Shown in pieces: positions 1 through 64,000 of a DNA stretch of 64,000 nucleotides (positions are counted from its first letter, which is position 1; each line of letters starts with the position of its first letter). This DNA comes from Octopus vulgaris (lineage: Eukaryota): positions 102,114,001 through 102,178,000 of the forward strand of contig OX597821.1 in assembly GCA_951406725.2 (NCBI GenBank), in the 5' to 3' direction. The notes beneath the pieces were generated by a model. That model was not told where the DNA came from, did not search any database, and worked only from the letters and a program-made list of their open reading frames with translations. The translations under genes were made by a program, and so were the position numbers.

Positions 1-25
1 TTTTAAAATTTCAAATATGTATAAT

Positions 26-151
26 ATTCAGCTGTAGAAACACTGCCAGATCAGACTGGGCCTGGTGCTGCCTCCTGGCTTCCCAGACCCTGGTCGAACC
101 GTCCAACCCATGCTAGCATGGAAAGTGGACGTTAAACGATGATGATGATGG
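26..151 (+). mobile_element. 3' part of SINE-like retroposon family A with (GAT)n tail
   Basis: cagctgtagaaac...ccgtccaacccatgctagcatggaaagtggacgttaaacgatgatgatg; the same tail recurs many times in both orientations. Confidence 0.8.
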
Positions 152-591
152 TGAATTTTTACGATTCTTTGGGTTTATTCTTTCTCATCATTATAACAAT
201 TTTTTTCTTCAAATCTTTGCATTCTTGTGTATCCAACATTTTCAGATATAATTTACATCTATGTATATTACTGAATATAAATTTGGTGGAATTAGAAATG
301 GAGATCAAATTGTCCTGTTAGATTATTATGAGTTTTTCTGGCTGATACTATCCTTTCTTTCACTTGAATAGTGCTCTTTTCTTAAAACAAAATTTTCATA
401 TAATTTTCTTAATTTTTCACAAATAAATTACAAAGTCTCTTTTTTCAAAATAGCAATGTCTTGTCAAGTTTTTAATATAAATTACTTTGTACAAGTATCA
501 TTGCAGATTATTATATCCTATATTCTCTATGAAAAATTGTTTAAAAGATGAATTTTTAAATCATGAATATTGTTGCCTATATTCTGTGGTG

Positions 592-595
592 CATG

Positions 596-641
<46 letters not shown>

Positions 642-809
642 CAGGAGCGGCTTTCTTGCCCGGATTGGCCTCACCAGCCACCTCCGGTCTCATAGCAGCA
701 ATTCCACCAAATGATGTCAATGGTCATCTTCGAACCCGAAGGACGAACATTATTATTATACATTATGTATGTATGTGTGTGTGTGCCTGCCTCTCTATCT
801 CTCTCTCTT

Positions 810-882
<73 letters not shown>

Positions 883-912
883 GCACACATACATACATAC
901 ATACATACACAC
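592..912. repeat. compound microsatellite (TA)n/(TG)n/(CT)n/(CATA)n surrounding the RTE fragment
   Basis: Directly visible dinucleotide and tetranucleotide runs. Confidence 0.95.
637..760 (+). mobile_element. 5'-truncated RTE (BovB-like) LINE 3' end
   Basis: Encodes CRSGFLARIGLTSHLRSH*, the typical RTE ORF C-terminal His motif, followed by ggtcatcttcgaacccgaaggacgaac and an (ATT)n tail. Confidence 0.75.
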
Positions 913-1089
913 ATCTTAATCATTTTATAATTTATTTGTTATCAAATCTGCTATTTTAATTATTATTCTTGGGTTAATTAATTAGTATTGACTTGAATTT
1001 TATTTAATATTTGGTTAATTTTATTCCACCAAGATTTTTATAAGAATTTTGTTCATACATTTTATATACTCTCATTGTTATGCAATTTT

Positions 1090-2305
1090 ATGACATTTAA
1101 ATTCACTATTACAGGGTTTTTCCCCGCAAATTTTCCTTTTTTGACCTTAGTCTTGTCAATGTCAACATATCATCATTAGTATCATTTCATTATTAGTTTT
1201 GATTACATTGTCATTATCAACTTTAATGTTGTTGTCATCATCTTAAATGTTTTCTCTGAGGGATGGTCCATTTATTTTCATGTACAAACATTGATATCAG
1301 TGATTTCTTATCACATAATTGTAATGTAAACATTAAAAAGTTTTATGATGGATTACAAGGTTTGTGTAATAAAAATTACCACACCTTATATTATCAAAAA
1401 TATGCAATACAGTTAGTACATTAGATGTATGTAAAACTACATAGTATATACATATACGCAATACAACAAAGACAAAAATAAATAACTGTTTATGTGTTAT
1501 TCCCATTTAACTCTCATAAATCCAGCACAATCATCTTTGGTAATCAAGGTCAGCCTTGTGCTAGTCAGTATAATTTATATACATAGATATATTGACTCTA
1601 AGCTGAGACCAAAGTTGTGGTTGATTTAATAGTTAAGAAATGGGAATAATGAATATAAGGTTAATTCATTTTGGTCTTTTGTGTTGTATGTATGTATATT
1701 ACATATCATTATCATCATTTAACGTCTGCTTTCCATGCTAGCATGGTTTGGACAGTTTGACAGAAGCTGGCCAGGCAGGAACCTGCACCAAACTTCTGTG
1801 TCTGTTTTGGGAGGGTTTTTATGGCTTGTTGCCCTTCTTAACAGAGTGGACTAACTGCTTTTTATGTGGCACAAGCACAGGCAAGGTCAGTTTTGGCAAG
1901 GTTTTTACAGCTGGATGCCCTCCCAAACACCAACCATTTTACAATGTGGACTGGATGTTTTTTTATGTAGCATCAGCACATTTGTATTGAACATATGTAT
2001 ATTTACAGTAATGTAAGCTGTGGCAATTTTTATGATGCAAACCTTGTAATCCTTCAAAAAACATTTTTAATGTTTATATGTTTTTTGTAATTCTGTGACA
2101 ATGTCGGTACATATAAAAAAAAAATACTCACCTCCCTCCTACCTAAAGTGATGACATTTAAGCTGATGATAAAATCAAAACAGACAATGTAATGAAAATT
2201 GAGGTTGATGATGATGATGAATTTGAGATTGACATTGTAAAGATTGAGGATGATGATGACAGATTTGAGTGAGGGAAATCCTGTAAAATTATGTTTAAAA
2301 ATCCA
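1090..2305. repeat. old palindromic/foldback element with long imperfect inverted arms; SINE inserted in the right arm
   Basis: Reverse complement of 1325-1390 (taaggtgtggtaatttttattacacaaaccttgtaatccatcataaaactttttaatgtttac) matches 2014-2077 (taagctgtggcaatttttatgatgcaaaccttgtaatccttcaaaaaacatttttaatgtttat). Further matches run symmetrically in towards ~1575. Confidence 0.75.
1706..1985 (-). mobile_element. family A SINE copy
   Basis: atcatcatttaacgtctgctttccatgctagcatgg...acagctggatgccctccc. Confidence 0.75.
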
Positions 2306-3584
2306 TACGTTTCTAATATTTTTCAGAAATTTAAAGCTGTTTTACTAACGAACTTCACTTTCCTATCTCAAATGAACCTATAACACATTGGTACTAAACT
2401 TAATGTTAATATTTTTTCTCACAAAGCATTTCTGACCTTCTGCCTATGTAAGGAACAGTTATAAAAACACAGCAGTTTTTATTAGTTTAAAGTGTAATCA
2501 GTTGTTTCTGTTTAAGACTGATTGGCTGTTCTTTTTATGAGTTAATGATTTATCAAGACTAGCATGGTAGTTCAAAAGCTGTCAAATATGTGTGTATAAG
2601 TGACTGAAATTTGTATTGAAATATGCCCAAGAAACATATTTTTGTTTCTTATTTTCAACCCCCCACCCCTCTATATTATTTCTATATTGATAAAGTAATT
2701 TCTTGAAATATTGAATTTCATTGAATTTGCTGTGTAGCTCCAGGTTAGTTTTGAGAGTGTAAATCTATAGTGTGTAATTAGTCAGCCAAAAGACTAGGCC
2801 TAGAATTAGGTTTGACTGCTATGGCGAGCTGGTTGAAAGATTGCATAAAGGCTCCAGCATTGGCTTGATTTTATTGAAGTTGGTGTTAGGTGCATTCGTC
2901 ATTATAAAGCTTGTTCAGAAAGTATATAAATTTCATCTTTGATAACAAGACAGCTCATTAACAAATCCACTGCTGATTGTTAGTTTATTTGTAAAATTTG
3001 AAATTATGATAGTTATAATGTCCCAAGAAAGGTTTCACCAGTATTTATGGAAAGCACAAACTTTAATATATTTGACAATAATAATTTCATGATATTCTGT
3101 TAAAAAGTACTGTTAGAGTGATTACATAAAATAATCTGCAAAACAATATTTTTCCTATGTCTGAATTGAATAAAATTCATTCTGCAGAGTTTTCTGATTG
3201 TTAGATTGTGTAAAAAAGAAGTTTGGCTTCAGTGGATTCCTTTAGCAGTGTCTGCACTTTTGAGGGCATTTGGGTCAGATATTTGGTAATAGTTTGGTTA
3301 AAGATTGTGATAATTATCTCTAAGCTTTTTCTTATGTAGTATATTGTCTGTCTGCTATTTTCTGCTGACTTAAAGTATCAATTTCTACATTAAGAATTTT
3401 TAAATAATTAAAATCTTTTACAGTTTGTAATTTTGAATTCTTTTTAGATAGCCTATTTTGTAAACTTGGTTGTATTTGTAGATTTCATTCACTTCAATGT
3501 GTATAATTATTTTTGTGGTCACCAGATAATAAATTGCTTGTATTATCTTATCAAAGATTGGGCAGAGGCTAAAGTTTATACTTT

Positions 3585-3725
3585 AGGCATGGCTGTGAGA
3601 TTAGGAATTTTACGTTGCAATTATGTGATTCTGTGATTGATTCCAGTATACAGCAATATTGGCAAATGACTTCTATAGCCTTGGGTCAAAGTTTTTTCAA
3701 GTGAAATTTGGCAGCTGGAAACTGG
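3585..3725 (+). mobile_element. decayed tRNA-head SINE (family B)
   Basis: ggcatggctgtgagattagg...atagccttgggtcaaag...gtgaaatttggcagctggaaact, matching other family B copies. Confidence 0.55.
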
Positions 3726-6410
3726 AAGAGTGTCAGAAAGACTGTTCTTATTTTTTGAGGTGAGAGACTCAATCTATTGATTGGTTTAACACTACCAAGT
3801 GATCTTCGGATGCTTTTAGCAGAGTCCACTCCTTTGCAAGCATACGGGTCAGATATTTAGTCTAACTTAACTTAAGTCATCTTAGCCCTGAAAAATGTAA
3901 TGAGTACGTATTATCTTCCTGCCTAAGCTTTTAAAAAATACATTTCTTATTGTTGTGGTTATATAATGTGTTAGATATGACAATAGCAAATTTTTTTTCA
4001 AACTTTATTATAAGAATTTAGTTTAAAGTATGAAAATATAATTACATATTCTAAGTAACATTCATATGTTGGTGAAATTTATTGATAAAGTTTTAAAAAC
4101 TTATATCTTTGTGAAGGCTGAACGTGGTGGAGATTTAATAAAGGAATTTAAATTAAATGCAGTTTACAAAAGTAATTGGTACCAAGAATATCTGACTAAA
4201 ATGCTTTGTTTTGACTGAACCCAAAACTCCCTTTAATTTAATATTAGCATATTGATGAACCAGTCCTTTCAGTCTTACCTTAGCTTGCTTTAAACACTAA
4301 TGCTGTCCCATATAGTTTCTTTACATAGAATAATACATATTTTGTGTTAATGTTAGCACAAAATGATTGGTAGATATCTCTACATGTTATTTTAATTTTT
4401 TTGTTTTAATATATTTTTTTCAAACTTGTATCAATTTTATATGATTTGATAAAGTTTATTCTTGAAAATTTGTTAAACAGCTGATAAAGGTTAAATATAA
4501 ATCCTTTTTTACTTTCCTTTTTTTGTTTTTTGTATATAAACAGCTTCATTTACTTAGTGAAGTAGAAAATGTTGTTAATGTGTTGTAGCTTACAAACATA
4601 AAATCTAACCAAATTATTTTCTTAAAACATGCATGTGACTTCAGGTTTAATAATGTTAACAGATTAAATAGAATCTACAAATGTATTCTTTTGATTTTTG
4701 TTTTTTGTTTTAGTGCATATTACCATTTGAAAAAAAGCTAATCCATTTTTTAAAATTAGTCCAAAGGATACCAGTATACAAGACTTAAAACATTAAAAAA
4801 AAAAACCCCTGCTTAGTTAAAAAAACAAACAAACAAACAATGAAATGGAATTGTCATTTAATGTCCATGTTCTATGCTGGCATGAGTTGGATGTTTTGAC
4901 AAGATCTGATCAGTCCAAGGACTGTATCATGCTTCACTGTCTCTTTTGGCAGTTCTTGTTGCTTGATGACCTTCCTAACTTTACATGTACATAATTGTTA
5001 TATTTGATCAGTTCTTTAGTCTGCAAAATACACATTCGTCATTAAGTTCATTAACTGGAATTATCAAAGTTGCATATTAAATTGAACTCTAAACTTCATG
5101 CTATAATATTTTCAATAATAGGCAACTATAGAGAGAGGGAGAAAATAGTTTTAATTTATTGGTATATGTGTATCAATTTCTGTATTGGATAAGTGTTTCA
5201 GAATTGTGATAAAATGTGTATGCTAAATTATCCAAATTGAAAGTATGGGTTTGCTGTTTTGTAGTACTTTCCTGCTATTTCATCTTTGCAATAAGTTGTT
5301 TACTTAATTAGTCCTTGTATCCATTGATTTGTTCTTCAAATACCAATCATTAAATAGACTCCTTTCAACATCTAAAACAAAATGTTAAGTACTCATTAGA
5401 AAATAGACATATATGAACACTCAAACTTGAAAATGTGTTATTTTAAATTAAAATAATTTGACTAGTTATCTATTGTATCAAAATAGTTGAGTATTTACTC
5501 TAGAGTTTAACTTCATGTGTTAGTTACAAATCTCAGTTGTCAAATGAAATTTGGCCCTGTTAGTAAAAAGTTATATTAATACTGGTTAGTAACAATTTTT
5601 ATTAACTAACACTAGTTTTTTTCTGTAGAGTTAATCATGTAAACCTTAGAAGCTTTTTTCAGTGTTACCACTGTGACATATATAAAAATCTGTTTTGAGA
5701 ATTAAGCGATAATTGACACAAGCAACACATGTGAACAACATCCCACTACTTCCTTTAGCTGTGGGTCCTGATTCTGGTGTCAGAAATCTAAGATGGTTAA
5801 TTGCAAAATAATGAGCTGAACACTTCAAACTAAATAGTGATAGTTGAAAAAATTCTACAGCAGTGGCAAGAAAATGAGTTTATTACATTCATGTATTAAC
5901 CCAAATTATTGGTGAACTAAAGCAGTTGTTACCAATCAGAGCAAGTTTGTCACTTATATAATTGGAAGTTACTATTGTAGTATCATGTTTATATTTTGTA
6001 TATGAGAATAAAATTCAAGATAATTTGGTATCAATCGAATGGTTGGATGATATGATGTAACTTTAGCTATGATGACAAAATATTATGAATAAGTATCAAA
6101 ATTGAAGTCAGATTTGTCAATCAAACAGAAGTTAAACATTTAGAAATCTAAAAAAGAAAGAAAAAAAAGGTAGAAGCAAGAGTTCTATTCTGTGGCTAGC
6201 ATAGGAATAAATCAAAATGCATGTGTAAGCATGAGTGATCTCACTCACACACACACACTGGAAGCTGTATATTATAATCATGGATAATGTTATCAAAATT
6301 AGTGGGCACCAAACATGTGCATATCCTCTGCTTAATGGTATTATTGATTTATTATCTAAGTGGCTCCATGCCAGAGTAGTCACAGGGTATGTGTGTATAT
6401 ATATATACAT

Positions 6411-6442
<32 letters not shown>

Positions 6443-6464
6443 GCTTCTGTGTGTCTGATATATC

Positions 6465-7130
6465 TACCTGACCTTCAGTATGATGATGATGAGCTTACAC
6501 AGCTCATCAACTGAATGGTGCACAACAGGACTTCTTAACATCCATTGTAGATGCTGTTTCTAAGATTGGCCTGTTTCTCAATGTACATATCATCAAGGAG
6601 GACAAAAGTTCCTTGACAATTTATTGTAACAGTGGCACATAGCGCAAGAAGGTTAGTGACTTCAAGTACCTTGGGTCCTGTGTTGGTGGCTAGCAGAAAG
6701 ACTTTCTGAAATGAAAGAGGCAAGCCAGGAGTGCTAGTAACAAGCTTCACATTTAGCAGTCTTGTTTCAAAGTAAACAAGGCTGGCCTCCTTTAGGATGT
6801 GTGTAGATAATATTCTGTATAGAGCTAAAACCTAGACTATGGAGAACCCTTGATGTCTCAAAATATCTCATGGTGTAAGTATAAAATGAAAGAGGAGATA
6901 TTTAAGTTTATATTTCATCTCAATGCGGAGTATATCTTGTTAGCTACTGCTATTGTGCTGAATACCAGGCCATATTGGATGTTACATCTTGGCAACTTCT
7001 TGCATACAAGTAGAGGTCAAGGTTTGCTCAACCACATTAATGATATCGGCAGAGAAACATATGAAATTGAGGCTTGTCAAAGTTGATGGGAAACAGATTT
7101 CTGGTCCAGCTTGGTGAAACCTGTTGTGGT
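6465..7130 (+). mobile_element. decayed non-LTR retrotransposon (RTE-like) reverse transcriptase fragment
   Basis: Frameshifted motifs DLQYDDD (YADD-like), KIGLFLN, VSDFKYLGS and LYRAKT*T (LYGAETWT-like). Confidence 0.65.
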
Positions 7131-7249
7131 TGTATCTGTTTGAAGATTATAGGCTTGTATATATGGCATTCATGTTTGTTTACATACTTGAGGAATATTT
7201 GAGTTTACAGGTTCATTAGGACAGTTTAACTTGGTTTTGTGCTATTTAA

Positions 7250-7445
7250 GTAACTGAGAATACAAGATTTCTCACTGGATAGTATGCCAGTCCATCACAG
7301 AGTTAACTCCTGCTGAAAGCTGAAAACATGCACCAGCAGAGTAGATTAGAGCTAAGTGAAATGAAGTTCCTTGCTCAAGGCTACAATGGATCATCTGATC
7401 AGGGAATCAAAACCACAACCTAATCATCTTAAGTTGAACACTTAA
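7250..7445 (-). mobile_element. decayed SINE with CORE/V-like central motif
   Basis: gaaatgaagttccttgctcaaggctacaa followed by gggaatcaaaacc, a reverse B-box-like motif. Confidence 0.45.
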
Positions 7446-7514
7446 GTCCAATCACAAATTATTAAGTCCCCACCCCCAGCCATGCATGCACTTGCGCAAT
7501 TTTATGTTTGTTCA

Positions 7515-8380
7515 CTTTACATCCATTTTTCCATACTGGTATAGGTTAGACAGACTTGTTTGAGGAAGTATTTTTGGACTGGCTGCCTCTCCTGCCACAA
7601 AATCTCAAGCTGTTTTTCAAGTAATATTTTTTTAGTCTACTGGCTTTTAAAAGTACAGACTAACAAAGTTATGGGATGTATTAGTTACAGGAACTAGACG
7701 TCCTTGTCCTTTTCTCAGCTAGTGTCATGTGAAGTTGGAGAATATCAACATCCGCACATGCACACACACATGATGAGCTTTCATACTGTTTTTGTCTACC
7801 ATTTCAACAAACCATTGGTTGGCCAAAGCTGTAGGAAAGGACACTTGTCCAAGGTACTATGTGGTGAGATAGAATTCAAAGCCATGCAGTCACAAAGCAA
7901 CCTCTGTATCCATACAATCATGCCTGCATTGGTATATGGGTATATTTGTGTCCATTTTCCTCTGTGTGTGTGTGTGTATTGTATGATTATATTGATGTAT
8001 GTTGGTGTGGTTAAGAATTTTGCTTCACATCATTTATAATTTCATGTTTTTTCACACTGTCTGGCACTGGGCAACTAGCTTCTATTATAGCTTTAGGGAT
8101 CCCTTAGTGTATATGTGTTCTGTAAGTAATGTCACTGTGTAGACAGTATCATTGTTTACACCTGCTGCAAAAATATCCCTAGCTGTGTATTCATTGTAGT
8201 AATTTTACCATTTAGGCAGTGTCTTTGTTGATATCTTCCTAGCTGTCAAATGGGTTGTTCAAAAGACTTAGGGGAAAAAGTACTTTTTGTGGAAACAGTT
8301 GACAAGAAGGGCCTCCTGATGTAGGAAATCTGTCTTAAGTTCCTATGCCAGCATGGGAAAAGTAGACATTAAAACGATAC
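7515..8380. mobile_element. two decayed composite SINEs (family B head + family A-like tail) head to head: ~7515-7930 (-) and ~8000-8380 (+)
   Basis: Shared head (gtgtggttaagaattttgctt / gacacttgtccaagg) and tail (catgggaaaagtagacattaaaacgat) motifs. Confidence 0.5.
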
Positions 8381-11300
8381 ACACCTACCTGGGCAGTTTT
8401 AACTGAACATAGTACGTGCTATATTATTTATGCAAAGTTGATATTACTTTTCTTAATCAGGTGATGCGTTATAACAGTACAGTTGCTATGAAAGAATGTA
8501 TTCACAAAGTTGTATGAGTATAAAGCATCACTGAGTTAATAAAATATTCATAATTTTATGTATACTTTCCTTGCTAAGTACAGGTTGGATGGATCATTCT
8601 GATCAGAATAATTATTTGGAGTTGCCTTTCTAAAAAACATTGGCTAATGATGATTCAATCAAAACCTTCCAGTTTTTGCATGGTTTCTACATTTGGTTGT
8701 TCTTTCTAACACCACCCACTACAAGGCATCCTAATTACATCTTATTGTAGCATCAGTATTAAAGAGAGTAATATCTTTTGGATAGACTAAAGAGTCTTCT
8801 CAGTACTGTCTTGTCCGCACGCAGGCAAATAGATTTAGTTCAGATGATGATAGTAAACCACAGTAAGAAACAATATTGTGTTACAGAGAAGGGATACTGG
8901 GTGTTTGTCTTACTCATTTTCTCTGGTGAAGCAAGATGTAAGATCTAGCAATGTTGTAAGAAGACAACGAACAGCAAAGATATAGTGCATATGATGAAAG
9001 CTTGTGAAACATTGCAAATGTAAAAACATTAAAGCTGGCACTTGTAATGGAAGATGGGAGATACATATATTTGGGTTTCTTGTTCTCTTTTCACTTGGTT
9101 ATCTCTCTCTATGCTCCAGCATAAATAAAGTTGGCACAGACTCCTCTTCTCTGAACTTCACTCTGTTTCTACTATCATATGTTTGTCCCTTTCATTTGTC
9201 CATCCCCTCTTCTGTCATCAAATTCTCTTTTATTCGTCTTTGTCTGGGCCATTGAGGACACGATCACACAGAATAGTGATAAATCTTCAGTTTTTAGACA
9301 ACCTTGTGAGCACTTAAGTCTTAATAAAATAATGCTCACTACACTCTGTAAAGTAGCAGGCAAATGAGCAGACAATGTGGAGTTGAGATGACTCTTCAGT
9401 CTTATCGAGGACATGGCAACAGTGTACTGAAATGCAGCCAGTACATTCTGTAAAGTGGTTGGTGATAGGAATGGTGTACAGCTATAGAAAACAAGCTAAA
9501 TATGAAATGTTTGGCTGAGACATGGTCTTACAAACTATCTAAATGAGTAGTAACTTCTAAAAAGAATAAATATGATGACCCATCTAACTCATGCTAGCAT
9601 GGAAAAAATGGTTAGAATTAATCATGCATTAGACTGGCATCCCAAAGAGAGATTTGGAGATATTCTTGTCCTCTGAGCTGCTTATACATCTCAGCTGGTG
9701 TAAGATCTGAGTCTGCATGATATTTTTTATGTATCAGCATGGAAAGCGGATGTTAAATGATGATATATACATACATGTCTGTGCGTATGTGTGTGTGTAC
9801 AGATGTATGTGCATTTATGTGTATACAGTCTTTTCATGTCAAGTACATAGCAACCTCTTTATTGCTTGTACCACAATAAATGCATCCTGTACATTCTGAT
9901 TAGTGATACAATCAAAAGTGAAACATATGACCTATGAAAGTACTTACTCTCTGTAAATATTGAGAGCAAGCATAGAAAACAAATAAGATTGAGATGTATA
10001 TGCACATGTATGTATCTGAGGATGTTTGTGAATGTATATATGTATATACGTTTATATGTATATCAGCATATGTATGTGTATATACTTATATTGCATGTCA
10101 GCATATGTATGTGTGTATATAGAGAAGTAGGAGAGATCAGTCAGATGAATGGGATATGGAAAACCACAAACAAGGATACTAATATTCTCTCATCAACTGT
10201 TGAATGAACTTAAGGTGGTTTTAGCACATTAACAACAGGACCACACTAGCTTCAGAGAGAGAGAGAGAAATTGAGAGAAGGAAAGAAAGAAAAAGAAAAT
10301 AAGAGCGGACAAAGAAAGCAAGAGAGTGCATATAAGCTACAATGTTAAGTGATGAAATCTGCATTGCATTAGAAAGAAATAAAGCATAGAGAATGTAAAA
10401 TGAGTAGGAAAAATCAAATGAGGATACAGCTTTCCCCTTATCAGCTGTTGAATGAAATTCTGTGGTTTCAACATATTAACAATGATACTGTTAACTACAG
10501 TGTGCCAATAGTTTTAGAAAAGTTTAGTAAATGTACGTATGTGTATGTATGCATGTATGTATATGTATGTTTGTGTATTTTCAGAATATGTGATTCTGTT
10601 TTTCAGAGAAGGTGTCCTGTGTGCCTGCATTCAACTTTAAAATGCTGTCTCAATAAGTTCAATCAAACCTATACCATGCTATGTAGACAACAGATGTACA
10701 AGTGATGGTGATGTGTATGAAAGAAATAAGCTGTAGTGAATAGATATATGATCTATATAAAATGTGACAGCTGTGTAAAGGTGTGTAAATTGATGCAAAA
10801 AGAGGGAACTTTCAGAATAGGAAGACATTTGAAATGGTAGAGGCTAATCTTGGGATTTTGAACCTCACAAAGTATGTGACAAAGGATTGCATCATGTGAC
10901 ATTATCAAATTCCCATCTGACTCATGTATGGGAAAATGGATGTAAAACAATAGTGATTCTTTTGTGCATGCATGTGTACACACATGCATATAGGGACCAC
11001 AATAACAGTCTGTTCTGAATCATGTTAGTAAAATTAGTGTATACCCAGATATATCCATAATGCATAGTAACTGACAACCTACAGCAAAACCAAAGTAAGG
11101 AAGGGAAGCAAATGAACTTATGTCACTCAAATTGTTTGATTTTTGTGTTTTCTTCATTATTTTGATATTAAATCTTTAGTGACTGTTCTGTTACATTTTG
11201 AAATTGCTCCAACATTTGAAGTGACTTTAATTAGAATTGAGATGTGTCTCATAGTAATGGTATAATTGTCTTTGATGTATATTGAATAGTTCTGAAAAAG

Positions 11301-14146
11301 TGTGTAATGAATGAACCTAAAGACCCAGACCTTGGCTTTGGTTTAGATTTAGTCTATTTTTCAGTTTAATACTGTCATCCTGCCCTTGCGTGCCTTTAAC
11401 AATCCACTCTGTTGCAAATATTCAGACCATAGATTTCCATTTTCAAGATAGCTTATGGATTCCGGTTTATTCTATGTCCTTCAATCACTTTTGAAAATGT
11501 AGTAATGCCACAGATACTGATAAAGCCTCAATAAAATATAAAATGTCAGTTAATTCTGAAAATTTTTTATTTCAAAATAACTTCTGAAGGAACATGTTCA
11601 AAACTTTTCATTAAAAAAAATGATGAAGGAACTCTTTTGAAATTTTCAAATAAATAAATATTAAAAAAAATGCTCTGTAGAACTTTACTCCTAGTTCTTA
11701 AGAATAGATTTGGTTAGCTGTAATGAGGTTGCAAACATCAAAAGTTTTGTTTGGATTTGTACATAGATGAGCATTGTTGATCTTTATTCAATTCTTGGAA
11801 ATAGTTTCCCACCACCTCCTTACTACATTACCCCTTATCTAAATGAAAATGCATGAGTATCTTTACACCTAAATGCTCTTTACATTAGTAAATTCCAAGT
11901 AATTGTAAATTTATAAATTAAATCAGTTTTCATATTAGATGTGCATTTTTATTGGGCACAGTTTGTTTCAGCATGTTATGTGTTTATTGTTTACTATTTT
12001 TTTTTTTAGTTATTTCATTGCATTAATTCTGTAAGGTTATCAATAGGAACCTTTTAATTTAGCCCCTTATCATTATCGTCATCGTTTAACGTCCACCTTA
12101 TTTGTGTAATGGATTACTGATAGTTTGGAATAAATTCAGTTCTTTATGTTAGATCTTATTGAGACAGTTTATTATTTAATTCACCGGTCAAAATTCTTGT
12201 CCAGATTTTTTAAAAGGTTATTTGATATTTTGAAATTGATAATGAATAGTTATTAAAGTGGTTTTGATGACTGGAGGGAAAAAATTTCTCAACATCTAAA
12301 TTGTAGCCAATTAGAATATCTTTCTTTACTCAATGAAGAAGGGGAAAATAGATTTTATTCCACGTCAGTAAACAAAAATGACTTTTTTTTTTTATCATAC
12401 TTCAAATATTTACTGACATAAAAGTATTACTGATAAGTTTGATAAACATCTATAATAGAGGATATTAAATATGAAGTTTATTTTCTACTTTAGGATAAGT
12501 AATTTTAAATGCTTTAGTGAGTTGAGATTGTACAATTAATCCCTTGTCATACTTTATATGTAAAGTGTTTTCATTCTCATTAGTGGATTACTTCTGTACA
12601 TGGTCCTTGACTGAGTTTGAATTTGGAACTTTTTTTTCCTGAACTAATTTTTTTTTTAATTAAAGAAATGTCTTTAGTTTAGAATTAAGTCACTAGTTCA
12701 AATCAAGTCTGGTACTATACTGGAGACCAAAACCGGATGAAATACTGTGTAGATTAATGTCCATAAAATTCTAAAATTAAATGATTTTTTTTGTTTTTGT
12801 AATTATTTGAAATGAAATTGGATGATAATTTAAATCTCACTTTTAAAGTGAATATTATTGTAATTCATAAATTTTGAAATGTGTCTAGAGAATTGACTTC
12901 ATCAACATTAATGCTAGTTGGTAAAATCCAAGTCATCCTCTTCATTATCATTAGTGTCATTTTATAATAATTTTTCTTTGTATGGATTAGATGAGTATCC
13001 TATCATCTTGCTCCTGGTTGTGGCCCTTCGTCATCTCATATCAGCCATCTATGTTATTGTTTGTCATGTTTTAAATAGTAATTAATGTTTTGGTGATAAT
13101 TATGCTGTTTGTGTTAATGTCTTTAGCACAGCTGTGGGTGAAAAGTAAATTATTCAAAAACTTTACCAATATTTTGACTAGATTTTAAAATATTTATGTG
13201 AAGATGGCTACAAACACATTTTAAATTTTATATATCACTCATTAAAATGAGAAATATATAAATTTGAACTCAATAAGTTTATTGAAATCTGATTTTCTTA
13301 TTTGATGTGAAATTAAAAACTTAAATTTGAATAAATAGCCAGTATTAAATACACACACAAACAAAATGTTACTAATCTTTTTGAGAATTTTCTTATATCA
13401 TATTTCTAATAAATACTGTGTTGCATTTATTTACTAAACTAACTAGAATTTGGAAGGATTTAGTTAGATAAGCTGTTGGTTGAAGCATAACAAAAAATTC
13501 TTAAATAAAATTATGATGATTAGTTTAAAGTTGAATACTTAAAAGTGTTGGTATATAAAAAAAAATGGTTAAATTGTATTTTATTTCATAATTGGGTGAA
13601 CTTTTTTTCATTTGAATAAGAATTCATTATTCTATTTTATTTTAGAAACTCCAGCATGGCCTTAGGCACAGTGGCTAAAATGAATTGAAGAGCTATGTAA
13701 ATTCAGTTATGTTTTATGTTTATCTTCAAGTTTGAAATGCATATGATATCTTGTTAATGTAAACATGAGATCTTGGGAAATGTTGGTTTCAATTAATGGG
13801 AAGATTTAATTTTTAATTTTCAGTTTTCATTTCTAAATTCTAAAATCCCATTTTCTTTTAAGCATTTAGTAATTTCACCTCCTTAATTAACATTTGATTT
13901 TCAGGTATTTAAACTTAATAATAATTAAAAAATGAATGTTAATGTTTCCATCTCTTTCTCACTTTTTGATTCATTCACTAATTTTTCATTATTTTTCTGT
14001 TTTTTAAATCTCTCCCACAAGAAACATTTATTGTCATTGAATATAAATATAACCTAATATGTCTAATCTTTCTTTGCAGTTATATCTTGAATTCTATTTA
14101 GTTTACACAATGTAATGTAATCTTCATGTATTTTCTCTTCTATTAG

Positions 14147-14298
14147 GCTCCACTGACTCACCTACATCAGATAGGAGACTCAACCATTATTCATATACCA
14201 GTAACAATAAAAATAGCAGTAATCACCAAAATCATGATAAAAATCATAAAAATGATAAGGATATTAAAGAACAGAAAGAAAAAGACCATAAAGCAGAG
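14147..14298 (+). CDS. WAC: WAC internal coding exon A (low-complexity S/N/K/H/D-rich region upstream of the WW domain)
   Basis: Pyrimidine tract + ttag acceptor and gag|gtaaat donor. 152 nt, phase 1 to 0. Translates xSTDSPTSDRRLNHYSYTSNNKNSSNHQNHDKNHKNDKDIKEQKEKDHKAE and joins the WW exon in frame. Confidence 0.8.
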
Positions 14299-14460
14299 GT
14301 AAATATATGAATCTGTCTTCTGTCTGTGTTACTATTTCTGCTTTTAATGTTTTTGGTAATATATAAAAAAATAATCCCTCCCCAATTATTTTTGTTACAT
14401 CTGAAATAGTATATTTAGCATATAACTTACCATATATAATAACTCTTCAGTTGCCTAAGT

Positions 14461-14797
14461 TTATCTTGTTTCAGTCATTTGAGAGCAACAATGCTAGGGT
14501 TCTACCTTGAAGGGTTTAGCCAAGTAAATTGACCCCAGTACTTATTTTTTTTTTTTTTAAAGTTCGGTACTATTGGTCTCCTTTGCCAGACTGCAAAGTC
14601 ATGGGAATGTAAACAAGCCAACACTGGTTGTCAGAAAGTGAATAAACATGCTGGGCTTTCATGCAATTTTTGTCTATGAAATTCACTCACAAGATATTGG
14701 TCAACTTGGTGGTTATAGTTGAAGACACTTGCCCAAGGCCTCACACAATGACATGGTTGCAAAGCAAGTGTCTTAACCACACAGCCATACTTGTGCC
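14461..14797 (-). mobile_element. family B tRNA-derived SINE
   Basis: Reverse head cttaaccacacagccat, body gacacttgcccaagg, tail ttgtttcagtcatttga. Confidence 0.8.
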
Positions 14798-15224
14798 TAT
14801 AATGGATAGATAGTTCACATGCTTAAATGACCCCGCCCCCAATTTACATTTGCTCAGTATATAATTTTTATTATCAAGAAAACCTGATGTTTCTGGTGTC
14901 TAGAATTATAGTACTGTGTTTTTATGGACATTTTAAATTTATTTAAGAGTATTTGCTTGACATGCTTAGGAATTAGTAAACTCCACATACTGTTGTGTAG
15001 TAGTGTGGTTTTGCATGTCAGTACATGCATGTGAAGTTGTCTGTGTACTGTTTGACTGTGTGCATCCTGGTTTTAAAACAGGTCAGTGTCCCTGTATGTC
15101 ATAGGAAATAACTAAAAGGTTTGGCTACAGGAAAGGCATCCAGCTGTAAAACACAGCCTCAGAAAATTTGTCCAATCTATTCCACATGGAAGGTGAATGT
15201 TAAACGATGATGATATGGATATAT

Positions 15225-15630
15225 CGTTGTTGTTTTAACTTCCACTTATTCATGCTTACTTGGGTCTGATGGAATTTGTTGAGACAGCTTTTCAACAGCT
15301 GGATGCCTTTCCTATTGTCACTTGGTTCCAAGTAAAGTAATATTTCTCCATCGCTGGACATGTTTTTCACAGAAGACTGGAAACAAACAACCTGGCTTGT
15401 ATGATTCTGCTTGTTTACAACCACCATGTTATATCAAAATAAGAGTACAGACATGAACGTAACAACCTCCCCGGTTTCTTCCAGTTTCAGTCTACCAAGT
15501 CCACACAGGCTTTGATTGGCTTGGGGTTTTAGCAGAAGATATTTGCCTAAGTGCTGTGCAGTGGAACTGAACTGGAGACTGCATGGTTGGGAGGCATGAT
15601 TCTCAACTACACAGCCACACCTGCACCTAT
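15225..15630 (-). mobile_element. composite SINE (B head + A-like tail)
   Basis: Tail ttttaacttccac...acagctggatgcctttcct; head gtggaactgaactgg...actacacagccacacctgcacc. Confidence 0.65.
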
Positions 15631-16293
15631 TGGTCTAATTAAATTGCTTCATCAAATAGCTAAACATACAAGCCATGACTCACTATAGCCCCCTTATGTT
15701 TCTTTATATCTCTTTCTCCACTGCTTCTACCCCTTGCACAACATTCTACTACATTCTGTTTCCGATGTCCCCCACCTTACCCTTTTACATACTGATATTT
15801 CTCATAATCTGCATCCCCACCCTGTTCATCACTTACATTATCCTCCACTTATGCTGTATGAAGCATCCACTTGCTCATCTTCCTCACATGATCCACCGTC
15901 TGTGTCTTCTCTTATGCTCACCTTCTTGTTTCTTCCTCTTCTCTATTGCAAGATACCTGTATCTTTCTATAGTACTCTAGCCTTTCAACACCTGGCATAC
16001 AGCCACCCACCTCCACCTACTTCTCCCAAATACTTTCTCTTAGTTGTAGGTGCCTTTTCTGTCTCCTTTTCTCTGTTCTTTTTTGTCATGCAAGTTACAT
16101 AGCAACCTCACTATGTCAGTGGCACTCTGTAAACTGGTTGGCAGAAAAGGCATCCAGCTATAGAAACTTAGAAACCTTACCAGAGATGACTTTGGAGCTC
16201 AACACAGACCTGCAACTCACCAGTTCCCTGTCAAACAGTCCTACTTGTGCCAGCATAGAAACCATTCATTAAATAATGATGATTATATTAATA

Positions 16294-17793
16294 CATCATC
16301 ATCATCATCATCATCGTTTAACATCCGTTTTCCGTGCTAGCACGGGTTGGACGGTTTGATCTGGCAGTGTTTCTACAGCTGGATGCCCTTCCTAACGCCA
16401 ACCACTCCGCGAGTGTAGTGGGTGCTTTTTATGTGCCACCGGCACAGAAGCCATTCGAGGCAGGGTTGGCATCAGTCACGTTCGGATGGTGCTTTTTATG
16501 TGCCACCGGCACAGAAGCCATTCGAGGTAGGGTTGGCATCGGTCACGTTCGGATGGTGCTTTTTATGTGCCACCGGCACAGAAGCCATTCGAGGTAGGGT
16601 TGGCATCGGTCACGTTCGGATGGTGCTTTTTATGTGCCACCGGCACAGAAGCCAGTGGAGGCTGCACTGGCAACGGCCACGTTCGGATGGTGCTTTTTAT
16701 GTGTCACCGGCACAGGTGTCACAACTACTGTTTCCATTGATATTTGGTTCGATGTTCATGTACATGCACTTGACTCAACAGGTCTCCTCAAGCACAGCGA
16801 GATGTTCCGGGATCCCACGATCGGTTGATGCTTTTTATGTGCACAGAAGCCAGTCGAGGCGGTGCTGGCGTCGGTCACGCTCGGATGGTGCTTTTTATGT
16901 GCCACCGGCACAGAAGCCAGTCGGGGCGGTGCTGGCATCGGCCACGTTCGGATGGTGCTTTTTATGTGCCACCGGCACAGAAGCCATTCGAGGCGGGGTT
17001 GGCATCGGTCACGATCGGATGGTGCTTTTTATGTGCCACCGGCACAGAAGCCAGTGCAGGCTGCACTGGCAACGGCCACGTCTGGATGGTGCTTTTTATG
17101 TGTCACCGGCACAGGTATCACAGCTACTGTTTCCATTGATATTTGGTTCGATGTTCATGTGCCACCGGCACAGAAGCCATTCGAGGCAGGGTTGGCATCG
17201 GCCACATTCGGATGGTTCTTTTTTATGTGCCACCAGCACAGAAGCCATTCGAGGCAGGGTTGGCATCAGTCACGTTCGGATGGTGCTTTTTATGTGCCAC
17301 CGGCACAGAAGCCATTCGAGGTAGGGTTGGCATCGGTCACGTTCGGATGGTGCGGTCACGTTCGGATGGTTTTTATGTGCCACCGGCACAGAAACCATTC
17401 GAGGTAGGGTTGGCATCGGTCACGTTCGGATGGTGCTTTTTATGTGCCACCGGCACAGAAGCCAGTGGAGGCTGCACTGGCAACGGCCACGTTCGGATGG
17501 TGCTTTTTATGTGTCACCGGCACAGGTGTCACAACTACTGTTTCCATTGATATTTGGTTCGATGTTCATGTGCCACCGGCACAGAAGCCATTCGAGGCAG
17601 GGTTGGCATCGGCCACATTCGGATGGTTCTTTTTTATGTGCCACCGGCACAGAAGCCAGTGGAGGCTGCACTGGCAACGGCCACGTTCGGATGGTGCTTT
17701 TTATGTGTCACCGGCACAGGTATCACAACTACTGTTTCCATTGATACTTGGTTCGACATTCATGTGCCACCGGCACAGAAGCCAGTGGAGGCA
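16294..17793 (-). mobile_element. young family A retroposon with an expanded internal tandem array
   Basis: (CAT)n tail + gtttaacatccgttttccgtgctagcacgggttggacgg, then acagctggatgcccttcctaacgccaaccactcc running directly into the 67-bp array. Confidence 0.85.
16421..17793. repeat. GC/CpG-rich minisatellite, 67-bp unit, about 20 units in several variant types with higher-order order
   Basis: Unit ggtgctttttatgtgccaccggcacagaagccattcgaggYagggttggcatcRgtcacgttcggat starts at 16421, 16488, 16555, 16622 and 16689 (period 67). Confidence 0.95.
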
Positions 17794-17949
17794 GTTTTAA
17801 TTATTTTGCTTCTAACACTTTAAAACCACATAAATCAACAATTTATAGAATCTTCTGCTTCAAAATCCTTTCTTGTGTGTGTGTGTTTGTATTCACTGAT
17901 GTACTGATATATTCAGTTTAACAAACTAGGCATATTTCTGAAAATAATC

Positions 17950-18245
17950 CTTGGCTGTGTGATTAAGAAGTTTGCTTCAAAACTGTGTAGTTCTGGGTTC
18001 AATCGCAGTGTATGACACCTTAGGCAAGAGTTATCTTCTGGTGGATAACATTCTGGGTAGAATTTGGTAGGCATAAACTACAAAGGCCTGTTTTGTGTGT
18101 GTCTGTGTTTATTATGTCTACCGGCTAAAAGTTGTTGTTGTTTTATGTCCCTTAACTTAGTGTTTAGACAATTAGAAATCAATGAAAAAGAATTCTCGTG
18201 TTAATACGACAAACTTCAATGATAGTACCCTAGCTTAGTAAAAGA
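17950..18245 (+). mobile_element. family B tRNA-derived SINE
   Basis: A-box-like tggctgtgtgattaag, B-box-like gggttcaatcgc, body gacaccttaggcaag, A-rich tail. Confidence 0.7.
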
Positions 18246-18494
18246 AAAAAAAAAAAGTATTAAATTTTCAAATACGGATACAAGTACGATTTTTAAAAGA
18301 AATCATCTGGTATGCAAAGAATTCTAATATATGTATTTGTGGGTGTATTTTCACAATTGGGCAGTAGATGATGTGAAATTACATCATATATTCAGTGTAG
18401 GTGTGTTTGTACACATGTTATTTCTCTTGTTTTTTCTCACCTGAAGTTGTCACATAGATAACGACTGCTTTCATCATTTTATTACAAATATCCT

Positions 18495-18700
18495 ATCATT
18501 ATCACCATTTAATGTCCTCTTTTCACATTGGTGTGAATTGGACAGTTTGATAGGAGTTGGCAAGCCAGAGGATTGTGCCATGCTCTATTATCTGGTTTGG
18601 CATGGTTTCTATGGCTGGATACCCTTCTTAACATCAGAGTGTATTTGGTTCTCTTTATATGGCACCAGCACTGGTGAGATCACCAAGTAGCTTGCAAGAC
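18495..18700 (-). mobile_element. decayed family A SINE
   Basis: atcaccatttaatgtcc...ggtttctatggctggatacccttctt. Confidence 0.55.
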
Positions 18701-18777
18701 AAAAGTCCCTTATCTCAAGGGGAGAAATAATATTGGGGGAGGCGGTTTTGTGCAAGTTGATCAGAGGTTAAAAACTA

Positions 18778-19022
18778 ATGGCTGTGTGGTTAAGACACTT
18801 GCTTTGCAACCATGTCACTCTGTGTGAGACCTTGGCCAAGTATCTTCAACTATAACCCTAAGTTGACTAATATCTTCTGAGTGAATTTCATAGACAAAAA
18901 TTGTATGAAAGCCTAGCATGTTTATTCACTCTCTGACAACCAGTGTTGGCTTGTTTACATTTCCATGACATAGCAGTCTGGCAAAGGAGACCAATAGAGT
19001 AAGTACCGGACTTTTAAAAAAA
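18778..19022 (+). mobile_element. family B SINE, near-identical inverted partner of 14550-14789
   Basis: atggctgtgtggttaagacacttgctttgcaaccatg...; reverse-complement match of about 90% by eye. Confidence 0.8.
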
Positions 19023-19749
19023 TGCTGTAGAGAAGAAAAATGGTTACCCCATCTGGGAGAGAGAAGATGGTGGTGAAAGTATGTCAGGCTGTACCCTCAT
19101 GGTTGGGCTATAACCCTTTCCATAACTTTCATGACCGGGTCCAGTAATTTGACACCTATTAAATTACTTCTACCAAGGGCATTTTGTTTACTCTTGTAAC
19201 AGTTGACTATAATGCTGCTACTCTAGTCATTGGGTATGATATCTTCCTGTTCAACCTGATTAACTACACAGGTGACAAGGCACTATCCCATCCACCATAT
19301 ATTTTAAGCATCTTGCTTGTACTTCCTGACAGATTGGGAGCTTTCTCTGTCTTCATATTCTTAATCGTTTTATCTGTTATATTGCTGTTAAAGGATAGCT
19401 GGTCCCTCTCTCTTTCTCCTATGCATTCTCCTCTGTTAGCTTTTTGTAGTAGTCTATTTTCTTTCAAAATCATGAAGTGCAAGTGTTCCATCATCCATCC
19501 ATATATACATCTTTCCACATTACAATTTTTCTCTAATACACTATCATGCTATCCAGAAAACCTCATGCTTCTGATCTTTACACATCCTTTTTGTTTCTCA
19601 CCTTGCAAGATAAATCTGCTGTCTATTTTCTCTTCTAGCTTCTATCTTCTCTGCTATCCCCATTCTTCCAATCTTTCCATGCCTGTCACTTTTATGGTTT
19701 TGTCAATTTCACAAAACCATTATTCCATCACTTATGCACGAAAATATTA

Positions 19750-21842
19750 ATTTTTAAACACACACAGTACAGTATGTATATACATAAAACATTTGAAGAG
19801 AAATGCATTTGGGAATATCTCAGAATATGTTGTACAGTACATACTTGCCACAAATAACATTGACTGCTATTTGATAAACAGTAGTTCAAAGGGGAATTCT
19901 GGCAGGAAGAGAAGCACTATCTATTTCAGTCTTGTTCATCAGTATATGCAGAAATGAAGAACTTGTCCAAAGTTATTTCATAATTACAGAACATCATCAT
20001 CTTGTACAGTTCAGAATAGGAAATAGTTTCATTATCAATACCTCTTGGGATTTTTATTTACATTCACAATTAGGATCATTAACAGCAGTGATCTATGGAA
20101 CTTCTGCTGTAAATGCCAATGATTTAGCCATATTCTTTGCAATCAACTGAAGTGGAATAAGTGGTGCTTCTATATCCTCTTCTTGCCATGCACCTTTCTC
20201 TTTTTCTAATATGATTAGCTCCTCGTTAGACCAATGTTTTTTGTAAGTTATCAGCATCATCATCATCGTTTAACGTCCGCTTTCCGCGCTAGCACGGGTT
20301 AAACAGTTCGACCGGGGTCTGGGAAGCCAGGGGCTGCACCAGGCTCCAGTCTGATCTGGCAGAGTTTCTACAGCTGGATGCCCTTCCTAACGCCAACCAC
20401 TCCGTGAGTGTAGTGGGTGCTTTTTACGTGCCACCTGCACAGGTGCCAGGGGGGTCCAGCATCGGCCACGATCGGTTGGAGCTTTTAATGTGCCACTGGC
20501 ATGGGAGCCAGCCAAGGCGGCGCTGGCAACTTTTAACCACACCGTGTTCTATGAATCGTAGTATCTTGCTAAACTTTCAGATAGTCTGATCGTATGTTTA
20601 CCAAAAACCATTTCATCTTATGGCTTGATTATTGTTGTTCACTACATCCACAATGTTGGGATTTTTACCAAAAGTCTCTAATTGTAAGTTTCTCTTCTCC
20701 GTCGTAGTTTTTATGAGTTCTTTCAAAGTTCTTTATGTTTGAAATTAGCTACCACACCTTGATCCATTGGCTGACACAAAGAAGATATATCTTGAAGATG
20801 TATTTTAATCTTACATTATCAGAAATATTTACGCTTGCTAGTTCACTTAGTAAGTCATGCAAGCCTAATTTGAATACTAAATTGCAAGTAGATTAAATTT
20901 AGCATACCCTTGAAAGTTCTTGGAATTGGAGAATGATACATAACTAGGGGCTTTGATTTCATATCACTAGCAACATTTCATCCCACAAGAGGTATCAGAT
21001 ATTTGGAAGCTTTAAAGTGTTAGGTTGATATTTTTCTTCTCTAGAAATAAAAGTTGTAATCAGCATGTATTTCCAGAAAAGTCCACTTTTGTCAACATTG
21101 TACATGTGTTCTGGTTTTTAACCTTCTTAGAGTAATAATTTCCTTCGGCTCCTCAGAATTAGTAGCAGCTTCTGTCTTAGCACTGGAAGTTTCACAGGTC
21201 ATTTCAATGTTTTGCTAATTAAGACTCTTCTTAAACCTTTCTAACAACTGAAGGTATTATGCTAGAAAATGCACTTCCACTTTTAACACCTTGTTATACA
21301 AACTTATAGCTTTCACTTAAATGACCAACAATCCCTTAGACTCTTTTGCACCACTGTCCTTCACTTCCATTTGTTAGTCTTTTTTCATTTTGAATGACTA
21401 ATGTATTCATACTTACTCATTAGTAGCTAAATTCAATAGTTGTGGTGACAAACACGAAATCCTCTCCAAATTGTAAAACAGTAGAATCCAAGAAAAGTAG
21501 TGATGTTTTGCATTGGCAAAAAGTAGTTGTCTCATTGCTTAGGATGTAAGGGGAATGTAATGGAGTGAGCTGATAGATGCTGGTAAAATATTGAGATCAA
21601 AACAAAACGAGGTCATTTTAATTGATACCCACAAAAATAAGGTAGAGGTGGAAGGGGGAAGACATGCTGATGAGATTTGAGGAAAAAAAATATTAAAATA
21701 ATTTCAGTTTTGAAAATAAAAATTTTCTCAAGTTTACATAAAGGCAGAATTACATGAGTTCCCAAATTTGGGGTCATACTTTACAATATCTGTAAGCATG
21801 GAATTCCACAACCAGAGTTTTCTGTTATATGAAGGATACCTG
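19750..21842 (-). mobile_element. decayed Tigger/pogo DNA transposon
   Basis: Minus-strand remnants LERFKK, YNVDKSGLFWK, TFISREEK, KPLVMYHSPIPRTFKG and QPMDQG. TIR-like tacaggtatcctt end at 21842; other end uncertain. Confidence 0.7.
20255..20530 (-). mobile_element. young family A SINE inserted in the Tigger remnant
   Basis: catcatcatcatcgtttaacgtccgctttccgcgctagcacggg...; CpG-rich; carries 2 divergent copies of the 67-bp unit. Confidence 0.85.
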
Positions 21843-22940
21843 TAATTAAAATTTCTCAGTTTACTACATCAAGTATAACATCTACTTTCTCTTTTATTCA
21901 CTGTATTTATTTTGTTGAAAGTGCTGGTTTGATTTTTGTCCTCTAATATAGTGCCATTTTGATAGTGTTCTGGGTTGAGTATTTTGAGGTAATGTTATTG
22001 CTCTGCTAAAGGCACTCAAGAGCCAGATGGTGGTAATGCACAAGGCAATGGCTCAAATGTGCCACCCAAATAAAAGGAACGGTCTCTTCAAAAGGTTTCT
22101 ACAGTTTCTGTCTATGAGATATCATCCAGAAAATTTTGGTCAACCTGACTATTATAGAAAACACTTACCCAATGTGTTGCACAGTGGGATCCAACCTTGA
22201 ACCATCTATCTGTGAAATAAGCTTGTTAATTACCAAGCCATGCATACAGTATTCTTGCTTTTTAGAACAGCATATTGTTCTATTCCATACAACTGTTTGC
22301 AGCTATTTAAATGAGTCAGGATTAGGTATTTTGGCAATAGATGGACTGCCATGGTGGAAAAGAACACTTTTACAACTTGTTCTCCTGTTTCTCTCAAAAT
22401 TACTATTAATAAATTGCTTTTGATTTTTGACCACATGTTTGGACTGCTTTATATAATTAATTAAAAAAAAAGCAACTTGATTCTCTTCTGCTCTATTTGT
22501 ATTCTTTCAACTACTTGCCCTCGAAAATTAAACCAAGGATTGGCATGTAATTTGTATAGAGCACCTATTTATAGAAAGGAATCATTGTTAGATTTATAAA
22601 TATCACAATCAAAATGGATTAGAAGTCTTTGCTTTTATTAGTTAATATAACTTTGATGGCAAATAGAAAGATAGTCTCATGTTTAAGTTTGATTTGTTTC
22701 AGCTAGCTCTCATTTATACTCAATTCTTGTTATGGTTGGTTTTGACCCCTCTCCTCACACATTACTCTCTCGCTCTCAGTTTATCTCAACTCAGAAGATT
22801 CTAAAATTAGATAAGCTAAATTCTTGGTCAGTAGTTAAACTACAGCAACTTAAGTAAATTTATTACATAAGTCACCTTCAATATCAGGAACATAAATAGA
22901 AAAAAGGTCACTTCACTAAAATAAATCAATACTAAATTAA

Positions 22941-22977
<37 letters not shown>

Positions 22978-22978
<1 letters not shown>

Positions 22979-22990
22979 GGATTTTAATCA

Positions 22991-23040
<50 letters not shown>

Positions 23041-23053
23041 TGATTAAAATCCA
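22978..23053. repeat. perfect 76-bp palindrome centred on (AT)23
   Basis: tggattttaatcagc-(at)23-gctgattaaaatcca. Confidence 0.95.
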
Positions 23054-23299
23054 GTCAGAACTGGCTTTCTGTATATTTTGTTCTAGTTAAAAAGTAAGTG
23101 TGTGTGTGTATATATATATGTATATTCTTTTAAGAACTTGAAATATATTTTGGCTTGGTATGTGTTTTGTGTGTTTGTGTATGCCTAATCTACTTGAAAG
23201 TAAATCATCATACTTCATTTTATTGCTATTATATGTCAACCAATGAATCTCTTCAGCTACTGTGTTCTGCATTTCGTGGGTTATTGTTAATACTTTGGC

Positions 23300-25060
23300 C
23301 TTCTGACCGACATTGTGTTGACCTTGACTAGCTTGGAATTCTACAGTTTTTAGTGATATATATATCTAGGAAATTTCAAGATGTTTAAATTCTTCTCAGT
23401 TTTGTTCATATTTTTAGAAATCATTTTTGTGTCTTTTCCCTGCTGGCACAGCATCTTGTTACTTGTGAATCTTTATCATTTCCTTCATAGGTCCAGCCTC
23501 TTAACATTCATCTTCGCCACTTGTTTCCCTGTCTTTCCTGGTGTCTTCCTTTTTACAAGTTCCTGTATTTGGAATGTTTGGCACTCCTTTTTTTCAACTG
23601 CCCTTCATGTATAATGCTCATACCAGCATACTTTTTTTTTCTGCACACTGATTCCAAATTTTCTCTCTACTCATTTGTGCCTTGTCATTTATACACACTA
23701 GCATTACACATCCAGCAGAAAAATGTTCATTTATTTCCTGCCTTTACACACATCTTCTGCATTTCATGCCCTTGACCTTGTTTCACTACCATGCAACTTT
23801 ACACTTCATACTCAAGCATCACACAGTCTATTCTTCTCTATGTTACTTTCAAAATTAATAGCTTCCTGAACTTTTTCCAACCCATTCTTACTCTTATTAT
23901 GCTTTGGAAATACCATCTCCACTGCTAATTAAGTCACCTAGATAACAGAATCTATTAACTACTAGGACAGCTTACTATCAGCTCAAGGGAGTCTTTTATG
24001 CATTCAGAGAATTTAACATGTGCTCTGACTGCTAACTACTCTTGTGCATCTGCATATATGAATTTCTCTGTCAGTTTCTTATGATCCCACTACATCTCTT
24101 CTGCACACATTATTTACATTAAGTACAATGTATGGAATTCTGTTTGCATTCTTCTAATTCAGCAACCTCTTGTAATATTTCTTTGCCTCTTTCTTCTTGG
24201 CATCAGTAAGTGCAAGTGCACTGCTATCATTACTTACATACTGTTCTTCAATATCATGATTTGCTGTGACAGTGCTTTGCAATCTGGAACTCTATATACT
24301 TCTGACCCTCTTATTGCAGAGCATTGCTAAATCCCTTTCAGATTTTCTCCTAGCTACATATATCTGATATTTAACTTCTTTTAGCAACATGATAGTGTCT
24401 CCACCTTCCCTCAACTCTACCTGTTTTTCCAAGCTTTTCTTTTTTGCTTTTATGGCTCTAGTTACTGTACTATTCTGCTACCATGTTACCTTCTGTCTTG
24501 GGGGCACCTTGCTCTATTCTCAGATCTTGTCTGTGGCTTGAAGCTGGTTGTTTCATAGACACTTCTAGCTGGCCGTATTTCCTCCTCCTCCTCCTCCTCC
24601 TCCTCATAGTGTCAACTAGACTTCTTGGCACCTTCTTCTGGCCAAAATATTCTTCTGTTTCAGTGCTTTCTTTCTCCAGATTGTTCAGCTCTTAACCCTT
24701 TTGTTACCAACCCGGCTGAAACCAGCTCTGGCTCTGAGTACAAATATCTTGTTTCATAAGTTTTGAATTAAAGTCTTCCATCAAACCTTAGTCACAATTT
24801 ATGTTCCTAACACTAGCTGCATGATAACTAAGTTATTTTACTAAATTCTTTGTTATATTTAAAGTAATTGAAAGAAACACAGAGCATCCCAAAATAAATA
24901 CAGTAACGAAAGGGTTAATCTTTAGGTCACTAATTAGTAGTCTATGTTGAGTGGTACATTTTTTGCTGTTGCCTATTTTGTTTCCTGTTTCGTGCCCACC
25001 TGATTGGTAAGTAATCTGCTGGCTTGCTGGAATTAGTGTTAGAAATCAAGTGGTATTAGT
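23300..25060 (-). mobile_element. decayed, internally deleted RTE-clade LINE, interrupted by a MITE
   Basis: Minus-strand remnants LISNTN and TQHRLLISD (endonuclease end), and VVNRFCYLGD and RLCDA...LHGS (RT thumb). Confidence 0.6.
24696..24914. mobile_element. piggyBac-type MITE (219 bp)
   Basis: TTAA duplication (24692-95, 24915-18); termini cccttttgttac...gtaacgaaaggg (12-bp TIR, 1 mismatch). Confidence 0.85.
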
Positions 25061-25679
25061 TTCTATTATCCAACACAGCTATTTCTTCTCTATAGCTAAA
25101 GTGTTACATTTTCAATAATTATTATCTCATATTGAGCTCCTATAACTTATGGACAAATAAGAATAGACTGTATCTTTACTAAAAGTAATTTATTCACAAA
25201 TGTAATTTGTGAATGACCTCACAGTATGTGATCTCCTTGTTACTATTGAATAATCATTATTTTACTTTCTTTTCCTCTGGTGCTAATTGTTTTTTTTTCT
25301 CTCTTTTTGATAGTTCATTCTTGTTTTAATTACTAAATCAACTATGTTTGATACTATCTCAAATCACCTGTGGTCATGTTTTACTTATTCATCTTTAAAT
25401 CAAACTCATGATATAAATCCTGTGTCCAACATTGTTAAAGTATGAATTTTGTATCCTTGGAATGTTTATGCTATTTCTTCCAATTTTTTTTTTGTAATAA
25501 TAAAAATATATATATATAAAATCACAAATGCTTCAGATTTAGTGATAACTTGGCTTAAATGTAGCAAATAAATCAAATAATACAAACAAAAGACATCATC
25601 ATCATCATTGAGACATAGTAAATAGAAATGATTGTTAAAAGATTATAAAAGAATGATATTAAATATTGGGACACGGTCA

Positions 25680-25850
25680 GCAGTTTGGGGATGGGGATAG
25701 TTGATTACATGCTCAACTGGTACTTATTTTATCAAACCCTGAAAGGCAAAGTCAACCTTGGTAGAATTTGAGCTCTGAACATAGTGTTGGGAGAAATGCC
25801 CTTAAGCATTTATTACCTAACTTGCTAACAATTTTATCGGCTTGCTGCTT
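25680..25850 (-). mobile_element. decayed family C SINE
   Basis: aactggtacttattttatc...gaaaggcaaagtcaaccttggtagaatttgagctctgaac is the reverse complement of the 33505 copy. Confidence 0.7.
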
Positions 25851-28800
25851 TAAGAAGTAAAATTAATAAACAAGTGGGAAGTGGACATTGCAAATCTAGG
25901 TGGTCAACCTGTCTTGGTGAATATTAACTCTAAATGGAAAGTGTTATAGGATACAATGGTTGTTTTTATCTTGTTGTGGACCTCCTCTGATGTTTGGTGG
26001 CACAATAAAATGCACTCATTCTACATTTTAAAGTAGTTGGTGATATGAATGCCAACACCCGCAAAACATGATATATATATAGTTGACTAAAACTGTTTAC
26101 TCTTGGGTTTTACACACACTGGAAATCATGAAGTTAGCACATACCTTTGGTGGTGGTGAATTTTCAAGTTTTGCAAACTAAATGCCAACTTGTAAAAAAA
26201 AAAAATAAATAAATAAAAAACCCCATTGAATTTTGAACATTTTAGTGTTCACAAAGTTGTCTATAGATTTGAGTTTTGCTAAGAAACTAGAAATGGATTG
26301 AGCTTGTATTTCTCATAGTTCTTCCATATTTTCATGAATATGCATAATGAGCTTAGGAGTTTGTTTTTTTTATTCGGAGTTTAAAGTTTTAGGGGTGTGA
26401 AAATGTTCTTTCAACTATAAACTGACATCGAATATTGTGTGTAAACATACATGTTGTTGTTCAGCTCTTGATCAGACCTAACCAAGCAGACTTTAGTTTA
26501 AGTTCTAGTCATGACAATATTGTACTTAATTCATATATTGTGCACCTTGGGCTACATTGTTCCATGTAGGATGATATGGTGAGATTTGAGAGAGATTTCA
26601 TTACTATCTCTCTGTACATCACTATAAAATTTGTAAAATTTCATCTTGCTAGGGCTATATATAACCCTTTAATATATTATGAATTAGCATCTAATGTTTC
26701 CCTAAAAATTTAGCTTTTAAACATTGGTTAAATAATACAATTAACTATTTCAGGCATATAAAAACTATGTCTGAAATCATTTTCCAGAATTTAATTTATT
26801 GTTATTTTGCTAGTTATTTACTGATGTTAATTCTTTACAAAACTACAGTGTCAAACAGATCAGACAAAACTCTTGAACTGGATACTCACATGTAACTTTC
26901 TCAGTGTGTTTTGATAGTTGTACATCAGCTGGGTAATAACTGAAATATCTACTTGCTTATATTGCTACCTGTAATCCCTTTCCAAACAGCTTTTCTTAAA
27001 CACTTCCCTACATATTTCTATTTTAGAAACCTCTTGTTACTTACTCTTCTCCACTCAGTCTATAGGTATACAGTAATTGACTTGTGCATAAATGTGGTTT
27101 TTATCTCGTTGCATATCTCTTCTCCTCTTAGAAGTTTGTGTGATTCTAGGAGCAACTGTTGGTATACTTGAACAAGAAATGTTAATGAGAAGAAATCTAA
27201 TAAAATATGGCTATTATTTAGGCAAATTATCAAGTCAAAAGCTCTGTGAATGTTTCCTAAATTCTTTCCTTTTTTTTTCTTCTTTTTTGACTACTTGGGT
27301 AGTGGTATATGAGTTCATGATTGTCTCTGGTATTCAGAATCCTGGCAACTAGCTTCCATCTTACTGTGGTCATAGTGTTAAGTATGGTATGATAAAATTG
27401 AAAATAGTAATTGCCATGATAATCATCTTGATCAGATTTTAAAATTTAAGCATGGCTAGTTAGATTATATAAATAACACATAACTCCTCACTGTAAAACA
27501 AATTGCCTTGGAATATGTTGCCATTGTTACTCCAGACTACAGAAGCATTCAACTGTGAGACTCAACCATAAGAGGGCCAACTTCTTTGATCGACCAGTCT
27601 TATCTTAGATGCAGCCAAGGCTTTGGAAACCATCATAAATGTATATGTTCATTACTTTGCCTTTTTCTCCTTAGTGGTATAGTCAGTTCCACTGGTGACT
27701 TATGTTACGCTGTGTGTAGGGCATATTTAGTTGTCTTGTTTTGATAACCTTTTATACTGTTCACTTTTTAGCAAATAAACTCTCTCTCTCTCTCTCTTAC
27801 TTAATATGCAGTTCTCTACTTCCCTGATGTGTATCAACTTTTTAGCTACTTAAACTTGTCTCAACACACTTCAGACAAGTAATCTTAGTAACTTAAGAAC
27901 AAATATCACTCAGAATTGTCCCATTAAATTCTTAGTTGTGATGACAACTTCATTAAAATGATGGGACCTATTTTTGATTTTTTAACTTTATTATCTGTTG
28001 GAAAATACACATCAGCAATATTGTACAAATTTCACTGTCAAAAAATACTTCAGTTGTGAATATTTACTGGCTTAGATATTCTCCACCATAGTGGGGTTTT
28101 ACTTCCTCATTTCATTGAACTACAAGATCTTTTTTCCAGGAAACGCCATTTACAAGAATAAACCTATCCTTACAAGTCTCTGGCTCTACATTCACTCCTT
28201 TGTTCTCTATCTTGTATGTAGTCTGTTGGGTTTTTGTCATGCCCATCTTGTTGCTACCCTATTCCTCTGGTCTTCATTCAGCATTCTGTTGAATCTTATA
28301 TCCTTAAAACTGTTCTTCTCAGTTCACTGCTTGTCTGGACCTTGTCACAATGTATTAATCCACAATTTAAACTAGACATTCACTAACTAATCCTGCCTGG
28401 CTATATACAGCCTTGAGCTTTGGTCTTGTTCCTCATACAAACAGTTAATGATAATGATTTCTTTTGTTTGCATGAGGCCACAAATTGTGAATAGGAGGTT
28501 ACACAAATTTAGTTTTATGTTCTGACTTCAAACCCCACCAGAGAAATTAAAGTATTTAGTCTAACACTAATATTTCTAACTTAAAAAAATTTCTTCATTA
28601 AATCTGTTTTAATATAATTTAAGAATGTAATGAGAAAAATGGAGTTGGTTTTGAAAATATTTCATTTACTGACTCTATTCTCATAATATCAACTGGTGCT
28701 GGAGTTCCAGCCTCCCTGACCATATCAATTACTTTCATATGATCATTAGGTCAGTCATATCTTTTTGGTAATATCTTAATAGTTTTTGTGCATAATGTGT

Positions 28801-29009
28801 GTGACTATGGGATCTGCAGTGAGAGGCTTGTCTGTGTGTGATTGGCAAGCCAGCTTTGATAGGTGTATTTTTGATAATTGAGCAATATTTTGATTCTGGT
28901 ACTAGATTGTTTATATACTATTTTTCTATGATTGCTAGTTTGTATGTTGATAAATATTTGTTGGAATAAGATTTGAGTGTCACATGTTTATTCAGTTTAT
29001 TTTTTTTAT

Positions 29010-29313
29010 TATTTCTTTCGGTCATTGGACTGTGACCATGCTGGGGCACCACCTCAATGGGTTTTTTTTAGTCAAACTAATTAACCCCAGTACTTATCAG
29101 TCTCTTTCATCGAACCACTAAGTTATGGGGATAGAAAGAAACTAACAACAATTGTCAAGTGTGTTTGTGATGGGTATCTTTCAGTTTCCATCTCTAAAAT
29201 CCACTCAAGGCTTGTCAACCTGGGGCAATAAAAGACACTTGCCCAAGTTGCCAAACTGTAGGATTAAGCCTAGAACCATGTGGTTGGGAAGCAAACGTCT
29301 CACCACACAACCA
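29010..29313 (-). mobile_element. family B SINE
   Basis: catgtggttgggaagcaaacgtctcaccacacaaccatg (reverse head); gacacttgcccaag; tail tttcggtcattggactgtgaccatgctgggg. Confidence 0.75.
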
Positions 29314-29627
29314 TGTTGTGATGTTTTACATTTTTATTTTTGTGCTGTGGTGGGAGTAATGTAATTTAGCAGTATTGTTTTGATAGTATATTTCTCAGCT
29401 GAGAGTTGTGTTAATTTGCAGGTTATTTACCATACTTTTTTTTTGTCTTAGTATTAATGTACAAAGATTTGTGTTGATTTGCAACTAGTTTGTTTGTGTT
29501 TTATGTAGTGGTGAAACAAAATTACATTTTCCTTTTCTAATATCAATTGCCTGTTTCTTGTCCCAAATTGGTAGTACAATTTTAAATCCCCAGCTGTATT
29601 TTAGAATATTTAATATATATATATGTA

Positions 29628-29690
<63 letters not shown>

Positions 29691-31802
29691 TTGAGTCAAA
29701 TGCGAATTCTAGTTGTTTTAAATATTTGCCTGTAAATTTTGTTCCTTCTCTGTGAAATGTGTATTTAATCTTTGTAGAAAATATTTTTGTTGCTTTTTCT
29801 ATATTAATGTGCAAATTAAGTATATCATTCCTAAATTTTTTGTGGATATGATTAAAAGTGTAATTGTGCTCTTGATTTGATTTTTGTGTGAATTTAATGC
29901 CAGTTGGGCAATCAACTTTGTAAACCCAAGCTTCAGTTGTTTGGATGATATTTTGCATCCTGGGGTGGGCATCACTGAAACTAAAAGTGACCATATAGTT
30001 TAATAGTTTTAGTTTTGAGGTTATATTAGGGAATAATTTTTAGCATTTTCTCTTATATGACAATTACTGCTATGAGTCATTAAATTTGATGTTGTACTGG
30101 GGAATTTCCAATGTATATAAAATAATTGGTGTTAAGCACAATGTTCTAAATGTATGAGATAGTTATTGGTCCAAAGTTTTTCAGATGTTTTTGGTTAATG
30201 TTGAAAATATTTTTCTTGTTATTACTTTCATTACTGTCACTTTCACCAATATAATTAGTTCATCATTGTTTTCACATCTATAACGCTATTAAAACTGTAT
30301 CATAAAAACTAAAATCTTTTCTTTGAACAAACACTTCAAATCTGATCAGTTGTTGATTCTCGATAAAACTCAATGTGGGAACTTATTTTTAAAACCCCAC
30401 ATTAGATAACTGTTCAGATTTTGGGGATACTGTTGCGACACATACAGATTTAGATTGCATCCAAAAGGTCATGTGTCTGATTTACAAAGATTCAGTTAAC
30501 AAAATATTTCGACTACAGGTTTACAAACATGTTTAAACTCTCTAGCCCTTCTGTTCTTACAATAGGTTCAACTACTTTGAGTTATCTATTACTAGCTACC
30601 CCCAGAGCCACCCCCATCTCTCAGCTTCCTATTTAATATATGGAAAGTGTTTCACTTTCTACATATAAATCCTTTCATTTTATATATTTATTTTAATTAA
30701 ATTCTAGAATAGAGAATTTAGGCTTTCATAAAAGATCTACATCTTTGCTTTTTGATATAATATGGTAGTGTTTGCAACACAATGAAATATTCTTACATAA
30801 AACTACTTTAAGATTTTTATCTCAAAACTTCTTTAATTATAAACAAGCGCATTTAATGAAATATAAAATTAGTTATTAATCTACATTCATTTTGGATAAA
30901 TAATAAAACTGTAGTATAGATTTGTGCATATCATTGGATTTTCAGTTTAATCTATGTACATCTAAAATGAGTACACGTGAAATGCTGAGGTATACCAAAG
31001 TAATGAAATACATCTCAAATATGAAGTGTTCCACCAATTTACAACTAGGTATATTGAGCTTTTGAGTGTTGTCTTTGTCAAGACAGTACACAGTGTCGTT
31101 GAAATAATCAAATCATCGTTACAGCTATTATAAGCTTTTTGCTTTCAAATTAAATATTGATTAATCATAATTTGAAATTCTTACACCTTTAAAGGGACAT
31201 ACCTATCTCCTCATTTCACTGAAGAGTATGATATTTCTAGTATCTCTATGCTACCCTGTAAAGTATCTTATTTTTTTGAGATTGCAAATATATTTCTTTT
31301 AGTTATCCAATGACTGCTTGCTAAGTTGAATTCTCAATATCAGTCCTGGGGATTAGTATAGCACAAATAAGATTTGCATTATATTCCTCTGTACATAGAA
31401 CGAGGTGTTTTATTTATGTCCTGAATATTCTTGAGAGAAGTATGAACATGAATAATAACCCTGCATCCTACTTAAAAATCCTGTACTTGTTGAGAGTTGT
31501 TAATTTTGTTATAATTATTTTTTGATATAAATATTCAAATGGTGTAAAGCAGTTATTTTTAGATAGCTAAGTAATTATTTCAGTACTGATGTACTACTAT
31601 TTACATTCCGATGGATTTCATAACTAATTCCTTCTAGCTGATAGTTTACATGTGAACCAAGGTAAATCAAATGAATGCAGCAGCAATAATCAGACATGCT
31701 TTATTTAATATTTAATGGAAACAGTAATATTGTCTTTTCAGCAAAGCCTTTTATCTTTATTGTAACTTATAATGTTTATTTAATATTTATCTTTTTTAAT
31801 AG

Positions 31803-31930
31803 GTACAAAAGTCCGCAGTGCGGGTGTTTGGTGATTGGTCAGAACACATTAGCTCTTCGGGTAAAAAGTACTATTATAATTGTAAGACAGAAGTATCACA
31901 GTGGGAAAAACCTAAAGAATGGCATGATAT
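31803..31930 (+). CDS. WAC: WAC exon B encoding the WW domain
   Basis: tttttaatag acceptor and at|gtaagt donor; 128 nt. Translates [42 protein letters not shown], nearly identical to the WAC WW domain as I recall it ([30 protein letters not shown]). Confidence 0.95.
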
Positions 31931-32559
31931 GTAAGTATAAATTTGGTTTTATGTTCCCCCTGTATTATTTGTAGATATAGATCTGTTTTAAATGCTTACT
32001 ATAACTGCATATATTTTCAACAATTGATCCTCCATATCACATTTTCCAAATTTAGTAGTTGACCTCATCAGAGAAACGAATTGAAACTTAGGTATTATCA
32101 TCACTCATTAACTTCATAATAGATCTTTAAAAATAAGGATGTAAATTAAAAGGTCTGTTCTTTGGCATATATATCTTCCTTTCAATTACTTAAATCTTTC
32201 TATGCATTATAAGTTGTTTCCCCCTTGTAACATTAGAAATCCAACATAATATTCTCTTGCCTTATACTAAAATTATCTTATATGGAGCATGTCATAAATA
32301 TTCAAATATTTTTCTCAACTCTGATTTATTTCTTACAAGTATTCAGCATTAACTAAGAAAGTAATTCTGCAAATGTAATTATCTTACTATGAACATTTGA
32401 TAATATATTTATGACAAACTTACCCTCATAGATGAAATTTATTTTAATAATTTCATCTGCACTTCTCGATTGGTTTGATCTCCAGTCATCATCATCAAAT
32501 GTTCTGTTCTTGGATATAACCTAAAGTTAAAATAACACTGTTATCCATGAGACCACTGA

Positions 32560-32870
32560 TGATAATTGCCTGCAGAGTGTTTCACTTGGAGATCAGAGTC
32601 TCTCTCCAAGTTGAGCTGCTACTTCTCTGCATTGAGAGATAACAGCTCTAGAACTACAGGCACGTGATTAGAATGCGGCAGAAAAAGATTCTAAGAGTAA
32701 TTCATCACGCCAAACCAACTGGCAGGAGATGTAGACCAAGAGTGAGATGGGTGGATAACATCTATAGTCTCAGTTGGTCATGCTCAAGAATCCTTCAGGA
32801 AAGTGTAGTGATAATTATTTTTGACAGCACTCTTTGGAGGAGGTGCCTGAGAGCTCTAGGGTGGTAAAAA
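32560..32870 (+). mobile_element. RTE (Rex3/Expander-like) LINE ORF C-terminal fragment
   Basis: EIRVSLQVELLLLCIER*QL*NYRHVIRM...AKPTGRRCRPRVRWVDNI resembles the RTE C-terminal pattern PLLLRIERSQLRWFGH...GRRPRGRPRTRW. Confidence 0.7.
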
Positions 32871-33502
32871 CCTACCGCATCATCATTATTTAAGGAATGT
32901 CATATAAAAGTGTCCCATGAAGTAAGTTTTAAATTGAAGTGAAAAGCATTAAAGTACTTAGGGTGAAAGAGAAAATTAAAATGAAAACAAGAGAAAATAT
33001 CTCTAAAACTTTGAAAATGTGATTTGTTTTGAAACAATTTAAGCATAATGTTGTCACTAATATTGAAAGCATTACTAGTGTTTATATTCAAAATTTTCCT
33101 TACAACTGATCATAACTTTTATCACTAGAAATGATAAAATTAATATCTTTATAATATTACTTTTAAAATGGTAGCATTTCTACATAAAATAGTTGTTGCT
33201 GTTCAAACCTACATCAGCCCTGGTTAAGTTAATCTCTTAAGACATTCTGATCATGACTATCCTTGTCCTTTTACTTGGCATAAGGCATCTAGGACCCTAT
33301 TATCAATGTCTTTTCTCAAATGATAGGTTGCAAAGTTAAAAGTTTGTCTTCTGTTTGTAGTAGGTTGAGCAACTGTGTAGAAACTCTATATTGTAAATAT
33401 ATTGTTAAATGTTTAAATCTCACTGGGGAATTGAATTCTCAAACATGAGTCCTGAAGGTATCTTATGTCTAGTATAAATAAAACTATTATTAGCTTTGTT
33501 TA

Positions 33503-33941
33503 ATGTGGTGAGCTGGCAGAATTGTTAGCATGCTGAACGAAATGCTTAGCAGTATTTCATCTGTCTTTATGTTCTGAGTTCAAATTCTGCTGAGGTCAGC
33601 TTTGCCTTTCATCCTTTCAGGGTTGATAAATTAAGTACCAGTTGCATACTGAGGTCGATCTAATCGACTGGCCCCCTCCCCCCATATTTCAGGCCTTGTG
33701 CCTATAGTAGAAAGAATTATTAGCTTTAAGTCAATGAGCAAGCAGAATTGTTAGCATGTCAGGCAAAATTCTTTGCAACATTTCATCAGTCTTCTCATTC
33801 TGCATTCAAATTCTGCCAGGGTCAACTTTACCTGCTGTCCTTTTGAGGTTGATAAAATAAGTACCAGTAAAGGACTGGGGTCGGTGTAATTAACTTGGGT
33901 CCTTCCCTGAAATTGCTGGCTTTGCACCAAAATTCGAAACC
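33503..33941 (+). mobile_element. two tandem family C SINEs (~33503-33715 and ~33728-33941)
   Basis: tRNA-like head ggtgagctggcagaattgttagc...gagttcaaattc; central tttgcctttcatcctttcagggttgataaattaagtaccag; shared target duplication attattagcttt. Confidence 0.85.
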
Positions 33942-35121
33942 ATTATTAGCTTTGTTTCACTCTGCAATATAGGATGTTCTTTATTTTTGTTTTCATTTAT
34001 AAGGCTTATCATTTTGGTCGTCTCTTCTGAATACATAGGTTCACACCACTAATACTTAATTACTCTTTTGATTAACTTTTTCGGTTTTCCATTTTTCATG
34101 TAATTTAATATTGCCCATCAGTCATTATATTGTGTCAATATCAAAGCTTTCTGCTATTTTGTAAATCATCCAAACCACAGGTTTGAGAATCTGGGATTGT
34201 TGTTTGGGTGACTAGAAAAAAATGTTGAAGATTGAAAATATTGTAGATTTTGCTAATTTCTGGTGGTCATGACAAGAATGACTGTACTGTGATTGTTGCA
34301 TGTTCAATGAGTCATAATAAATCATCTTTCTCTGGCCTCTTCAGATAATAAGGGTTGAGGAGAGATCTCTACTGAACAGCTACTTGTACAATGTAATTAC
34401 TGCTAACCATTTTTAAGACTCTTTTTTCTAAAACATCATTCTTTGCACTGCTCTCTTATACCATTTACACAAGATCATGGGGAGATTGGGTCGTTCTTTG
34501 CTTAGAACTTTCTTTGCAGTTGTTTCACGAGAAATATGGCACTTGTGGTTCCATGTTCTGGTACAACTCCAAATGTCATCTCAAAAATAACCTTATTCTG
34601 TGCTAACATTGCTAAGGTTTTAACTGGATTCAAGACATAACCTGTCAGTTTGAGACTCTGTTATTGTTCCTTTGTGTTAGTTTATGTTGAAGCCGATACA
34701 TTAACTGTTGGAGATAACACTGTCTTGCACAATGCGCTTAACTAAGAAATAAGCACATTACCAACTTGGCCTGATGATCTTAACATCTGAGCTAGTATTA
34801 GTAATAGTCCTGCTGTTTTTTCTACCTCGATCTCAATTGTACTAACTGTATTAAAACTAATCTGTATAGAAAGCACTACTATCAGTTTCACTATGGGGTT
34901 GGGTTCTCACTATTGCACTTTCATTTGTTTATGTTGCTTTCTTTCTCCAACAGTAGGAGCAAGTGCACTAATGTTCAGATATATTTCTCTCTATATGTTT
35001 TGAGATATTTGAATGACTTTTGTTTTGGTTGCTTAATCTTCCTATTTCTCTTCATTCATTCATTCATCAAAATCAGATTAAAAATAAATGTTGTATTCAA
35101 ACATGTTCTTGTATCTTCCAG

Positions 35122-35198
35122 GCCGAACAAGGGAACAGATAACAAGTTACAAGAAAATAAAGCTCCAAGCAAGCACAATGCCAATTTACATAGTAAAT
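35122..35198 (+). CDS. WAC: WAC exon C
   Basis: cttccag acceptor and aat|gtaagt donor. 77 nt, phase 2 to 1, matching both neighbours. Translates (M)PNKGTDNKLQENKAPSKHNANLHSK. Confidence 0.85.
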
Positions 35199-35949
35199 GT
35201 AAGTTATGCTTTGGGTATAAATTTCTTTTGGAAATGTATATTATGTGAATTGTACTTAGCTTCTATTCTAAAATAGCATTTGTCTATTTCTTAGCACCTC
35301 TCACTCTTCCTAAAAAAAAAAAAAAGTGGAGAGGTTTTAGAGATAGTATTTCAAATTGAACCTGCTAATATTTAGCTTATAACATATTGGTCTTTTTTTA
35401 TAAGTGTCATAATTTCTTCAAGTTCTTTCTCTAATGCCGTCATGTTGGGAGCTGTTAGACTGCAAAATGATATTCACTTATTTTGAAACTAGAAATTATC
35501 CTTGAAAAGTTCTGTAAGAAAATTAAGTTGAAATGATCCCGATTATGCTAGATGACTAGTGGCGCAGCTATATCCCCTATAAAGTTTGCATAAATAGCTA
35601 GTGTTTGCCTAAGCATCTATCTTTATAAAACATGTATGTATATTCCATTATGATATTCATATAGAAAATACAGTTCTATCTAAACTATAAAATCTTGAAT
35701 ACAAATTACAATTTAAAATGCTTTTCTGAAATAGAATTTTACAGTAAGTTTTTCAAGTAGTGATATTTGACATGTTATTCATGTTGCTCCTGTGTATTCC
35801 AGTGTATCAAATATTTCACTAAACACTGAACCAGTAGCTTATTGGTTTCTTACCCAATAAATCTGTTAGATTTTTGAGTCAATTGATTTTCATGTTTTCA
35901 TGATTGGAAGGTTGAAGGCTGGAAAGATAATTAAACTCATAGCCATTTA

Positions 35950-36600
35950 CTATTTACACATTACCTATACATTTAAGATTGCGTTTGCTCAAGAGCAACA
36001 ACTTTGTCTGCACTGAATTTATCAAAAGCTAGAGAAGATTGGTGTGTGAAAGTAAAATCAGTATCCAACAGTGCTGGTTTACAGCAAAGATACTCATGAT
36101 AGTAATTGCTAACAATTACTCTACAGTTGTTGAAGAAGTTAGTGATTGCCAGGTCATAGGTGAATGTTGTCATGAGAAGTGCAATTATATGTGTATATTA
36201 TGGCACTTAAAGAGAAGTTTGGACCGGCTTGGGGGATATTCTGTTTCAGGGTAATAAACTGCTTTAACTTTAGACTTTGTTACCTTAATGGCTGAAAGTA
36301 TCTCACTTGATGGGCAGCAGTTGGGTGATTCTATTAATGATGTGTTCTTAGTTGTACAATGAGCTGCTCAGCATTTGGTAAACAGATGTTTATCTAAGGA
36401 TTTTGGTAGTACAAGATGTTTAAAACTAAACCATTAGGGCAAAGAATTGGCAGAGTTATGAGTGTTAGCCTTGCTGTCCATCTTTGTTTGGAGTCCCAGT
36501 AAGGAGTTATGAACGCTACCTTCCATTTTGACTAAAAAAGGATAAATAAGAATTGATACTTATATTGTAGTCGTAGATGGGTTGGTATGAGACATATTTG
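35950..36600 (+). mobile_element. very decayed LINE RT remnant
   Basis: SIQQCWF (EEQCGF-like) and LKRSLDRL (L.KAFDRV-like) in the expected order. Confidence 0.35.
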
Positions 36601-37157
36601 TTGCCTTGCAGATCTGGTAGATAATTGATTGTCAATTAGTCTGAGTTGAAATAGCTAAGGGGACACAATAGTCTTTCATAATTTTTTTTTTTTTAAGTGT
36701 AAAATTTAAAAACTGATCTGTGTGTTTCTCTCAGATTTTGTTGCAGTTATAAAAATTGCATTCTTTCTCAAACCAGCAAGGAATCCACTCAGTCCAAAGG
36801 ATAGGAAGTCAGTATTAAACTAGCTGGTAATTAAGGAGATACATAGTTCACTAACTAATCGATTATTTTGTTCATATACTGAGGAAGGTACATAACTCTG
36901 CATAAACCAGTGAGAGAGCCTCTACACGGTTGCTTTACTATTATCTCAAAATAAGGCACTTTGAGTAATGTAGACTGGGATGCACTTTTGTAGTATAGTA
37001 ATGACTTGAATGCCTTTGATCAGTGCTGAGTGAGAAGCTAAACAATGTAACTGCTGGTTTTCATTTTTACTTTACTGACAAATGGATGCTAGTAGTGTGG
37101 TAAATCAGCTGTAAAAGCAATGCAGAAAAATACCCAAATTTGCAGAACGTGTGTGTA

Positions 37158-38404
37158 CAAGGGGTGTTCATTAAAGATTTCCTCTGATCCTCTTCTCAAG
37201 GACTCGAATAAACGAAACTTGGCATAATTATTAGTCCTTCTCTATATAGCCACCACCAATGGTGACACACTCCTCTCATCGCTTAATGCAGCTGTGAAGA
37301 CCTTGTCTATGGAAGTTGGTAGGTAGCACCTGGAGCCAAGATTCTACCTTAGAAATAAGTCCATCGTCATCCAAAAAGTGCTTCCTCTTAAAAAGAAACT
37401 TCATGGTTGGAAAAGAGGTGGGAGTCAGATGATGCAAGGTCGGGTGAGGAAGGGCTTCATAGCCACAGGAGTGTGCTTTCATTTGGGCAACATGTGCATT
37501 GTGAACTGGGGTATTGTCTTGGAGGAGGCAAACTCCTTTGGTCAGCATGCCACACCTCTCTGCTTTGATGGTGTTCTGCAATTTCTGTCTGCAGAGAAGC
37601 ATAATATGCCCCATTAATTGTGGTGCCCTTTGCCAGAAAATTCATCATCACTACTCTGCACTAGTCCCAAAAGACTGAGCATCACCTTGTCTGCTGATGT
37701 TTGGACACGAGCAATCTTTGTATATCGTGAGTTCTGCTTCCATTGCTTCAACTGCTCAGTCTCAAGATGGTAGTAGTGATAGATCCATGTTTCATCCTGT
37801 GTGATAAGTCTGCCGAAAAGTCACCTCATTTTCTTGGCATATTGCCAAAAGAGCCTGGGAGCAATTGACTTATTCCTGCTTCTGTAAAGGTATGAGCATC
37901 TGGGGAATCCATCATGCAGACAACTTCAGCATGTGCAAATGGTCATGAATGAGTTTTTTTCTTCACTTCTTGGGCTGGTTGCTGAACAGTTATGCTTCAA
38001 TCTTCCAAAATGGTGGCTTCCACTTTATGGATGGTGTCATCATCAATGGTGGAATGTGGTCGTCCAGGAATAGGAGCAGTTTCCACCAATGTCTGATAAC
38101 ATTTGAACTGGCAGTGCCAGTGCTTCACTATGTCATATGATGATGCATTGTCACCATAAACTTCTTTCATCTCATTGAAAGTCTCTTTTGGTATATGACC
38201 TTTCAAGTGTAAGAACCTGATCACTGATTTGCATTCAACTGCTTCCATTAATAACATCCTAGTCCACTTCAGCCATAAAGGACAAACGAATACCAGTGGA
38301 AGGCTGCAGTTTACAATGTAACATGTATGGTTATACCTGTACAAGTTCTATTTCCTGCAATAACCAGAAGTGGGTTTGGGGAAATCTTCAATAAACACCC
38401 TCTG
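37158..38404 (-). mobile_element. full-length decayed mariner (DD34D-type) transposon, ~1.25 kb
   Basis: Imperfect TIRs caaggggtgttcattaaagatttcc / ggaaatcttcaataaacaccctctg with a TA flank. HTH region VIRFLHLKG...EVYGDNA...GRP, LLQDNTPVH and EALPHP motifs; frameshifted. Confidence 0.9.
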
Positions 38405-38534
38405 TGTGTGTGTGCGTGCACAGCTTTGTCAAATAAATGAAAAAAGAATGCTCAGTGCGTGTTAGGATTTAAAAAATTTTTTAAATTGAAACTCAAGTTG
38501 AGAGACAAATTCTCAACTTCAGTTTCAGTAAAAA

Positions 38535-38890
38535 CATCATCATCATCGTTTAATGTCTGCTTCCCATGCTAGCATGGGTTGAATGGTTTGAGTGAAAACT
38601 GATAAGCCAGGGGGGTTGCACCAGGTTCCAATCTGATTTGGCAAGGTTTCTACAGCCGGATGCCCTTCTTAATGCCAACCACTCCAAGAGTGTAGTGGGT
38701 GCTTTTTACATGCCACTAACCATCAGCCACGACTATGGTCTCACTTAGCTTGACAGGTCAATACAAGCTTGGTATATCGCTAAGTGTCTTGGTCACCTGT
38801 CACTGCCACCACGAGGCCCAATGCTCGAATGGTGCTTATGTACCAAGCAGACAGCACTGGCATTGGCCACAACTACAATTTCACTTGGTT
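38535..38890 (-). mobile_element. family A SINE
   Basis: catcatcatcatcgtttaatgtctgcttcccatgctagcatggg...gtgtagtgggtgctttttac. Confidence 0.8.
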
Positions 38891-39577
38891 GGCTAAGATT
38901 TATAATGTAAGCACTGTCATACGCAGTTCCTTTGAAAACACCACTGTCAGACACAAATGCAACAACAGATCCACTGTTTGGATTTCAATCACTATATTGT
39001 TTGTCAAGTGACGATGTTAACAATTGCTTATTTGTTGGCTTTTCTCAAATTAGGCATCGGCTTTTAACCTTATCCCCACCACCATGCCTTAACCTATTTC
39101 ATATGTAATTTCTCAGGTTTTTAATTCATGCTGTTTGAAGTTTGGAGATTAATTCACTTGAAGCACTAAATGATATGATACCTTGCTTTATTTAATGTTA
39201 AGAGTGAAATAAATGCAAATAAATATTTATACCGGATTTGAAAAACAAGTGGACAGTATGTAGCATAACTGGTATCACAGCCATCCAGCGTGAGATAGAT
39301 ACATGATTTAAGTGTGACACTGGGCTTGTGTGTTTTATTTATTTATTTTTTATTTCAAGTATTTTGATGAACAGCTTCAGATTGCGCCTTCCTTCATGTA
39401 GTTTACATATTTGTTAGACAGACAAGATGAAAAGGTTTCCCCATGGAGAACCATCATCAGTTTGGACTGGATCTTGACCCTGTGATTAATGATTGAAGAA
39501 ACTGCCCTATCAGCTGGCACACCTTTTCATTCATTGCATGACTGGTATTCCAGCATGCAGAGGATTTTAGAGACTCA

Positions 39578-39830
39578 ATCATCATCATCATCATCATCGT
39601 TTAGCATCCGTTTTCCATGCTAGCATGGGTTGGACGGTTCAACTGGGGTCTGTGAAGCCAGAAGGCTTCATCAGGCCCAGTCAGATCTGGCAGTGTTTCT
39701 ATGGCTGGATGCCCTTCCTAACGCCAACCACTCCGTGAGTGTAGTGGGTGCTTTTTACGTGCCACCCGCACAGGTGCCAGACAGAGCTGGCAAATGGCCA
39801 CGAACGGATGGTGCTTTTTATGTGCCATTC
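39578..39830 (-). mobile_element. young family A SINE
   Basis: (CAT)n gtttagcatccgttttccatgctagcatgggttggacgg...ggtgctttttacgtgccacccgcacagg. Confidence 0.85.
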
Positions 39831-40051
39831 CAGTTAAGTTAGTCTAACCCATGCTTGCATGGAATACTGACATTAGGTGATAATGATATTCAAACTTGTC
39901 ATAATTTACCCCTTTCCTCAGTAAAAAGTATAAGTATGAGAGTTAAAAACCTGGTATTTACAGAAGTGAGTGAGAGAGAGAGAGAGAGATTTGCATGCAC
40001 ATACATGCTTAGTGTTTGTTTTGAGCCTTTTGAAATATTTAGTACATAAAG

Positions 40052-40405
40052 ATGCAAGCATGGCTATATGGTAAGATGTTTGCTCTCCAACTATGTGGTT
40101 TGGTCCCAGTGTGTGGCACCTTGGGTATTTTTTACTATAGCTCTAGGCCAACCAAATCCTTGTGAATGGATTTGGTAGATGGAAACTAGAAGAAGCTCAT
40201 TGTATATATGTGTGTCTGTCTTTGTCCCTTGTCACCATTTGACAACCGGTGTTGGTTTATTTATATTCCTGCAACCTAGCAGTTTGACATAAGAGATTGA
40301 TAAAGTGCCAAGCTGAAGAAATAAGTACTGAAGTTGATTCATTCAACTAAAATGCTTCAAGGCTGTTTCCCATCATGGTTGCAGTCCAATGACAAACAAG
40401 TTAAA
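40052..40405 (+). mobile_element. family B SINE, full length
   Basis: gcatggctatatggtaagatgtttgc head; gtgaatggatttggtagatggaaact; tail catggttgcagtccaatgacaaacaag. Confidence 0.75.
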
Positions 40406-40985
40406 ATTTAGGCTTAATTTAGATAGCTTTGTCAAGCAGTGCCAGCTGATAGGACAATCATATTAATTTTTGTGTTGATTTTTCTTTTCTGTGTTCCATT
40501 GATGCATTTTTTGTTTCATTTCAGATTTGTATGTTTTCTTCTCACTTTAATCAGTTAATCAATTGGTTTTTAGGATTCATAATCTTAATTTTACTTTTCC
40601 AGTGTGTATTTTACTATAGCTCATGTTTTGTGAGAGAACCTGTAATCTTATTCTGCCTTTCTCTAGCTAGGCCCTCATGTAGATAAATTTCTTATAAAGA
40701 CATGTCTACAGAAATTGCCACATTCCAAGTTGTATTAACTCTAGAACTCCATTCCTGTCCATGTATTTCTACACACTAACTGCTAACATTTAACACTTCT
40801 TAACATTGATCACACTTTAAGAAGGCGTTTGCAGACTGCCAGTGCTAAGCTGGCCCCTCTTTATTTTATGTTAATCTATTTATAAAATTACTGGGATGCA
40901 TAATTATAAGACCTTTAAATATAATGATAAATTAACTTTTGTTTTCTTCTTTATTAAAGTTATTTATTTGTTCTGCCCCATGCAG

Positions 40986-41324
40986 CATTTCCAGCCTCAG
41001 ATGACAGAATCAAACATTCCAGTGTTGGAGAAAAATTTGATAAACACCATAAGGTCAGTTTACATCAATCATCAAAATCATCAGACAGATCATTATCTGA
41101 GAAAATTAAAACTGGACCGCCTAAAGATTTGCAAGATGTTGTTGCACAGAGGACTAGCCAGTGGGTTCAAAAAGGCGGACAGTTGCAAGAGACATCAATC
41201 AAGGATAATTTTCGCAAGGATAATACTCATGTTCATAATTTCGATAATACAGGAGTTAAGAGACAACGACGGGACAGTGAAGGTAGTAGATCTCTTGGAC
41301 CTAGCACACCAAGGAAACTGGAAG
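40986..41324 (+). CDS. WAC: WAC exon D (disordered S/K/D/Q-rich region)
   Basis: catgcag acceptor and aag|gtaaat donor. 339 nt open, phase 1 to 1: (S)FPASDDRIKHSSVGEKFDKHHKV...KRQRRDSEGSRSLGPSTPRKLE. Locally higher GC/CpG than flanks. Confidence 0.85.
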
Positions 41325-42029
41325 GTAAATATTCAAAAATATATTCTTTCTATATTGCACACAGACAACACAGAATTTAATGTATCCACTATGTTTATTG
41401 TGAAACACAAACACATGCATGCTCATATACACCCATATATATATTAAAAAAATTTGAATTTTTCTACATTCATTTGTAAATAACTGTGTTTAAACATGCA
41501 AAAATAGATACTTTGATCAATAAAAGGTGATGAATAATGATTGAAGAAAGGATGGTGGATGTTAAAATATTGTTGGATATTAGTTTTAAAATGCTACGTA
41601 GTCATTAAAATAAAACCAAAAGATACTCTGGGATACTAATTCTATTCTCAGTACATTGCTGCTTTGGTCATATTTGAAAATGCAAATATCAGTAGAAAAA
41701 CTGTAGTTAGGTGAAACTATGTCTTACACCTGATTTGAACAGAATCCTAATCTCACAAGTGCATTTGGTGGTGATGATTTTTTTTCTTCTTTTGCAATGA
41801 TTTGCTTAGTAAAAAAAACCATACTTATTTGTACAAACTCCTTTTTTTTTTCTGTCTGTTAAATCCAATCGCTACGCTAGATTTCATCAACTCGACGCAC
41901 TTGTCTGTTTGTTTTCTTTGTCTCAGTACACTGTTATCCCTATCTACAAAGTACTATGTTGTTTGGAGAGTACATTTCTATTGCAGGTTTTATCTTTGAG
42001 GATTTAAGCTTAGTTCAACAATTTAATAA

Positions 42030-42920
42030 AAATGGTTGTCATGCATTTACTTCATTCTTTATATTAGTGAAGCCTGTCTCCATTTGATACCTATTCATGG
42101 TTATGGACTGGACTATATAGTTGTATTTACTGTTTGTGCATTTCACTGCATTTGTTACACGATTGCAACCCAAGATTATTTTCACTAGGCTCACTGGAAA
42201 TTGTTTCTCCACAGTTATTAGAATAAGCAATATTCAATGCATTTTATCCTCTAGATGTCACTCAGTTATTTTGGTTTGATAGTGCAGAAGAATTTAAGAG
42301 ATGTTGAATTGTAAGAGTTAAGCTTTTTGTCAGTTTCTTTATGCTCGGTGCTGCTCATATTCAGCCGTTTTTTGTTTGTGTGTTGTGAAAAGATTTCCCC
42401 ATGGAAAAGGTTTCCCCAAGTGTAACGGTTCTCTAAATTTTGATTTTTGTCATAGATGTCATAAAAGTTTGTGACAGACTTTTTGTCAGCAGTGTTTTTG
42501 TGTGTGATCACTGATTCTGGGTGGCTTAAAATAGTGTACAATTACTTCAATGGAGAAATCCTGGCTTTTGTTTTATTCTGCCACTAATGATTTGCTAATA
42601 AATAATTGCTTTGATTAGGTATTCTCTCAATTACTAAAAGTCACATTGTAATAAGAACTGACTTACCTTGGGGAAAATGTTCAATTGTGTCTATTGTGGA
42701 TAGAGTAGGTTTTAACCCTTTCACACACATCCAAAATATGATGTGCAAACTAATGTCTGTAGACAGTATGTAAAAATAGGTGTCAATCTTACTCACCTGG
42801 GAGAAAAATTGCTTTCCAGTAGATACAGCTATAGAGTAAAAAATATATAACTTCATCATTAAACAGCATTTTAATTTTAGCATTTTTGTTTTTATTGTGA
42901 ATGCATTTGTTTCCAAGTTC
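42030..42920 (-). mobile_element. possible old L1/Tx1-like endonuclease remnant
   Basis: Minus-strand FYDIY...ENRYTW, RL and GDFN-like positions in the expected order; heavily decayed. Confidence 0.35.
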
Positions 42921-43444
42921 AGTGCATTTTCTTTCCTTCGAATTGAAATTGTATGTTTGTAAAATTAACTAATTCCATTAAAATAACTACCTTAGTAAAA
43001 GTGGACCATTTTATTTGTCAATGAATGCATTCTCAGTGAAATTTAATTTTGAAAAGATGATGGCAGATAAAATTATACAGCTGTTAATTACAGGCAGTAT
43101 AGTATTTAATATTTTATAATTTGAATTTTGTTCTAAAATGAAAGAATATGCTGAACTATTTTCTGCTGTTTGCTTATATGCTGTCCAGTTTATTTAGCAG
43201 CAGTGATTTTTGTAGAGTAAACATTAGTCCTTTCTTGATTCTGTCCATAACAATGGATAGAATCATTTAATTTTCAAAATAATCATGAATTTGGAAAGGG
43301 TTTAGTAAAATAATTTTGGTAGATAGGCATATAGTATATACCAGTTTATTGCTTATTTTGAAATAAAATTTAACAAGATCTTACATTAACATACAAATGA
43401 TAATGAGACTGTAACTGAAATTTTAATATAAATATACAGCAAGT

Positions 43445-43632
43445 TGGTGAGGTGTCTGAATCATGAGTGTACCAGGTAAAATGCTTAACATTTCATCCAT
43501 CAACTTCTGCCTAGGTTGACTTTGCCTTTCATCCTTTCGGGATTGATAAAATAAGTACCAGTTGAGCAGTGGGGTCGATGTAATTAACTTACCTGCTTCC
43601 TGAAATTGCTGGCCTTATGCCAAAATTTGAAA
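43445..43632 (+). mobile_element. family C SINE
   Basis: gttgactttgcctttcatcctttcgggattgataaaataagtaccagttgagcagtggggtcgatg. Confidence 0.8.
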
Positions 43633-46600
43633 CTGGTATAAATATACAGTGCAAGTTTTAGGCTTGTTGGTAATATGGGATCATAGGTGATTGGGAGCAA
43701 GTTGGTTTTGAAAGAATTAAACTGATGCTGATAATTATGCTTCATTCCTCCCAGGCCAAATGAAAAAAAAAAAAAAAAAAAAATATTCATGTACCTTCAC
43801 CTCATTGAGCCTTATTTTACTGTGAAATAAAACATACATATTTCGAGATAAAATTGTTTGCATTTTGTTATGTGCTTTGGATGAAGCTAGCATATCAATC
43901 TGCAGAAAGTCCCCTGTGACTTATTTTTCCTCATCTTTATTAGCTCCAACCTAAAAACTAAATGCCTACACATTTGCTATTTAAAATAGCTTATAAATGG
44001 TTTTTACAGCATCAATTTTGTTTTTAAAATTCTACATTTTCAATGAAAAAACAAACATCATTTAACATGCTGGAATAATTTTCTTAAAAATATTATTTCT
44101 GAAAAAAAAAAAAAAAAAAAAAGAACAATGGCATTTTACATAACAAATGAAGATTACATATAATTCAGCATATTACTCCCCTTACTTTGGTCAGCTTAAC
44201 TGAAAATCGGTTCCAATATCGTATGTTTGGGGTTTGTGAATAGGCACTCAGTTGTGAATACTTTTTACAATTGCTTTGTAGAAAAACAAAATTTCTTAGA
44301 AATGTGTTTTATGCAGTGAGTAAGAGTTATTTTAAAAATAAAAATTCTTATGAATGAATTCTCAAATTTCCTTATGAATTATTGAAATATTTTCTGATGC
44401 CATTTTCATTTTGCATTGTTAATCCTAAACAAGATACCCACATGAGATGTTTATATATTTAGCATTCATTTGCCTTGATGTACACGGCAAATAATAAAGG
44501 CATCTTCAGAGATTTAAACTTGAGTACATTTGTAGGTGTTTAAACTGAGTTATTAGTTGTACAATTAGAATTATTTAGCCTATTAAGCTCTACACTCGCA
44601 GATGTAAATAGTAGTTTGATTCCTGATTGTCATCAGATGTCTTATTCCTCTATATGTACTTATTACTACACTGGATACAAGTTAAGAACTTTTATTTCTA
44701 AACAGTGTAGTAATGCTCTTATCTGCTGGGTCACTGATGCCTGTACAATTAATACTACATTTCTAGGTTATTTAAATTCATTTTTTAGTAAAGACAGTCA
44801 TACCAAGCTGATATCAGTGAGTGCTCTATGTACTGCTTCTTGAATTTTTTTAAAGTTTCTATTGTGGTTCTCTGTGAGTTATTAAAATATTATTCCACAT
44901 TTGGTATGTGATTTCATTTTCCATATTCAGCCATTCCTGAGTTAGGTGCTTTCCCCTCTGATTAAAGAAGCTTTTGTATGTTCTTCTGTTATGGTGTTTA
45001 GAGGTCTATCAATTTCTCTTTTATAAGACTTTCTGCTAATGTATGGAATGTTATAGATGCAGTTCTAATGTTCTAGCCATTTCTGGGCAGGTTAAACTTT
45101 GTGTGAAATCTGCAAGCTGAATAAAGGGGCTTTTGAATACAATTCTGATTCTTTGAATTATCTCTTACAATCTCTTGTAGTAAGATAGACTTGTTGAAAT
45201 TTGGTTTATTCCCCTACTTTGTGCTTCAGAGTGACTGTGAGTCTTATATGATGAGTTTGTTTTGGATGAGTCATAATCAAATGGTTAAGAAGTTCACTGC
45301 GCAATCATTAAGATCCTGAGTTGATCCCATTGCATAGCATTTTGTATAAATTGGCCCAAGCATTGTGAGTGAAATTGAAGTGGAAACTATGCAGAGGCCC
45401 ACCAGATGGATTATATCTGTAATTCAAAGATCCAGTCTTGTGTATTGTCACTAATTTGGCCTGAGAATTACATTAAGATACATATCTATGGTATACTCAA
45501 CCACTTACATGGTAATTTCAGTAGGTAGTTCCAATGACTGAGCAATTAAATGCTAATTATCAACACTAATAGAAGATCCGTCATATCCTTCATATTTGTA
45601 TCTGTTATTCAAGAATGTAGTTTTGAGATAATTTCTTTTGTATGAGCTGCTACATTATTTCAGGTAGTTTTAATCTGATATTGTAACCATTTCCTTTCTT
45701 AACACTGTTTGGATGGATAGACTCATAATTTATGTAATCTACTGGCAGTAGACTTTTGCTGTGCAGATATTCTTAACATCTGTTATTTGTAGTTGTTCCT
45801 TTTTTTTTTATAATCATAACTATGTGGTGCCAACTGTTGATAACCTGCATTAGTTATTTGACCTCTGTTTCATAATTAAATCATGCATGAAGATCAGTAA
45901 TATACTGGACAATTTTAATTTACTTCACAGCTATTCTTATAAAATTGACAATTGTATAAATAATCAAAATTATACAGTCAAATGAAAAAAGAAACAAAGA
46001 AAAACTCAACTTATTAGATAGATATCTAGTCATAAGGTGTATTACCACAGTTGGATTAATTTTTATGTCTTATATAAGAAAACAGTGATACAAGCTGTTG
46101 AAGGATGCAGTCGAACACTTTTGATAATTGATACACAGCCTTAGTCTTTCAAACCATAACTATTTCATTAAATCCTGGTAAACCCTGCAAATGAACATGG
46201 AAAATGAGAACAAGTATTTTTTTTTTTATAGCTAGTTCTCTATCCTTTTACTACTAACCAGTTAACCCTGAAGTAGCAGTGGTGGTGGCAGTAGTAGTAT
46301 GCATGTTAAATAAAGTGACTTAGTTCGGGATAGAAAATAGTGAAGCCAGCTGAACTTGTGGTCATTGGTTTAGCACAGAAATACTACAACTCTACGTTTT
46401 TATATTTCCAAAATCTATTTTATGATGTATTCAGAAGAGGGTTTTTGTATTATTGCAGTACTTACTCAGACTTTACTCTGTGCAAATGTTAGTTTCTTTT
46501 TGACCAACCACATGAGCTCATTACTTTAGCAGAGAAGAATGTTCTGACAATAATGCTTTCTCAAAGAGTATTAGTAGCAAGAGTAAAAGGATGAACTTGC

Positions 46601-46942
46601 ATCTTCATAGGAAGTGAATAACTCACTATCAAGTGAGAACCAGCTTTCTGGGAGCTTACTTCTTGATTTATAGGGATTTAGACTAACTGTGAATATAAAC
46701 ACTAATACAGATTAGAGAAGACACTTTAGTCCTGCTTCAAACAACTGCTTTCTGAAATTTAACCAAGTCTGTACTGTAAATTGCTAGAATGGTATCTAAG
46801 CCAAAAAAAACTGTCATACACAACAAAGATGGCCAGATTTCTTTGTTGCTGATTATGCCAGATGAAAGATTGCACTGAGTGGTAAGACAACCCATTCCAG
46901 CATGAAAAAAATAGATGTTAAATGATGATTATCACCATAGCC

Positions 46943-47071
46943 TTGTTATCATTAAGTTAGTTAGGAACATAAATTGTGACTAAGGTTTGGTGGAAGATTT
47001 TAATTTAAAACTTATAAAAACAAGACATTTGTACTACAGAGCTGGTTTCAGCCAGGTTGGTATCAAAAGGG
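46943..47071 (-). mobile_element. partial inverted copy of the piggyBac-type MITE
   Basis: ttaggaacataaattgtgactaaggtttggtggaagat...gctggtttcagccaggttggtatcaaaaggg|ttaa is the reverse complement of 24696-24830. Confidence 0.8.
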
Positions 47072-47564
47072 TTAAGGTATTCACAACAAACGCATCAGAA
47101 CTTGTTCCACATTTGTACAATTTTATTGAAGAAATTGTCATGATCAAACATTTTACAAGATAGATTAAAGCAAGTTCTCATGAGAACTTTGTTGCATTCT
47201 TCCATTTCCAGGTTAATCTAATAGCAGATCTGTTATTGTCCATTGTAATAGTACGCAGGCAATTTATGGACACTGGGCATAATACTAATTCAAGGGCCAT
47301 TCACATATATTTTTGGGACTTTCATAATTGTCTGCTAAACAGAGATAAGGCATAATGCAAAATGCTTTTAACTTTTTCAATGTGGACTCAAGTTAAACTA
47401 TTGACAAGCGACAACTCTAAATGGATAAAGACTATTGATGCTATACAAGAAATTGAAGGGTAATAATGTCACAATCGGAAATATTGTAGAGATTTCTTGA
47501 AACATTACCAGTTTGTTGTTCCTGTTCCTTAAACTATCTGGAAAATCCCATTTTCTACTATGGA

Positions 47565-47565
47565 A

Positions 47566-47631
<66 letters not shown>
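47565..47631. repeat. (CT)n microsatellite
   Basis: Directly visible. Confidence 0.95.
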
Positions 47632-47637
<6 letters not shown>

Positions 47638-50161
47638 GGATTATTTAATGATACTTGGAGACTGATACCACTCAATTATGCACATCTTATTGTGTACAGT
47701 CCCCCCCCCCATTCAATGAGTGCATGCATTATTTTACATCCATGGAACAACGGATGTCAAGTATAATTGGTTAGAATCTATTACATGCAGGTAGATGCTA
47801 AAATACTTTTTGGCATTTGGTTGTGTCCCTTTATATTTTAAATTAAAATCCTTTCCTGGCCCACTGTTATTTTCATCATCCTTTTTTGTTGTTGTTCCCT
47901 TCACTGTCTTGATAAACGTGCACTGGGAGGTAGGAGTTGATGCAATTGACCAACTTGTAGAATGTGGTGGCTGGCATAGCTACTGTTAAATGATTGACAG
48001 TTGTATGAAAGTTTGAAGAAGTAAAATACAATTTTAATTAGTTATCAGGAGTGAAAATGATGAAAGATGGAGTAAGAAGGTTTGTCACTACTAATAACTG
48101 ATAGGGAGGGTAAAAATACAAGAATGACTAAGTGTTGTTTCATAAATCTGTTATGGTTCTAAGACACAAGTGTGTTCTGATTTTTTTTTTTTTTTAATGG
48201 AGTAGAGTATTAAGTAATTTACATAGTTTGAAGCTAGAACAGACTGAAACATCACTTACATTCATGTCTGCAAACAACGGTTTTTTTTTTTATTTCTGTG
48301 GTAAACTTTATAAAGTTAAATTCATTTAGTAAATGTAGACAGGTGCTTGTTTTGTTCAGCTATATCAGTATGACAGCAAGACAACTTCCTGATACCAGAT
48401 TTTTCTGTCAGTGTTTTTATTTCCTTATTCTTTTCACTTAATGTCTAATATGGCACCTGAAGACCAGTCAGAAAATTGATATAATCCAAAACTTCTTCAA
48501 ATAAAAACAGTTATGGTTATAGTTATAAAATGAAGGCAATACCCCAAATTATTTTTTATTTAGGTCTTACTTGTTTTAGAATTATTGAAAATACAGTTGA
48601 GTCCTAAAATATTTCTATTCTTTATTCATTCAAAATGAAAAAAACTGTTTTTAAGATTATAATTTACATCATAATAGAAATTAATTTTTTTTCTTACAAT
48701 ATTGGTGTTAGGAGGTACATCCAGCCGTAGAAACCTGGTGTAGCTCTCTGGCTTACCCAGTTCCAGTTAAACTGTAAAATCCATGCTACCATGGAAAAGA
48801 GACATTAAATGATAATGATGATTCTGCATATGGTTTCAGTTGCTTTGGTTTCCTATTGTTCATTCCTGGGTGTGTACATGGTATCAGGCACATTAATTGA
48901 AAGTATAAACTTCAGTTTGTGGTATTTTCATCATTAGTCAAGCCATTAACTGCCTGGTCTCTCAAACACTATGCTAGAATTATTTCAATTGATTTGTATC
49001 ATAGCTTTTAATTAATAAACACGTAAAAAAAAAATTTTTTAAGTCATCGTCAAAAAAATCACCTGGTATATATTTTCTCATGAATTATTACTTGTGCTGT
49101 TGCTGCTAAAGTGTTTTATCATTAAATGTTTCTTAATTTCATAAGATTGAAACTATGAAATGACTGCAATTTATTATTTTTTAATGGTTTGGAGACTAGA
49201 GAAACAAAACAAATGAATTTTTGTTAGTGCATTAAAAGTATTATCTCGAGTGTAATATAACTGGTTATACTGCTTCTTTGCAAGCAATTGATGTATGGTC
49301 TGTGTCCTGTTAATGATCCTCTTTCTCTTTTCTGGTTGATTGTAATAATTTAATATCACTTAGATTTTATTTACAGGACCTTTATTAAGATAGTTAGGTT
49401 CAAATACTTTTCAATTTTAATCAGTGCTAGATCTTTACATCTTTCATAGCAAAAATATCAAGACTTAGGTTTAAAAAAAAAATTGCTTTAAAGAGAAATC
49501 TCAAATCTTTTGTTTTTATTTCTTTAAATTTGTAGGTAACAGTGAATTCAAATAGCTATATTAAAGCTACTGCTGGTAGCTGATCCAATCCTTTAAATAG
49601 TTCAATAAATACCACATTTATTTAGATATAATGCAGACTCATATATGATGTGCATCACTAATATGTGAACCATAAAATGGTGGGAAATCAGAAAATATGC
49701 AATAACTTTTGTGTGTGTGTGTGTCTTTTATCTTTGAGGAAAGTGGTAAAAATGAAACTATTAATGACTCTAAAATAACTTGGTTTTCCTAAATTACCAA
49801 AACATTACCAAAATAGTCATCTATGTATCATACTTAACACACATGCATCATTGATAAGCAAGATAATGTGGTTTTCATCTGAGATAAAAAATCTCTTCGT
49901 GGATGTGATGTACTAAAACCAGGGTATATATATCAGAGGGAGAGGGTGGGGTATCATTTTGGCAGTGACTAGCGAGAATACCAGATGCATTTTGGCCTTC
50001 TTGGGCCTAGTAACTGCTTTAAGATATGTGAATCATGTACCACCCTCTGTGATTTCTATTCTTTTCAAAATACAGAAATTCTATGTTATATGTCATTACA
50101 TTTTGTAATGTATCTTGATTTGTTTTGATTTGTCTTGTCACGAGACAGTCATCTGCTTTTA

Positions 50162-53100
50162 TAGTCCTTGAGCCAGACCTCAAAATTTCTGTATCTGTAC
50201 CACATAGGGTGAATAATTCTTTTGGTAATTTTTGACTTGTTATATGTCTCTAGTTTCTATTTATATGATAGCCTTGTCAGAATGGTAGCTTAGTAGTTAT
50301 CACTTCATAAATAGACATACCTTCCATAAGAAACTGCAAATAAAAATTTCATGTGTTTTTATACTTAATATAAAATTGAATTGCTTATTTCATATGCATG
50401 ATATGTCTTGAACATAAAACCAAACATGACGCATCAAAACTGTTCAGTTTTCTTATGTGCACACAAGTCATGCCACTGGGAAAGTTTGTGTCAATTGTTT
50501 TCAAGTCAACAAAGATTTTCTGGTAGTATAACAGCTGCAGGTTAGCCAGGTTCTGGATCTGCCATGGATACACAGCATACCATGAAGCTAATCATCGTGG
50601 TCTTCCTCAAAATCCATCAGTTCTAATTCTGGCTCTCTGTTGCCGAATTCAGGAGCTTGGTTATCTCATGTTCGTAGCTTGCACCTGTATGTGCACCTCA
50701 GGCCATTGCTGAGGCAGCTGCATGCTGGTAGTTTGCAGGAACGCATACATTTGCAAAACAAAAGCTGAAAAACAGCATTCAGTGCAGGTGGGTTGTGCAG
50801 CCAATCAACGGCAAGATCACTCTCCTTGTCTAATGTCCAACCACAGTTGATGGGGCTTGGAATGAAGGGTTGAGCCTATAGACATCTTCTCCAGATGGCT
50901 GCTTGGTAGTTTGCATGAAAAGCATGCATGAACCACTATGGAGGTAGTTGACTCGACTCAATTTCTCCACATCTAGTGCAAAAGATCTGGTATCAAAGAT
51001 AATTTACTTCAGTTATTGAAGCAGAAGACATGTACATTTGGCATATTATCATCTGTAGTTTTTGAAATAATTCAGGAGATACATCCCAAGGCCACCCTAG
51101 TTCACTGAAGGCTTCTTGGAAGGTCTTGCTGGATTTCATCTGTTTGAACGTTGTCAGCTTTCCACAGCCAGCAAAGGCACTGACCGTATCACAGCCTGTG
51201 AAGGCATGCATGCCAATCTAAGCATCAGATTCCACCTCCCAGTGCATGACTCATTCATGAAGTGTGCGTGGACTTCAAGACATTCAATGTGGAGTTGAGA
51301 TATCATTGCATAATAGTAGGTCTGGAATCGAGCATAGTTCACCTTGTCATAGACAAAACACCATGAGATCATCTTTCAGATGGATGCAAGATGGAGGATC
51401 CAGTCGCGTTCTCTGGAAGCTCATATTAGCCCAAGCATGATCTCCACCATGTCTATGATAGGGCATCCAGAAAGCTGACAGACTGTAATGCATCTAAGGG
51501 ATTCAAGGTGAGTTTGAAACGGCTCCAAGATCCTTGTGCAGGACTCATTTCCAAGAACCTCTTGGAGGGACATCTGGCTGACACTGCTTTGAAAGTTACC
51601 TATGACCTCAATATTTCTGCTAGGTGAGGCACATCTTCTCCATGATTGTCCTCTATCCATGGGAGAAACCCTTTCCAGTCAAACCTCATTAATGCTTCAT
51701 ACATAAGTTTGTGTACCCTGACTGCACAGTTGTATTTGCGACCTGTTATGATCCCAGCCACTGATCCATCTGCTGTGACACCTGATTCAACACATATCCC
51801 TGAGCTCTGCATCTTGAAATCACTTACTGATGATAGAAAAGAGGTTGCTAAGGTGTGGAAAACTCCCATTCTGATGATTATGTTTCTATACTTGTCTCTT
51901 TTCCACACTATTTCAGCCGCCTTGGCATACAGTGCTTGGTCAAACACACAAACTATCTTGCTGAGCTGCAAGGAATCCATGATTCGAGTAGTTTGTTTCA
52001 GTACTTTATTCACATTGACCATGTCTGTTGCAGGAGCATTGACAGCTGGCAGGTAGCTCTGGACAATTGTGACATCATTGCAGGTGTGGATGCTGAATCT
52101 TGCTCAGCTGCTTGTTGTCTGGTTCCCTGGGTCAGATATTCGTGTCAAAAGCCAAACATGGTTCTTTTTGCATTTTTGACCTGTTGGTCACTGTCAATTT
52201 CTGATGTCTCAGTCAAGGTCAGTCCAGCTCGCTTGCTGCCCAACATTATAGATTGGTAACAACTATGGAAGAGGACTAATGCTTCTTTTCTTGAATTTGG
52301 CATCTACTGACACAAAATTCTGTGGCATGGGCCCTGAAACTTTGGGCTGGACAGTGATGCCGTTGACCCTGTGGGAGATGCCTCCACCACTAAGAGTCTC
52401 TTCAAGGCAGTCAGTATTGTCCCAAGCCACAGTTGTGAATACACCTGAGTAGATATTTCCGGGCAGTGGTATGCCGTTTTCCGAAACTTCCAACTTCTGG
52501 TTGCAAAGGGTTGTGTCTATCTCTTCAATCTGTAAGAAAGACTGTATCCAAAGTGATTCAGTGTCTGTATCAGTTTGGTGTTTCCTGTAAGAGACTTCAC
52601 AGCATATGATGTGGCTCAATGGCTTTGTTTTGCCACAGGTAACGGCAAACACCAGGTCACTTCCAAAAGAAGTAGCAAGACGCTTGACCCTTTCTGAGGG
52701 GTTTGTCCACTTGTTTTCCCCAGTCAACAAGAAATAGAGAAATTTGGTAAGAGTTGGGTATGACATTTTGCTTGGTGCTTAGTAGCCATGTTTGTTTGAG
52801 ATCTTGTTTCTTTTTTTGCTGTCTCAGCTGCACTGCTGCTTTGGCCAAAGAATCCTCAGACAGAATTGTCTTTAATTCTCACAGTTCCTGATCCAGTCTG
52901 TGGTGTTTTTTGATAAGATCATCCATGAAAAGACTGTCTGGGTTTACAAGGAGCTTGCTCTGGTTATTGGAAACGAAATGGAGTTCTAATCCCTGCTAGA
53001 TGTATGAACAATGTCATATGTGTTGTAGTCATGAACAGAAGTACTTCAGTATGAGTATTAGTGAAATTTTATAAATCTGGAGGTGGTGGGGGTCTACTGA

Positions 53101-53213
53101 GCTGAAAGAGTTACCACGTTTTTTTACACTCATAGTGACCCTATAAACATTCTAATACCACTTAGGTGTATTCACCTCAGATGGTACTACTAACTGACAT
53201 GGCTCATGGACTA
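50162..53213 (-). mobile_element. Academ (AcademX-type) DNA transposon, internally deleted and pseudogenised
   Basis: 5'-TAG...CTA-3' termini with TIR tagtccttgagcca / tggctcatggacta and flanks tta/ttg. Minus-strand fragments AWDNTDCLEETLSG, VFDQALYAKA...RMGVFH, XPG-like HAFTGCDTVSAF.G.GK, ANYQAAIWRRCL and Cys-rich CKCMRSCKLPACSCLSNGLRCTYRCKL. Confidence 0.8.
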
Positions 53214-54054
53214 TTGTGAATTTCATTTTTATAAAACTTTAAAATTAATAATTTTTGTTAACTTTTTGGATAAAAAAATTACCATTGAACTTTTACTAGA
53301 CTTGATTGTAAAAGTACACCTATTGTTTAATGATTAACAGAATAGCTTTTAACTAGAAAACCATTTTGATAATTCACTTTACTTTGTGTTGTCACAGAAC
53401 AAATGCTTAGCAAGATTTTTCTATTACACATTTTAAAAAACAATCTCTGAATTTTTACATTTTAAATGTCAGGTGTTTATGATCTGGCAATTTTTTTTAA
53501 TTATAAAAAATACAATATATATTACTTGATATTAAAATTATTTAATAGTATAGAAAGAAACATTTAAATTGTGTGTGTGTGTGTGAGATTCTGGTTGAAA
53601 CACATTTGTGCTCTAATGTGTTATTGAATTACAAACGAAATTTTAAAAGGGTTATGCTCTTATAGCCGTGTACATACAGTCTTAGGAAAAGTATGGGCAT
53701 CATATTAACAGAAACTAAGTACATATTGTCATTTTGCTGTTTCCATTATGGTTTTATATTTTATTTTCGAATCGTTTGTTTGGAAAATAGTAAGTAACCT
53801 TTAGCAATACAATTTTATGAGCATACTTATGAAATCTAAAGAACATTTAATGTATTATCACTATTATAGAAGAAGATAACATTATAGTAATTTAAACTCA
53901 TTACACATCATCTAGCTTGAACAGCAGTTATAACTTGTACCTTCCTGAGTACGACGACCTTGCTCATACAACTAGAAAATGGGTAACATTTCTCACATGT
54001 ACGGCACATCTATAATTTTTAGGTTAAGAATGTGGAAAAAAATGTGTATTCTTC

Positions 54055-54350
54055 ATCATTATCACAGCTTTCACTTCTCCATGCTTGCTTGGGTTAGACA
54101 TAACTCATTGAGGAAGATGTTCTTTGGTCAGGTGCCCTTCTTGTCACCAAACATCGCCTGTTTTCAAGCAAGGTAATACTCTGCCAGGACCAGATATGTT
54201 CCCACAGAAAAGCAGAAACAAATGACTGCTAAATGGTGACACTTGTTTACAACTTTGACGTGCAGTATCAAGTAAGGAACATGCATCTGTGTGCAGGTAC
54301 ATGACATGCATCATTCAGATTCTGTCTAGCAAATTCATTTATAAGGCTTT
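54055..54350 (-). mobile_element. decayed composite SINE
   Basis: catcattatcacagctttcacttctccatgcttgcttggg...ggtgcccttcttgtcacc...ttcaagcaaggtaata, homologous to 15225-15630. Confidence 0.55.
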
Positions 54351-55179
54351 TGTTGTCCTAGAAAACATGAATTTTAAGGATTCAGCTTTCCCTTTCCTTA
54401 TTTCATGTATTTAACATCAGACATTTTATGAACAATAGTGTCATTAGCTAGGTTTTGTATGGCATGTTACTACTTCGCTGCATTTCTGATGATGTGAATA
54501 ACAAGTGGTGCTTCATGCAGATGCAGAATATGAGTATTTTTGTTTGATACACTATTATTGATTTCTTTGTCAGCATATATCTTTTGTTCTCTTGTGCGTA
54601 CACACACACACACAGTTTACTCTTACAGTAGGAGAAGTAAAACTGAATACAAAAGAAGAAAAAAAAAGTATATTCTACATTAGCTGAGAAGCTACAGTGA
54701 TCTAAAGCTCTACAGTTTCAATGCACTTAATCAAACATGCTGAATTGAGAGCATTGAATCTTTATATAATTTCAAAAAAAAAAATGTTATCAAACAGGTG
54801 AGGCATGGGAGAAGTGTTTGTGCTGTCCATGTCCCTATATGAATTTTCTGTTTTAAAATTACCTGAACTTTTTTATCAAAATTAATTGAAATAAAGGCAG
54901 CGTATTTTGATAGAAATACAATATCAAAACGGTTCAGATAGATTTGCAGGTTTTTTTTGTTTTTGTTTTTTTTTTGCATGACACTGTAATGGGTTAAAAA
55001 AAATTTGGGGATGGTTTCGTCAGTGTTTCTTTTACATGCACATATGCACACATACAAACTTTGACAGAAAAAGATTTTTTCTCTTTTTTTGAATGAATAC
55101 AATGTTGGTAAATAAGCTATTAGCATCCTTTACTGTTTAAATGTAAAGAACAATGTATCATTTATTAAATTTTGATAAT

Positions 55180-55920
55180 TATTCATTTAATCTTGAAAAT
55201 ATTGTATCCTAAATACTTCCTGTTGTTTTTCACATGTATTTGTAACCTAAAAGTTCTACATTGCACATCACACCATGTTTGTAGATATTGCTGTAATTCT
55301 TTGATAAATAGCAACTTTCAGTTCATTTGGAGTATCATGTGACAAACACTTTCCTTCCAAAGGAGATAATCAAAAATCAAGTAGGCTCTAGGAAATGACA
55401 TGTTCAGTAAATATTTCTTTAATATCCACATATAGCCTGTCCATTTCTAGGAAAAGGAAGTTGTGCAACTTGTTCACATAATGATCACAATTCATTTTTA
55501 CTACATGTCAGCCTTCTTCAAAGAAAAACGGTTTTGTAATACCAAAATTTTCTTCGTAACATTACACTTGTGTTCTCAGTGAAGGTTATGTACATTGTTG
55601 ACTGACCAATAGTGGAAGCTTTGTTCATTTATGGAAATATGTTTCATCACTCATGAGAAGTTTGTTGCAATCACAAGATGAAGATATACCAATATTCTTG
55701 CATACTTTGGTCTGAAATACCTTGTGCAGTGTCATACTTTAATATCGAATAATGAAAACTGGTTCTTACAGAATGTCTAACAATAGTGTTCTGAAAGTTT
55801 GTATATCTACTGATGGTCTTTTGTTTTCAATAATGAATTTCCCAGTCTGAAGTTTTCTATCCATGGTACTGTAGTCCAACAAGATACTTCTCCATAATGG
55901 CCTACATTAAAATACAAGCA
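55180..55920 (-). mobile_element. old Tc1/mariner-superfamily transposase remnant
   Basis: Minus-strand GITKPFFFEE and ELKVAIYQRITAI...IFK C-terminus-like segments. Confidence 0.5.
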
Positions 55921-55938
55921 AAAATTTTATGCATGTAA

Positions 55939-56103
55939 CCCTTTAGCATTCAGAGTAGTTTTGAATTAATCATGCATTATCACAGGGCTTTAAGATTTCA
56001 ATGTGTTCTTTTATTTTTGGAATGACATTGTAGAGTAGGTGGGAGGGAAGCACAAAATCTGGCCAGTTTGAATGTAACGCAGGTTGATTTAAAAGATGAG
56101 GGG
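55939..56103. mobile_element. decayed piggyBac-like MITE
   Basis: gtaa|ccctttagcatt ... gatgagggg|ttaa. Confidence 0.45.
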
Positions 56104-56514
56104 TTAAATAACAGCCACCAACATCTTAATGATAAAAGCATATAACCATGCTCCACTGCTTCATGGCTGTTGAGTTAGCATTTTGCTGCCCAATGGTCAC
56201 TGAATATGAGAGTTCTTTCTTCACCTCCCAAATTCTCGAAAGCCCAGTACAATAGCACCAAACCCAGAATGTCATTATGCTGAGTTTTTTTTGTGCATTT
56301 GTTTTCTATTAAAGCCTTGGGTTGACCAAAGCCTTGTGGAAGAAGTTTGGTAGACAATAATGAAAGGTTTTGAAAATGGTAGTAATTTGATGGGCATGGA
56401 TTCATGTGCTGAGTAGTGTTGGGCATCATGGTATGAATTCATTAACATTGGAACATGTGACCTTTTTTTCGTAATTGAGTTATTGATGACTCAATTACTC
56501 AAATGCCTAAAATA

Positions 56515-56910
56515 TTTGTATATTAGTGTGAACCATCATAGAAAAGTGTATTATTGGGATAAAACATCATGAGTAAGAAATTACAGGTTGAGCAGCTCAG
56601 CATCATTAAAAAAACAAAAAAAAAAAAAAAAAAACCCATCAATGGGTATGCAAAATATCAGAATACCATTGTTATATGAACAGTAATGAACAGTCTTTGA
56701 TGTTCTGCATTGAAGCATGGCACTGCACGAGGTATTTCAGACCATAATGTGTAAAGGATATTGTAGTTTGATTCAAATAAGTTTCATCCTTGTAAGATTA
56801 TAGGAAACCAAAAACCATTTATAGAAAACATTCTCAGTGTGGACAGATGACCTGCATCTTCTTTCTCATGAGTAGTGGAGCCATGTCTATTTGGTTTAAT
56901 GTCTAAGCAT
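56515..56910 (+). mobile_element. second copy of the same Tc1/mariner-like family, inverted relative to 55180-55920
   Basis: gcactgcacgaggtatttcagacc is the reverse complement of ggtctgaaataccttgtgcagtgt (~55709-55732); FHPCK (FHPYK-like) motif. Confidence 0.5.
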
Positions 56911-59734
56911 TATCAAAATGCTTCAGTTTGAAGCTTTTTCTTTTCTTTTTTTCTCCTCAATCCTATTTCTCTTGTAAGAAATAAATGTGATGTTCTTTAC
57001 AAGAAAGACAGGTGCAAAATATGGTGTTGTATTTTGGTAAGCGACTGGAACTGATTCCCTAAGGTTGCTAATGTCTCTGAAATAGGTGAAAAAATATTAC
57101 AGTTTTAACTTTTTGTCTCACTTGTAATAAGATTGAAACTGTGTAAGTATGTGTAAAAAAGAATCATATGACAACAATGTTCTTGCTTCTGTGAACTGGG
57201 CAAAAATCCTCCAATTATTTAATCATATTTTGAGTTGATATTTGGGATTTGAATTCAGAACCAGCATACTTGGCACTTTTCTATTTTGGACATCTCTGCT
57301 TGTTAAATAATTAGTAATTAATAATTACGACTCTATGTACTGGAGAAAAGAAATTGCAAAAGTCGCCAGAGATAAGAATTCAGTTTGAAATGCATTTAGC
57401 CATTCTACATCATCTTGGTAACATGGCAAAGAGTAAGTGCACAATTTAGACCACTTTTATTTGAAGAACGTTATTCTTCAAACATTTTAATTCAGAAAAT
57501 TATTTCTTTTTTATGGTGGTGAACAGTACTTAAAGTGCAGCTATCAATTAAAAATATTGTTATATAAGGAGATAGGCATACATTCATTCATAGTATTGCT
57601 CACACATACACATAACTACAATCAGTCTTTGAAAAATTGAGTTATTGCATGATGCTTAAAATCTAAGGAAGTTATAAATGAGTGCAAAGTTACAAGTTTA
57701 AATATCTAGTGAGTGAGGGCAATGTGCATTCTTCAAAACTACGTATAAAATATTCACTGCTGTAATATGTAAATAATATCCAAATTTCCAAAATTGTTCT
57801 GATAGCAGTAGAGAAAAATGGATGTAAGACTTTAATTTTCTTTTTCTTTTTTCTTTTCTTTTTTTTAAAGAAATTTTCATTCAAATAATAAGCCATGAAT
57901 TAAATTGTCAGTTCCTGTACAAACTATTTTTCTTAAATTTTTTAAATATTTACTTGTCTTTTTTTAAAACTTATATTTAAATCAAAATGTTAACTTCATT
58001 ATTACATTAGTAATAACATGAGATTTCACTTAATAAACAGTTGTTGGACACTGTTCAACATTGTGTATTTTGTGTTCTCCAAATTTTTGGCTATTTTTAA
58101 ACGGTTTATTAAATTTAATTGTAGAACTTAACAGAGAAACCTCAATAACAAAAGTAAAAGGTAAAGTCATATCTTCAAATATCTTAATACAGTGTTCACT
58201 TTAGCACTTATAAATCACACATGCATGTGTAAGATTTCTCATATGCCCTGTAATCAATGAACCTTTTGGCTACTACCTCAACTAAACATTCACAGTGCAT
58301 CTTTCTTTGCTGCTCTAAAGCACCATACTTTTATTATATATATTACTCCTTGAACTTATTTTTTACTACTACTTAAGACATCTGCTAATTATTTACCATT
58401 GGTACCCACTAGAAAGCACAAATTTGAATTTATCTATTATTGGTCTGTCACTAATACCCTGCGTTCATCCTAAAAAAAGCCCAATCAGATAATCCATCTG
58501 ATAATTTAACAGGAGTCATATAATACAGTAATACATTAAATTGCACTTTTGTGTCTAAACATTAATCTGTTGAGCCAGCAAGGGATATATATGGCCATTT
58601 AACTTTCTAGAAATTGCAGCTAGACCTTCAAATCACACAATGCCGTTTTCAAAAACGAATGGGCAATCTGGGTAATGTGATCCTGGATATAGTTTGGTGA
58701 GAGAAGGGAAAACTGGATGGTCATGACTGGAATGCTTTTGAAACAAAGTTCTCATGAAGTAATTAGCTAGGAAGAAATGAAACAAATATTCAATGTGAAG
58801 TAAATGATTGAGATACAGATTGATAATGAACTGTTGCTGGTAATCTTATGGGTAGATGGTTACACTAGTATTGATATATACCTTCAGAAAATATAAACAA
58901 AATAAACTGGAATTGGATTAAAGTTAAGCTACCAACAATTGTAGTAAATGCATGCTACATATATTCCATCTCTGGCTGCACCATAAAAGTTTGTTGATAT
59001 TGGAAATTGCAAATGTATTTTAATTCTTTCTAGACTAACAAAAGTACTAAACCACTAGTTTTTCAAAAATCATTAATGTTTTGCTCACTTCCAATTAATA
59101 TTAATAAAAGAAAAAAGAAAAAGTTGTGCACTTCGCCTGCCTGTCTGCCAGATTACATATCTTTCTATGTATCTTCTCCTCCTTCTGACTAGCTGACTAT
59201 TGCAATTTTAACTTAATAAGCTACACTCTCTATTATATCCTTATCTATTTCTTAGGCATTCAAACCTTTTGCCTATTTTGCATTTTCAAAGCAAAGCCAT
59301 TCGAAAAATATTTCTTGAAACTGTTTTTATAGTTCTATTTACATGTAAAGTTTATTATCAATGCAAATATGTTTTGCCAGTACTTCTTGTTCAATTTTAT
59401 CTCAGACATTTGCAACCCACTGAGTTCTGTCATTGGCCAGGTGATATTGTAAATATTTGAGCCGTAACTGCTGTTGTATCAGTCTGCATCTTCACTGCAT
59501 TGCTCACAAACTTAATGTTTAAATACTTATTACACCTACCACTTATTTCGTAGGTATAAAAAGATGAATTGCATTTTGCAAAAGCTAGGTTCTACTATTG
59601 GCATAGTTTTGCACATTTTTTAACAGCTTAATAGTGTGCTTTTAATATTCATGGTATAATCAACTCTTAAAAAGTAAGAATACCCAATGACTATTAGTTT
59701 GCCCAATTAGTGCAGAGATTGCCAAACCATAATA

Positions 59735-60623
59735 TGAGGTAGTGTCAAAAGGTTCCCTGACTAGTTATGGTTAATAAAAACATATTTACGTAAGTTTTAA
59801 CATCATCTTCAAAATAGTCACCTTGTGCAGCAATACACTGGTCCCAGCATTCTCACCACTTTTGGAATCCGGCCTGAAAGTTATTTTCCATAAGCAAGTT
59901 GAAGACCTGTGATTCACTCTGGATCTTGACAACAATTTTTAGAATGGTGACTTTTGAGCTGCATTTTCATCTTTAGCAGGTGCTAAATTTGGCAAATAGG
60001 ATGGGTGTGGAAGTGATACCATTTTATTTTAGGTGAGAAACTCATGAATGAGGAGAGCTTGATGACAGGGTGCATTGTCATGAAGAATGCAATTCTTCAG
60101 GCTCCATAGATCCAGTCACTTTTGCCGAATGTCCTCCCTCAAATACTTCAAAATGTCTTTAAAAAAAAAACAAACTTTAAATTGACAGTCTGGTCCTGAG
60201 GGACAAATTCTCGATGCACATTACCACATTTCCAGGGGTGATGCTCATGGCAGATCTTCCAGATTGCTTGTGGTCTTCCAGGGATGTTCTTGTGTTTTTG
60301 AAGTGCCCGTGCCACTTGAAACATTGCGTACGACCCATTGCCTCATTGCCATAAGCTTACCTAAGCATGCTCAATGTCTCTGTAGCAGACTTCCTAAGTT
60401 TAACACAAAAAGTTTCATGTTGACTCTTTGTTCCAATATCCTGTTCATGACGAAATCACAGCCTACAGCATACTCGGGATCACAAAAATACAAATTTCAC
60501 AACTTGTGAAGTAAACGTAGCAATGTGACTCAGTACACAGCCTGGTAAAGGTCACTTCTAGCTCTCACTTTGCATGCACTTGTCTTGCAGAACTAGTCTG
60601 GGAACTTTTTGATACCACATTCA
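59735..60623 (-). mobile_element. internally deleted mariner element (889 bp)
   Basis: TA flanks; TIRs tgaggtagtgtcaaaaggttccctgactagt / actagtctgggaactttttgataccacattca; CVKLRKSATETL...AYGNEAM, ILHDNAP and LPHPSYLPNLAP motifs. Confidence 0.85.
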
Positions 60624-60729
60624 TACTGTTGAATGTGCTGCCAACAGCAGATTCGCCCAATGTTGCATTCATGGTTTCATTCAGTTGTCTAATCACCAAC
60701 AACTATTGATGATTTGTGTGTGTTGTGGC

Positions 60730-60816
60730 ACTTCAAGTGTTTTGAGTTGAAGAGCTTGGTGGCTGTCTTCTGGAACTTCAAGTGTTTTGAGTTGAAGAGC
60801 TTGGTGGCTGTCTTCT
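60730..60816. repeat. local tandem duplication, 42 bp identical, period 45
   Basis: acttcaagtgttttgagttgaagagcttggtggctgtcttct at 60730 and 60775. Confidence 0.95.
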
Positions 60817-61729
60817 ACAACCTAATCCACATAGTTTGTTAGGCTAGTCAATCTAGCCTTCAAGTTGTATTTGACAACGAGGGCCTGGTGGAATTACTGA
60901 GCAGATGAAAAGCAGTGTTGTTGACAGTTGTTTCACAACTACTTAGTTAATAACAGACACAAGTTTCCTATATGCAACAGGTATTGCTGAATAAAGAGAG
61001 AATTTGCAAACGTGGTTACTAGCATGAAGCATCAATAGGACAAACATTTCAAATTAGTTTGCAGTCATGGTCCATTGAAATGGATATTGGAACAACATGG
61101 CATATCAAAAACTATATATGTGCATACTAAATACAAATGTCAGCACACAACCTTTTTTTTTGATAAATACTTTAATTTTAATATTGTTTATTAGATAAGC
61201 TTACTGCCAGATTTTTAGTGTAATTAATTTTGTTGCAATCTTCTACGTAAAACAACTTTAGTTTGCATCCAAATACTAAAATATCAATTCATTAGCAGTA
61301 AATCTTTTCTCAAACCAGGGGACTTTATTAACCCTGTATCATTTAAGTGGGCAGTAGTAGGATGCATTTGTCCAATATAGAAAATTGTGTGGAGGGGAAT
61401 GGATGCCAATGGTTTGATGAGAGTGCTATGGCCTTGGTTTTGGGACGGAATAATGTGGAGATATTTATCATTGGCATTTATTGGCAGATGGTTGTAGGCC
61501 TTAAGTAACCAACAGTGGTCTACAAGTTAAAGGAGGAAATTTAATTGATAATAACCAGTTTATGTTCCTGCTGTAAACTGTTAAGTGTGTTATTTGCAAA
61601 GCTTTACTGCACCCCCGTCTCTCTCTCCTTCCCTGCTGCTTTAATAATTTTTCTTTCTTTCAGGCACCTCTTTTCCCTGTATTTTCGGATATTTTATTTC
61701 ATATTTATTTTTTATTTTTCCCGTTATAG

Positions 61730-61798
61730 CATTACAAACTTTACAGAAATTACAAGAGGCCATATCTAGGCAGCTGTCCATGAGTACACAGCATACCA
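61730..61798 (+). CDS. WAC: probable WAC exon E
   Basis: Long T-rich tract + ttatag acceptor and cca|gtaagt donor. 69 nt, phase 1 to 1. Translates (A)LQTLQKLQEAISRQLSMSTQHT, in frame with exon D. Confidence 0.75.
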
Positions 61799-62399
61799 GT
61801 AAGTATATTTTTTCTCTGGTAATCTTAAAAATCAGTTTTCGGAGTTGGGAACGTATGAGATGTTATTCTAAGGGAAATAACTCTTAAAATTTGCAAAACA
61901 TTTGAATACTTTTTATATCCATATTATATTTATAAATATATTCAAGTTATACACGGAAAAAAGGGTTTCGCTAAATTTGTTATAATGCATTATAATAGAT
62001 CCTGAGCAAAGCTATCTTGAAAGTCATCTTTGAACTTTATCTGTGTAAAATCCAATCTGGTGTATATAATATTAAGATTGTGAGGAGGTTTTCATGTTTT
62101 GAACGTCAAACATTTAGGACTGGGTAAATTTTTTTAACTTGTAAAAAAAGTGACGAGTTTTGCAAAATATTACTAAGATAAAATGAAAGACATAGAGAAA
62201 GATTGGCAGTGGCCAATGCATGCATACTTCTCCCCTCCATGTCATTGATGTCCAAGGGAAAAACAAGGCAAATAGAGCTTGGTGCCAGTGTTGTCACAGG
62301 CATTGTTGCAAGAAGGTAAACTAGAGAAATCAACTCTGGAGAGATGAAAGGCACCTGAAAGAAAGGTGAACCAAAAATGATAATATGATAATGAATAGG

Positions 62400-62785
62400 C
62401 AGAGGTGTAGATGTATGGTTAGGATTTTGCATCCCAATCACATGGTTTTAGGTTCTGTCCCACTGTGTAGCACCTGGAGCATGTCATCTATTATAACCCT
62501 AGGTCAACCTAAATCTTGTGAATGAATTTGGTACACAGAAAATGAAAGGTGTGTGTATGTGTGCTGGCTTTAATTTCATGTGATACACGTAAATGTGTGC
62601 TACTACCATACAAATGGTGTTACTTTTTCTAATCTTCAGTAAAAGCTTGTCTTGTCATGGAATATTACTTTACTTGGAAATAGGTGAGGGTTGGTAAAAG
62701 GAAGGGCATTTACAATTGAAAATCAATCTTGATAAATTTCATCTGAGCCATGCAAGCACAGGAAAGTGGACATTAAAGATGAAGT
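62400..62785 (+). mobile_element. composite SINE (B head + A-like tail)
   Basis: gtatggttagg...ggttctgtcccactgtgtagcacc head; aggaagggcat...ggaaagtggacattaaagatga tail. Confidence 0.65.
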
Positions 62786-63094
62786 AGCCCTCTGCACTGC
62801 AAAAAGTTTGCAAAATTTTTAAATCAAGAAGTATTAAGTTAAAAATACTTAGCATGCTTGCTCTCACAGGTGTTACTCAATTTGTTGGCTAGATGTATAT
62901 GTGGCCATTTTATACAACTCTGAGATTTGTCAACTGAATTTATACACATCAATGATGATTAAAAAGGGATTAGAAAGGTATAAATAGATATTTCTTAATA
63001 AATAATTCTGTTTGGAAATTATCAGTTGTTTCAGGTATTGGTGTAATAGTATGAAAACACATGTAAAAGCAGTTATAAAGTTTCAGTTGAAATA

Positions 63095-63658
63095 TTGGGT
63101 TGTCCGGAAAGTTTGCTGATTTTTAAAGGAAAGAAAAAGGTCAATAAATACTTGCCATTACATTTTTAACCAACCAAATATGAACCATTTTGTTGCACAA
63201 TGCGTCTCCATCTTTCCTTTAACTTGAAAATACCCTCTTCCCAGAATTGAGGTGGTTTCACGGCAAAGAATTCCTTAAAGTATCTTTTTACGTCATCCAA
63301 GGAATTGAAATTTTTACTATTAAGACTATTCTGCAGAGACCTGAATAAGTGGAAATCCAAAGGAGCAGTATCTGGTGAATATGGAGGGTGGGGTAACACA
63401 TCCCAGCCAAGCTGCAGTAATTTTTGTCTGGTTTCCAAAGCATCAAGTGCCGAATATGAACTTTCTTATCTTCCATTTTAAAAGGTTACAGAATTGACAC
63501 AGGTTATAGGAACATAATCCTTCTTCCACGAAAAGATAGCTTAAACTATGCTCTAAATGGAGGTGTAGTCAAATCCTATTTCATGGATTCAACCATGTTC
63601 TAAAATAAGTCGAATGGTAAGCTACTATAAATCGGTACAAACTTTCCGGACAACCCAA
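63095..63658 (-). mobile_element. non-autonomous mariner deletion derivative (564 bp)
   Basis: Perfect 21-bp TIR ttgggttgtccggaaagtttg with a TA duplication. N-terminal MEDKKVHIRH is joined directly to the C-terminal WDVLPHPPYSPDTAPLDFHLFRSLQN. Confidence 0.92.
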
Positions 63659-64000
63659 TATTTTGACATAACACTATCTGCAAACCAATATTGATATGAT
63701 TTCATTTTGGAATTCTTAGCAGCAGCATTACCTCAGCCCTGGTAAAAGAATATTTGATAAAATAAAAACTAATACAGAGGAAAGAATTGAAATTATATAA
63801 ATAATAGTTTGGCAAATGTCTACATTTAATTTTCACCCCATGAAAAGACATCCCCAATCAATGCTTACTATTTGATTTCATATGAGGGAGAGTACTTGCG
63901 ATACTCCACATTTTTACCATTTCATATTGTCCAAAGGTTATAACTAGGTAGTTATTTAATTTCATTTATAAGCATATCTCCTGTATGTATGGTGTGGACA

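Follow-up and report, generated by a model that had tools for sequence, protein, structure and literature searches.

WAC, a chromatin and transcription gene whose loss causes the human developmental disorder DeSanto-Shinawi syndrome, very probably has a second reading frame, shifted by +1, that is under selection. The reality of this constrained frame appears to be decided by orthologous proteins, in which dipeptides that force a +1 stop are avoided in the N-terminal region of WAC only. The octopus sequence alone is suggestive evidence only for a selected +1 frame. We consider that the 5′ two-thirds of WAC is probably dual-coding, with the +1 frame both kept by purifying selection and translated, and that the +1 product is itself rather likely to matter.

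The WAC locus and its +1 frame in octopus

The window, which is the whole 64,000-nt stretch of Octopus vulgaris DNA analysed here (G000:C8:102114001-102178000), contains exons A-E, all with AG/GT ends (Table 1). The gene is WAC; a query with exon D matched two protein clusters holding annotated Octopus WAC isoforms. The exons were located with tblastn and genome searches. Seven coding exons beyond the window, three of them upstream and four downstream, complete the CDS, which, taken by coordinates, gives the exact translation of five annotated isoforms (P0001, P0003, P0004, P0005 and P0006). The main frame has a WW domain, a C-terminal coiled-coil region and a full-length match to annotated WAC, and is an ordinary orthologue of the WAC family (Pfam WW PF00397; PMC10136313). 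Three of the five matched isoforms include cassette exon X, as do both RNA contigs reaching across the end of exon D. Moreover, the splice order is C-D-X in both spliced RNA contigs covering D (runs X12 and X13, from two studies), and therefore 305-314 aa is the better-supported length of the predicted +1 product. Exon E contains three AG sites at 3n+2 offsets; as a by-product of CAG/GAG codons, these were not counted as evidence.

Table 1. Features of the octopus WAC locus. Positions are those of the window unless prefixed G000:C8.
Feature	Position	Strand	Remarks
WAC coding exons 1-3	G000:C8:102072324-364, 102072570-603, 102111811-970		upstream of window; 41, 34 and 160 nt
+1 AUGs at CDS nt 11, 35, 38, 44	G000:C8:102072334, 102072358, 102072361, 102072572
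WAC coding exon 4 (A)	14147..14298	+	152 nt; +1 open, ORF entering from exons 1-3
ATG	14234..14236	+	CDS nt 323; internal, 7th AUG of the +1 ORF
WAC coding exon 5 (B)	31803..31930	+	WW domain; 128 nt (3n+2); +1 open
WAC coding exon 6 (C)	35122..35198	+	77 nt (3n+2)
WAC coding exon 7 (D)	40986..41324	+	339 nt; +1 open
Cassette exon X	58125..58160	+	36 nt; in RNA contigs from two studies
+1 stop TAA in exon X	58146..58148	+	ends +1 ORF in transcripts with X; AUG at nt 11 gives 314 aa, AUG at nt 38 gives 305 aa
WAC exon E	61730..61798	+	69 nt; +1 stop TGA 61781-61783 in transcripts without X; AUG at nt 11 gives 324 aa, AUG at nt 38 gives 315 aa

In the WAC CDS the +1 frame is free of stops from codon 3 to codon 327 (325 codons); codon 2 is a stop, and 18 more stops lie beyond codon 327. 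The initial annotation had described this frame in exons A-E, and there we reproduced an open run of 249 codons to the TGA in exon E, 220 codons' worth (220 aa) from the ATG in exon A, a C or T after every NTA codon (10/10) and a stop-rich +2 frame, with 42 stops across the same 750 nt. The start at that ATG, the 220-aa product and the amphipathic N-terminus given to it are not supported, as the ORF begins three exons earlier, at the 5′ end of WAC, and would encode 305-324 aa; the extension to an earlier AUG that had been put forward for checking was found, the frame being open through coding exons 1-3. Exon X, which the initial annotation missed, ends the frame where it is included, and the ORF then still reaches 305-314 aa. 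Skipping of exons B and C together (205 nt) would place D in the +1 frame, an earlier piece of arithmetic that holds, and no such skipping was seen in octopus, the C-D junction being present in both spliced RNA contigs covering D.

The first +1 AUG lies 10 nt past WAC's own start. Measured against the Kozak rule, which is also stated in a matreshka paper, WAC's two starts carry T at -3 with G at +4 and G at -3 with C at +4, and the +1 AUGs at nt 38 and 44, located at a conserved [NSD]-D-G motif, have a purine at -3 and G at +4, a strong context. As read from the sequence, this is the layout of leaky scanning, with suboptimal WAC starts followed closely, in the same exon, by an out-of-frame AUG in strong context. 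The predicted +1 product is basic, with a pI of about 10.

Synonymous-codon shuffling within the gene, a check that had been suggested at the outset, gave 8.6 +1 stops expected, and 1 of 200,000 shuffles reached 325 codons; with so many stops in the C-terminal part of WAC, this is a severe null. A dipeptide null was built on 53 control ORFs, which were drawn from 60 GPCR and cadherin loci and total 22,867 codons, and here there were 0 stops at 23 at-risk sites against 6.5 expected (P 1.8e-4). None of the 53 controls, which represent two gene families and not the whole genome, had p<0.05, and their longest open run was 116 codons. The initial annotation had given a crude, post-hoc chance of roughly 1e-4 for the NTA codons; for the open frame across exons A-E in-gene shuffling returned 1.3e-4 and the dipeptide-aware null 0.003. 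By the dipeptide null, coding exons 1-3 alone gave P 0.056 and the C-terminal part of WAC contained 18 +1 stops against 10 expected; exon D had 0 stops at 11 at-risk sites against 2.8 expected (P 0.036). This long same-strand shifted ORF exceeds the codon-level null in octopus and is not significant genome-wide: at a P of about 2e-4 a few genes per genome would be expected by chance, and therefore octopus alone is not decisive at that scale. Run X18, from a related octopus, has 2 differences in the 339 nt of exon D, with no +1 stop among them, and 25 in 571 nt of intron. In this comparison there was 1 synonymous change in exon D against 3.1 expected, a deficit that is not significant (P 0.19).

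Forced +1 stops and open frames in WAC orthologues

An ATG followed by a codon starting with A (K, N, T, I or M) forces a TGA in the +1 frame, and such dipeptides can be counted in main-frame proteins. Of 120 main-frame WAC proteins, the 95 with an intact N-terminus and WW motif were used and the other 25 set aside. Between the [NSD]-D-G motif and a point 40 aa beyond WW, Met was followed by K, N, T or I at 2 of 151 sites against 30.7 expected. The reverse order occurred 33 times in the same region, and downstream of it there were 81 forced-stop dipeptides against 90 expected. With aligned sites collapsed, which lowers the relatedness among the proteins and does not remove it, the count was 2/71 against 14.9 expected (P 1e-5), compared with 15/72 for the reverse order and 47/227 against 46 expected downstream. 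Moreover, among 16 residues tested only Met was so depleted. Phe, the antisense counterpart of Met, showed no depletion (29 vs 29), whilst Leu and Val dipeptides were weakly depleted (71 vs 83 and 85 vs 99), as expected because safe codons exist.

The depletion can also be followed along the protein. Up to the end of WW the count was 1/49, and from WW to the DISP motif it was 2/55 against 10.6 expected; from 30 aa past the DISP motif the depletion was gone (37/164 against 33 expected). Counted to WW+140, molluscs (named plus assigned) had 1/70 against 14.6 expected, other protostomes 0/16 and deuterostomes 0/6, with a weak depletion in arthropods (6/52 against 10.9 expected, P 0.06).

A main-frame scan of orthologue DNA recovered 11 WAC loci and did not bring up the DNA of a squid-like protein cluster (P0002). 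The WW exon was +1-open in 8 of 10 loci, which says little per exon, given that P(open) for a single WW exon is 0.4-0.8. L028, a cDNA recovered by way of its main frame and cnidarian-like by protein similarity, is +1-open from codon 4 to codon 278 (275 codons), with 0 stops at 20 at-risk sites against 4.2 expected (P 0.007-0.015; 0.015 by shuffling). Past the open part it is neutral, with 13 stops against 12.6 expected; it is without the motif AUG and has an AUG two codons further on. At least one animal lineage has a closed +1 frame: L029, L030 and L031 carry 5 +1 stops over 190 codons, where 3.2 would be expected, and a further one in exon 1, and so composition does not force the frame open. 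The open frame sought in orthologues was found in corals, other invertebrates and vertebrates and was missing from L029-L031.

Alternative-frame proteins, frame-restoring fusions and translation

Homologous +1 ORFs appear, from sequence comparison, to exist in corals, other invertebrates and vertebrates. Searches with a profile of eight +1-frame WW-exon peptides, which are biased toward long ORFs, returned 19 proteins among 1,228 candidates and, separately, 150 cluster representatives. There were 38 distinct coral-type sequences of 292, 298 or 300 aa with a common start, falling into five groups 49-89% identical, and a bird-type cluster of 178 aa. A homologous start site was present in 20 of the 150 profile matches (158-616 aa), by a pattern written after viewing 44 N-termini, and the first 11 residues of an annelid gene model are identical to those of the octopus +1 product. 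Gene models that start or switch in the +1 frame (P0094, P0155 and P0156) served as frame read-outs only. End points vary: by inspection several invertebrate ORFs stop shortly past the DISP motif, tetrapod +1 ORFs stop inside the exon after WW, and lengths range across animals from 158 to 413 aa. Cross-phylum similarity of the +1 sequences is mostly what the WW domain forces. Pfam returned no families for any of seven alternative-frame queries, and AlphaFold gave a coral +1 protein a pLDDT of 40 alone and 34 with 23 rows, values that are uninformative at such shallow input. The best 19-residue hydropathy was 2.4 in birds and 1.7-1.9 in corals and octopus. The octopus stretches lie within their synonymous null (P 0.07-0.3), and therefore the hydrophobic stretch highlighted in the initial annotation is not unusual and a transmembrane role of the +1 product was rejected. 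In third-position comparisons, for which segments were picked after inspection, coral WAC (read back from the +1 proteins) was 88-96% identical in the hydrophobic segment before WW and 57-84% identical in and after WW (best pair 24/25 vs 102/157, P 0.0009; other two pairs P 0.07 and 0.09), and a by-eye count between human and bird gave 31/35 vs 26/39 (P 0.03).

Of 140 new profile matches, 4 end in the C-terminus of WAC. Three vertebrate-like records (P0230, P0272 and P0299) run in the +1 frame through the WW exon and then pass into the WAC frame, omitting the exon that follows; this exon measures 113 nt (3n+2) in the bird-like locus L021 and 77 nt in octopus. In the amphioxus-like P0331 the frame switch comes about 110 aa later than in the other three. 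These fusion records may be real transcripts or gene-model artefacts. Skipping of exon C was not seen in the octopus RNA contigs; by computation a +1 ribosome would thereby re-enter the WAC frame and make a WW-less product of 482-503 aa. Loss of the 34-nt exon 2, likewise not observed, would shift WAC's own start into the +1 frame (316 aa). Mice lacking exon 5 are reported, in the available parts of PMC11142245 and PMC13541301, to have total Wac mRNA that is not lowered, with exon-5 cover halved, and according to the authors no mutant isoform or band is present on western blots. By exon order we infer that exon 5 of the mouse corresponds to the WW exon, and as this exon is 3n+2 the undiminished mRNA fits an escape from decay through a restored frame.

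Row 455 of a human TI-seq candidate sheet lists the orthologous WAC ORF as an iORF at chr10:28533617, in strong context and 178 aa long, from a list termed permissive by its own authors (PMC11526972); WAC is absent from the main text of that paper. The available text favours alternative transcripts without the main start for such iORFs, whereas the +1 AUGs of WAC share exon 1 with the WAC start. A human Ribo-seq table of 7,264 ORFs (PMC10032668) has five WAC rows, none internal. WAC was found neither as a row in seven supplements of PMC3741303, nor in the main text or four searched supplements of PMC2329644, nor in the main text of PMC1868773, and no internal WAC ORF is given in the main text of PMC13247117. 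No peptide evidence for the +1 product was found in the published catalogues examined, and a literature search, with most subscription papers outside its reach, found no paper on a WAC overlapping frame. The phrase 'reading frame' has no occurrences in the available text of PMC10136313, in which the disordered regions of WAC are called surprisingly conserved; a second frame could partly explain this conservation.

Explanations and relation to known dual-coding genes

The first interpretation of this locus, a dual-coding region or a regulatory overlapping ORF, gains support from the codon-level nulls and more strongly from the orthologues, with a different start and product. We propose that ribosomes would scan past WAC's two starts by leaky scanning and initiate at the AUGs of the conserved [NSD]-D-G motif. 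The normal mRNA would then yield a basic protein of 305-324 aa, and skipping of the 3n+2 exon after the WW exon would fuse the +1 N-terminus to the C-terminal half of WAC. From the known domain and partner roles of WAC, such a fusion is predicted to be a WW-less WAC with the coiled coil, competing with full-length WAC for partners. A reference title in PMC10136313 names RNF20/40 as a WAC partner.

An unlikely alternative is that the frame is translated and under selection for regulation only, with +1 translation diverting ribosomes from WAC and the internal stop triggering nonsense-mediated decay, so tuning a dosage-sensitive gene for which the peptide is irrelevant. The poor cross-phylum conservation and variable length of the +1 sequence agree with this, as do a +1 stop upstream of four or more junctions, a start position that is the most conserved feature and the lack of a predicted fold, at pLDDT values (34-40) too shallowly based to inform. 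However, far fewer codons than 160-400 suffice to make a ribosome sink or to trigger decay, the Met depletion persists from WW to the DISP motif, and one hydrophobic segment in corals shows higher conservation of WAC third positions, at the P values given above. Chance plus composition, in which the disordered and L/I/V/M-poor N-terminal half of WAC (13% vs 21% downstream) yields long +1 ORFs unselected, is improbable and already disfavoured. Single WW exons are readily open, exons 1-3 by themselves fall short of significance, one lineage is closed and, among some 25,000 genes, a few would reach P 2e-4. Moreover, mammal-conserved +1 ORFs are common, with 1,689 reported in the available parts of PMC2329644. 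Against this, every null conditions on the protein sequence, the depletion is directional, region-limited and absent for Phe, and the independently found L028 repeats the pattern. Highly improbable, in our view, is an RNA-level element (splicing enhancers, structure or protein-binding sites) that constrains codons and leaves the open frame as a by-product: the locally conserved third positions that corals and vertebrates show immediately before the WW exon could belong to a splicing element, yet stop triplets are shunned in the +1 frame only, being plentiful in +2 over the same stretch, and the effect covers seven exons without sequence conservation between phyla.

A selected and translated +1 frame in WAC would have parallels, here drawn from the available parts of the papers cited. 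Like WAC, POLG ORF-Y/POLGARF (PMC7059407) is a long alternative frame over the 5′ part of a nuclear gene with a start near the main start. It differs in starting at an upstream CUG, and not at AUGs just inside the CDS, in having arisen in placental mammals, whereas the WAC frame is seen from corals to vertebrates, and in its support from Ribo-seq and peptides, where WAC has a TI-seq table row only. ORF-Y shows synonymous-site constraint, for which WAC has local signals in segments picked after inspection. GNAS/ALEX, XBP1, INK4a/ARF, RXR-beta (PMC1868773) and the matreshkas (PMC2329644) share with WAC a conserved same-strand shifted frame and a basic product without known motifs, and in RXR-beta initiation at an ARF start recovers the frame when a non-triplet exon is skipped, as the candidate WAC fusions would. 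The ARF and matreshka screens covered mammals only, and WAC is absent from both main texts (PMC1868773, PMC2329644) and from the four searched supplements of the latter. WAC would resemble an ARF-type dual-coding gene and is a candidate member of that class.

In summary, the +1 frame of WAC is open across corals, molluscs and vertebrates and, if the dual-coding reading is true, would be among the oldest dual-coding regions. To our knowledge, the nuclear dual-coding regions described so far that are reached by scanning are mostly limited to mammals or vertebrates. We see an even chance that WAC has encoded two proteins from before the coral-bilaterian split onward, with a hidden protein made by leaky scanning and a frame-restoring WW-less WAC, such that silent or truncating alleles would hit or create unannotated products. 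The +1 frame would bear on the interpretation of WAC variants and of the exon-5 mouse allele with its undepleted mRNA; if true, DeSanto-Shinawi variants and this allele would affect or create products that are as yet unannotated.

Repeats and transposon remains

The long ORFs at 16.3-17.8 kb are due to a 67-bp tandem repeat. Apart from the Mos1 HTH_48 match, the mariner-like pieces have no Pfam match, and copies of them are abundant among the RNA contigs. The broken ORFs of the GC-richer stretch look like a decayed DNA element, and none of its three pieces matched Pfam.

Features in and around Octopus WAC (window coordinates; L004 and L019 are DNA loci)
Feature	Position	Strand	Detail
Tandem repeat	16421-17794		~20 copies of 67-bp unit; higher-order periods
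Decayed mariner-like piece	37276-38347	-	Mos1 HTH_48 match at 38000-38347 (Pfam)
Unspliced RNA contig	40990-41400		Exon D into following intron; RNA run X5
GC-richer stretch	50385-52878	-	Several broken ORFs
WAC cassette exon	58125-58160	+	36 nt; occupies place of DISP-motif segment of other molluscs
Decayed mariner-like piece	60148-60356	-	
Decayed mariner-like piece	63166-63485	-	
WAC tandem (NAGNAG) acceptors	L004:1505/1508, 1830/1833		
Upstream ORF, putative WAC 5′ leader	L019:1427-1500		10 codons; outside window

Splicing variants of WAC

Tandem acceptors account for the one-residue differences among annotated WAC isoforms. The squid-like protein records P0017, P0018 and P0019 carry an additional 27-aa exon between exons C and D, which in P0018 is read in the +1 frame and then followed by a stop; searching the octopus window with this exon gave no match. 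Octopus WAC lacks the DISP motif that is present in other molluscs. In genomic DNA past exon D the +1 frame stays open up to 41447.

The 5′ leader and the human +1 AUG

The upstream ORF has its counterpart in an in-frame 25-aa N-terminal extension of squid-like P0016, and the putative leader is conserved between the two except for one frameshift. Numerous additional upstream AUGs lie in the octopus leader. For human WAC, row 455 of the PMC11526972 supplement gives a second transcript for the same +1 AUG; through it, according to that entry, the AUG returns to the WAC frame ahead of the WW domain, giving an ORF of up to 684 aa.
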